A DNA stretch of 63,986 nucleotides, filler included, from Raillietiella orientalis (taxonomy: Eukaryota), in NCBI GenBank assembly GCA_036172245.1. It is 3 parts of 3 records of this genome, joined end to end, with 100 filler letters (N's around TTAATTAATTAA, not from the genome) between each part and the next. Parts side by side here need not be neighbours in the genome. Positions count along the whole stretch, not along the records: positions 29,643 to 58,784 come from JAYWIR010000207.1; 2 more parts are not named here. One strand, 5' to 3'. This document shows, piece after piece, positions 1-63,986 of the stretch. A program made the translations under genes and the position numbers. Under the pieces are notes generated by a model. That model made no database searches. It saw nothing but the letters and a program-made list of their open reading frames with translations, and was not told the DNA's origin. Within the stretch, counting starts at the first letter, position 1; each line of letters begins with the position of its first letter.

Positions 1-1649
1 GCACTTTAAAGATTCTATTTCTATGCTGGAAGAGGAAGTAGATTGATTCCAACCATTTTGATGTCTCAGGATTCCGACCGAATTCATCGGGAAGCGGCCA
101 TGGTCGTTTACGTGCAAGTGCGGAGATTTGGACGGAAAACACCACATTGGAAATAGAAAAGATAGAGGAATTTTTATGAAACACTTTGAAGATTCTATTT
201 GGATGCAGGAAGTGGAAGTAGATTGCTTCCAACCATTTTGATGTCTCAGGATTGCGACCGAATTCATCGGGAAGCGGCCATGGTCGTTTAGGTGCAAGTG
301 CGGAGATTTGGAAGGAAAATACCGCATTGGAAATAGAAAACATAGAGGAACTTCTGTGATGCATTTTGAAGATTCAATTTCTATGCTGGAAGACGAAGTA
401 GATTGATTCCAACCATTTTGATGTCTCAGGATTCCGACCGAATTCATCGGGAAGCGGCCATGGTCGTTTACGTGCAAGTGCGGAGATTTGGACGGAAAAC
501 ACCACATTGGAAATAGAAAAGATAGAGGAATTTCTGTGATGCATTTTGAAGATTCAATTTCTATGCTGGAAGAGGAAGTAGATTGATTCCAACCATTTTG
601 ATGTCTCAGGATTCTGACCGAATTCATCGGGAAGCGGCCATGGTCGTTTACGTGCAAGTGCGGAGATTTGGACGGAAAACACCACATTGGAAATAGAAAA
701 GATAGAGGAATTTTTAGGAAACACTTTGAAGATTTTATTTGGATGCAGAAAGTAAAAGTAGATTGCTTCCAACCGTTTTGATGTCTCAGGATTGCGACCG
801 AATTCATCGGGAAACGGCCATGGTCGTTTTGGTGCAAGTGCGGAGATATGGACGGAAAACACCACATCGGAAATACAAAAGATAGAGGAATTTTTTTGAT
901 CCACTTTGAAGATTCTATTTGGATGTAGGAAGTGGAAGTAGATTGCTTCCAACCATTTTGATGTCTCAGGATTGCGACCGAATTCATCGGGAAACGGCCA
1001 TGGTCGTTTTGGTGCAAGTGCGGAGATTTGGACGGAAAACACCACATTGGAAATAGAAAAGATAGAGGAATTTTTCGGATACACTTTGTAGATTCGATTT
1101 CTATGCTGGAAGTGGAAGTAGATTGATTCCAACCATTTTCACGTCTCAGGATTGCGACCGAATTCATCGGGAAGCGGCCATGGTCGTTTTGGTGCTAGTG
1201 CGGAGATTTGGACGGAAAACACCACATTGGAAATAGAAAAGATAGAGGAATTTTTTTGATTTACTTTGAAGATTCTATTTGGATGTAGGAAGTAGAAGTA
1301 GATTGCTTCCAACCATTTTCATGTCTCAGGATTGCGACCGAATTAATCGGGAACCGGCCATGGTCGTTTTCGTGCAAGTGCGGAGATTTGGACGGAAAAC
1401 ACCACACTGGAAATAGAAAACATAGAGGAATTTCTGTGATGCATTTTGAAGATTCAATTTCTATGCTGGAAGACGAAGTAGATTGATTCCAACCATTTTG
1501 ATGTCTCAGGATTGCGACCGAGTTCATCGGGACCCGACCATGGTCGTTTTGGTGCTAGTGTGGAGATTTGGAAGGAAAACACCACATTGGAAATAGAGAA
1601 GATAGAGGAATTTTTAGGAAGCACTTTGAAGATTCTATTTCTATGCTGG

Positions 1650-4600
1650 AAGAGGAAGTAGATTGATTCCAACCATTTTGATGTCTCAGGATTGAGACCG
1701 AATTCATCGGGAAGCGGCCATGGTCGTTTACATGCAAGTTTGGAGATTTGGACGGAAAACACCACATTGGAAATAAAAAAGATAAAGGAATTTGTTTGAT
1801 GCACTTTGAGGATTCTGTCTCTATGCTGGAAGTGGAAGTACATTGATTCCAACCATTTTCATGTCTCAGGATTGCGACCGAATTCATCGGGAACCGGCCA
1901 TGGTCGTTTTGGTGCAAGTGCGAAGATTTGGACGGAAAACACCACATTGGAAATAGAAAACATAGAGGAATTTCTGTGATGCATTTTGAAGATTCAATTT
2001 CTATCCTGGAAGACGGAGTAGATTGCTTCCAACCATTTTGATGTCTCAGGATTGCGACCGAATTCATGGGGAAACGGCCATGGTCGTTTTGGTGCAAGTG
2101 CGGAGATTTGTACGGAAAACACCACATTGGAAATAGAAAAGATAAAGGAATTTTTTTGATCCCCTTTGAAGATTCTATTTGGATGTAGGAAGTGGAAGTA
2201 GATTGCTTCCAACCATTTTGATGTCTAAGGATTACGACCGAATTCATCGGGAACCGGCCATGGTCGTTTAGGTGCAAGTGCGGAGATTTGGACGGAAAAC
2301 ACCCCATTGGAAATAGAAAAGATAGAGGAATTTTTTGATGCATTTTGAGGATTCTATTTCTATGCTGGAAGAGGAAGTAGATTGATTCCAACCATTTTGA
2401 TGTCTCAGGATTCCGACCGAATTCATCGGGAAGCGGCCATGGTCGTTTACGAGCAAGTGCGGAGATTTGGACGGAAAACACCACATTGGAAATAGAAAAG
2501 ATAGAGGAATTTTTTTGATGCACTTTGAAGATTCTATTTCTATGCTGGAAGTGGAAGTAGATTGATTCCAACCATTTTGATGTCTCAGGATTGCGACCGA
2601 ATTCATCGGGAACCGGCCATGGTCGTTTTGGTGCAAGTGCGGAGATTTGGACGGAAAACACCACACTGGAAATAGAAAAGATAAAGGAATTTTTTTGATG
2701 CACTTTAAAGATTCTATTTCTATGCTGGAAGAGGAAGTAGATTGCTTCCAACCATTTTGATGTCTCAGGATTGCGACCGAATTCATCGGGAAACGGCCAT
2801 GGTCGTTTTGGTGCAAGTGCGGAGATTTGGACGGAAAACACCACATTGGAAATAGAAAAGATAGAGGAATTTTTTTGATGCATTTTGAAGATTCTATTTC
2901 TATGCTGGAAGAGGAAGTAGATTGATTCCAACCATTTTGATGTCTCAGGATTCCGACCGAATTCATCGGGAAGCGGCCATGGTCGTTTACGTGCAAGTGC
3001 GGAGATTTGGACGGAAAACATCACATTGGAAATAGAAAAGATAGAGGAATTTTTAGGAAACACTTTGAAGATTCTATTTGGATGCAGAAAGTGGAAGTAG
3101 TTTGCTTCCAACCGTTTCGATGTCTCAGGATTGCGACTGAATTCATCGGGAAACGGCCATGGTCGTTTTGGTGCAAGTGCGGAGATTTCGACGGAAAACA
3201 CCACATCGGAAATACAAAAGATAGAGGAATTTTTTTGATCCACTTTGAAGATTCTATTTGGATGTAGGAAGTGGAAGTAGATTGCTTCCAACCATTTTGA
3301 TGTCTCAGGATTGCGACCGAATTCATCGGGAACCGGCCATGGTCGTTTTCGTGCAAGTGCGGAGATTTGGACGGAAAACACCACACTGGAAATAGAAAAG
3401 ATAGAGGAATTTCTGTGATGCATTTTGAAGATTCAATTTCTATGCTGGAAGAGGAAGTAGATTGATTCCAACCATTTTGATGTCTCAGGATTGCGACCGA
3501 ATTCATCGGGAACCGGCCATGGTCGTTTTCGTGCAAGTGCGGAGATTTCGACGGAAAACACCACATTGGAAATACAAAAGATAGAGGAATTTTCTTGCTG
3601 CATTTTAAAGATTCAATTTCTATGCTGGAAGAGGAAGTAGATTGATTCCAACCATTTTCACGTCTCAGGATTGCGACCGAATTCATCGGGAAGCGGCCAT
3701 GGTCGTTTACATGCAAGTTTGGAGATTTGGACGGAAAACACCACATTGGAAATAAAAAAGATAAAGGAATTTGTTCGATGCACTTTGAGGATTCTATCTC
3801 TATGCTGGAAGTGGAAGTGCATTGATTCCAACCATTTTCATGTCTCAGGATTGCGACCGAATTCATCGGGAACCGGCCATGGTCGTTTTGGTGCAAGTGC
3901 GAAGATTTGGACGGAAAACACCACATTGGAAATAGAAAACATAGAGGAATTTCTGTGATGCATTTTGAAGATTCAATTTCTATGCTGGAAGACGAAGTAG
4001 ATTGCTTCCAACCATTTTGATGTCTCAGGATTGCGACCGAATTCAAAGGGAAACGGCCATGGTCGTTTTGGTGCAAGTGCGGAGATTTGTACGGAAAACA
4101 CCACATTGGAAATAGAAAAGATAAACGAATTTTTTTGATCCACTTTGAAGATTCTATTTGGATGTAGGAAGTAGAAGTAGATTGCTTGCAACCATTTTCA
4201 TGTCTCAGGATTGCGACCGAATTAATCGGGAACCGGCCATGGTCGTTTTGGTGCAAGTGCGGAGATTTCGACGGAAAACACCACACTGGAAATAGAAAAG
4301 ATAAAGGAATTTTTTTGATGCACTTTGAAGATTCTATTTCTATGCTGGAAGAGGAAGTAGTTTGCTTCCAACCATTTTGATGTCTCAGGATTGCGACCGA
4401 ATTAATCGGGAACCGGCCATGTTCGTTTAGGTGCAAGTGCGGAGATTTGGACGGAAAACACCACATTGGAAGTAGAAAAGATAAAGGAATTTTTTTGATG
4501 CACTTCAAAGATTCTATTTCTATGCTGGAAAAGGAAGTAGATTGATTCCAACCATTTTGATGTCTCAGGATTGCGACCGAATTCATCGGGAAGCGGCCAT

Positions 4601-7600
4601 GGTCGTTTAGGTGCAAGTGCGGAGATTTGGACGGAAAACACCACATTGGAAATAGAAAAGATAGAGGAATTTTTTTGATGCACTTTGAAGATTCTATTTC
4701 TATGCTGGAAGTGAAAGTAGATTGCTTCCAACCATTTTGATGTCTCAGGATTGCGACCGAATTCATCGGGAACCGGCCATGGTCGTTTTGGTGCAAGTGC
4801 GGAGATTTGGACGGAAAACACCACATTGGAAATAGAAAAGATAGAGGAATTTCTGTGATGCATTTTGAAGATTCAATTTCTATGCTGGAAGAGGAAGTAG
4901 ATTGATTCCAACCATTTTGATGTCTCAGGATTCCGACCGAATTCATCGGGAAGCGGCCATGGTCGTTTACGTGCAAGTGCGGAGATTTGGACGGAAAACA
5001 CCACATTGGAAATAGAAAAGATAGAGGAATTTCTGTGATGCATTTTGAAGATTCAATTTCTATGCTGGAAGACGAAGTAGATTGATTCGAACCATTTTGA
5101 TGTCTCAGCATTGCGACCGATTTCATCGGGAACCGACCATGGTCGTTTTGGTGCTAGTGTGGAGATTTGGACGGAAAACACCACATTGGAAATAGAGAAG
5201 ATAGAGGAATTTTTAGGAAACACTTTGAAGATTCTATTTGGATGCAGAAAGTGGAAGTAGATTGCTTCCAACCGTTTTGATGTCTCAGGATTGCGACCGA
5301 ATTCATCGGGAAACGGCCATGGTCGTTTTGGTGCAAGTGCGGAGATTTGGACGGAAAACACCACATCGGAAATACAAAAGATAGAGGAATTTTTTTGATT
5401 CACTTTGAAGATTCTATTTGGATGTAGGAAGTGGAAGTAGATTGCTTCCAACCATTTTGATGTCTCAGGATTGCGACCGAATTCATCGGGAAACGGCCAT
5501 GGTCGTTTTGGTGCAAGTGCGGAGATTTGGACGGAAAACACCACATTGGAAATAGAAAAGATAGAGGAATTTTTCGGATACACTTTGTAGATTCGATTTC
5601 TATGCTGGAAGTGGAAGTAGATTGATTCCAACCATTTTCACGTCTCAGGATTGCGACCGAATTCATCGGGAAGCGGCCATGGTCGTTTACATGCAAGTTT
5701 GGAGATTTGGACGGAAAACACCACATTGGAAATACAAAAGATAAAGGAATTTGTTTGATGCACTTTGAGGATTCTATCTCTATGCTGGAAGCGGAAGTAC
5801 ATTGATTCCAACCATTTTCATGTCTCAGGATTGCGACCGAATTCATCGGGAACCGGCCATGGTCGTTTTGGTGCAAGTGCGCAGATTTGGACGGAAAACA
5901 CCACATTGGAAATAGAAAACATAGAGGAATTTCTGTGATGCATTTTGAAGATTCAATTTCTATGCTGGAAGACGAAGTAGATTGCTTCCAACCATTTTGA
6001 TGTCTCAGGATTGCGACCGAATTCATCGGGAAGCGGCCATGGTCGTTTTGGTGCAAGTGCGGAGATTTGTACGGAAAACACCACATTGGAAATAGAAAAG
6101 ATAAAGGAATTTTTTTGATCCCCTTTGAAGATTCTATTTGGATGTAGGAAGTGGAAGTAGATTGCTTCCAACCATTTTGATGTCTAAGGATTACGACCGA
6201 ATTCATCGGGAACCGGCCATGGTCGTTTAGGTGCAAGTGCGGAGATTTGGACGGAAAACACCACATTGGAAATAGAAAAGATAGAGGAATTTTTTTGATG
6301 CATTTTGAAGATTCTATTTCTATGCTGGAAGAGGAAGTAGATTGATTCCAACCATTTTGATGTCTCAGGATTCCGACCGAATTCATCGGGAAGCGGCCAT
6401 GGTCGTTTACGAGCAAGTGCGGAGATTTGGACGGAAAACACCACATTGGAAATAGAAAAGATAGAGGAATTTTTTGGATGCACTTTGAAGATTCTATTTC
6501 TATGCTGGAAGTGGAAGTAGATTGATTCCAACCATTTTGATGTCTCAGGATTGCGACCGAATTCATCGGGAAGCGGCCATGGTCGTTTAGGTGCAAGTGC
6601 GGAGATTTGGACGGAAAACACCACATTGGAAATAGAAAAGATAAAGGAATTTTTTTGATGCACTTTAAAGATTCTATTTCTATGCTGGAAGAGGAAGTAG
6701 ATTGCTTCCAACCATTTTGATGTCTCAGGATTGCGACCGAATTCATCGGGAAACGGCCATGGTCGTTTTGGTGCAAGTGCGGAGATTTGGACGGAAAACA
6801 CCACATTGGAAATAGAAAAGATAGAGGAATTTTTTTGATGCATTTTGAAGATTCTATTTCTATGCTGGAAGAGGAAGTAGATTGATTCCAACCATTTTGA
6901 TGTCTCAGGATTCCGACCGAATTCATCGGGAAGCGGCCATGGTCGTTTACGTGCAAGTGCGGAGATTTGGACGGAAAACATCACATTGGAAATAGAAAAG
7001 ATAGAGGAATTTTTAGGAAACACTTTGAAGATTCTATTTGGATGCAGAAAGTGGAAGTAGTTTGCTTCCAACCGTTTCGATGTCTCAGGATTGCGACTGA
7101 ATTCATCGGGAAACGGCCATGGTCGTTTTGGTGCAAGTGCGGAGATTTCGACGGAAAACACCACATCGGAAATACAAAAGATAGAGGAATTTTTTTGATC
7201 CACTTTGAAGATTCTATTTGGATGTAGGAAGTGGAAGTAGATTGCTTCCAACCATTTTGATGTCTCAGGATTGCGACCGAATTCATCGGGAACCGGCCAT
7301 GGTCGTTTTCGTGCAAGTGCGGAGATTTGGACGGAAAACACCACACTGGAAATAGAAAACATAGAGGAATTTCTGTGATGCATTTTGAAGATTCAATTTC
7401 TATGCTGGAAGACGAAGTAGATTGATTCCAAGCATTTTGATGTCTCAGGATTGCGACCGAATTAATCGGGAACCGGCCATGGTCGTTTTCGTGCAAGTGC
7501 GGAGATTTGGACGGAAAACACCACATTGGAAATACAAAAGATAGAGGAATTTTCTTGCTGCATTTTAAAGATTCAATTTCTATGCTGGAAGAGGAAGTAG

Positions 7601-9950
7601 ATTGATTCCAACCATTTTGATGTCTCAGGATTGCGACCGAATTCATCGGGAAGCGGCCATGGTCGTTTACATGCAAGTTTGGAGATTTGGACGGAAAACA
7701 CCACATTGGAAATAAAAAAGATAAAGGAATTTGTTTGATGCACTTTGAGGATTCTATCTCTATGCTGGAAGTGGAAGTACATTGATTCCAACCATTTTCA
7801 TGTCTCAGGATTGCGACCGAATTCATCGGGAACCGGCCATGGTCGTTTTGGTGCAAGTGCGAAGATTTGGACGGAAAACACCACATTGGAAATAGAAAAC
7901 ATAGAGGAATTTCTGTGATGCATTTTGAAGATTCAATTTCTATGCTGGAAGACGAAGTAGATTGCTTCCAACCATTTTGATGTCTCAGGATTGCGACCGA
8001 ATTCAAAGGGAAACGGCCATGGTCGTTTTGGTGCAAGTGCGGAGATTTGTACGGAAAACACCACATTGGAAATAGAAAAGATAAACGAATTTTTTTGATC
8101 CACTTTGAAGATTCTATTTGGATGTAGGAAGTAGAAGTAGATTGCTTGCAACCATTTTCATGTCTCAGGATTGCGACCGAATTAATCGGGAACCGGCCAT
8201 GGTCGTTTTGGTGCAAGTGCGGAGATTTCGACGGAAAACACCACACTGGAAATAGAAAAGATAAAGGAATTTTTTTGATGCACTTTGAAGATTCTATTTC
8301 TATGCTGGAAGAGGAAGTAGTTTGCTTCCAACCATTTTGATGTCTCAGGATTGCGACCGAATTAATCGGGAACCGGCCATGTTCGTTTAGGTGCAAGTGC
8401 GGAGATTTGGACGGAAAACACCACATTGGAAGTAGAAAAGATAAAGGAATTTTTTTGATGCACTTCAAAGATTCTATTTCTATGCTGGAAAAGGAAGTAG
8501 ATTGATTCCAACCATTTTGATGTCTCAGGATTGCGACCGAATTCATCGGGAAGCGGCCATGGTCGTTTAGGTGCAAGTGCGGAGATTTGGACGGAAAACA
8601 CCACATTGGAAATAGAAAAGATAGAGGAATTTTTTTGATGCACTTTGAAGATTCTATTTCTATGCTGGAAGTGGAAGTAGATTGCTTCCAACCATTTTCA
8701 TGTCTCAGGATTGCGACCGAATTCATCGGGAACCGGCCATGGTCGTTTTGGTGCAAGTGCGGAGATTTGGACGGAAAACACCACATTGGAAATAGAAAAG
8801 ATAGAGGAATTTCTGTGATGCATTTTGAAGATTCAATTTCTATGCTGGAAGAGGAAGTAGATTGATTCCAACCATTTTGATGTCTCAGGATTCCGACCGA
8901 ATTCATCGGGAAGCGGCCATGGTCGTTTACGTGCAAGTGCGGAGATTTGGACGGAAAACACCACATTGGAAATAGAAAAGATAGAGGAATTTCTGTGATG
9001 CATTTTGAAGATTCAATTTCTATGCTGGAAGACGAAGTAGATTGATTCGAACCATTTTGATGTCTCAGCATTGCGACCGATTTCATCGGGAACCGACCAT
9101 GGTCGTTTTGGTGCTAGTGTGGAGATTTGTACGGAAAACACCACATTGGAAATAGAGAAGATAGAGAAATTTTTAGGAAACACTTTGAAGATTCTATTTG
9201 GATGCAGAAAGTGGAAGTAGATTGCTTCCAACCGTTTTGATGTCTCAGGATTGCGACCGAATTCATCGGGGAACGGCCATGGTCGTTTTGGTGCAAGTGC
9301 GGAGATTTGGACGGAAAACACCACATCGGAAATACAAAAGATAGAGGAATTTTTTTGATTCACTTTGAAGATTCTATTTGGATGTAGGAAGTGGAAGTAG
9401 ATTGCTTCCAACCATTTTGATGTCTCAGGATTGCGACCGAATTCATCGGGAAACGGCCATGGTCGTTTTGGTGCAAGTGCGGAGATTTGGACGGAAAACA
9501 CCACATTGGAAATAGAAAAGATAGAGGAATTTTTCGGATACACTTTGTAGATTCGATTTCTATGCTGGAAGTGGAAGTAGATTGATTCCAACCATTTTCA
9601 CGTCTCAGGATTGCGACCGAATTCATCGGGAAGCGGCCATGGTCGTTTACATGCAAGTTTGGAGATTTGGACGGAAAACACCACATTGGAAATACAAAAG
9701 ATAAAGGAATTTGTTTGATGCACTTTGAGGATTCTATCTCTATGCTGGAAGCGGAAGTACATTGATTCCAACCATTTTCATGTCTCAGGATTGCGACCGA
9801 ATTCATCGGGAACCGGCCATGGTCGTTTTGGTGCAAGTGCGCAGATTTGGACGGAAAACACCACATTGGAAATAGAAAACATAGAGGAATTTCTGTGATG
9901 CATTTTGAAGATTCAATTTCTATCCTGGAAGACGAAGTAGATTGCTTCCA
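1650..9950. repeat. 22-monomer (3960-bp) higher-order repeat, about 2 copies, satellite domain 1
   Basis: Diagnostic variants recur 3960 bp apart: accgtttcga at 3111/7071, attcaaaggg at 4041/8001, tgtctcagca at 5101/9061, ttttcggata at 5571/9531, gcagatttgg at 5881/9841. ORF-track entries 3007..3267 and 6967..7227 are identical. Boundaries approximate. Confidence 0.93.
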
Positions 9951-12900
9951 ACCATTTTGATGTCTCAGGATTGCTTCCGAATTCATCGGGAACCGGCCAT
10001 GGTCGTTTTGCTGCAAGTGCGGAGATTTGGACGGAAAACACCACATTGGAAATAGAAAAGATAGAGGAATTTCTTCGATGCATTTTGAAGATTCTATTTC
10101 TATGCTGGAAGTGGAAGTAGACAGCTTCCAACCATTTTGAGGTCTCAAGATTTCGACCGAATTCTTCGGGAACCGGCCATGGTCGTTTTGTTGCAAGTAC
10201 GGAGATTAGGACGGAAAATACCACATTGGAAATAGAAAAGATAGAGGAATTTCTTTGATGCATTTTGAAGATTCTATTTGTATGCTGAAAGTGGAAGTAG
10301 ACAGCTTCCAACCATTTTGAGGTCTCAGGATTTCGACCGAATTCTTCAGGAACCGGCCATGGTCGTTTTGGTGCAAGTGCGGAGATTTGGACGGAAAATA
10401 CCACATTGGAAATAGAAAAGATAGAGGAATTTCTTTGATGCATTTTGAAGATTCTATTTCCATGCTGGAAGTGGAAGTAGATTGATTCCAACCATTTTGA
10501 TGTCTCAGGATTGCTTCCGAATTCATCGGGAACCGGCCATGGTCGATTTGGTGCAAGTGCGGAGATTTGGACGGAAAACACCACATTGGAAATAGAAAAG
10601 ATAGAGGAATTTCTTTGATGCATTTTGAAGATTCTATTTCTATGCTGGAAATGGAAGTAGACAGCTTCCAACCATTTTGAGGTCTCAGGATTTCGACCGA
10701 ATTCTTCGGGTACCGGCCATGGTCGTTTACATGCAAGTGCGGAGATTTGGACGGAAAACACCACATTGGAAATAGAAAAGATAGAGGAATTTCTTTAATG
10801 CATTTTGAAGATTCTATTTCTATGCTGGAAGTGGAAGTAGACAGCTTCCAACCATTTTCATGTTTCAGGCTTGCGACCGAATTCATCCGGAACCGGCCAT
10901 GGTCGTGTTGGTGCAAGTGCGAAGATTTGGACGGAAAACACCACATTGGAAATAGAAAAGATAGAGGAATTCATTTGATGCATTTTGAAGATTCTATTTC
11001 TATGCTGGAAGGGGAAGTAGATTGATTCCAACCATTTCGATGTCTCATTATTGCGACCGAATTCATCGGGAAGCGGCTATGGTCGTTTACATGCAAGTGC
11101 GGAGATTTGGACGGAAAACACCACATTGGAAATAGAAAACATAGAGGAATTTCTTTGATGCATTTTAAAGATTCTATTTCTATGCTGGAAGACGAAGTAG
11201 ATTGATTCCAACCATTTCGATGTCTCAGGATTGCGACCGAATTCATCGGGAACCGGCCATGGTCGTTTTGGTGCAAGTGCGAAGATTTGGACGGAAAACA
11301 CCACATTGGAAATAGAAAACATAGAGGAATTTTTGTGAAGCATTTTGAAGTTTCTATTTCTGCGCTGGAAGACGAAGTGGATTGATTCCAACCATTTTGA
11401 TGTCTCAGGATTGCGACCGAATTCATCGGGAACCGACCATGGTCGTTTTGGTGCTAGTGCGGAGATTTGGACGGAAAACACCACATTGGAAATAGAAAAG
11501 ATAGAGGAATTTCTTTGATGCATTTTGAAGATTCTATTTCTATGCTGGAAGTGGAAGTAGACAGCTTCCAACCATTTTCATGTCTCAGGATTGCGACCGA
11601 ATTCATCCGGAAACGGCCATGGTCGTGTTGGTGCAAGTGCGAAGATTTGGACGGAAAACACCACATTGGAAATAGAAAACATAGAGGAATTTTTGTGATG
11701 CATTTTGATGATTCTTTTTTTGTGCTGGAAGACGAAGTAGATTGATTCCAACCATTTTGATGTCTCAGGATTGCGACCGAATTCATCGGGAAGCGGCCAT
11801 GGTCGTTTACATGCAAGTGCGGAGATTTGGACGGAAAACACCACATTGGAAATAGAAAAGATAGAGGAATTTCTTTGATGCATTTTGAAGATTCTATTTC
11901 TATGCTGGAAGAGGAAATAGATTGATTCCAACCATTTTGATGTCTCAGGATTTCGACCGAATTCTTCGGGAACCGGCCATGGTCGTGTTGGTGCAAGTGC
12001 GAAGATTTGGAAGGAAAACACCACATTGGAAATAGAAAACATAGAGGAATTTTTGTGATGCATTTTGAAGATTCTATTTCTATGCTGGAAGACGAAGTAG
12101 ATTGCTTCCAACCATTTTGATGTCTCAGGATTGCTTCCGAATTCATCGGGAACCGGCCATGGTCGTTTTGGTGCAAGTGCGGAGATTTGGACGGAAAACA
12201 CCACATTGGAAATAGAAAAGATAGACGAATTTCTTTGATGCATTTTGAAGATTCTATTTCTATGCTGGAAGTGAAAGTAGATTGATTCCAACCATTTTAA
12301 TGTCTCAGGATTGCTTCCGAATTCATCGGGAACCGGCCATGGTCGATTTGGTGCAAGTGCGGAGATTTGGACGGAAAACACCACATTGGAAATAGAAAAG
12401 ATAGAGGAATTTCTTTGATGCATTTTAAAGATTCTATTTCTATGCTGGAAGTGGAAGTAGACAGCTTCCAACCATTTTGAGGTCTCAGGATTTCGACCGA
12501 ATTCTTCGGGAACCGGCCATGGTCGTTTTGGTGCAAGTGCGGAGATTTGGACGGAAAACATCACATTGGAAATAGAAAAGATAGAGGAATTTCTTTGATG
12601 CATTTTGAATATTCTATTTCTATGCTGGAAGTGGAAGTAGACAGCTTCCAACCATTTTCATGTCTCAGGCATGCGACCGAATTCATCCGGAACCGGCCAT
12701 GGTCGTTTTGGTGCAAGTGCGGAGATTTGGAAGGAAAACACCACATTGGAAATAGAAAACATAGAGGAATTTTTGTGATGCATTTTTAAGATTCTATTTC
12801 TATGCTGGAAGACGAAGTAGATTGCTTCCAACCATTTTGATGTCTCAGGATTGCTTCCGAATTCATCGGGAACCGGCCATGGTCGTTTTGGTGCAAGTGC

Positions 12901-15900
12901 GGGGATTTGGACGGAAAACACCACATTGGAAATAGAAAAGATAGAGGAATTTCTTTGATGCATTTTGAAGATTCTATTTCTATGCTGGAAGTGGGAGTAG
13001 ACAGCTTCCAACCAATTTGAGGTCTCAAGATTTCGACCGAATTCTTCGGGAACCGGCCATGGTCGTTTTGGTGCAAGTGCGGAGATTTGGACGGAAAATA
13101 CCAGATTGGAAATAGAAAAGATAGAGGAATTTCTTCGATGCATTTTGAAGATTCTATTTCTATGCTGAAAGTGGAAGTAGACAGCTTCCAACCATTTTGA
13201 GGTCTCAGGATTTCGACCGAATTCATCCGGAAACGGCCATGGTCGTGTTGGTGCAAGTGCGAAGATTTGGACGGAAAACACCACATTGGAAATAGAAAAC
13301 ATAGAGGAATTTTTGTGATGCATATTGAAGATTCTATTTCTATGCTGGAAGACGAAGTAGATTGCTTCCAACCATTTTCATGTTTCAGGCTTGCGACCGA
13401 ATTCATCCGGAACCGGCCATGGTCGTGTTGGTGCAAGTGCGAAGATTTGGACGGAAAACACCACATTGGAAATAGAAAAGATAGAGGAATTCATTTGATG
13501 CATTTTGAAGATTCTATTTCTATGCTGGAAGTGGGAGTAGACAGCTTCCAACCATTTTGAGGTCTCAAGATTTCGACCGAATTCTTCGGGAACCGGCCAT
13601 GGTCGTTTTGGTGCAAGTGCGGAGATTTGGACGGAAAATGCCACATTGGAAATAGAAAAGATAGAGGAATTTCTTTGATGCATTTTGGAGATTCTATTTC
13701 TATGCTGAAAGTGGAAGTAGACAGCTTCCAACCATTTTGAGGTCTCAGGATTTCGACCGAATTCTTCCGGAAACGGCCATGGTCGTGTTGGTGCAAGTGC
13801 GAAGATTTGGACGGAAAACACCACATTGGAAGTAGAAAACATAGAGGAATTTTTGTGATGCATTTTGAAGATTCTATTCCTATGCTGGAAGACGAAGTAG
13901 ATTGCTTCCAACCATTTTGATGTCTCAGGATTGCGACCGAATTCATCGGGAAGCGGCCATGGTCGTTTACATGCAAGTGCGCAGATTTGGACGGAAAACA
14001 CCACATTGGAAATAGAAAAGATAGAGGAATTTCTTTAATGCATTTTGAAGATTCTATTTCTATGCTGGAAGTGGAAGTAGACAGCTTCCAACCATTTTGA
14101 GGTCTCAGGATTTCGACCGAATTCTTCGGGAACCGGCCATGGTCGTTTTGGTGCAAGTGCGGAGATTTGGACGGAAAATACCACATTGGAAATAGAAAAG
14201 ATAGACGAATTTCTTTGATGCATTTTGAAGATTCTATTTCTATGCTGGAAGTGGAAGTAGATTGATTCCAACCATTTTGATGTCTCAGGATTGCTTCCGA
14301 ATTCATCGGGAACCGGCCATGGTCGATTTGGTGCAAGTGCGGAGATTTGGACGGAAAACACCACATTGGAAATAGAAAAGATAGAGGAATTTCTTTGATG
14401 CATTTTAAAGATTCTATTTCTATGCTGGAAGTGGAAGTAGACAGCTTCCAACCATTTTGAGGTCTCAAGATTTCGACCGAATTCTTCGGGAACCGGCCAT
14501 GGTCGTTTTGGTGCAAGTGCGGAGATTTGGACGGAAAACATCACATTGGAAATAGAAAAGATAGAGGAATTTCTTTGATGCATTTTGAATATTCTATTTC
14601 TATGCTGGAAGTGGAAGTAGACAGCTTCCAACCATTTTAATGTCTCAGGCATGCGACCGAATTCATCCGGAACCGGCCATGGTCGTTTTGGTGCAAGTGC
14701 GGAGATTTGGAAGGAAAACACCACATTGGAAATAGAAAACCTAGAGGAATTTTTGTGATGCATTTTTAAGATTCTATTTCTATGCTGGAAGACGAAGTAG
14801 ATTGCTTCCAACCATTTTGATGTCTCAGGATTGCTTCCGAATTCATCGGGAACCGGCCATGGTCGTTTTGCTGCAAGTGCGGAGATTTGGACGGAAAACA
14901 CCACATTGGAAATAGAAAAGATAGAGGAATTTCTTCGATGCATTTTGAAGATTCTATTTCTATGCTGGAAGTGGTAGTAGACAGCTTCCAACCATTTTGA
15001 GGTCTCAAGATTTCGACCGAATTCTTCGGGAACCGGCCATGGTCGTTTTGTTGCAAGTGCGGAGATTTGGACGGAAAATACCACATTGGAAATAGAAAAG
15101 ATAGAGGAATTTCTTTGATGCATTTTGAAGATTCTATTTGTATGCTGAAAGTGGAAGTAGACAGCTTCCAACCATTTTGAGGTCTCAGGATTTCGACCGA
15201 ATTCTTCGGGAACCGGCCATGGTCGTTTTGGTGCAAGTGCGGAGATTTGGACGGAAAATACCACATTGGAAATAGAAAAGATAGAGGAATTTCTTTGATG
15301 CATTGTGAAGATTCTATTTCCATGCTGGAAGTGGAAGTAGATTGATTCCAACCATTTTGATGTCTCAGGATTGCTTCCGAATTCATCGGGAACCGGCCAT
15401 GGTCGATTTGGTGCAAGTGCGGAGATTTGGACGGAAAACACCACATTGGAAATAGAAAAGATAGAGGAATTTCTTTGATGCATTTTGAAGATTCTATTTC
15501 TATGCTGGAAATGGAAGTAGACAGCTTCCAACCATTTTGAGGTCTCAGGATTTCGACCGAATTCTTCGGGAACCGGCCATGGTCGTTTACATGCAAGTGC
15601 GGAGATTTGGACGGAAAACACCACATTGGAAATAGAAAAGATAGAGGAATTTTTTTAATGCATTTTGAAGATTCTATTTCTATGCTGGAAGTGGAAGTAG
15701 ACAGCTTCCAAGCATTTTCATGTTTCAGGCTTGCGACCGAATTCATCCGGAACCGGCCATGGTCGTGTTGGTGCAAGTGCGAAGATTTGGACGGAAAACA
15801 CCACATTGGAAATAGAAAAGATAGAGGAATTCATTTGATGCATTTTGAAGATTCTATTTCTATGCTGGAAGGGGAAGTAGATTGATTCCAACCATTTTGA

Positions 15901-18900
15901 TGTCTCAGGATTGCGACCAAATTCATCGGGAACCGGCCATGTTCGTTTTGGTGCAAGTGCGAAGTTTTGGACGGAAAACACCACATTGGAAATAGAAAAC
16001 ATAGAGGAATTTTTGTGATGCATTCTGAAGATTCTATTTCTATGCTGGGAGACGAAGTAGATTGATTCCAACCATTTCTATGTCTCATTATTGCGACCGA
16101 ATTCATCGGGAAGCGGCTATGGTCGTTTACATGCAAGTGCGGAGATTTGGACGCAAAACACCACATTGGAAATAGAAAACATAGAGGAATTTCTTTGATG
16201 CATTTTGAAGATACTATTTCTATGCTGGAAGGCAAAGTAGATTGATTCCAACCATTTCGATGTCTCAGGATTGCGACCGAATTCATCGGGAACCGGCCAT
16301 GGTCGTTTTGGTGCAAGTGCGAAGATTTGGACGGAAAACACCACATTGGAAATAGAAAACATAGAGGAATTTTTGTGATGCATATTGAAGATTCTATTTC
16401 TATGCTGGAAGACGAAGTAGATTGCTTCCAACCATTTTCATGTTTCAGGCTTGCGACCGAATTCATCCGGAACCGGCCATGGTCGTGTTGGTGCAAGTGC
16501 GAAGATTTGGACGGAAAACACCACATTGGAAATAGAAAAGATAGAGGAATTCATTTGATGCATTTTGAAGATTCTATTTCTATGCTGGAAGTGGGAGTAG
16601 ACAGCTTCCAACCATTTTGAGGTCTCAAGATTTCGACCGAATTCTTCGGGAACCGGCCATGGTCGTTTCGGTGCAAGTGCGGAGATTTGGACGGAAAATA
16701 CCACATTGGAAATAGAAAAGATAGAGGAATTTCTTTGATGCATTTTGGAGATTCTATTTGTATGCTGAAAGTGGAAGTAGACAGCTTCCAACCATTTTGA
16801 GGTCTCAGGATTTCGACCGAATTCTTCCGGAAACGGCCATGTTCGTGTTGGTGCAAGTGCGAAGATTTGGACGGAAAACACCACATTGGAAATAGAAAAC
16901 ATAGAGGAATTTTTGTGATGCATTTTGAAGATTCTATTTCTATGCTGGAAGACGAAGTAGATTGCTTCCAACCATTTTGATGTCTCAGGATTGCGACCGA
17001 ATTCATCGGGAACCGGCCATGGTCGTTTTGGAGCAAGTGCGGAGATTTGGACGGAAAACACCACATTGGAAATAGAAAAGATAGAGGAATTTCTTTGATG
17101 CATTTTGAAGATTCTATTTCTATGCTGGAAGTGGAAGTAGACAGCTTCCAACCATTTTGAGGTCTCAAGATTTCGACCGAATTCTTCGGGAACCGGCCAT
17201 GGTCGTTTTGGTGCAAGTGCGGAGATTTGGACGGAAAATACCACATTGGAAATAGAAAAGATAGAGGAATTTCTTTGATGCATTTTGAAGATTCTATTTC
17301 TATGCTGAAAGTGGAAGTAGACAGCTTCCAACCATTTTGAGGTCTCAGGATTTCGACCGAATTCTTCGGGAACCGGCCATGGTCGTTTTGGTGCAAGTGC
17401 GGAGATTTGGACGGAAAATACCACATTGGAAATAGAAAAGATAGAGGAATTTCTTTGATGCATTTTGAAGATTCTATTTCTATGCTGGAAGTGGGAGTAG
17501 ACTGATTCCAACCATTTTGATGTCTCAGGATTGCTTCCGAATTCATCGGGAACCGGCCATGGTCGATTTGGTGCAAGTGCGGAGATTTGGACGGGAAACA
17601 CCACATTGGAAATAGAAAAGATAGAGGAATTTCTTTGATGCATTTTGAAGATTCTATTTCTATGCTGGAAGTGGAAGTAGACAGCTTCCAACCATTTTGA
17701 GGTCTCAGGATTTCGACCGAATTCTTCGGGAACCGGCCATGGTCGTTTTGGTGCAAGTGCGGAGATTTGGACGGAAAACATCTCATTGGAAATAGAAAAG
17801 ATAGAGGAATTTCTTTGATGCATTTTGAAGATTCTATTTCTATGCTGGAAGTGGAAGTAGACAGCTTCCAACCATTTTCATGTTTCAGGCTTGCGACCGA
17901 ATTCATCCGGAACCGGCCATGGTCGTGTTGGTGCAAGTGCGAAGATTTTTACGGAAAACACCACATTGGAAATAGAATACATTGAGGAATTTTTGTGATG
18001 CATTTTGATGATTCTTTTTTTGTGCTGGAAGACGAAGTAGATTGATTCCAACCATTTTGATGTCTCAGGATTGCGACCAAATTCATCGGGAACCGGCCAT
18101 GTTCGTTTTGGTGCAAGTGCGAAGTTTTGGACGGAAAACACCACATTGGAAATAGAAAACATAGAGGAATTTTTGTGATGCATTCTGAAGATTCTATTTC
18201 TATGCTGGAAGACGAAGAAGATTGATTCCAACCATTTCGATGTCTCATTATTGCGACCGAATTCATCGGGAAGCGGCTATGGTCGTTTACATGCAAGTGC
18301 GGAGATTTGGACGCAAAACACCACATTGGAAATAGAAAACATAGAGGAATTTCTTTGATGCATTTTGAAGATTCTATTTCTATGCTGGAAGACGAAGTAG
18401 ATTGATTCCAACCATTTCGATGTCTCAGGATTGCGACCGAATTCATCGGGAACCGGCCATGGTCGTTTTGGTGCAAGTGCGAAGATTTGGACGGAAAACA
18501 CCACATTGGAAATAGAAAACATAGAGGAATTTTTGTGATGCATTTTGAACTTTCTATTTCTGCGCTGGAAGACGAAGTGGATTGATTCCAACCATTTCGA
18601 TGTCTCAGGATTGCGACCGAATTCATCGGGAACCGACCATGGTCGTTTTGGTGCTAGTGCGGAGATTTGGACGGAAAACACCACATTGGAAATAGAAAAG
18701 ATAGAGGAATTTCTTTGATGCATTTTAAAGATTCTATTTCTATGCTGGAAGTGGAAGTAGACAGCTTCCAACCATTTTCATGTCTCAGGATTGCGACCGA
18801 ATTCATCCGGAAACGGCCATGGTCGTGTTGGTGCAAGTGCGAAGATTTGGACGGAAAACACCACATTGGAAATAGAAAACATAGAGGAATTTTTGTGATG

Positions 18901-19399
18901 CATTTTGATGATTCTTTTTTTGTGCTGGAAGACGAAGTAGATTGATTCCAACCATTTTGATGTCTCAGGATTGCGACCGAATTCATCGGGAAGCGGCCAT
19001 GGTCGTTTACATGCAAGTGCGGAGATTTGGACGGAAAACACCACATTGGAAATAGAAAAGATAGAGGAATTTCTTTAATGCATTTTGAAGATTCTATTTC
19101 TATGCTGGAAGTGGAAGTAGACAGCTTCCAACCATTTTGAGGTCTCAGGATTTCGACCGAATTCTTCGGGAACCGGCCATGGTCGTTTTGGTGCAAGTGC
19201 GGAGATTTGGACGGAAAATACCACATTGGAAATAGAAAAGATAGACGAATTTCTTTGATGCATTTTGAAGATTCTATTTCTATGCTGGAAGTGGAAGTAG
19301 ATTGATTCCAACCATTTTGATGTCTCAGGATTGCTTCCGAATTCATCGGGAACCGGCCATGGTCGATTTGGTGCAAGTGCGGAGATTTGGACGGAAAAC

Positions 19400-22300
19400 A
19401 CCACATTGGAAATAGAAAAGATAGAGGAATTTCTTTGATGCATTTTAAAGATTCTATTTCTATGCTGGAAGTGGAAGTAGACAGCTTCCAACCATTTTGA
19501 GGTCTCAAGATTTCGACCGAATTCTTCGGGAACCGGCCATGGTCGTTTTGGTGCAAGTGCGGAGATTTGGACGGAAAACATCACATTGGAAATAGAAAAG
19601 ATAGAGGAATTTCTTTGATGCATTTTGAATATTCTATTTCTATGCTGGAAGTGGAAGTAGACAGCTTCCAACCATTTTCATGTCTCAGGCATGCGACCGA
19701 ATTCATCCGGAACCGGCCATGGTCGTTTTGGTGCAAGTGCGGAGATTTGGAAGGAAAACACCACATTGGAAATAGAAAACATAGAGGAATTTTTGTGATG
19801 CATTTTTAAGATTCTATTTCTATGCTGGAAGACGAAGTAGATTGCTTCCAACCATTTTGATGTCTCAGGATTGCTTCCGAATTCATCGGGAACCGGCCAT
19901 GGTCGTTTTGCTGCAAGTGCGGAGATTTGGACGGAAAACACCACATTGGAAATAGAAAAGATAGAGGAATTTCTTTGATGCATTTTGAAGATTCTATTTG
20001 TATGCTGAAAGTGGAAGTAGACAGCTTCCAACCATTTTGAGGTCTCAGGATTTCGACCGAATTCTTCGGGAACCGGCCATGGTCGTTTTGGTGCAAGTGC
20101 GGAGATTTGGACGGAAAATACCACATTGGAAATAGAAAAGATAGAGGAATTTCTTTGATGCATTTTGAAGATTCTATTTCCATCCTGGAAGTGGAAGTAG
20201 ATTGATTCCAACCATTTTGATGTCTCAGGATTGCTTCCGAATTCATCGGGAACCGGCCATGGTCGATTTGGTGCAAGTGCGGAGATTTGGACGGAAAACA
20301 CCACATTGGAAATAGAAAAGATAGAGGAATTTCTTTGATGCATTTTGAAGATTCTATTTCTATGCTGGAAGTGGAAGTAGACAGCTTCCAAGCATTTTCA
20401 TGTTTCAGGCTTGCGACCGAATTCATCCGGAACCGGCCATGGTCGTGTTGGTGCAAGTGCGAAGATTTGGACGGAAAACACCACATTGGAAATAGAAAAG
20501 ATAGAGGAATTCATTTGATGCATTTTGAAGATTCTATTTCTATGCTGGAAGGGGAAGTAGATTGATTCCAACCATTTTGATGTCTCAGGATTGCGACCAA
20601 ATTCATCGGGAACCGGCCATGTTCGTTTTGGTGCAAGTGCGAAGTTTTGGACGGAAAACACCACATTGGAAATAGAAAACATAGAGGAATTTTTGTGATG
20701 CATTCTGAAGATTCTATTTCTATGCTGGAAGACGAAGTAGATTGATTCCAACCATTTCTATGTCTCATTATTGCGACCGAATTCATCGGGAAGCGGCTAT
20801 GGTCGTTTACATGCAAGTGCGGAGATTTGGACGCAAAACACCACATTGGAAATAGAAAACATACAGGAATTTCTTTGATGCATTTTGAAGATTCTATTTC
20901 TATGCTGGAAGACGAAGTAGATTGATTCCAACCATTTCGATGTCTCAGGATTGCGACCGAATTCATCGGGAACCGGCCATGGTCGATTTGGTGCAAGTGC
21001 GAAGATTTGGACGGAAAACACCACATTGGAAATAGAAAACATCGAGGAATTTTTGTGATGCATTTTGAAGTTTCTATTTCTGCGCTGGAAGACGAAGTGG
21101 ATTGATTCCAACCATTTCGATGTCTCAGGATTGCGACCGAATTCATCGGGAACCGACCTTTGTCGTTTTGGTGCTAGTGCGGAGATTCGGACGGAAAACA
21201 CCACATTGGAAATAGAAAAGATAGAGGAATTTTTGTGATGCATTTTTAAGATTCTATTTCTATGCTGAAAGACGAAGTAGATTGCTTCCAACCATTTTGA
21301 TGTCTCAGGATTGCTTCCGAATTCATCGGGAACCGGCCATGGTCGTTTTGGTGCAAGTGCGGAGATTTGGACGGAAAACACCACATTGGAAATAGAAAAG
21401 ATAGAGGAATTTCTTTGATGCATTTTGAAGATTCTATTTCTATGCTGGAAGTGGAAGTAGACAGCTTCCAACCATTTTGAGGTCTCAAGATTTCGACCGA
21501 ATTCTTCGGGAACCGGCCATGGTCGTTTTGGTGCAAGTGCGGAGATTTGGACGGAAAACATCACATTGGAAATAGAAAAGATAGAGGAATTTCTTTGATG
21601 CATTTTGAATATTCTATTTCTATGCTGGAAGTGGAAGTAGACAGCTTCCAACCATTTTCATGTCTCAGGCATGCGACCGAATTCATCCGGAACCGGCCAT
21701 GGTCGTTTTGGTGCGAGTGCGGAGATTTGGAAGGAAAACACCACATTGGAAATAGAAAACATAGAGGAATTTTTGTGATGCATTTTTAAGATTCTATTTC
21801 TATGCTTTAAGACGAAGTAGATTGCTTCCAACCATTTTGATGTCTAAGGATTGCTTCTGAATTCATCGGGAACCGGCCATGGTCGTTTTGGTGCAAGTGC
21901 GGAGATTTGGACGGAAAACACCACATTGGAAATAGAAAAGATAGAGGAATTTCTTTGATGCATTTTGAAGATTCTATTTCTATGCTGGAAGTGGAAGTAG
22001 ACCGCTTCCAACCATTTTGAGGTCTCAAGATTTCGACCGAATTCTTCGGGAACCGGCCATGGTCGTTTTGGTGCAAGTGCGGAGATTTGGACGGAAAATA
22101 CCACATTGGAAATAGAAAAGATAGAGGAATTCATTTGATGCATTTTGAAGATTCTATTTTTATGCTGAAAGTGGAAGTAGACAGCTTCCAACCATTTTGA
22201 GGTCTCAGGATTTCGACCGAATTCTTCGGGAACCGGCCATGGTCGTTTTGGTGCAAGTGCGGAGATTTGGACGGAAAATACCACATTGGAAATAGAAAAG

Positions 22301-25300
22301 ATAGAGGAATTTCTTTGATGCATTTTGAAGATTCTATTTCTATGCTGGAAGTGGAAGTAGACAGCTTCCAACCATTTTGAGGTCTCAAGATTTCGACCGA
22401 ATTCTTCGGGAACCGGCCATGGTCGTTTTGGTGCAAGTGCGGAGATTTGGACGGAAAACATCACATTGGAAATAGAAAAGATAGAGGAATTTCTTTGATG
22501 CATTTTGAATATTCTATTTCTATGCTGGAAGTGGAAGTAGACAGCTTCCAACCATTTTCATGTCTCAGGCATGCGACCGAATTCATCCGGAACCGGCCAT
22601 GGTCGTTTTGGTGCAAGTGCGGAGATTTGGAAGGAAAACACCACATTGGAAATAGAAAACATAGAGGAATTTTTGTGATGCATTTTTAAGATTCTATTTC
22701 TATGCTGGAAGACGAAGTAGATTGCTTCCAACCATTTTGATGTCTCAGGATTGCTTCCGAATTCATCGGGAACCGGCCATGGTCGTTTTGCTGCAAGTGC
22801 GGAGATTTGGACGGAAAACACCACATTGGAAATAGAAAAGATAGAGGAATTTCTTTGATGCATTTTGAAGATTCTATTTGTATGCTGAAAGTGGAAGTAG
22901 ACAGCTTCCAACCATTTTGAGGTCTCAGGATTTCGACCGAATTCTTCGGGAACCGGCCATGGTCGTTTTGGTGCAAGTGCGGAGATTTGGACGGAAAATA
23001 CCACATTGGAAATAGAAAAGATAGAGGAATTTCTTTGATGCATTTTGAAGATTCTATTTCCATCCTGGAAGTGGAAGTAGATTGATTCCAACCATTTTGA
23101 TGTCTCAGGATTGCTTCCGAATTCATCGGGAACCGGCCATGGTCGATTTGGTGCAAGTGCGGAGATTTGGACGGAAAACACCACATTGGAAATAGAAAAG
23201 ATAGAGGAATTTCTTTGATGCATTTTGAAGATTCTATTTCTATGCTGGAAGTGGAAGTAGACAGCTTCCAAGCATTTTCATGTTTCAGGCTTGCGACCGA
23301 ATTCATCCGGAACCGGCCATGGTCGTGTTGGTGCAAGTGCGAAGATTTGGACGGAAAACACCACATTGGAAATAGAAAAGATAGAGGAATTCATTTGATG
23401 CATTTTGAAGATTCTATTTCTATGCTGGAAGGGGAAGTAGATTGATTCCAACCATTTTGATGTCTCAGGATTGCGACCAAATTCATCGGGAACCGGCCAT
23501 GTTCGTTTTGGTGCAAGTGCGAAGTTTTGGACGGAAAACACCACATTGGAAATAGAAAACATAGAGGAATTTTTGTGATGCATTCTGAAGATTCTATTTC
23601 TATGCTGGAAGACGAAGTAGATTGATTCCAACCATTTCTATGTCTCATTATTGCGACCGAATTCATCGGGAAGCGGCTATGGTCGTTTACATGCAAGTGC
23701 GGAGATTTGGACGCAAAACACCACATTGGAAATAGAAAACATACAGGAATTTCTTTGATGCATTTTGAAGATTCTATTTCTATGCTGGAAGACGAAGTAG
23801 ATTGATTCCAACCATTTCGATGTCTCAGGATTGCGACCGAATTCATCGGGAACCGGCCATGGTCGATTTGGTGCAAGTGCGAAGATTTGGACGGAAAACA
23901 CCACATTGGAAATAGAAAACATCGAGGAATTTTTGTGATGCATTTTGAAGTTTCTATTTCTGCGCTGGAAGACGAAGTGGATTGATTCCAACCATTTCGA
24001 TGTCTCAGGATTGCGACCGAATTCATCGGGAACCGACCTTTGTCGTTTTGGTGCTAGTGCGGAGATTCGGACGGAAAACACCACATTGGAAATAGAAAAG
24101 ATAGAGGAATTTTTGTGATGCATTTTTAAGATTCTATTTCTATGCTGAAAGACGAAGTAGATTGCTTCCAACCATTTTGATGTCTCAGGATTGCTTCCGA
24201 ATTCATCGGGAACCGGCCATGGTCGTTTTGGTGCAAGTGCGGAGATTTGGACGGAAAACACCACATTGGAAATAGAAAAGATAGAGGAATTTCTTTGATG
24301 CATTTTGAAGATTCTATTTCTATGCTGGAAGTGGAAGTAGACAGCTTCCAACCATTTTGAGGTCTCAAGATTTCGACCGAATTCTTCGGGAACCGGCCAT
24401 GGTCGTTTTGGTGCAAGTGCGGAGATTTGGACGGAAAACATCACATTGGAAATAGAAAAGATAGAGGAATTTCTTTGATGCATTTTGAATATTCTATTTC
24501 TATGCTGGAAGTGGAAGTAGACAGCTTCCAACCATTTTCATGTCTCAGGCATGCGACCGAATTCATCCGGAACCGGCCATGGTCGTTTTGGTGCGAGTGC
24601 GGAGATTTGGAAGGAAAACACCACATTGGAAATAGAAAACATAGAGGAATTTTTGTGATGCATTTTTAAGATTCTATTTCTATGCTGGAAGACGAAGTAG
24701 ATTGCTTCCAACCATTTTGATGTCTAAGGATTGCTTCTGAATTCATCGGGAACCGGCCATGGTCGTTTTGGTGCAAGTGCGGAGATTTGGACGGAAAACA
24801 CCACATTGGAAATAGAAAAGATAGAGGAATTTCTTTGATGCATTTTGAAGATTCTATTTCTATGCTGGAAGTGGAAGTAGACCGCTTCCAACCATTTTGA
24901 GGTCTCAAGATTTCGGCCGAATTCTTCGGGAACCGGCCATGGTCGTTTTGGTGCAAGTGCGGAGATTTGGACGGAAAATACCACATTGGAAATAGAAAAG
25001 ATAGAGGAATTCATTTGATGCATTTTGAAGATTCTATTTTTATGCTGAAAGTGGAAGTAGACAGCTTCCAACCATTTTGAGGTCTCAGGATTTCGACCGA
25101 ATTCTTCGGGAACCGGCCATGATCGTTTTGGTGCAAGTGCGGAGATTTGGACGGAAAATACCACATTGGAAATAGAAAAGATAGAGGAATTTCTTTGATG
25201 CATTTTGAAGATTCTATTTCTATGCTGGAAGTTAAAGTAGACAGCTTCCAACCATTTTGAGGTCTCAAGTTTTCGACCGAATACTTCGGGAACCGGCCAT

Positions 25301-25500
25301 GGTCGTTTTGGTGCAAGTGCGGAGATTTGGACGGAAAACATCACATTGGAAATAGAAAAGATAGAGGAATTTCTTTGATGCATTTTGAATATTCTATTTC
25401 TATGCTGGAAGTGGAAGTAGACAGCTTCCAACCATTTTCATGTCTCAGGCATGCGACCGAATTCATCCGGAACCGGCCATGGTCGTTTTGGTGCAAGTGC
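19400..25500. repeat. 16-monomer (2880-bp) higher-order repeat, about 2 copies, satellite domain 2
   Basis: Diagnostic variants recur 2880 bp apart: catcctggaa 20181/23061, aaccgacctt 21151/24031, gtgcgagtgc 21711/24591, accgcttcca 22001/24881. Boundaries approximate. Confidence 0.92.
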
Positions 25501-28500
25501 GGAGATTTGGAAGGAAAACACCACATTGGAAATAGAAAACATAGAGGAATTTTTGTGATGCATTTTTGAGATTCTATTTCTATGCTGGAAGACAAAGTAG
25601 ATTGCTTCCAACCATTTTGATGTCTCAGGATTGCTTCCGAATTCATCGGGAACCGGCCATGGTCGTTTTGGTGCAAGTGCGGAGATTTGGACGGAAAACA
25701 CCACATTGGAAATAGAAAAGATAGAGGAATTCATTTGATGCATTTTGAAGATTCTTTTTCTATGCTGAAAGTGGAAGTAGACAGCTTCCAACCATTTTGA
25801 GGTCTCAGGATTTCGACCGAATTCTTCGGGAACCGGCCATGGTCGTTTTGGTGCAAGTGCAGAGATTTGGACGGAAAATACCACATTGGAAATAGAAAAG
25901 ATAGAGGAATTTGCTTGATGCATTTTGAAGATTCTATTTCTATGCTGGAAGTGGAAGTAGATTGATTCCAACCATTTTGATGTCTAAGGATTGCTTCCAA
26001 ATTCATCGGGAACCGGCCATGGTCGATTTGGTGCAAGTGCGGAGATTTGGACGGAAAACACCACATTGGAAATAGAAAAGATAGAGGAATTTCTTTGATG
26101 CATTTTGAAGATTCTATTTCTATGCTGGAAGTGGAAGTAGACAGCTTCCAACCATTTTCATGTCTCAGGATTGCGACCGAATTCATCCGGAAACGGCCAT
26201 GGTCGTGTTGGTGCAAGTGCGAAGATTTGGACGGAAAACACCACATTGGAAATAGAAAACATAGAGGAATTTTTGTGATGCATTTTGATGATTCTTTTTT
26301 TGTGCTGGAAGACGAAGTAGATTGATTCCAACCATTTTGATGTCTCAGGATTGCGACCGAATTCATCGGGAAGCGGCCATGGTCGTTTACATGCAAGTGC
26401 GGAGATTTGGACGGAAAACACCACATTGGAAATAGAAAAGATAGAGGAATTTCTTTGATGCATTTTGAAGATTCTATTTCTATGCTGGAAGAGGAAATAG
26501 ATTGATTCCAACCATTTTGATGTCTCAGGATTGCAATCGAGTTCATCCGGAACCGGCCATGGTCGTGTTGGTGCAAGTGCGAAGATTTGGAAGGAAAACA
26601 CCACATTGGAAATAGAAAACATAGAGGAATTTTTGTGATGCATTTTGAAGATTCTATTTCTATGCTGGAAGAGGAAATAGATTGATTCCAACCATTTTGA
26701 TGTCTCAGGATTGCGACCGAGTTCATCCGGAACCGGCCATGGTCGTTTTGGTGCAAGTGCGAAGATTTGGACGGAAAACACCACATTGGAAATAGAAAAC
26801 ATAGAGGAATTTTTGTGATGCATTTTGAAGTTTCTATTTCTGCGCTGGAAGACGAAGTGGATTGATTCCAACCATTTCGATGTCTCAGGATTGCGACCGA
26901 ATTCATCGGGAACCGACCATGGTCGTTTTGGTGCTAGTGCGGAGATTTGGACGGAAAACACCACATTGGAAATAGAAAAGATAGAGGAATTTCTTTGATG
27001 CATTTTAAAGATTCTATTTCTATGCTGGAAGTGGAAGTAGACAGCTTCCAACCATTTTCATGTCTCAGGATTGCGACCGAATTCATCCGGAAACGGCCAT
27101 GGTCGTGTTGGTGCAAGTGCGAAGATTTGGACGGAAAACACCACATTGGAAATAGAAAACATAGAGGAATTTTTGTGATGCATTTTGATGATTCTTTTTT
27201 TGTGCTGGAAGACGAAGTAGATTGATTCCAACCATTTTGATGTCTCAGGATTGCGACCGAATTCATCGGGAAGCGGCCATGGTCGTTTACATGCAAGTGC
27301 GGAGATTTGGACGGAAAACACCACATTGGAAATAGAAAAGATAGAGGAATTTCTTTGATGCATTTTGAAGATTCTATTTCTATGCTGGAAGAGGAAATAG
27401 ATTGATTCCAACCATTTTGATGTCTCAGGATTGCGACCGAGTTCATCCGGAACCGGCCATGGTCGTTTTGGTGCAAGTGTGGAGATTTGGACGGAAAATA
27501 CCACATTGGAAATAGAAAAGATAGAGGAATTTCTTTGATGCATTTTGAAGATTCTATTTCTATGCTGGAAGTGGAAGTAGATTGATTCCAACCATTTTGC
27601 TGTCTCAGGATTGCTTCCGAATTCATCGGGAACCAACCATGGTCGATTTGGTGCAAGTGCGGAGATTTGGACGGAAAACACCACATTGGAAATAGAAAAG
27701 ATAGAGGAATTTCTTTGATGCATTTTGAAGATTCTATTTCTATGCTGGAAGTGGAAGTAGACAGCTTCCAACCATTTTGAGGTCTCAGGATTTCGACCGA
27801 ATTCTTCGGGAACCGGCCATGGTCGTTTTGGTGCAAGTGCGAAGATTTGGACGGAAAACACCACATTGGAAATAGAAAAGATAGAGGAATTTTTGTGATG
27901 CATTTTAAAGATTCTATTTCTATGCTGGAAGTGGAAGTAGACAGCTTCCAACCATTTTGATGTCTCAGGATTGCGACCGAATTCATCGGGAAGCGGCCAT
28001 GGTCGTTTACATGCAAGTGCGGAGATTTGGACGGAAAACACCACATTGGAAATAGAAAAGATAGAGGAATTTCTTTGATGCATTTTGAAGATTCTATTTC
28101 TATGCTGGAAGAAAAAATAGATTGATTCCAACCATTTTGATGTCTCAGGATTGCGACCGAGTTCATCCGGAACCGGCCATGGTCGTGTTGGTGCAAGTGC
28201 GAAGATTTGGAAGGAAAACACCACATTGGAAATAGAAAACATAGAGGAATTTTTGTGATGCATTTTGAAGATTCTATTTCTATGCTGGAAGACTAAGTAG
28301 ATTGCTTCCAACCATTTTGATGTCTCAGGATTGCTTCCGAATTCATCGGGAACCGGCCATGGTCGTTTTGGTGCAAGTGCGGAGATTTGGACGGAAAACA
28401 CCACATTGGAAATAGAAAAGATAGAGGAATTTCTTTAATGCATTTTGAAGATTCTATTTCTATGCTGGAAGTGGAAGTAGACAGCTTCCAACCATTTTGA

Positions 28501-29542
28501 GGTCTCAGGATTTCGACCGAATTCTTCGGGAACCGGCCATGGTCGTTTTGGTGCAAGTGCGGAGATTTGGACGGAAAATACCACATTGGAAATAGAAAAG
28601 ATAGACGAATTTCTTTGATGCATTTTGAAGATTCTATTTCTATGCTGGAAGTGGAAGTAGATTGATTCCAACCATTTTAATGTCTCAGGATTGCTTCCGA
28701 ATTCATCGGGAACCGGCCATGGTCGATTTGGTGCAAGTGCGGAGATTTGGACGGAAAACACCACATTGGAAATAGAAAAGATAGAGGAATTTCTTTGATG
28801 CATTTTAAAGATTCTATTTCTATGCTGGAAGTGGAAGTAGACAGCTTCCAACCATTTTGAGGTCTCAGGATTTCGACCGAATTCTTCGGGAATAGGCCAT
28901 GGTCGTTTTGGTGCAAGTGCGGAGATTTGGACGGAAAACATCACATTGGAAATAGAAAAGATAGAGGAATTTTTTTGATGCATTTTGAATATTCTATTTC
29001 TATGCTGGAAGTGGAAGTAGACAGCTTCCAACCATTTTCATGTCTCAGGCATGCGACCGAATTCATCCGGAACCGGCCATGGTCGTTTTGGTGCAAGTGC
29101 GGAGATTTGGAAGGAAAACACCACATTGGAAATAGAAAACATAGAGGAATTTTTGTGATGCATTTTTAAGATTCTATTTCTATGCTGAAAGACGAAGTAG
29201 ATTGCTTCCAACCATTTTGATGTCTCAGGATTGCTTCCGAATTCATCGGGAACCGGCCATGGTCGTTTTGGTGCAAGTGCGGAGATTTGGACGGAAAACA
29301 CCACATTGGAAATAGAAAAGATAGAGGAATTTCTTTGATGCATTTTGAAGATTCTATTTCTATGCTGGAAGTGGAAGTAGACAGCTTCCAACCATTTTGA
29401 GGTCTCAAGATTTCGACCGAATTCTTCGGGAACCGGCCATGGTCGTTTTGGTGCAAGTGCGGAGATTTGGACGGAAAACATCACATTGGAAATAGAAAAG
29501 ATAGAGGAATTTCTTTGATGCATTTTGAATATTCTATTTCTA

Positions 29543-29642
29543 NNNNNNNNNNNNNNNNNNNNNNNNNNNNNNNNNNNNNNNNNNNNTTAATTAATTAANN
29601 NNNNNNNNNNNNNNNNNNNNNNNNNNNNNNNNNNNNNNNNNN
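29543..29642. other. Assembly gap with artificial TTAATTAATTAA linker
   Basis: 44 N + TTAATTAATTAA (29587-29598) + 44 N = 100 bp. The linker gives stop codons in all six frames and is repeated identically at 58785-58884. Confidence 0.97.
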
Positions 29643-29809
29643 GGTGGTCCGACTCGATCGATCTGATCGTCACCAGCGTGTACGCACCGAGCGGCAAGGA
29701 CCTGATGAACAGGATGGCGAGGAAAGAGTTTTTCCTTGCCCTCCGGCGAGACTGGCTGACCGAAGCAGGCGTGCGGAATGCGCATCTGGTTGCAGGCGAT
29801 TTTAACGTT
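29643..29809 (+). mobile_element. L1/Tx1-like LINE copy B, left part (APE endonuclease fragment up to GDFN); 5' end lost in the gap
   Basis: Translates as WSDSIDLIVTSVYAPSGKDLMNRMARKEFFLALRRDWLTEAGVRNAHLVAGDFNV, containing the APE VYAP and GDFN motifs. It continues at 32445 as FNVRLKP...IDHVFLD...LSDH. Confidence 0.9.
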
Positions 29810-32444
29810 GCCAGCGGAGTTTTATCAGTGCTTCGCGGGGGAGCTCGTCCCCCTGGTGCATCGCTTCTCGTCGCTTATGAGGGTTTCGGGGGATGTATCC
29901 AACTCCTTCCGCTCAGCGAGGGTGCGTCTCCTTCCGAAAGGTGGAGACGCACGCCATTTAAACAACTGGCGTCCGGTCACTTTGGTGACCGCGGACGTCA
30001 AGTTGTTCTCCAAGATGTGGGTTGCGCGCCTAGGGAGAATCGTGCCGTCCTTGGTGAGCCCGGAGCAGAATTACGCTGTTCCCTGGAGATCCATGGTCGC
30101 GAACCTGCTGTTTGCACGCACCTGGATGCAGCTGCAGAAGCGCGTAGCGCAGCAAAGTCGATCCGTGACAAATGCCACTGCTAAAGGCACACGGTATCGA
30201 CAGAAGCAACAAGAGGATACGCCGGGTGCCTTGGCGGTCGCAGTCGACCTCCACAAGGCGTTAGATTGCGTGAACCAAGCACTCCTATTGGAGCTCTTGG
30301 AACGCCTTGGTCTCCCGGCTCAACCTTTGAAGTACTTGCGCGCATGCTGGCGCCACGCGCTTACTTGAATTTGTTTTAGCGGCTGCCACGTGTACGGTAT
30401 TCCCGTGCGCAGGGGCATCAGTCAGGGTGACAGTTTAAGCCCGTTGCTCTCCAGCATCTTCGAGTTGGTGCTGAGAGCGTACAGGCTGACGCTGGAATAC
30501 CTGCCTAGCTCTTGCCCGGGAACGCCTGCCGTGGCTGCCTATGCAGATGACCTGCTTCTTCTGTTCCCCATGTCAACCCCGGCGTCCAGTGTCGAAGATT
30601 TCTTCGACCTGATTCGTCGGGGAGCGGGCATGAGCGTGAATAGAGAGAAGAGCGTGGTCGTTCCTGTGGGTGCGTCGTGGGAGGGGCAGTCCGACTGGAT
30701 CTGCCTGGGGATCCCCACGGCGGGGTACTTCAAGTACCTTGGCGTTCCGTTGGGCGACCTCGGCGCTGTCGAGGCGTGGTCGGACTGCCTTTATAAGGCC
30801 GAGTTGGCCGCCAGCCCGTTCATTAACGGAAGTTCACCTTGCCGGAACGGGCGGCTATTTGGAACACCTTCGTGGCCCCCCTCCTTCGTCCCCTCTTTTT
30901 TGTCTTGTACCCCCCCTATGCGGCCAAAGAGCGGGCAAAACGCCTGCTAAGGAACGCTCTTTGGGGTCCGGCGCGATCCAGGATTTGCCTGAAAGACCTC
31001 ACTGCTCCAAGTCGGGATGCTGGGCTTGGCATCCTGACGATCGAGAGAATCGGACTGCAAGTGCAGTTCCGGATGCTCGCACTTTGTGCCGAGCTATGGA
31101 CTTCCCCCGCTGTGTGCGCCTGCGCGCATCCTCCTGAGGAGATGTGCAGCCAGTGAAGGATTACTTCCATTGGTGCCTGGCTTGCGCCACAGGAAACAGG
31201 GATTTGGCTATCCTTTCAGAAAAATCGCCACCCTATTGGCAGCCAGTACGTGGATTACCTGCAGTCCAATGAACTATAATGCTTGGAAGCAGGAATCCAT
31301 TGATTCGTGGGCTGCATTCTTAGGAATGAGCCGTGAAGATCTTTGCCCCCTGCGTCGATTCCAGCCTTGGTCACTCCAAGATGTCATGCAGGACGACTTG
31401 AAGCATTCCTCCTTGGCCGCCACCCCCCTTGCCGAAGCACTGTCTGCCCTCGAGACTCGAGATGACAGTAGCCAGCCGGCAAGGTGGGAGTTCTCCTGCA
31501 CTATTGCAGGAAGAACAAAACCAGTTGGCAAATGGACCACGAGCGAGCTTGCGGATGCTGCCACTCCTCCTGCTACACCAAAGGGGTTTCTTCGGTGGGG
31601 AGAAGCTCTTGGTGTTGCCCCCGAAGAACTTATAGTCCCTCCCCGGTGTTTGGATGGTTCGGTGTTTTGCCTTGCATGGAAGCAAGAAGTTTTCTCGCAC
31701 TGGGGATTGCGCTACAACGAGCGGCGCCACCGAGTTTCCGGTGGGGTGGCTTCTCCCTACTGTGCCCGGTGCGGAGCGACGGAGTCGTTTTCGCACCTTG
31801 TTATGGACTGCGGTGCCCTCCAGGAACTGTGGAGGAGGCTAGCAGCAGCTCTCCCGTCACCAGGAGACACCGCTTGAGAAGTGCTGCGACGGTTCTTCCA
31901 GACACAAAGACTTTCGATGGCTGCGACGATTTCCACTGTTGGTTGCATCCGCGCCATCGTCACGGTCCGAGACGTGCTGGAGAATACTGGAGAGCAATGT
32001 TGTGTCACCAGGAAGGCAGCTGACTTCATCAGGTCGGCAGCTAGATGGCGACACTTATGGAAAGACACAACGGAGGAGCTAACCGGTATCCGTCGCCGGA
32101 TCAGCAACGGCTTAGAACGACGAAATCGGTGATCCGCCCTCATTTTATTTTTGATTGGTTTTTTTGTTCTTGCGTTCTTTTTCCCTATACGCTCCGCAGT
32201 CCTTTTGGTGCTAGAACTTTTGAGTTTCCCGGTGAGTGCGGAGCAACACCAAAGTTCCCTGGCGCACTCCTCCCATTTCCATTTTTTTTTTTTTGGACTC
32301 CCCTCAGTCGCCCATGTTCTTCCGTTTTCCTGGCCTGTGTACCAGGGGTGAATCTCCGCTGCATGTTTTCAGAGTCGAGAGCTGGAAACAATTGTTTCCA
32401 GCTCGTTTATGTCAATAAACGTCCCGGCGTGACATGGTGAAAAA
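29810..32444 (+). mobile_element. L1/Tx1-like LINE copy A, 5'-truncated, inserted in copy B (RT + CCHC + 3' UTR; degenerate)
   Basis: Starts at LPAEFYQ. RT motifs: LLPKGGD..NNWRPVTL, AVDLHKALDCV, GISQGDSLSPLL, YADD (30540-30551), FKYLGVPL. C-terminal CARCGATESFSHLVMDC near 31760-31810. T-rich 3' UTR, AATAAA at 32414, short A tail. Several stops and frameshifts. Flanked by a 10/11 direct repeat. Confidence 0.92.
32414..32444 (+). terminator. LINE 3'-terminal motif of copy A: AATAAA + imperfect stem-loop + short A tail
   Basis: aataaa-cgt-cccgg-cgtga-catgg-tgaaaaa, homologous to the ends of B, C, D, F and G. Confidence 0.75.
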
Positions 32445-34168
32445 TTTCAACGTTCGCCTGAAACCAGATGGGCAGAATCCCGAGCGTGACCTGGTCAACG
32501 AGGTGTGCATGGCGGTGCACACCTGTAATTTGTTGGCCAGTGCACCGGGGATGGAAGACAGCATTGACCACGTGTTTCTTGACGAGCACCTGTGCCCTCG
32601 CGTGGGCAGGCGCGGCAAGTTACCGTGCGAGCTGTCCGACCATCGCCCGCTAGTCCTCGAGATCCATCCGCGCGACAGGGGCCCCCTCTCGTCAGCGTGG
32701 CGTCTCCCAGGGGACTGGCTGAAGCTCCCGGACGCGGCGGAACATCTCCGCACGTTCATACGGAGCTTCAGGCTGCGGACACTCCAGGATTGGGACCGCT
32801 TCAAGCGGTCGGTCCAGGAGTTCTGCGAACAGTTAACTCTGCACCGCCTACCTGCTTGATTTGGGGACGGGGTACGTAACGAACGAGCCTATCTGCAGGC
32901 TCGCCGTTACACCAGGACCCTTGACATCCGCAGGCTGGAGGAATACAAAGCAAGAGCCGAGAGGCAAGCCTGGCAGTCAGGATCGGCCAGCTTGCTGGAC
33001 GATCAGGGCCAGGAGCAATCGGCACCCGCTCGGATCCGCGGTCTGCTGCGGCGTTTTTACTCCTCTCTGTACGCAAGAACGCCTCCCGAGCGGAATTTTT
33101 CACGACTCCTGCTTCCGGTAGGCACTGCTGCGATCGGGGAGGAGGGCAAAAAGTCCCTCGACGAGCCTTTCACGATGGGCGAGATCATCTCGGCCATCGG
33201 AAAGCTCAAGAGCCGCAAGGCTTCAGGGGAGGACGGTCTGTCCGCGGAGTTTTATCAAACTTTCGCGGCTGAGCTTACTCCCCTGGTACAGCAACTCACC
33301 TTGCTGATACGCGAGACAGGTGACGTTCCCGCCTCGTTTCGTTTGGCAAAGGTGCGGCTCCTCCCTAAGGGAGGAGATCTGAGGAGCATGAACTACTGGC
33401 ATCCCATCATAATAGTGAATGCGGACGCCAAGTTGATAGCAAAGGTTTGCGCTGAGCGTTTGGGACGGATTGCAAACGCCTTCATCAGCCCGGAACAGAC
33501 GTATGCTGTTCCGGGTCGAAGCATGGAGGCGAACCTGTTTTACGCTTCCACCTCGCTAGAGCTCCAACACGAAAGAAGCTTGATGCGCACCGGAAATTCC
33601 GGTGAGTCCGTTAGCCATGCGACGGATGGTCGGATGGGTGAGGGAGCACTTGCGGTCGCTGTCGACTTGCGTAAGGCATTCGACAGCGTCGACCAGAATT
33701 TCCTGCTGGAGCTTTTGGAACGCTTGGGCTTCCTGGCCTCATTATTGGCCTATCTGCGCTTCGTTTGCTTCCCTCGGGGGATCGTCGCCGCCTGGAACAG
33801 GGATACGGGAGGATTTTGCGATAAAAATGGCATCCATAACGGCTTCGAATTTTTGTAGGGGGCTTTGCGATTGCCTCACCTGAATCAGGGAATACGGTTA
33901 TAGCTTGTCACCATGCTGCAAAGGATGCAGCGGCACCAGCAACAACAGTGTTCCTTTTCCTTACCCTTCGCAGATTTGTTTTCTTTTTGTTTTGTTTTTG
34001 TTTATTCTTTCTTCCCCTTGGTGGTGTGGTGGACCGTACCGGTTAGCGAGTCGGTGACCCGGCAGGCTCTGTGGTTCTACGTGCGTGGCTGGAGCACTGG
34101 TCCAACAACAGCACGTCTTTGCTATAGTTGATTTTTTAATGAACGCCCCGGAGAAACCCTGGTGAAAA
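32445..34168 (+). mobile_element. L1/Tx1-like LINE copy B, right part (end of APE, N-terminal RT, internal deletion, 3' UTR)
   Basis: ORFs 32434..32859 (IDHVFLD, LSDH) and 32992..33858 (DEPFT, GEDGLSAEFY, AVDLRKAFDSV). Jumps at about 33760 from AYLR to the C-terminal RGIVAAW motif. The 3' UTR (gtggtggaccgtaccgg...ggtgacccggcaggc) matches that of copy F at about 50900-50945 on the minus strand. Confidence 0.9.
34138..34168 (+). terminator. LINE 3'-terminal motif of copy B
   Basis: aatgaa-cgc-cccgg-agaaac-cctgg-tgaaaa. Confidence 0.75.
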
Positions 34169-34169
34169 T

Positions 34170-34550
34170 CTTATGGAGATAGATTGCTTTCTCTAGGGCT
34201 CTCTTTCCTGCATAGATTTTCCTTCCTTGTCCGGCTGGCGCCCCTAAAACGGGATTGCTCGTCATCCGCCCTTTCATCGTTTCGCACCGCTGCACATGGA
34301 GCCATGTGCTTACAAAGAAGTGGTTGGCCTTTATACTTCTGGAAGCCTCATAAGTCTGCTCCGCGCTAATTATGGAGTCTGCCACCTGTCTCAGATGCGC
34401 AGCCTATAGCGACTTGGCGTCCGTGTTAACAATCGTGATCGAACTCTAGTTGCTTAATTTCATGGGTCCCCTTCCTTCGGAAGGGGCCTCATTCTGACTG
34501 ACTGAAACGAGCCGGGAACATCGCCTTCGTCTGAGATGAGCCGTGTCAAC
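34170..34550 (-). pseudogene. Older, strongly decayed LINE RT fragment (copy C, reversed segment)
   Basis: ORF 34122..34385 (SIISAEQTY..RSIKANHFFVSTWLHVQRCE...PAGQG...AGKRAL..IYLHK) aligns by eye with copy D RT (SIISPEQTY..RSMDSNLFFASTWMHAQRCE...PAGQG...AGKGALALAVDLHK). Confidence 0.85.
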
Positions 34551-34559
34551 TCAAGGGTC

Positions 34560-35190
34560 ATTTGGTAGCGTTGATGCTTATTGTGGAGTGTGTGGCGAAA
34601 AGGAATCCTTCCTGCACCTAATCATAGACTGTGGCGATCTTTGAGCCCTTTGGGATCCATTCTCGTTGATCTCGGAAATCTCGGTAGGTGACCACGAGTA
34701 CATTTTCGGACGCCGCTTCATGCATGACCCTCTGCCTCCAGCCGCATCTTTAGCAGGTATGTGCTATCTACGCGCAATCAAGGCAATCAGAAACGTAAGA
34801 AAAAGAGGCCATAATAGAAAGGATGCCAACCACTGGGACGACATCTCCTTTAAGACCGCTTCCCGATGACCTTACGTGGTAGAAAAAAGAAAAGGGCTTG
34901 CCAGTTTAATGAACAGGTTGCGAAAGACGTCTTACGGGGAGCATTGATCCCTTCATGTTCTCCTCTTTCGAAGGGGTAAAATGTTCCTTGTTTTCTCAAG
35001 CTCTGGCTCGATTTTCTTTCCTGTGATCTACCTTTCCCCTTTTTCTCTGGAACGAACCTCAGAGGTCTGCGTTCCGGTTCCAACAAGTCCGTCGAGCGTG
35101 GCAGAACCTAGTGTTCTACCACATAAAATTGAATAACGGCTTTCATTATGATGTTTTATAATGAATGTTTCGGCAAATCCAAGAAGAAAA
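34560..35190 (+). pseudogene. Decayed LINE 3' end (copy C, sense segment): ORF2 CCHC finger, C-terminus and 3' UTR
   Basis: 34582-34632 translates CGVCGEKESFLHLIIDC, followed by PLPPAASLAGMCYLRAI (compare ALRPSAALAALCCFRGI in copy F). Ends in a degenerate terminal motif aatgaatgtttcggcaaatccaagaagaaaa at 35160-35190. Confidence 0.75.
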
Positions 35191-37471
35191 CCTCAGAAAG
35201 CCTTCTACGAAAATAGTCAGAGGCTTAGTGCAACTTGTCTCCACGTGATCGATGATTTCGTCGTCAGAACATCAAATGACTCTGCATCGCCGAGCCACTT
35301 CATTCTTCATTTACATCCTCAAATTTAGATGGGCAAGCGCTCAGTCGATGCGGACTCTTGTCTGCCGAGAAAAGAGAAGCAATGAAAGATTCGAGCGACA
35401 GCCAATTACGAATTTGAAGAAAAGAAACCTGAATTTCCAAAAAAGCCTGCATTTTTTCTGCAAACCTTTCATGTCCAGGTTACACCTGCTTTTTCACGCG
35501 CAGGCAACGCATTGACAACAGTTATAGCATTTTTTTCCAGCTACAACAAAAGTCCACTTAAAAGAGTACAAAGTAAAGTGCAAAAAAACATTTTATTTTC
35601 AAAAAGTACTTTTCTCAGAAGACCTCCCAAAATCAGGGAGAAGACCTTATCATTGCTAAGCAAACGCAGCTCGACTCTTCACTGTAACTGTAAAAGTGTT
35701 TCCTGGAGAAGAATCCCAATCACAACTCAGTCTAGAGGGAACAATTCCAAGATTCCTCCCAGTATACAACCTAAAGCATATCCGGAGATAAATGCGTAAA
35801 CAAAAGATGCAACGAAAACCATAGGCAATTTGATTAAACATTCGAAAGAGCATTTGTCTTAATAAACAGATGCACACCTACGATTTTACAGGCAAGTGAG
35901 AAGACGTACACTGGAAGAAATGAGACAGAAGTGGTGAAACCTTCAAGAAAAGAATTCCGACTGAAAACAAAGTGAAACATCAAAACATGCGTTCTCGGTA
36001 GGCATGGAAGAACTCGCATGTTCACACGATCTTCACAATGCAAAAAGAACGAAGTCATTTCCAATCCACACAACTAAACAAACGTTTTTCTGGATTGCCG
36101 AAAGTTTACGGAAAAAGAGCACCAAAGAAAATAAGAGAACAGAGCCTTTCCACACACATTGAATAAACAGAAGACATACCTTAATGTTAGACCTCCTCGA
36201 AAGTGTAAAACGCAGTTTGCGCTAAAAGAAGTAAGAATAAAATAAGCATACATATATACTTCCTCTTCCAGCAACTGAAATGATAATCAGTTCCATTACA
36301 TCAGAAATTTAATCTTACAGATAAAGATACGTCACAAACACCACAAAGGTCCTGAGAACGTGAATTAGTTAAGGAAAATTCACAAGAATCTAGAACGTTA
36401 GTGAAAAAAGAAATACAGGGTCCGTGTAAATTTTCGAAGACAATAACATCTTTCAGAACTTCATCAGATGGAACAGTAGCGTTTCTAACGCCAACAAAAC
36501 CAGCAACAAACTTGGCACGGCAACACAGCACCGATGTGACCTACGATGAACACAGATTCAGAAACATTAAAACATCAGAAACAACAAATCAAAAGAAAGA
36601 AGCTAGCAGCGCTGAAAAAACCGATGCGACGAGTTTGTTCAACGTGAGAAAAGAAGTTGCTAGGTCACGGCCAATCAGAAAAGCGAGGTAGCCAGCAGAT
36701 GCATTCAAGATCGAAGCGCCTCCGCATGCAACACACTAATTGTCGACCATTGAGGAGGTCAATTGGGGAGACAGCCTTCCGCCTTGATTCGAGACCTCGC
36801 ATGCGCATTCTCCACGCATCTTTATCGACAAACAAAAACACCCGGACGCTTCTGCGAACAAAGGAGGTCCCGATTAGCGAAAGGGAGCAAAGAGGGAAGT
36901 AGCGAGGAAGGAGAACGCTTGGAAGGGAAACATGGGACAAAGTCAGGATGGCATGGGACGCATGAGAGGGAGCAGAAGAAAGAGAGCCAAAACCCTACTT
37001 TAATAAGCGGACTTTTCTCGCGAAAGCATGCGCGCTTGTCGAACGGACGCAGACTCTGCATACGAAGTCTTCCGAGACTTCGGCAACAGCGGTGCCTGAC
37101 CTGAAAAGGGGGCTGCGCAGCTAAGTAGGGAAAAGAAGGGGCTGCTGCGCAGCCAAGAAGTGCCTGTACAGAAGAAAGTGATCTTGTCTTAACTTGATAG
37201 CGGACATCAATCTCGCACAAACGCCACCGAGAGTTCCCTTCAGGAACGCCAGCAGCCTCTCCCACAGAGCGCACCACAGGGTCAGGGTGTGTTGCCACAA
37301 GCACGAAACATTCCTCGCAACGGCTCCACGAACGCACGCTGCGACCACGTTGAGTCTCTGTAGCCACGGACGACCACTGCGCACGCACCACAAGCGACCA
37401 GGCCGTTCTTTCTCAGTTCGTACGCCAGAGAACAGAAAGGAAGAAAAGCGTTCCCTCAGCTGCAGAACGAG

Positions 37472-39520
37472 ATGAAGGGTGCGGCACCTACAGAGGCATG
37501 CAAGAAAAGGAAACGCGCTCTGACGAGCAAATTCATTGCAACGCAGAAAATGTTTCTTACGATGATGAACGAAATTCGGCACAACATGCTGCCTTCCGGA
37601 AATCGACACAGAACGAGTCCTTCTTTGAAGGTGACACTCGACCGCAGCTCCGACGCTCTTTGTGATTTATACAGAATTACGGGCATCGCCAACCTATACG
37701 AGCCACGGTTAACACTTGTTACGACATGTGTGAAATGTGTCGAACTCACAGGGCTCTGGAAATTTTCTCATCGCACTACCGGTAATTCAATGCATCTAGT
37801 TTCCCAGCTGCAGAAACGCAACCTGCAAACCACAGCAGCGGAGCGGCCCCGCATGAGCGCTGCGAAGCTGCGTTTAGCATGATAGGCAAAATGTTGTGTG
37901 AAGGCACAGATCAGTGCACAAGCTGTCCCTGAGAGAGGTCAAACGGTGAAGAGACTCATGCAGCCGGCCCAGGCGTCTTCAGCGGTCCGTTTTTGCAACG
38001 GTTCCGACTCACTAGAGGCACCGGGAAAAAAAAGAAATGAAGCGAAGCGAATCACCTCCGTAAGAGTGAGAAGATGCCATGACAGCTTCATATGGAGAAA
38101 TGCAGGTCGCAGCGACAAGAGGAACCGAAAGGCGAATGGAAAGCAATCAAGAATCCTTGCCGCTTTCCTCTGCTCACTCATGCTACGATGCAACGGAAGA
38201 TGGGTGGCAGTCAAGCGCTACAGGCAAGAGCATCTCCTTCAGCTGAGAATTCCAGACATTCTTTTGCAACACTCGCAGTTCGCAAACGCGCTCGGCTCCG
38301 TGTTTAGAATGCTTCTCGCGCTATTGCCATCCAGTTTGCGGCCAGAACGCAGAATCTCCCATACCAAACGTTAGATGCGTCCCGTTATGATCTCCCACAA
38401 TCGCAGCAGATGCTTTTCCTGGAATCCCGCGCTGAGGATGCGCACTCTCCGTATGCCTTGAGCAACAGCACCACTGGCCAGTGAAGCTTCTCTTCAGCTC
38501 GCTCGTCTGTCATCCAACACAACCCTGCGAAGCTTTCCTCATGCAGTTGCGCAAAGAGTGAATGTCCGCGAAACTTATCTGAACTTTCGAATAGGATTTG
38601 CGCGAAACACGGAGTGGCGTTTTCTCTGTTCCAATCGCCCTGAAGATCCGGAAGGTGTGAAGAGACACCGTTTCTCCTGCTTGAAGCAGCATTCTGGATC
38701 AAGTCAGGGACACGCTGGCCTCAACCTTTGCAAGCACGAATCGGAGCGGATAGTAGCTGAGAAGCAAGGCACGCAAGGCATCTTCCTCCTCGTACCAGTT
38801 CGTAGTCCAATTGCATGCTGTCCCCTGCACTTTCTATCTTGCTGCGTTTTTAATGACGAGGGAGGGTGCGAAACATCTACAAACCGACCTCTGGCTTCAG
38901 CGAGCATGCCAGGCTGGGAAGTACTCTGAGCTTTCGGGATTCTGCTTATCCGAGGTAAGAAGCAAATAGCAATTAAGTCTTCCTTTAAGCGTCGTCCTAT
39001 TTCAAAAGCATGTTAAGGAATGCAAAAAAATTCTTCCAGAATTCTTAATGGGAAAATTCGGAAGTGAAATGGAGTATTCATTTAGAATTTTTCTCTTTCG
39101 TCTCATAGATTGGCAGCATAGAACGAGAGAAGTTCCCTATCTTGAGACTGGACCAACCTGTTCATGCAGTCAGTGAGAAACATCCTTGCACTTCAGAAAA
39201 AAACGTGTCCACGTCGAACACACAAACACTTGCGGAGGTACACCCCGAGGATGATTCGGTAGGTGCCAAAGGCATGCTGTTGGAATTTCAGGGCCTCAGA
39301 ATTGCATGCTGTGACTCATTGCGCATGCAGTGTCGTTAAAGTTTAACGACGATTGCGGCAAGCTGCAGAAGTATGTCACGTGCAAATTATTAGCCTCAAG
39401 TGTGCAAACAGAAAGGTTTTTTTCACAAACTGAGCAAACGCCTGATGCCAGTAGGCGTTGCATGAGCAGCTGCGTACAAGGAAGATTGGCGCATCCTCCT
39501 CTTAATCACGTAGGCGCTGC
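37472..39520 (+). pseudogene. Possible highly decayed hAT-family transposase remnant
   Basis: Motif-like pieces in the expected order: CVKC...GNSMHLVSQL (BED-finger-like, about 37727-37810), IACCPLHFL (CxxH-like, about 38810-38835), NSEVKWS (RW-motif-like, about 39055-39075), LLASSVQTERFFSQ......SRR (hAT C-terminal SxxxERxFS-like, 39393-39455). The pieces lie in different frames and no TIRs were found. Confidence 0.4.
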
Positions 39521-42085
39521 ATTCCTGTCCCTCTTCGCTTGTTCACGATTCTACGTGCTTAAAGTACATCACAAGTGTCACGTTGAAAGAGCCCTGCATT
39601 CTTTACAGATTCACAGCAAATGCTGAATGTTGGCTGAAAGAATACCATGGAGCACCACCTGGCCATCGACTGACATTGCAGAATCGGATGAGCACCTTGC
39701 GATTGTTTATCCGCCAGCAACGTCCCCGGCTCTCGAAACCGAATTACAGAATATTCAAACGCCTACATTTTGGCGCTTCATCGACCGGCATTCGAAGTTT
39801 GTCCAGTTTTCGACGGATCGAAACTTTGGAAGGAAGACTTGCCGCATGCTAACCTGCAGTCTCTCAAAGATAAACGTCCAGCACATCGTGTGTTTTCTGT
39901 ATTTTAAAAAGAGTTTGATTCTGTAATTTTTTTTATTTTGCCCATTAGAGAAGAGGTTTTCTTATCATTCATTTATAATTTTAAGATAGAGTTCGTTGCC
40001 CTATGCAAAGTATAGTTTGCTGTGATGTTTCAAGATCTTACTATAATGAGTATGCTGAGCATTTCATTGATATTTTTTGCATCGCCATTATCTAGTTTTT
40101 ATATAGTCTTTTGTTTACCATCACATGAACTACCATCATCTATAGTTGTCACTAACTGAGCAGAGACAATACGATTATTATAAACTCCATTTTCTTTTCA
40201 TTTCATTTCCATACGCTTTCCTCACAACTTAATCTGCAGTGTTATTTAGATCATCCTTATCATTAGTATTTAAAATTACCTCTACTCTGTCTTGAAATCA
40301 TTTTCAAAACCCATTTTAGCAACTTGTGTACGGGAACCTTCTCTTTCGTTCAACATTTCGATGATCGTATTCTTCATTCCCGGTCTCGCTAAAGTTCCTA
40401 CACATGCACCACACGCGTGAACTTCCTTTGCCCACATTCGCAAATAACCGATGGATCATCCCGTTGTAAACTTCCGAGCACGACACTATCATCCCCTATG
40501 CCTTTTAATTTTTTTTCACTCTGTCCACACAAGAAGAAACTCCGTTATTCCCATGTCTCTTCATGTCTGGCCCAAAGTCCATAGGATTTATAATATACCC
40601 AATACGTTTTTCTGAAAACATTACAAATATCCTATTCATTATTACTCTGATAAACCCTCAAGCTCAATACTCGCAAGCTAATCACAAATCTTATTTGGTA
40701 TTCTTATCAGCTAATCTCTTATCTCATTCTCATCAGACTTGACTTCCTGTACTTAAACAAATAGCCACTACAGTCGATCAGTTACCTTCTGTACGCAAAG
40801 ACCGTGTGTCTTCCCATGTCTGAATTCCATCTAGATTTTAGAAAGATTCCTTCGACCGATCCTGTACACAAAACGTACGCGATACTCGTTGTCAAGTATG
40901 CCTCATACGAAGAGTCCCGAGTGGATTCCTTCAAGTAAAATGGCATGAAGGAACAATTATTATCCGTCCATACTCTCTCATGGAAGACAATGTACACGTT
41001 CCATTTTTAAATATTCGTTCACATTATTTTACAGTTGTTTTCATTTTCCCTTCACTTTTGGGTCCTTTTATGCAACAGATAAAAAGTCAACCCAGAATTC
41101 AGTTTTTCCTGTTACGTTTGGAAAATCTTTGAACTATCTGCTCTAGAAGTATTACTTTACAGAATTGCCTTTCTTCTAAGGTCACGTGAGCACTCCTCTT
41201 TGGAGAAAACTCCTCTTTTTCAATTCGCTCTTAGCACAGAACAAGAGCCACAAATGGATTGCTGTTCACTCTGGAAGACAATTCCAAATCTCAGGAAACC
41301 AAGTGTCAAATATGGATAACAGCCTAATATGAGCCCAGAATCTGGAATTTATTGCAAAATCTTTTTAAGAGTAGCTCTGCTCATGGTGTTTTTAGAAGTT
41401 ACTATGGAAAGATGCAAAGTAGTGCAGCTTTCTTATATTCTGTCAAACGAGAGATGCGCCTTGCTAGGCTTGAGTGGTCCCGGAAATAAAAAAAACCAGA
41501 GATACACACGAAAGAAAAAGGTATCATAATATATCAAAAACAAGTAGCGTAAGCCAAATAGTATTTGTTATGAAGCCCCTTTTTTGGCGACCAGTTTCTC
41601 TCCATAAGGAACTATATTGAGGAATCATAGAAAGACGGTAAGCAAAACTCTTAAATCCGGCGTTGAAGCTGATAATGTCAATATTTCTCATCATCCCAGT
41701 CGGTAATTTTATAATTTCAGCCTACAGTGGCTTTCCTCACCAAAAATTTACTGTTTTCTTACGTCTTTTTCTTCACTAATATAAGACCGTCTTGCCAATT
41801 TTAAACCTTCTGGCAACATCTGATATGCCCCTAAACAATAATTCTTTCAGCGTCAAGCATTGAAGCAAATGCCTCAAATTGAACATCATGAATGCCCTTG
41901 AGGGTAAATGCGGAAGCAAAGTCGCTTACCAATTTTTTGCTAAATCCCTTGAACGCAGTCTGCAACGTTTTCATGTGGATCCAAGTCAGAAGGCAAGATC
42001 GGATTGCAAATCCAACCTTGCGGTTGCACTCCTCCCCCTACGGTCCAAACTCGTTGTTTACCTGAATTCAACTGACGAACAGGAA

Positions 42086-42143
42086 AGCAAGGAAAAACTC
42101 TTTCCTCGCCCTCCTGTTCGTCAGGTCCGCGTCGCCCGGAGCG
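42086..42143 (-). pseudogene. 58-bp APE fragment of another LINE copy directly downstream of the 3' end of copy D
   Basis: Minus strand cgctccgggcgacgcggacctgacgaacaggagggcgaggaaagagtttttccttgc matches copy B cgcaccgagcggcaaggacctgatgaacaggatggcgaggaaagagtttttccttgc (29683-29739). Confidence 0.85.
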
Positions 42144-42174
42144 TTATCACCTGGGTACGCCCAGGACATTTATT
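42144..42174 (-). terminator. LINE 3'-terminal motif of copy D
   Basis: Minus strand aataaa-tgt-cctggg-cgta-cccagg-tgataa, with a perfect 6-bp stem at 42150-42165. Confidence 0.8.
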
Positions 42175-42352
42175 AAAAAAACTCACATTCGTAGTATAAG
42201 GAGCCACTGCGGCCTTAGACACGGGAACTATCGGGACACCGGGACGCAGCCCGGCGTGGCAACTACCCGACAGCGAAAGGGGATAAGGGAAAAACAAAAA
42301 GGAAAATAAAAGAAATAAACAAACAAAAAGAGTTTGGAGGGCAGGGAAGGGA

Positions 42353-45300
42353 TCACTGGACGCTGTGAGGAGGGCCAGTCCGACGAAGGAAGCCCTCGAG
42401 GTCTGTCTGCATATTTCCCAGGTGGGGCCATCGAGCAGCACTCCGCATAAAGCTGACGGCATGAGGGATGACTTCCCTCTCGTTCGTGTCGCGGTCTTCG
42501 CTGTTGGCGTCGCTCCAGGCCGCCACGATGCCTCGGACGCAGCACAGGGCTGCGAGGGCTGCGGCTGGCTGCAGAGCGTACCGCACGAAGAGGAGCCGTA
42601 GAACGTCTCTGGGGGTGCTGCATGTAGGGAGCTCGAGGGTCGTACCGAACCGTTCCCAGAGGAGTCGGAGGGCAGCACAATCCACAATAAGGTGTACGAG
42701 CGAATCCCGCTCCACGCACCTGGCACACGCACGATTCACAGCTCTCCTCGTCCAGTGAAAGCAGCGTGCGTTGCAAGGCAGACCTCAGTGCAACAGGAGC
42801 AACGCCGACTCTTGCCACTTGAGGGGCAGGATCCTGAATTCTTTTTTCATCACTTAGGGCCACTTCAGCTCATCCCTGGGAATGGCGAGCACCTCTCCCC
42901 ATCTCAGTATTCGTAGCGGCTGGACGCTCGGGGTCGTGGCATCAACCAGTTCACTCATGGTCCAGCCGCCCATCATCTTTTCACGTCCCTCGATGAAGCA
43001 AGAGACTTGCCACCTTGGCGTCCGGCTGCTGTGAAGAGCCCCTCTCAGAAAGGGCGGCGCCGTAGCAAGGCAGGCTGTCTCCACCCACGTGCTTCTAGCG
43101 GGACTCTCCAGGAGATTCCGCAGCGTGCAGCGAGTGTACGGGCTGCATCGAAGACGACTCCACCTCTCCTGACTCCGCTGGTTTACGACTGCCCACGTTC
43201 CGATGTTGTCCTTCAGCCAGGCGGGGGAGTTGGCGGGGCAGTAAACCATCCAGCTGTTCTCTCGAGGCAAGGTTGCCATGCACCCTAGCAGTAGGCCGCA
43301 TCTTCGCATCTTCCGGCCACGGCTAAGGAGAAAAGACGGAACGCACGGCTGGCCAAGAGGGGAGCTGGAGTGCACCAAGGATGCTCCATAGCTACGCCGC
43401 GATGGAGAGGGTGCGCCATCACAGCTGTTTCTCCACGCGTTCCAGCGTCAGGAGGCCAAGACCGCCGTCCCGACGAGGAGCGCAAAGGTCCTTCAAAGGG
43501 ACTCGGAGCCTCCCCTTGCCCCAAAGGGCGATGCGGAGGAGGTCTTTCGTACTCTTTTTAACAACTCCTAGGGCGGGGCAAACAAAAAGCAAGGGGCGGA
43601 GGATGGGGGCCGCAAAGGCGTTCCAAACCGCGGCCCGTTCCGGCAAGTGAAACTTGCCTTCCAGGAACGGGCCGATCGCCGTCTCGACTTTTTGGAGGAG
43701 GCTGGACCACGCTTCCGCAGGGGAGTAGTCCCCCAACGGCACACCAAGGTACCTGAAGCACCTCGCCGTAGGGATCCCCAGACGGAACCAGTCCTGCTGC
43801 CCTGCCCACGCCGCACCTACTGGCACAACCGACGACTTCGCCCTGTTGACCTGCAATCCGGTCCCACGGCTGAGCAGATCGAAAAAGTCTCCGACCGCCT
43901 TCGCCGGGGTGGACATAGGTGACAGGAGGAGAAGGTCTTCGGCTTAGGCTGCTACGGCGGGCGTGCCGGGGCACGAGCTCGGCAAGGGGGCCAAAGTCAC
44001 CCTGTACGCTCTCAGCACCAACTCAAAGTAGGAGCTGAAGAGCAGGGGACTCAGGCTATCTCCCTGCCTGATGCCCCGCCGCACCGGCACGCCATGCAAC
44101 TTCTGACTGCTGAAAGAGACGGAAATTATCGCATGGCGCCAGCAGGAGCGCAGGTAGTTGATCAAGGAGGGTGGGAAGCCCATGCGATCCAGGAGCTCCA
44201 ACAAAAGCCCCTGGTCAACACAGTCGAACGCCTTATGGAGATCGACTGCGAGCGCTAAGGCCCCCTTCCCCGCCCAGGAGTCCATTCCCTGCCCTGCTGG
44301 CGTCCTAAATGTGGGGTTGCGGACTTTTCCTATCCCTTCCTTCTCACACCTCTGCGCGTGCATCCATGTGCTCGCGAAGAAGAGGTTGGAATCCATACTT
44401 CGCCCGGGAACAGCATATGTCTGCTCCGGGCTAATTATGGATTCTGCCACCTGCCCCAGACGCGAAGACCATAGCCCGGCAACCAACTTGGCGTCCGTAT
44501 TCACAGTCGTGATTGAACGCCAGTTGTTCACATTTCTAAGGTCTCCCCCTTTCGGAAGGAGCCTTACTCTGGCTGACCGAAACGAGGCGAGAACATCGCC
44601 TTCGTCTCGGATCAGCCTTGTCAGCTGAAGCAGCAATGGTGCCAGCTCTTCCGCGAAGCTCTGATAGAACTCCGTGGGCAAGCCGTCTTCCCCTGGAGCT
44701 TTCCGCCTCTTCAGCCTTTTGATACCGGCGAGAATTTCGCCGATGGTAAAAGGCTCATCGAGGCTTAACGACTCCTCCTCCCCTATTGCCGCGGCACCAT
44801 CAGGAAGCAAGAGCCGAGAGGCATTTTGATCCGGGGCGCCCTGGAGTAAAGGGAGGAACAGTAACTCCGCACGAGATGCCAAACCGACGCCGGGGACGAA
44901 CATTCCCGGCCCTGGTCGTCCAGCAAGCTGGCCGACCCGGATTGCCAGGCTTCGCGTTCGGCCTCGGCGCGGTACTCGGCCAGGCGACGCACATTAGGGG
45001 TTCGCTCGTACCTACGGGCCTGTAAATAGGCCCGATGGTTGCAAGGAGCCTCGCCGAATCCGGAGGGCAGGCGGTCCAGGGGGAACTGCTCGCAGAACTC
45101 CCGGTCCGATTCCTTAAAAAGGTCCCACTCTTGGAGATTCCGGAGCGTGACGCCTCTCAGGTATTCGCGAAGGTGTTCCTTCGCACCTGAGAGTCGCGTC
45201 CAGTCCCCCGGCAGACGCCAATCCCTGGATGGCGGTCCTTTGTCGCGAGGCCGCATCTCGAAAATTAGCCTGGAATGGTCCGACAGCGTCGACGTAATCT

Positions 45301-45934
45301 TCCCCCGTTTGCCGACCCTTGAACACAGGTCAGCGTCAAGGAAGACGTGGTCGATGCTGCGGACCATTCCCCTCTCACCCGCGAACAAGTTGCTCGCACG
45401 CATGGCGGCGCACAACTCGTTCATCGCGTTCACTTGTGTTTCAGGCTCACCTGTTAGCAGGCGGAGATTGAAATCTCCCGCTATCAAGTGAGCCTTTCGC
45501 ACGTTCGTGTTGGCCAACCAGTCGCGCTTCAAGGATTCAAGCTGCCTGGTACGGTTGCTGTATCCCTTTTGACTGGTTGGGGCGTACACATTCGTGACGA
45601 TCAGATCGATCGAGTCCGACCAGCCGAGAGTAAGCTGACCGACCCTACCGTCGTCATCGAAGCGCACGCCCTTCACGGCAGCGTCGATGGCCGGCTTCAC
45701 GAAGAACGCGACCCCGCAGGTGTTGCGGATGCCGCATTGCCAGTACGGTCGACCCCCCGCGATCGTCTTGATCTCCTGGGCGTCTGCCGCGGTGATCACG
45801 TGGATCTCCTGCAGCAGGGCCAGTTCGAGCTCACGCAGGGTGTCGTCCGTATCTCGCCTGTTACCGTCGTCGCGCAGCCCGTTGATATTCCAACAGGCCG
45901 CGCGAATCCGACGCCGACTGGCGAGCCCAGGTGT
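42353..45934 (-). pseudogene. ORF2 (APE endonuclease - reverse transcriptase - CCHC) of LINE copy D, disrupted
   Basis: Pieces 44783..45799 (APE), 43944..44903 (RT: DLHKAFDCV, GIRQGDSLSPLLF), 43419..43916 (FRYLGVPL) and 42353..42739 (CCHC). The catalytic motif reads stop-A-E-D. Confidence 0.92.
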
Positions 45935-47677
45935 TACTCCTGGAAAGACGGCAATGCGGCGTCCGCCACCTGCTTGGGCGGGACGCTAGGAGGAGGAGGG
46001 TCAGTTGCTGAAGGCACCTGGTCCGCCTCCTCCATAGGTAACGGCGCGTCGAGCGAGTCACTTACAGGTGGGGTCGCGCCTACCTGTTCGCTCTCTTCCA
46101 TGGTGGCGGGCTGTTTAGAGTCGGCGCCTGCAGGGGGGACTTCACCCCCCTGTTCACCATCCTAAATGAAGGTGGCCGGACCGACGGCTTCCGAGCGTGG
46201 GAATTCTTCCTCCGAACTTCCCACGCTGGCGACGGCTTCCGTCTTCTCCTCGCTGGTGGAGGGGAGGCGCCTCCCAAGCTTCTGGGACTTGCGTCCCGAC
46301 TTCCTGCGGGGTGCCTCCGAGGAGGACAATGTACTTCCGGCCCCCAGGTCTAACTCTCCTGTGGGGGCCTTCTTCGCCGGTGCCGGCTTTCGCACGGCCT
46401 TGTGCGAGGGGTTCTCACGCTCGGCCAGCGTGGCCGCGAGCTCCTCCGCCGCCTGCGCGAATGCGGCTTCCTCGGTGTCGTTCGGCGTGTCGCGCGGCTC
46501 ACCCTCTGTTTGCACACAGGGTTCGACATCGCGAGCCTCGGGCGCGGCGGAAACGGCGAGGGGAGGCTCGTCGCTCCGGGTGGCAGCCTCGGGAACGACG
46601 ATTCGTTCCAGTGCCACGGTGCATTCGCGCAGAGGTTTCGAGCGCGGACCGGGTTTTTTCGGCTTAACCGTCGGCTTACGCACTTTCTTCTCCGCGGATG
46701 GTCGTTTCTTGGCTTTTCTGGCAGCAACAAGTTTCCAGCCCTCTTCCCCTTTTATTGCTTCGGAAGGTTTATGCTCCGGCCTTTGCGCTGGAAGTTGAGG
46801 TGCTGGCAGCTTCTGCCGGACACTTTCCGCCTTAGGTGTTGCGACCTACAAGGCACGTTTCCCCTCTGCTTTTTTGGCGGCAGGGGAAACCGGAGTAGGG
46901 CGCTTGGGGCACAGACGCCAAACGTGGCCCTTCTTCCCTCACAGGTGGCACTGGATGTTAGGACACCTCTTACGGAGGTGTCCCACGGTATCACAGTATC
47001 CGCAGTATCGTGGTTTCCCCACGTACCAAAGGTCCACGCTTTCTTGCGCGACCTTCGGTTTGTGGTGAAGTCCACAATTGTCTTTTACGGTGACCCGCGC
47101 TTTAGCCTGACCACCAAAAAGGCTACCGTAGCCGTCAAAAATGGTGGGTTTGGGCCACAGTGCGTGCACCTCCCCGAACTTTCGTAGTTCTTCTCCGACA
47201 GCAGAGCGAGTCATGCGGCTGCTAATGCCGGTCATGTGGACCACCACGGAGTGGTCCATTGACACTGGCAGGATATTGCAGCCGTCAACGTTCAGCGGTG
47301 CATGAATCAGGCGTTGAGCCAAGCTGACATCTTTGCAGACCACCTCGACCCGCTGCCCGCCGCTGAGGAAGAAGAGGCCGTCAAGATACTTTTCTAGTAT
47401 ATTCGCCTCCTGCAGCGCCCTGCTAAATGAGCGTGCAGTCCTGCCGTCAAATAAGTTGCCTAACTGGTAGACAAGCGATGGCTTGTACCCGGAGGCCTTG
47501 TATGCGGCCATCTTAGCCATGACTTCCGCGCTAGGCGCGGCCACCATGGCGCTCTATGTCCTCGGCGTGGCCGGGGATGATTTCGGGGCGGCTGTCCCTG
47601 CTCCAGTAGGCTGTAAGGGTGAACAAGCCTCCCCCACGCCTACGTCCATCGCGGTGTCCTCTAACATCGTGGCCATT
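45934..47677 (-). pseudogene. ORF1 (gag-like nucleic-acid-binding protein) of LINE copy D, disrupted
   Basis: ORF 46939..47547 ends with CGYCDTVGHLRKRC and C-H-L-stop-GKKGHVWRLC (two CX2CX4HX4C knuckles, the second hit by a stop). A low-complexity Lys/Pro/Ala/Glu tail with AAEELAA follows (46162..46683). Confidence 0.85.
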
Positions 47678-47755
47678 GGACACCGACGATGTACACAAAA
47701 TACCACACACAAGAAAAAGCGCTTTCCTACTACCCTTTGAGGAGTGAAAAAAAAA

Positions 47756-47926
47756 CACGTCCTCCAACTAGCCTTGGAGGCGGCCGTCTGCAACGAGGCA
47801 GCCAGCTCCTCCGCGGCTCGCGCCAAGGCTACGTCATCGATAATCGTGTCGATGACGGATGCCGCTGCCGGCTCGCTACCCTCGCTGTTGACAGAGTCAA
47901 CAAAGAGGTTGTCGTCGGTAGCGGCG
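47756..47926 (-). pseudogene. ORF1 C-terminal fragment of another LINE copy (X) lying between the 5' ends of D and E
   Basis: Minus strand translates ...IIDDVALARAAEELAASLQTAASKASW, matching AFAQAAEELAATL in D ORF1 and VAFERAAEELAASLQP in F ORF1. Confidence 0.75.
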
Positions 47927-47928
47927 AG

Positions 47929-50803
47929 TTCTTTTTCTCAGTGTGCGAAAGTACGCTCCACGACAACGGTGCACGGACGTGTTCTGTGTTGCTCCTCGAG
48001 CGTGATTCCTTTCCGTCTTCTTATGTGTGATGTGCCCGAGTGCGTCCACTGAGAAGCCCACGGAGCCCCTGCAGCAAAAGATGGATGTGGAGGCTGCTAC
48101 TGACAGTGGAGACTCTACTCCAGATGTCCGGTCTGCCACTGATTCTTGTGTCTCGCCCCCGGCGAGAAGCTTCGCCGCCGTCGTCAAGGCGGCGGCAGCC
48201 AACGGAGCACCGCCCGACGAAGCAGAGCTGCAGGCATAAGCAGCCCATGGCTACAAGACTGCGCTCTGCTATCCGGTAAGTGCTGCTATCTCCGACGGGG
48301 TCGGAGAAAATTTGTGGGACGAGCTTTTGCGCGTCGGGGTCCGACAGGACGATCTCCTGGCCGTCATGCCGGTTTACGCGCTCGGACACTGGGAGGTGCA
48401 CTGCAATGAGGCATCCCTAGTCCAGCGCCTTCTCCGCACCCCGCTAAATATCCGCAGGAAGGAGGTCGTCCCGTCGGCCATGGACCAGTTGTTCGTGGTC
48501 CGATTATCCGCCGTCCAGGTGGACACGCCCGATCGCGTGCTCGTCGCTGCACTAAGTGCATTCGCCACGGTGCACGCGCTGTGGAGAGCAGACAATCCGA
48601 TCCAAAGAATTGCATCTCTCCACTGCGAACTTGCCATGGCGCGTGTCACCATGGCGGATAGGAGGCAAATGCCTCCGCACTTGCAGGTGGGCGATGCGAT
48701 CGTCCACCTTAAATTTGCCGGTCAGCGACCGGTTTGCGGCATTTGCGGTGCCGAGGGCCACCGTCCGTGGACGTGCCCTTCACGCAACTGCCGCTATTGT
48801 AAACAGCTCGGCCACTCCATCAAACAGTGCGCCGAGCTGAAGAGAAAGCGGCAGGCGAAAGGCCGCCAACAATCGACCCCGTCCGCGCCGAAAACGTCCC
48901 CCGTTGTGCCACGGGAGAAATCGGCCGCGAAGAGCGGGGCATCTTCGAGTGCGGTCCCGCGAAAAAGGGCGCGGTTGCTTCAGGAAAGCCACCATCCCTG
49001 ACAGCCGCGCAGACGGGAAAGATGCCACGTCGCCCTGGGGCAAATCGCCCCCTTCGAAGCAGCCTAAGAGTGCGGGCACGCACTTAACCAAGGCTACTGA
49101 ACCGTCCGCGTCGGCTTGCGCGTCCAGAGGAGCACACGGGAAACCATCCGCGGGTACCCTCGGAGCTGTCTCTGAACGGCAGTCTGCTCCTACGGCGGTG
49201 GAGATCACGTCATTCACGCCGAAGGCAAAAGCAGCGAAGGCTGCAATATCGCCTCGCGGAACGACGGCAATGACCGCCGTTTCGCCCGCATCGGCTAAGG
49301 AGCAGGTGCAGTGCGTAACGGGGACGGAGCCGTCTCCCGCCGCGAGCGCGAAACGTGAGCCGGCATCTCCCGCCAAACAAATGAGGGAGGCGTCGGCCTC
49401 CCAGGAGGGCGTCCCCGACGCGGGCTGGACTCGAGTCTCCAGGACGCCCACAAAGGGGTAGAAGAAGGTTGACCCTTCAATATTCCCTATCCTTAAGGTG
49501 GGTGGGAGGCACAAGAGAAGCACGCCGAAGAAGGTGCGTACCCAGGTACGCACTACGGCTGCGTGCTCTGTCTCCGTCGCTTCGCGCGAGAGTGCGGTTG
49601 CGGAAGCAAAAGCTCCGGAAGCTGCGTTGGCGACTGCGAAGACCCCCGCGCGGGCAGGGCAAGCCTCCACCTGCCGAAACAAAAAGAGACTGGCAAAACG
49701 CCAGTCTCGCGTTAGGCACTCCGACTCCTAGATGGAGTCCGAGTGCAAACAAATGTAGCGCGCATCCCGGGGTAAGCCGGAAGCGCGCCGGGCTAAAGTG
49801 CGAAAGCACGAGCCTGTTGCCGGAGGCGGTTCCGGCTCCTGCACGGAGACCGAGGCGATGATCCTCGGCTCCCAGGACTCAGCTGGCCGCGATGTGGCGG
49901 CGAACAAGAGCGATTCCGCTTCCCAATCCGCTCTCCTACGAGCTGACTTCTCGCCGGACGGGGCGAGGAGCACGCCGTCATGTCCGCAGCAGTGATGCGT
50001 GGACTCGCGTCCGCTCGTCGCGTCAGCGTGGCCTGTTGGAATGTCCACGGGCTACGTGATGCTGACAAAAGGCGGACGGTTGCCAACGCTTTGCGCGCGT
50101 TCGATCTGGTGCTGCTGCAGGAGATACATAGCATCTCCGAACGGCAGGCATCGGATCTGGAAGAGCGCGCGGGCGGGACGCTACACTGGCGGCAAGGCTC
50201 CGCGCACACGTGCGGAGTCGCGTTCCTCGTCCGAGGCAGGGTGGCGGAGGCGGTGCGGAACGTTTGTTTCGACGAGGAAGGTAGTGTAGGCGAACTTGTC
50301 TTCAAGTGTTCCGAATCGATCGACCTGGTCGTTAAGAACATCTACGCGCCGAGCGGCGGCCGGCATTACGCCCAGCGACTTGCATTCCTGGGTGGCCTGC
50401 GCAGCCGCTAGCTCGCTGACTCCGGCCCTAACGTGGCGCACCTCCTTGCAGGAGACTTCAACGTCCTCCTGCCAACAGAGGAGAGATGCCGCTTGAGGAA
50501 GAAGCAGCTGGTGAGCAAGGTATGCGCGTCCGTGCGCGTGCAAAACTTGCTTGCTGGTGAGCCCGGGATGGAGAGATCGCCGGACCATGCGTTCCTGGAT
50601 GAACACCTGCTCTCACGAGTAGGTCGGAGAGGGCGCCTGCTGTCCGCGACTTCGGATCATACGAGACTGGAGTTCGAGTTCCTCCCGCCTGGCAAAAGGC
50701 CTCCGATGAATGTCTGGAGGTTGCCGGACGACTGGCTTAGCAATTCGGAGGCGGCGGAGCATCTTCGCCAACACCTCCGGGGCTTCGCCTTCTGTGAACT
50801 CGA
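47929..50803 (+). mobile_element. L1/Tx1-like LINE copy E: 5' UTR, ORF1 and APE domain, cut by the antisense 3' end of copy F
   Basis: ORF1 pieces from 48030 (SFAAVV motif; CGICGAEGHRPWTC and CRYCKQLGHSIKQC knuckles in 48312..49001; long Ala/Ser/Pro/Lys-rich tail to TGA at 49993-49995). ORF2 from ATG 49995: CWNVHG, LQEIH, NIYAP, GDFN, SDH. Multiple stops. Confidence 0.92.
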
Positions 50804-50833
50804 TTTTCACTCGGTTGCGCCGGGGCGTTTATT
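50804..50833 (-). terminator. LINE 3'-terminal motif of copy F
   Basis: Minus strand aataaa-cgc-cccgg-cgcaa-ccgag-tgaaaa. Confidence 0.8.
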
Positions 50834-53800
50834 CTTTGGAATAAAACAAACGTTGGTGGCTGACCAGGTGGTCCGGCCACGCGCTGGTACACAAAATTAA
50901 GCCTGCCGGGTCACCGGTTCGTATTCCGGCACGGTCCACCACGACAGTAGAGGGGCCAAGGACAAAACAAAAAATAAAACCAAAAAAAAGAAATATATAA
51001 AATCAAGATCTGGGGGGCACGGGAAGGGATCACAGTCTGCTGGGGGGCCGTTACATCGTTTGCAGGATGCCGGCAAGCTGTTTTTGGATGTTTGAATCCA
51101 GATGGGTCCATCCTGTCGCCGTCCGCATAAATTCGGCTGCGCACTGGACAGCACCCTTATCGCGAGGTCCTCCCGTTGCTTTGCTCCATGCAGCGACGAT
51201 CCCGCGAAAGCAGCACAGAGCTGCTAACGCGGCCGAGGGCCGAAGGGCGTCGCAAACGAAGAGGGATGTGATTGCGCCTCTAAGGTTGCCACAGGGGTTA
51301 CCGATTGCCGCAACAAAACGGTTCCAAAGGGGCCGAAGAGCCACACAATCCTAAAGGAGATGAGTGAGGGACTCCCATTCTCCACACCTCGCACAATTAG
51401 GGCTCACCGCTTCCCAGGTGCAATGGTGTCGGCGGGCGTTGCAGGGGAGTTCCCAATGCAGCAACAATAGCGCCGACTCCTGCCATTTTAAGGGGAGGGT
51501 GGAGGTGTTCATCAGCACCGGGGGCCACTTTAATTGTTCCCGCGGAACATTAAGCAGCTCGCCCCAGCGCCAAAGTCCAATAGGGGTGGTAGTCCGGGCC
51601 GCGGTATCGCAGAGAATTCCCGTTTTCCATTCTCCGATCTTTTTCTCCGTACCGGAGATTTTGATGTAAACATCCCATTTCGCAGCAGTGTTGCTGTTCA
51701 AATGTTACGCGAGCGGAAACAGCATTGCAGCGAGGGGAGTTTTTCTTGCCCACGCTCGTTTTTGGAGGTTCTCTAGGACCTCTTGGAGCGTCAGGCGGTC
51801 ATTACAGGCGAACAATTGTTTCTGCCCTTCTTGGGTGCATTGCTGGTTGCTATTTGCCCACATCTGAACTGTTTCCTGCAGCCATGCAGGTCCGTTAACG
51901 GGGCGACAGCAGAGCCATCCTGCGTTCTTCCTCATCAGGTCAGCCACTCTCCGTAGCTGCAACCCGCAATGACCGACAAGGCGGCGCCGACGGAGCGCAA
52001 GGAAGGATGACAGTCCCACCTTGCCTGTAGCCTGCTTGACGAGGAGACGTGCGGGCTCGCACCAACTGCTATTCCAATATTTCGCCACTAGGGCGAGTAA
52101 CCGAAACTGGAGCTGGAGCTCCAGCAACTCTAGCGTCAGGAGGCCGAGACCGCCGTTTCGACACGGAGCGCTCAAGTCCTCAAGCCGGACTCGAGCCCTC
52201 CCATTACCCCACAGGGCAATCCTTAGGAGGTCCTTCGTCCGCTTTTTAGTCTCTGTTGTGGGGGGACAAACAAAAAGCAGGGAACGGAGGAGGGGCGCCG
52301 CGAATGCGTTCGACACCGCGGCCCGTTCCGTCAGGAAAAACCTGCGGCCCGAAAACGGGCCGATCGCCGTCTCTACCTTTTGGAGGCAGCTGGACCACGC
52401 ATCCGAAGGGAGGTAATCACCCATCGGTACACCGAGGTACTTGAAGTACCGTACCGTGGGGATCCCCAAACAGACCCAGTCCGGCTGCCCTGCTCACGCC
52501 GCACCGATTGGCATGACGGACGACTTCACCCTGTTCAACTCAAGCCCGGTTCCCCTACTTAGCAGGTCGAAGAACTCCTCGACCGCCGATGCCGGGGTGG
52601 ACATAGGGAGTAGCAGCAGTAGGTCTTCCGCATATGCTGACACTGCGGGCGTACCGGGATAGTCGCGCGGCAGGTGCGCTAGAGTTTCCCTGTACGCTCT
52701 CAGTACCAACTCGAAGTAGGTACTGAAGAGCAAGGGACTCAGGCTGTCTCCCTGCCGTATGCCGCGTTGCACCGGTACGCCGTGCACGGTGTGTCCACTG
52801 AAAAAGATCTGGATGAGCGCTTCGCGCCAGCAGGATCGCAGGTAGGTCAGCAAAGAGACCGGGAAGCCCAAGCGTTCCAGGAGCTCCAGGAGGAGCCTCT
52901 GGTCGACACAGTCGAATGCTTTATGCAAGTCGACTGCGACTGCGAGGGCTCCCTCCACCCCCAACCATCCCGTTTCCTAGCGGCGGACATTCCGAAAGTC
53001 CGGTTGCCCATCCTGACCCTTTCCTGTTGGAGCGCGAAAAAGGTGCTGGCGAGGAACAGGTTGGCATCCATGCTCCGCCCGGGAACAGCATATGTCTGCT
53101 CCGGGCTAATGAAGCTTTCCGCTAACCGCCCCAGGCGTTCAGCCCACAATTTCGCCAGCAACTTGACGTCCGCGTTTATCACGGTAATTGGCCGCCAGTT
53201 GCTCATGCTCCGAAGGTCTCCTCCCTTAGGGTGGAGACGCACCTTTGCCGAACGAAACGAGACGGGGACGTCGCCCGTTTCGCGGATCAGCAAGGTGAGT
53301 TTCTTCACCGGAGGAGTGAGCTCTGCCGCGAAACATTGAAAAAATTCCGCTGGCATTCCGCCTTCCCCTGGAACCTTCCGCCTCTTGAGCTTTCCGATGG
53401 CCGAGATGATCTCGCCCATCGTGAAAGGCTCGTCGAGGGTCTTTCTATCTTCCTCACCGATCGCCGGAGCGCCTTCCGGAAGAAGAAGTCGCGAGACATC
53501 CCGTTCCGGTGAAGCGCGCGCGTACAGGGAGGAGTAGAATTTTTTTAATAAGCCTTTTACCTGGGGAGGGGGCAGAGTGCTCCGAACCCAGGTCGTCCAG
53601 TAAGCTGGCCGACCCGGATTGCCACGCCTGCCTCTCGGCTCCCGCACGGTATTCGGCTAGCCTGCGTACGTCTGGTGTTCGCGCGTAACATCGAGATTGT
53701 AAATACCATCTCTCGTTACGCACGCTTTCACCAAACCCGGCAGGCAGGAGATTCATAGGGAACTCGTCGCAAAAATTCCGGACCGAGCGCTTGAAGCGGT

Positions 53801-55048
53801 CCCAGTCCTGAAGCGTCTGCAAGCTGAAACCTCGTATGAATCCGCGGAGATGCTCTGCGGCTTCCGGAAGTTTCAGCCAGTCCCCCGGTAAGCGCCACGC
53901 AGATGACGGCGGACCCTTATCGCGTGGGCGCACCTCTAGTACGATCCGGTCATGGTCCGACAGTTCCGACGGTAACTTGCCGCGCCTGCAAACGCGTGAG
54001 CATAGGTGCTGGTCAAGAAACACGTGATCTATGCTGTCGGCCATTTCCGGATCTCCCGCGAACAAGTTGCGCGTGTGCATTTCTGCGCACAGCTCGTTCA
54101 CGCGGTCCCGAAGTGTGTCGGACGCAACTGACAGCAGGCGCAGGTTAAAGTCACCTGCGATTAGGATCGCTTTGGGCACTCCCGCTTCGTCCAGATATTC
54201 GCGCCTCAGGGTAAGGAAGAAATCTCTCCTTGCCTTTGCCCTTAGCGCGTCGCTGCCGCTTGAAGCGTACACGTTGGTAATGACCAGATCGATGGAGTCG
54301 GACCACCTGATGGTCAACTGCCCGACGCGACCGGCACTATCGAACCGTACGCCCTTTGCCGCAGCCTCGACAGCTGAACGAAGCAGAAACGCGACACCGC
54401 AAGATTTAACGGTGCCGCAACGCCACAGCAGCCGTCCACCCGAGATACGCTCGATCTCCGTTGCTTGATCTGCGGAGATCACGTGGATCTCTTGCAGCAG
54501 CACCAGTTCGAACGATGCCAGGGTGGAGGCCACGTCTCGTCTCTTGCCGTCGTCGCTTAGCCCGTTGACGTTCCAACAGGCAATTCGCAGACGGCGGCAA
54601 GAGGCGATTCCCGACATTAAGGCTGGAAACGTGGCGTTGCAGCACCTGTCAACGGACAGGTGGGAGGGACGAGTAAGGAAACCGCGGCCATCTCAGGCAC
54701 TTGAAGCACCTGGGGCACAGACTCTACCCTTTCCCTCCCTCCGGGGTCGCAGCGTGAGGTTACCTCTCGAGTAGAGTCCCCGGAGTTCCCCACTTTATTG
54801 GCACGCTCGCTTCCCTCAATTATCTCTCCCTTTTCCACGGACGGGATAATTTTGCGAATAGCCTTCTTCGTGCGATTGACCTTCGGGCGGGAGGCCGCGA
54901 TGCCGAAAGCTGTGTTTTCCGCCTCTGCTTCAGAGTTCGGAATCTTTGAATTCTTGATCGAGGTCGGACGCCTTAAGGCCTTTTTCGCGGATTTAAGGGC
55001 TGCAAGGACGCAGCGAGCTCCTCCGCCGCTCGCTCAAAGGCGACGTGG
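50804..55048 (-). mobile_element. L1/Tx1-like LINE copy F: end of ORF1, complete but disrupted ORF2, 3' UTR; ORF1 cut by copy G
   Basis: 53454..54617 APE (CWNVNG, LQEIH, GDFN, IDHVF, SDH); 52847..53647 and 52494..52964 RT (DLHKAFDCV, GIRQGDSLSPLLF, YAED); 51705..52469 FKYLGVP; 51351..51701 CARCGEWESLTHLL. AATAAA at 50833-50828, then hairpin and AAAA. Confidence 0.93.
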
Positions 55049-55079
55049 TTTATTACCCGGTTGCGCCGAAACGTTTATT
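55049..55079 (-). terminator. LINE 3'-terminal motif of copy G
   Basis: Minus strand aataaa-cgt-ttcgg-cgcaa-ccggg-taataaa. Confidence 0.8.
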
Positions 55080-57768
55080 ATAATATCAACTGAGAACTGT
55101 GTTCCCAGGCAAGGGGAACAGAAAAATGGAGAGCAGATTTCCCGGAACACAGTCCGGACACACTGAGAGTTTGCAACGGGAAGGGGTAGGACAATAAATA
55201 AATAAACTGGGTGAAGGGGCGGGGACAGGGGTATACCGTCTAACCGTTCCTATTCTCAGAACCAACGGTGAATGCCGCCGAACTCCATCCTCACTTCTGC
55301 TCCAAGATTTGGCCACCCGGCAGCCATTTGCAGGTTGCAGGCTGCGGTGTCGGGGACCGATGTTGGGACTGCTTGCATCTGCAATACGTGGCGGGCCCTG
55401 ACAATGGCGCGGACGCAGAAGATGATTGCGACGACTGCTCCAAGAGAGAGTCCGCCACGCGTGTAGAAGCGGCGCATCCAATCCAGTGCGGTGTGTGCAG
55501 CGTGCAGGAGCACTGAGGACAGCCGCTGCCACAGATCCTGGAGGGCACCGCACTCAAACAGCAGATGCGAGAGCGATTTCACCGCTCCGCATTGGGCACA
55601 GTTCAAGGAAGCAACTCCCCGGAAATCAGGTGCGCCCGCTGATTGCAGTACAAACCCAAATGCACCAGCAGAAAAGCGTCCTGTTTTCACCAAAGGGGGA
55701 AGAGAGTCGTGTGCAAACACGCAGAAGGGACCACAAGTTCATCGGTGGGCACCCCGAGGAGCTCACTCCACCTGAGAAGCTTCTTTCCACGAAGGCGGGG
55801 TGTGGCAGCGTCTGCAACTTCTCAAGTCCGCCAGCCGCCCAGCAGTCGGGTTTCGCCTGCGATTTCGCAACTGATCTCCCACCTCGCCGGCAGGTCACTG
55901 TCATCTCGCACCATCAGTGCACACAGTGCTTCGGCGAGTGGCGTAGTGGCTAGGCGTGTCCACTGGTCCTGGTCTTCCAGCACCTCCCCCACTGGACAGT
56001 ATGGGGAAAGTTTCACGCAACGGAGTTCCAAACAAGACACATCCTGTTGCGCTGCCCAGGACGATAAGGCTTCCTGCCTTTAGGCGTTGAAGTTCGTCGG
56101 TCGGCAGGAGATCCACTCATGCTTTCCCAGAAGCGTGGCGAGCTGCTTCAAAGGGAAGCCGAATCCTCTCTGGGCGCGCTCCGTGCGCAGATGCAACGAA
56201 CGTACTCCGTCGCCACCCGTGCAGCGCCGCAGCAGCAGCTGCCCTGGAGCACACCAGGGAGTAGTCCAGAGCTGCGCACAAAGTGCCAGCATGCGGAACT
56301 GCACTAGCAGTCCGATCCGCTCCAGCGTCAGAATGCCCAATCCTGCATCCCGCCGAGGAGCCGCCAAGTCCTTCAGGCGTATCCTGGACCTCGCCGATCC
56401 TTAAAGGGCGTTCTGCAACAGGAGTTGCGCCCGGTGCTTAGCCGAGTAGGAAGGGGGACAAACAAAAAAGAGGGGTCGGAGGAGGGGGGCAACGAAAATG
56501 TTCCACAGGAAGGCCCGTTCCGACAGGAGAAACCTGCCGCCATGGAACGGGCCCATAGCAGTCTCGGCCTTGTGAAGGCAGTCCGACCACGCTTCTGCTG
56601 AACAGAAGGCGCCCTAGGAAACGTCGAATTACTTCTTGCACCTGCTTGTGGGGATCCCCAGGCGGATCCAGTCGGACTGCCCCTCCCACGTAGAGCCAAC
56701 CGGCACAACGGTTTATTTCGTCCTGTTCACGCTCACGCCCGCTCCCCGACGAATGAGCTCGAAGAACTCCTCTAGCCTGGACGCCGGGGTGGACATGGGC
56801 AGCAGCAGGAGAAGGTCGTCAGCAATGGCGACCACGGCCGATGTTCCCGGGCAGGAGCTCGGCAGGTTGGCCAGCGTCAGCCTGTACGCCCTCAGCACCA
56901 ACTCAAAGAACATGCTGAAGAGCAGAAGGATTAAGCTGTCTCCCTGCCTGATACCCCGCCGTATGGGAATGCCGTACACGTGGCGCCCGTTAAAAGGGAT
57001 ACAGCATAACGCGTGGCGCCAGCAGGAGCGCAAGTAGGCGATGAGGTGCGTCGGGAGGCCTAGGCGTCCCAGAAGCTCCAGAAGGACGTCCCGGTTTACG
57101 CTGTCGAACGCTTTGCAGATATCGACGGCGACCGCTAAGGCTCCCGCCGTGCCATCGTGCATTGAACACCGCCGCTTACCTTTGACAGCGGCGATTTCGG
57201 CTGCCTGACTCTGCTGCGCCTCGCGCTGCTGCAACTCGAACCATGTTCGCGAGAAGAAGAGATTCAAGTCCATGGACCGCTCCGGAACAGCATACGTCTG
57301 CTCCGGACTTATTAAGGACTCTGGGATTCTCCACAGGCGCGCGACCCATAGCCTGGAGAACAACTTGAAGTCCGAATTCATCAATGTGATCGGACGCCAG
57401 TGGCTGAGGTGGCGCAAATCACCGCCTTTCGGCAGGAGCCGCACCTTTGCTGAGCGGAAAGAAGCGGGAACATCTCCCGTCTCACGCATCAGCGAAGAAA
57501 GGCTTAGCACCAGGGGGAAGAGCTCCGCCGCGAAGCACTGAAAGAACGCCGCCGGGTGCCATCCTCCCCAGGCGCCTTACGCATCTTCAGGCCCGCTATG
57601 GTGGAAGATACTTCTTTCGCCGTGAAGGGCCAATCCAATCTGGGGCGTTCCTCCTCGTCGATAGCAGGGTTGCCCGTCGGAAGAAGCAGCTCGGAGAGAC
57701 TGCGTTCCGTGGACTCCTCCGCGTACAACGAGGAGTAGTAGCGCTTGACTGCGCGGTGCACGGCGGAT
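55049..57768 (-). mobile_element. L1/Tx1-like LINE copy G (same subfamily as A): RT + CCHC + 3' UTR, starting just upstream of the RT
   Basis: RYYSSLYA...LDWPFT; 56713..57510 RT (HWRPITL, VDICKAFDSV, GIRQGDSL, IADD); APRRDAGLGILTLERIGL, matching copy A (APSRDAGLGILTIERIGL); CAQCGAVKSLSHLLFEC. AATAAA at 55079-55074 plus hairpin. Confidence 0.92.
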
Positions 57769-58784
57769 CCTCCAACCACCACCTCAACCACCGACGGACC
57801 GCCTCCTTGCGAGCAACAGCCCGTCGCAATAAATACACAACTCCCGCCTGCTGAACAGCAGGCGGAGGACGGTAAGCAAGCACAATAAACACACCAACCC
57901 GTGGACTCTCCTCCTGCTGGCGACTGCGCGTAATCTGTTGGAACGTCAACAAGTTGCGCGACGACGACAAGAGGAGAGAAGTGGCCGCCAGCCTGCGGGA
58001 CTTCGACCTGGCGCTTCTGCAGGAGACGCACGTGCTCCACGCAGGGGAGGCCCAGGAAATCGAACGGAACGCAGGCGGGCGGCTCGTATACCAAAACGGG
58101 AGAGACCACACCCGCGGTGTGGCTTTCATGCTGAAGCCAGCCGTCGTTAATGCGCTGCGCGACGTGCACTTCGACGGGGAAGGTCAAATCGGGCAGCATG
58201 TTGCCAAGTGGTCCGACGCGATCGACCTCGTCGTGACCAACGTGTACACGCCCGGCACGAGCTACAGGCGCGGGAACGCACTGCGTTCTTCAAAGGACTG
58301 CGGCGAGATTGGCTGTCCGAAGCAGACATGCGAAAGGCGCACCTCATTGCCGGGGACTTTAAAGTCCGCCTGCTGGCAGGTGCGCCCGACATTCGCGCAC
58401 AGCTGGTCAACGAGATGTGCGCTGCCATGCACGTGCGCAACTTGTTGGCCGGTGACGCCGGGACGGAGACGAGGATCGACCACATGTTCCTCGACAACCG
58501 CCTGTGTTCGCGGGTGGGAAATCGAGGGGCAGTGCCATCCGAACTTTCCGACCATCCCCGGCTCGTGCTAGAAATACACCCGCGCGGTAGAGGTCCACCC
58601 TCCACAGCGTGGCGTTTGCCAGGGGACTGGTTGCGCCTCGCAGGAGCAGCGCAACATCTTCGCTCGTTCCTGCAAGGATTCCATCTGCAGTCGCTCGCGG
58701 ACTAAGACGACTTGAAGAGCTCAGTCCGCGAGTTCTGCGACCAGTTTCCCCTGAACCGTCTCCCTCCAGGTTTCGGCGGAGAAC
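57769..58784 (+). mobile_element. LINE segment H: end of ORF1 plus APE domain, running into the gap (probably the inverted 5' part of G)
   Basis: CWNVN at about 57936, LQETH, NVYTP (57954..58571), then HLIAGDFK, IDHMFLD, LSDH (58208..58705). Head-to-head with G; junction position approximate. Confidence 0.88.
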
Positions 58785-58884
58785 NNNNNNNNNNNNNNNN
58801 NNNNNNNNNNNNNNNNNNNNNNNNNNNNTTAATTAATTAANNNNNNNNNNNNNNNNNNNNNNNNNNNNNNNNNNNNNNNNNNNN
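58785..58884. other. Assembly gap with artificial TTAATTAATTAA linker
   Basis: 44 N + TTAATTAATTAA (58829-58840) + 44 N, identical in design to the first gap. Confidence 0.97.
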
Positions 58885-61800
58885 AAAAGATAGAGGAATT
58901 TCTTTGATGCATTTTGAAGGTTCTATTTCTATGCTGGAAGTGGAAGTAGACAGCTTCCAACCATTTTGAGGTCTCAGGATTTCGACCGAATTCTTCGGGA
59001 ACCGGCCATGGTCGTTTTGGTGCAAGTGCGGAGATTTGGACGGAAAACAGCACATTGGAAATAGAAAACATACAGGAATTTCTGTGATGCATTTTGAAGA
59101 TTCTATTTCTATGCTGGAAGACGAAGTAGATTGATTCCAACCATTTCGATGTCTCAGGATTGCGACCGAATTCATCGGGAACCGGCCATGGTCGTTTTGG
59201 TGCAAGTGCGAAGATTTGGACGGAAAACACCACAATGGAAATAGAAAACATAGAGGAATTTTTGTGATGCATTTTGAAGATTCTATTTCTGTGCTGGAAG
59301 TCGAAGTGGATTGATTCCAACCATTTTGATGTCTAAGGATTGCGACCGAAATAATCGGGAACCGGCCATGGTCGTTTAGGTACAAGTGCGGAGATTTGGA
59401 CGGAAAACACCACATTGGAAATAGAAAAGATAGAGGAAATTCTGTGATGCATTTTGAAGATTCTATTTCTATGCTGGAAGACGAAGTAGATTGATTCCAA
59501 CCATTTCGATGTCTCAGGATTGCGACCGAATTCATCGGGAAGCGACCATGGTCGTTTTGGTGCAAGTGCGGAGATTTGGACGGAAAACACCACATTGGAA
59601 ATAGAAAAGATAGTGGAATTTTTTTGATGCATTTTGGGGATTCTATTTCTATGCTGGAAGAGGAAGTAGATTGATTGCAACCATTTTGATGTCTCAGGAT
59701 TGCTACCGAATTCATCGGGAAGCGGCCATGGTCGTTTACATGCAAGTGCGGAGATTTGGACGGAAAACACCACATTGGAAATAAAAAAGATAGAGGAATT
59801 TGTTTGATGCACTTTGAAGATTCTATTTCTATGCTGGAAGAGGAAATAGATTGATTCCAATTATTTTGATGTCTCAGGATTGCGACCGAGTTCATCCGGA
59901 ACCGGCCATGGTCGTGTTGGTGCAAGTGCGAAGATTAGGAAGGAAAACACCACATTGGAAATAGAAAAGATAGAGGAATTTCTTTGATGCATTTTGAAGA
60001 TTCTATTTCTATGCTGGAAGTGGAAGTAGACAGCTTCCAACCATTTTGAGGTCTCAGGATTTCGACCGAATTCTTCGGGAACCGGCCATGGTCGTTTTGG
60101 TGCAAGTGCGGAGATTTGGACGGAAAATACCACATTGGAAATAGAAAAGATAGAGGAATTTCTTTGATGCATTTTGAAGATTCTATTTCTATGCTGGAAG
60201 TGGAAGTAGACAGCCTCCAACCATTTTGAGGTCTCAGGATTTCGACCGAATTCTTCGGGAACCGGCCATGGTCGTTTTGGTGCAAGTGCGGAGATTTGGA
60301 CGGAAAATACCACATTAGAAATAGAAAAGATAGACGAATTTGTTTGATGCATTTTGAAGATTCTATTTCTATGCTGGAAGTGGAAGTAGATTGATTCCAA
60401 CCATTTTGATGTCTCAGGATTGCTTTCGAATTCATCGGGAACCGGCCATGGTCGATTTGGTGCAAGTGCGGAGATTTGGACGGAAAATACCACATTGGAA
60501 ATAGAAAAGATAGAGGAATTTCTTTGATGCATTTTGAGGATTCTATTTCTATGCTGAAAGTGGAAGTAGACAGCTTCCAACCATTTTGAGGTCTCACGAT
60601 TTCGACCGAATTCTTCGGGAACCGGCCATGGTCGTTTTCGTGCAAGTGCGGAGATTTGGACGGAAAACATCACATTGGAAATAGAAAAGATAGAGGAATT
60701 TCTTTGATGCATTTTGAAGATTCTATTTCTATGCTGAAAGTGGAAGTAGACAGCTTCCAACCATTTTCATGTCTCAGGATTGCGACCGAATTCATCCGGA
60801 AACGGCCATGGTCGTGTTGGTGCAAGTGCGAAGATTTGGACGGAAAACACCACATTGGAAATAGAAAACATAGAGGAATTTTTGTGATGCATTTTGATGA
60901 TTCTTTTTTTGTGCTGGAAGACGAAGTAGATTGATTCCAACCATTTTGATGTCTCAGGATAGCGACCGAATTCATCGGGAACCGACCATGGTCGTTTTGG
61001 TGCTAGTGCGGAGATTTGGAAGGAAAACACCACATTAGAAATAGAAAAGATAGAGGAATTTTTTGGATGCACTTTGAAGATTCTATTTCTCTGCTGGAAG
61101 TGGAAGTAGATTGCTTCCAACCATTTTGAGGTCTCAGGATTGCGACCGAATTCATCGGGAAGCGGCCATGGTCGTTTACATGCAAGTGCGGAGATTTGGA
61201 CGGAAAACACCACATTGGAATTAGAAAACACAGAGGAATTTGTTTGATGCACTTTGATGATTTTATCTCTATGCTGGGAGTGGAAGTAGATGGCTTCCAA
61301 CCATTTTGAGGTCTCAGGATTGCGAGCGAATTCATCGAGAAGCGGCCATGGTCGTTTTGGGTGCAAGTGCGAAGATTTGGACGGAAAACACCACATTGGA
61401 AATAGAAAACATAGAGGAATTTCTGTGATGCATTTTGAAGATTCTATTTCTATGCTGGAAGACGAAGTAGATTGATTCCAACCATTTCGATGTCTCAGGA
61501 TTGCGACCGAATTCATCGGGAACCGGCCATGGTCGTTTTGGTGCAAGTGCGAAGATTTGGACGGAAAACACCATAATGGAAATAGAAAACATAGAGGAAT
61601 TTTTGTGATGCATTTTTAAGATTCTATTTCTGTGCTGGAAGTCGAAGTGGATTGATTCCAACCATTTTGATGTCTAAGGATTGCGACCGAAATTATCGGG
61701 AACCGGCCATGGTCGTTTAGGTACAAGTGCGGAGATTTGGACGGAAAACACCACATTGGAAATAGAAAAGATAGAGGAATTTTTTGGATGCACTTTAAAG

Positions 61801-63986
61801 ATTCTATTTCTATGCTGGGAGTGGAAGTAGATTGCTTGCAGCCATTTTGAGGTCTCACGATTGCGACCGAATTCATCGGGAAGCGACCATGGTCGTTTTG
61901 GTGCAAGTGCGAAGATTTAAACGGAACACACCACATTGGAAATAGAAAAGATAGAGGAATTCATTTGATGCATTTTGAAGATTCTATTTCTGTGCTGGAA
62001 GAGGAAGTAGATTGATTCCAACCATTTTGATGTCTCAGGATTGCGACCGAATTCATCGGGAAGCGGCCATGGTCGTTTACATGCAAGTGCGGAGATTTGG
62101 AGGGAAAACTCCACATTGGAAATAGAAAACATAGAGGAATTTTTGTGATGCATTTTGAAGATTCTATTTCTATGCTGGAAGACGAAGTAGATTGCTTCCA
62201 ACCATTTTGATGTCTCAGGATTTCGACCGAATTCTTCGGGAACCGGCCATGGTCGTTTTGGTGCAAGTGCGGAGATTTGGACGGAAAATACCACATTAGA
62301 AATAGAAAAGATAGACGAATTTCTTTGATGCATTTTCAAGATTCTATTTCTATGCTGGAAGTGGAAGCAGATTGATTCCAACCATTTTGATGTCTCAGGA
62401 TTGCTTCCGAATTCATCGGGAACCGGCCATGGTCGATTTGGTGCAAGTGCGGAGATTTGGACGGAAAACACCACATTGGAAATAGAAAAGATAGAGGAAT
62501 TTCTTTGATGCATTTTGAAGATTCTATTTCTATGCTGGAAGTGGAAGTAGACAGCTTCCAACCATTTTGAGGTCTCAAGATTTCGACCGAATTCTTCGGG
62601 AACCGGCCATGGTCGTTTTGGTGCAAGTGCGGAGATTTGGACGGAAAATACCACATTGGAAATAGAAAAGATAGAGGGATTTCTTTGATGCATTTTGAGG
62701 ATTCTATTTCTATGCTGAAAGTGGAAGTAGACAGCTTCCAACCATTTTGAGGTCTCAGGATTTCGACCGAATTCTTCGGGAACCGGCCATGGTCGTTTTC
62801 GTGCAAGTGCGGAGATTTGAACGGAAAACATCACATTGGAAATAGAAAAGATAGAGGAATTTCTTTGATGCATTTTGAAGATTCTATTTCTATGCTGGAA
62901 GTGGAAGTAGACAGCTTCCAACCATTTTCATGTCTCAGGATTGCGACCGAATTCATCCGGAAACGGCCATGGTCGTGTTGGTGCAAGTGCGAAGATTTGG
63001 ACGGAAAACACCACATTGGAAATAGAAAACATAGAGGAATTTTTGTGATGCATTTTGATGATTCTTTTTTTGTGCTGGAAGACGAAGTAGATTGATTCCA
63101 ACCATTTTGATGTCTCAGGATAGCGACCGAATTCATCGGGAACCGACCATGGTCGTTTTGGTGCTAGTGCGGAGATTTGGAAGGAAAACACCACATTAGA
63201 AATAGAAAAGATAGAGGAATTTTTTGGATGCACTTTGAAGATTCTATTTCTCTGCTGGAAGTGGAAGTAGATTGCTTCCAACCATTTTGAGGTCTCAGGA
63301 TTGCGACCGAATTCATCGGGAAGCGGCCATGGTCGTTTACATGCAAGTGCGGAGATTTGGACGGAAAACACCACATTGGAATTAGAAAACACAGAGGAAT
63401 TTGTTTGATGCACTTTGATGATTTTATCTCTATGCTGGGAGTGGAAGTAGATGGCTTCCAACCATTTTGAGGTCTCAGGATTGCGAGCGAATTCATCGAG
63501 AAGCGGCCATGGTCGTTTTGGGGCAAGTGCGAAGATTTGGACGGAAAACACCACATTGGAAATAGAAAACATAGAGGAATTTCTGTGATGCATTTTGAAG
63601 ATTCTATTTCTATGCTGGAAGACGAAGTAGATTGATTCCAACCATTTCGATGTCTCAGGATTGCGACCGAATTCATCGGGAACCGGCCATGGTCGTTTTG
63701 GTGCAAGTGCGAAGGTTTGGACGGAAAACACAATAATGGAAATAGAAAACATAGAGGAATTTTTGTGATGCATTTTGAAGATTCTATTTCTATGCTGGAA
63801 GACGAAGTAGATTGATTCCAACCATTTCGATGTCTCAGGATTGCGACCGAATTCATCGGGAACCGGCCATGGTCGTTTTGGTGCAAGTGCGAAGATTTGG
63901 ACGGAAAACACCATAATGGAAATAGAAAACATAGAGGAATATTTGTGATGCATTTTTAAGATTCTATTTCTGTGCTGGAAGTCGAA
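58885..63986. repeat. 180-bp tandem satellite array, right arm (about 28 monomers, 12-13-monomer higher-order period)
   Basis: Same monomer and orientation as the left arm. tcgaa variant at 59301/61642/63982 (2341 and 2340 bp apart); agcgacc variant at 60961/63122 (2161 bp apart). One extra G at about 61360. Confidence 0.99.

Follow-up and report, generated by a model that had tools for sequence, protein, structure and literature searches.

The nested LINE copies in this stretch of DNA probably reflect sequence choice by the elements themselves: the subfamilies of one LINE clade would each target a word of their own inside the genes of that same clade, and nests would build up through target-primed reverse transcription (TPRT) and feedback. 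In this scheme an L1-group clade with an apurinic-type endonuclease (APE) and a reverse transcriptase (RT) would have diverged into subfamilies, each preferring a target word some 5-11 bases long. These words would find their best matches inside the genes of the clade itself, with a single base and a single orientation for each subfamily, and partial matches elsewhere would be used loosely. Insertion itself would be ordinary TPRT, mostly with 9-17-bp duplications, 5′ truncation and 5′ inversion. Every new copy would supply new target sites, from which nests and clusters could expand.

The window and its nested elements

The window, by which we mean the whole stretch of 63,986 nucleotides, comes from an assembly of 210 Mb in 491 contigs. 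Actin in this assembly is almost the same as cytoplasmic actin of animals, and a protist host was rejected on that ground. A genome search places its LINE stretch (29643-58784) on a contig of its own, C207, and positions 1-29542 on C206. The two 100-base gaps that border the LINE stretch each consist of a six-frame-stop linker with 44 N on either side. Such gaps connect contigs that are unrelated, which voids arguments from adjacency across them. The features are as follows.

1-29542: 180-bp satellite array; a separate contig (C206), adjacency to the LINE stretch not implied
29543-29642: gap with linker
29643-32443, plus strand: element A, truncated by the contig start; 3′ end at the GDFN hot spot in the APE of B
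32444-34168, plus strand: element B, 3′ part; APE from GDFN, then RT; 3′ end at the antisense KAFD hot spot
34169-34557, minus strand: element C, inverted RT piece; target of B
34558-35190, plus strand: element C, zinc-finger end and 3′ UTR; decayed terminal motif, non-clade flank
35191-42070: non-clade DNA
42086-42143, minus strand: Y, APE fragment of the subfamily of X, beginning at 'YAP' codons; 3′ flank of D
42144-47764, minus strand: element D, full length (5.6 kb); ORF1 with CCHC, APE, RT and zinc finger
47765-47974 (about), minus strand: X, ORF1 fragment in which D (sense) and E (antisense) are inserted
47975-50803, plus strand: element E, 5′ part, split by F; carries an APE and an ORF1 that has two CCHC knuckles
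50804-55049, minus strand: element F; 3′ end lies at a TCGA word within E, in antisense; ORF1 split by G
55050-57766, minus strand: element G, 3′ part, from RT to 3′ end; inside the ORF1 of F
57767-58784, plus strand: H, inverted APE piece, truncated by the contig end
58785-58884: gap with the identical linker
58885-63986: 180-bp satellite on a further contig

Every LINE copy in the window is broken. D is the sole full-length copy, with reading frames disrupted by stops and shifts, and its 5,621 positions serve below as the coordinate reference for target sites, onto which pieces were mapped by tblastn. Element A lacks about 1 kb between APE and RT at about 29809, and B has an internal deletion that reaches its C-terminus near 33760. 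Both C and G/H resemble 5′-inverted insertions; H is most likely the 5′-inverted part of G, and locus L267 has a comparable inversion. The stretch at 35191-42070 gave no credible Pfam hit and no match to the fetched loci. Fourteen bases of Y are repeated in inverted orientation immediately after it, at 42072-42085, in a way that resembles a fold-back template switch at a junction. The 180-bp satellite has long stop-free frames on its minus strand; a 24-mer from it occurs 646 times in the genome, and the 100 matches listed are on small contigs and at the start of C11.

Membership of the clade in the L1 group of non-LTR retrotransposons is supported by its proteins. ORF2 has an N-terminal APE (PF03372) followed by an RT (PF00078), as found by Pfam in D and F, and motifs in the translations add a C-terminal zinc finger in ORF2 and a separate ORF1 with an RNA-binding domain and CCHC knuckles. 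The best PDB hit of the APE is the human L1 endonuclease (1.6e-7), and that of the RT is L1 ORF2p (4.8e-19), ahead of R2 (7.9e-13), in a database that holds few clades. For the ORF1 of E, the Atlas matches are CCHC and ZCCHC3-type RNA-binding clusters (0.92-0.96). Pfam zf-RVT had no match in the window LINEs, and a search for APE among long proteins found nothing. The RTs of the subfamilies are 54-71% identical to each other. Homologues are 21-38% identical, except for one metagenome protein, P0001, which is 60% identical to the RT of G and far nearer than other homologues; the clade occurs outside this assembly. In a quick tree of 49 rows, four window RTs and P0001 share one long branch (100) of uncertain placement.

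The elements carry the hallmarks of TPRT, namely target-site duplications (TSDs), 5′ truncation and 5′ inversion, and unlike mammalian L1 they have no poly(A) tail. They end instead in a terminal motif of AATAAA, a GC-rich palindrome-like stretch and GTGAWAA; genome-wide this motif was counted 1,122 times (control 0), and the window has five copies of it. Ends are precise, 24-25 bases from the start of AATAAA. A 3′ hairpin scored better than shuffled sequence in just one of the five window copies.

The earlier note had reported that five of the six 3′ ends in the window adjoin LINE DNA of the same clade, and they do so at the places it gave. The five intact motifs have their last bases at 32443 (+), 34168 (+), 42144 (−), 50804 (−) and 55050 (−). 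The flank of A enters the GDFN codons of an APE, that of B an antisense RT, that of F the antisense end of an APE and that of G an ORF1; the flank of D is a 57-bp APE piece (Y), 86-93% identical to APE at other loci. The sixth end, that of C, has a decayed motif near 35190 and adjoins DNA from outside the clade. An ORF1 fragment does adjoin the 5′ ends of D and E, as claimed, with limits that shift from 47756-47926 to about 47765-47974 (X), E starting at about 47975. X terminates in a target word that G-type elements use too. Because X and Y belong to the same subfamily, and in the intact copy L208 are separated by about 715 bp, D sits in a single element, with about 0.7 kb of target lost and no TSD. 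The far junctions of A, B and G/H are beyond the contig end, so that nesting rests on a single junction for each.

In terms of the genome-wide sites described below, the junctions of A, B and E are at hot spots and that of D at a minor one; at the junction of B, the antisense KAFD target word is short of 7 bases. The junction of G is away from the hot spot of its subfamily, at a site absent among 20 other G-type ends. The F-in-E junction has two further copies, 90-95% alike on both sides, and the three may be one old event duplicated; the pattern for this site is loose, with four matches, three of them of that junction type. In the public run X1 (word share 0.11, contigs only), which covers the LINE parts of the window and not its non-LINE part, one contig links a terminal motif to the GDFN position and another runs from Y into APE. 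The age order read earlier from the nesting (C before B before A; X before E before F before G/H) fits for C only, which is without a relative above 75%; the others, at 88-96%, are unrankable by a measure that takes the best match among fetched loci and is limited by sampling.

Preference for clade DNA and recurrent target sites

The preference for DNA of the same clade, proposed from the window, extends beyond it. With a library of window LINE DNA only, clade DNA was found within 50 bases of 26/90 ends on three large contigs, versus 84/2,640 background points. The ends were the first 90 of 100 listed, from C1, C2 and part of C3, and the background came from 40 evenly spaced 10-kb blocks on the same contigs. 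A profile built from 169 fragments maps 32 of 87 distinct ends to the clade (three exact duplicates removed), versus 150 of 2,640 background points (5.7%; block bootstrap 2.9-9.2%); its training took in test loci and flanks, and the window-only test is the cleaner one. The other 55 of the 87 unselected ends do not map to the clade, which means that specificity is loose.

Where ends are nested, they recur at exact bases. Four positions of D account for 16 of the 32 nested ends: 3541 antisense (6), 2291 sense (4), 4881 antisense (3) and 2020 antisense (3). Each of the four pairs with its own 3′ UTR group, and orientation is constant per site. Position 3541 lies, antisense, in the K-A-F-D motif of RT, where there are 99 ends genome-wide and 920 uninterrupted sites (control 0); position 2291 lies in the G-D-F-N motif of APE, which aligns to the L1 endonuclease, with 58 ends (control 0). 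Both motifs carry catalytic aspartates.

The word TCGA directly follows 166 ends. Among 100 of these listed, at least 29 fit a strict KAFD pattern, and 9 of 20 that fail it also map to the KAFD site. The roughly 1,000 KAFD sites amount to about 0.1% of TCGA[AG] words, which number about a million by an estimate from the background sample (about 27,000 for TCGARNGCY); since TCGA words are far commoner than KAFD sites, the effective word exceeds TCGA and is near 9-11 bases.

Other subfamilies have sites of their own. There are 46 D-type ends, and among the 20 read, 9 are at position 2713 antisense, 2 at the APE 'YAP' site as in the window D, 5 just ahead of another 5′ end that carries the same word, 1 at a different clade position and 3 unmapped. 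Those just before another element's 5′ end would represent tandem insertion. At six loci (L257, L261, L268, L269, L272 and L001) D-type 3′ ends stand about 20 bases ahead of another 5′ end, which suggests head-to-tail stacks sharing a duplicated target. G-type ends number 73, and 11 of the 20 read are at one site, the antisense strand of an X-like ORF1, where the window element E also starts; a twelfth has the same word before an E-type 5′ end. By gene region, the antisense sites include two in the APE linker and others in the APE N-half, the C-terminal domain and ORF1.

Two more groups were observed. One, at L196, L198, L199 and L200 (about 6840-6900), is an extra subfamily ending in GGGTTTAAA or GGGTTTCAA rather than GGTGAWAA; it lies antisense at D position about 2631 at these four loci and is outside the count of 1,122. 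The other is marked by a TCATC flank (L005, L020, L036, L037, L063, L070, L081, L085 and L089); in it, L036 and L085 have a common flank that does not map to the clade, and perhaps another repeat is the target.

TSDs, differing truncation points and diverse hosts indicate that many of these insertions are independent. TSD candidates, mostly of 12-15 bp and starting at the first base past the motif, were found at 29/90 ends, the shortest perhaps by chance. TCGA recurs on the 5′ side of insertions, and its repetition in the 5′ TSD identifies the word as target DNA. Across 30 KAFD loci the median identity of host flanks is 62%, with 16 groups at 80% and two duplicate pairs; five of the 30 have their own TSD at 174-926 bp, and among eight longer KAFD loci L208 and L209 add TSDs, with the host resuming. 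The GDFN loci are less clear-cut. One insert-host pairing, at 90% identity or more, makes up 21 of 30; among 12 long loci, 7 have a TSD or host DNA that resumes upstream, their inserts being 1.55-5.9 kb long, and 5 have no host resumption within 6.5 kb. Part of the 58 GDFN ends may therefore be copied composites.

Region, RNA and duplication as alternative explanations

The earlier note had favored regional rather than sequence-specific targeting, in which chromatin or tethering would draw elements to LINE-rich blocks and sequence would be irrelevant. The clade is indeed clustered: from C1 to C11:4.5 Mb, a neighbor within 50 kb exists for 60 of 94 intact KAFD sites, versus 11 expected, and C207 has 5 ends in 29 kb versus about 5 per Mb across the genome. 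However, the differing sites and orientations do not support a regional reading, because the subfamilies differ and each has its own site and orientation. Moreover, just four bases account for half of the nested ends. The KAFD sites are hit at equal rates inside and outside clusters (10/65 clustered versus 7/46 isolated, p = 1.0; 0.79 and 0.61 at other cut-offs), so that no regional effect on hit rate was seen in this comparison of one subfamily with small numbers. Self-targeting with selection would yield clustering too. Nor is the lack of copies in the satellite and the non-LINE stretch a test: the satellite is on contigs separate from the LINE stretch, and the genome mean predicts only 0.18 ends in its 34.6 kb and 0.04 in the non-LINE 6.9 kb; with so few expected, their absence is uninformative. 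Of the six target words tested, the satellite lacks five and has the sixth twice. Purely regional targeting thus seems to us improbable; a mild regional effect may act on top of sequence choice, and the window is explicable without it. As to the distribution itself, 52 ends are dispersed along the 12.2-Mb contig C1, and C5 has two clusters. Big LINE clusters are at C5:2.32-2.60 Mb, C5:3.50-3.61 Mb, the ends of C9 and C11:4.58-4.62 Mb, several of them at contig ends, and are possibly pericentromeric or subtelomeric.

If sequence is chosen, the word might be set by RNA or by protein. In the first case the donor flank in a read-through transcript would pair with the nicked strand, and the target would be inherited from the site of a master copy. 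The precise ends without poly(A) would suit such a mechanism, and co-transcription with the target can strengthen specific integration of rDNA elements, according to PMC4494074; the flanks, however, are diverse local host DNA that the 5′ TSD repeats, and nothing points to a copied-in donor flank; element end and TSD overlap by 0-1 base in most cases. An RNA-set word is therefore unlikely, though the least so of the alternatives weighed here. The endonuclease presumably determines the word. Target choice of non-LTR elements is described as set chiefly by the endonuclease (PMC4494074), and a hairpin loop of the enzyme changes nicking, with DNA structure stressed over direct sequence reading (PMC1950540); the stretch matching this loop varies among the window elements.

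Neither placement by region nor choice of sequence would be needed if a few ancestral junctions had been spread by segmental duplication, 3′ transduction or composite transposition. Exact duplicates do exist (3 among the 90 ends, two pairs among the 30 KAFD loci), as do the dominant GDFN pairing and the F-in-E copies alike on both sides. Set against these, the KAFD hosts form many groups with separate TSDs and truncation points, which suggests that insert and host histories disagree at this site, and the GDFN inserts vary in length, with host DNA resuming upstream; copying is very unlikely to account for the nests as a whole. Random insertion followed by purging outside junk DNA would increase the nested share, but neither it nor assembly error would yield base-exact, TSD-bearing hot spots across many contigs, and the GDFN-type junction is also present in run X1. 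We give these last explanations almost no weight.

Relation to known elements and significance

The clade resembles Tx1, which also comprises animal APE-RT LINEs with family-specific targets, targets in mobile elements, and TSDs (PMC4494074). In that account Tx1L inserts in the piggyBac-type Tx1D and Tx1-Mar in Mariner-N4_AMi, Tx1-8_Crp and Tx1-4_AMi target LTR elements, and Tx1-9_AMi targets Harbinger (PMC4494074). By its 20% rule for target specificity (PMC4494074), at least three subfamilies here are specific, with more than 20% of flanks at one target: TCGA ends (at least 29/100), D-type ends (9/20) and G-type ends (11/20). The targets listed there for Tx1 are DNA transposons, LTR elements, RNA genes and microsatellites (PMC4494074), whereas here they are coding motifs of the same LINE clade, the element's own subfamily included, and several subfamilies with several sites coexist within one genome.

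There are also parallels in self-insertion. Zepp and ZeppL, L1 LINEs of green algae, insert into existing copies and form nested clusters, and Zepp forms one cluster per chromosome at the presumed centromere (PMC8226300); here, in contrast, the host is an animal, copies are also dispersed, over half of the ends are outside the clade, and several subfamilies have base-exact sites of their own. Nested plant LTR retrotransposons likewise prefer insertion into the same family, but they favor 3′ UTRs, avoid coding sequence and show a weak sequence preference (PMC6911290), unlike the exact coding bases used here. We found no description in the literature of sister-subfamily sites in the genes of their own clade; with subscription journals and Repbase reports thinly covered, novelty is provisional.

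The preference may persist since old LINE copies would offer a landing pad that is harmless and renews itself. An attack on rivals only was considered and rejected: B, F and D bear the word of their own subfamily, and D-type ends lie in hosts that are 82-91% D-like. Since elements also hit their own subfamily, a safe haven fits better. More tentatively, and with somewhat more doubt than belief, we suggest that the clade forms a self-referential guild, in which the endonuclease of each subfamily is tuned to a different conserved motif of the clade, the catalytic motifs of APE and RT included, and the clade is its own safe haven, split into insertion niches. In such a guild a target in a conserved motif could not drift without loss of function, and would be renewed at each transposition.

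Close relatives with distinct base-exact sites are a natural panel for the endonuclease residues that set specificity and for the pace at which specificity changes. They also indicate that repeat clusters can arise through sequence choice alone.
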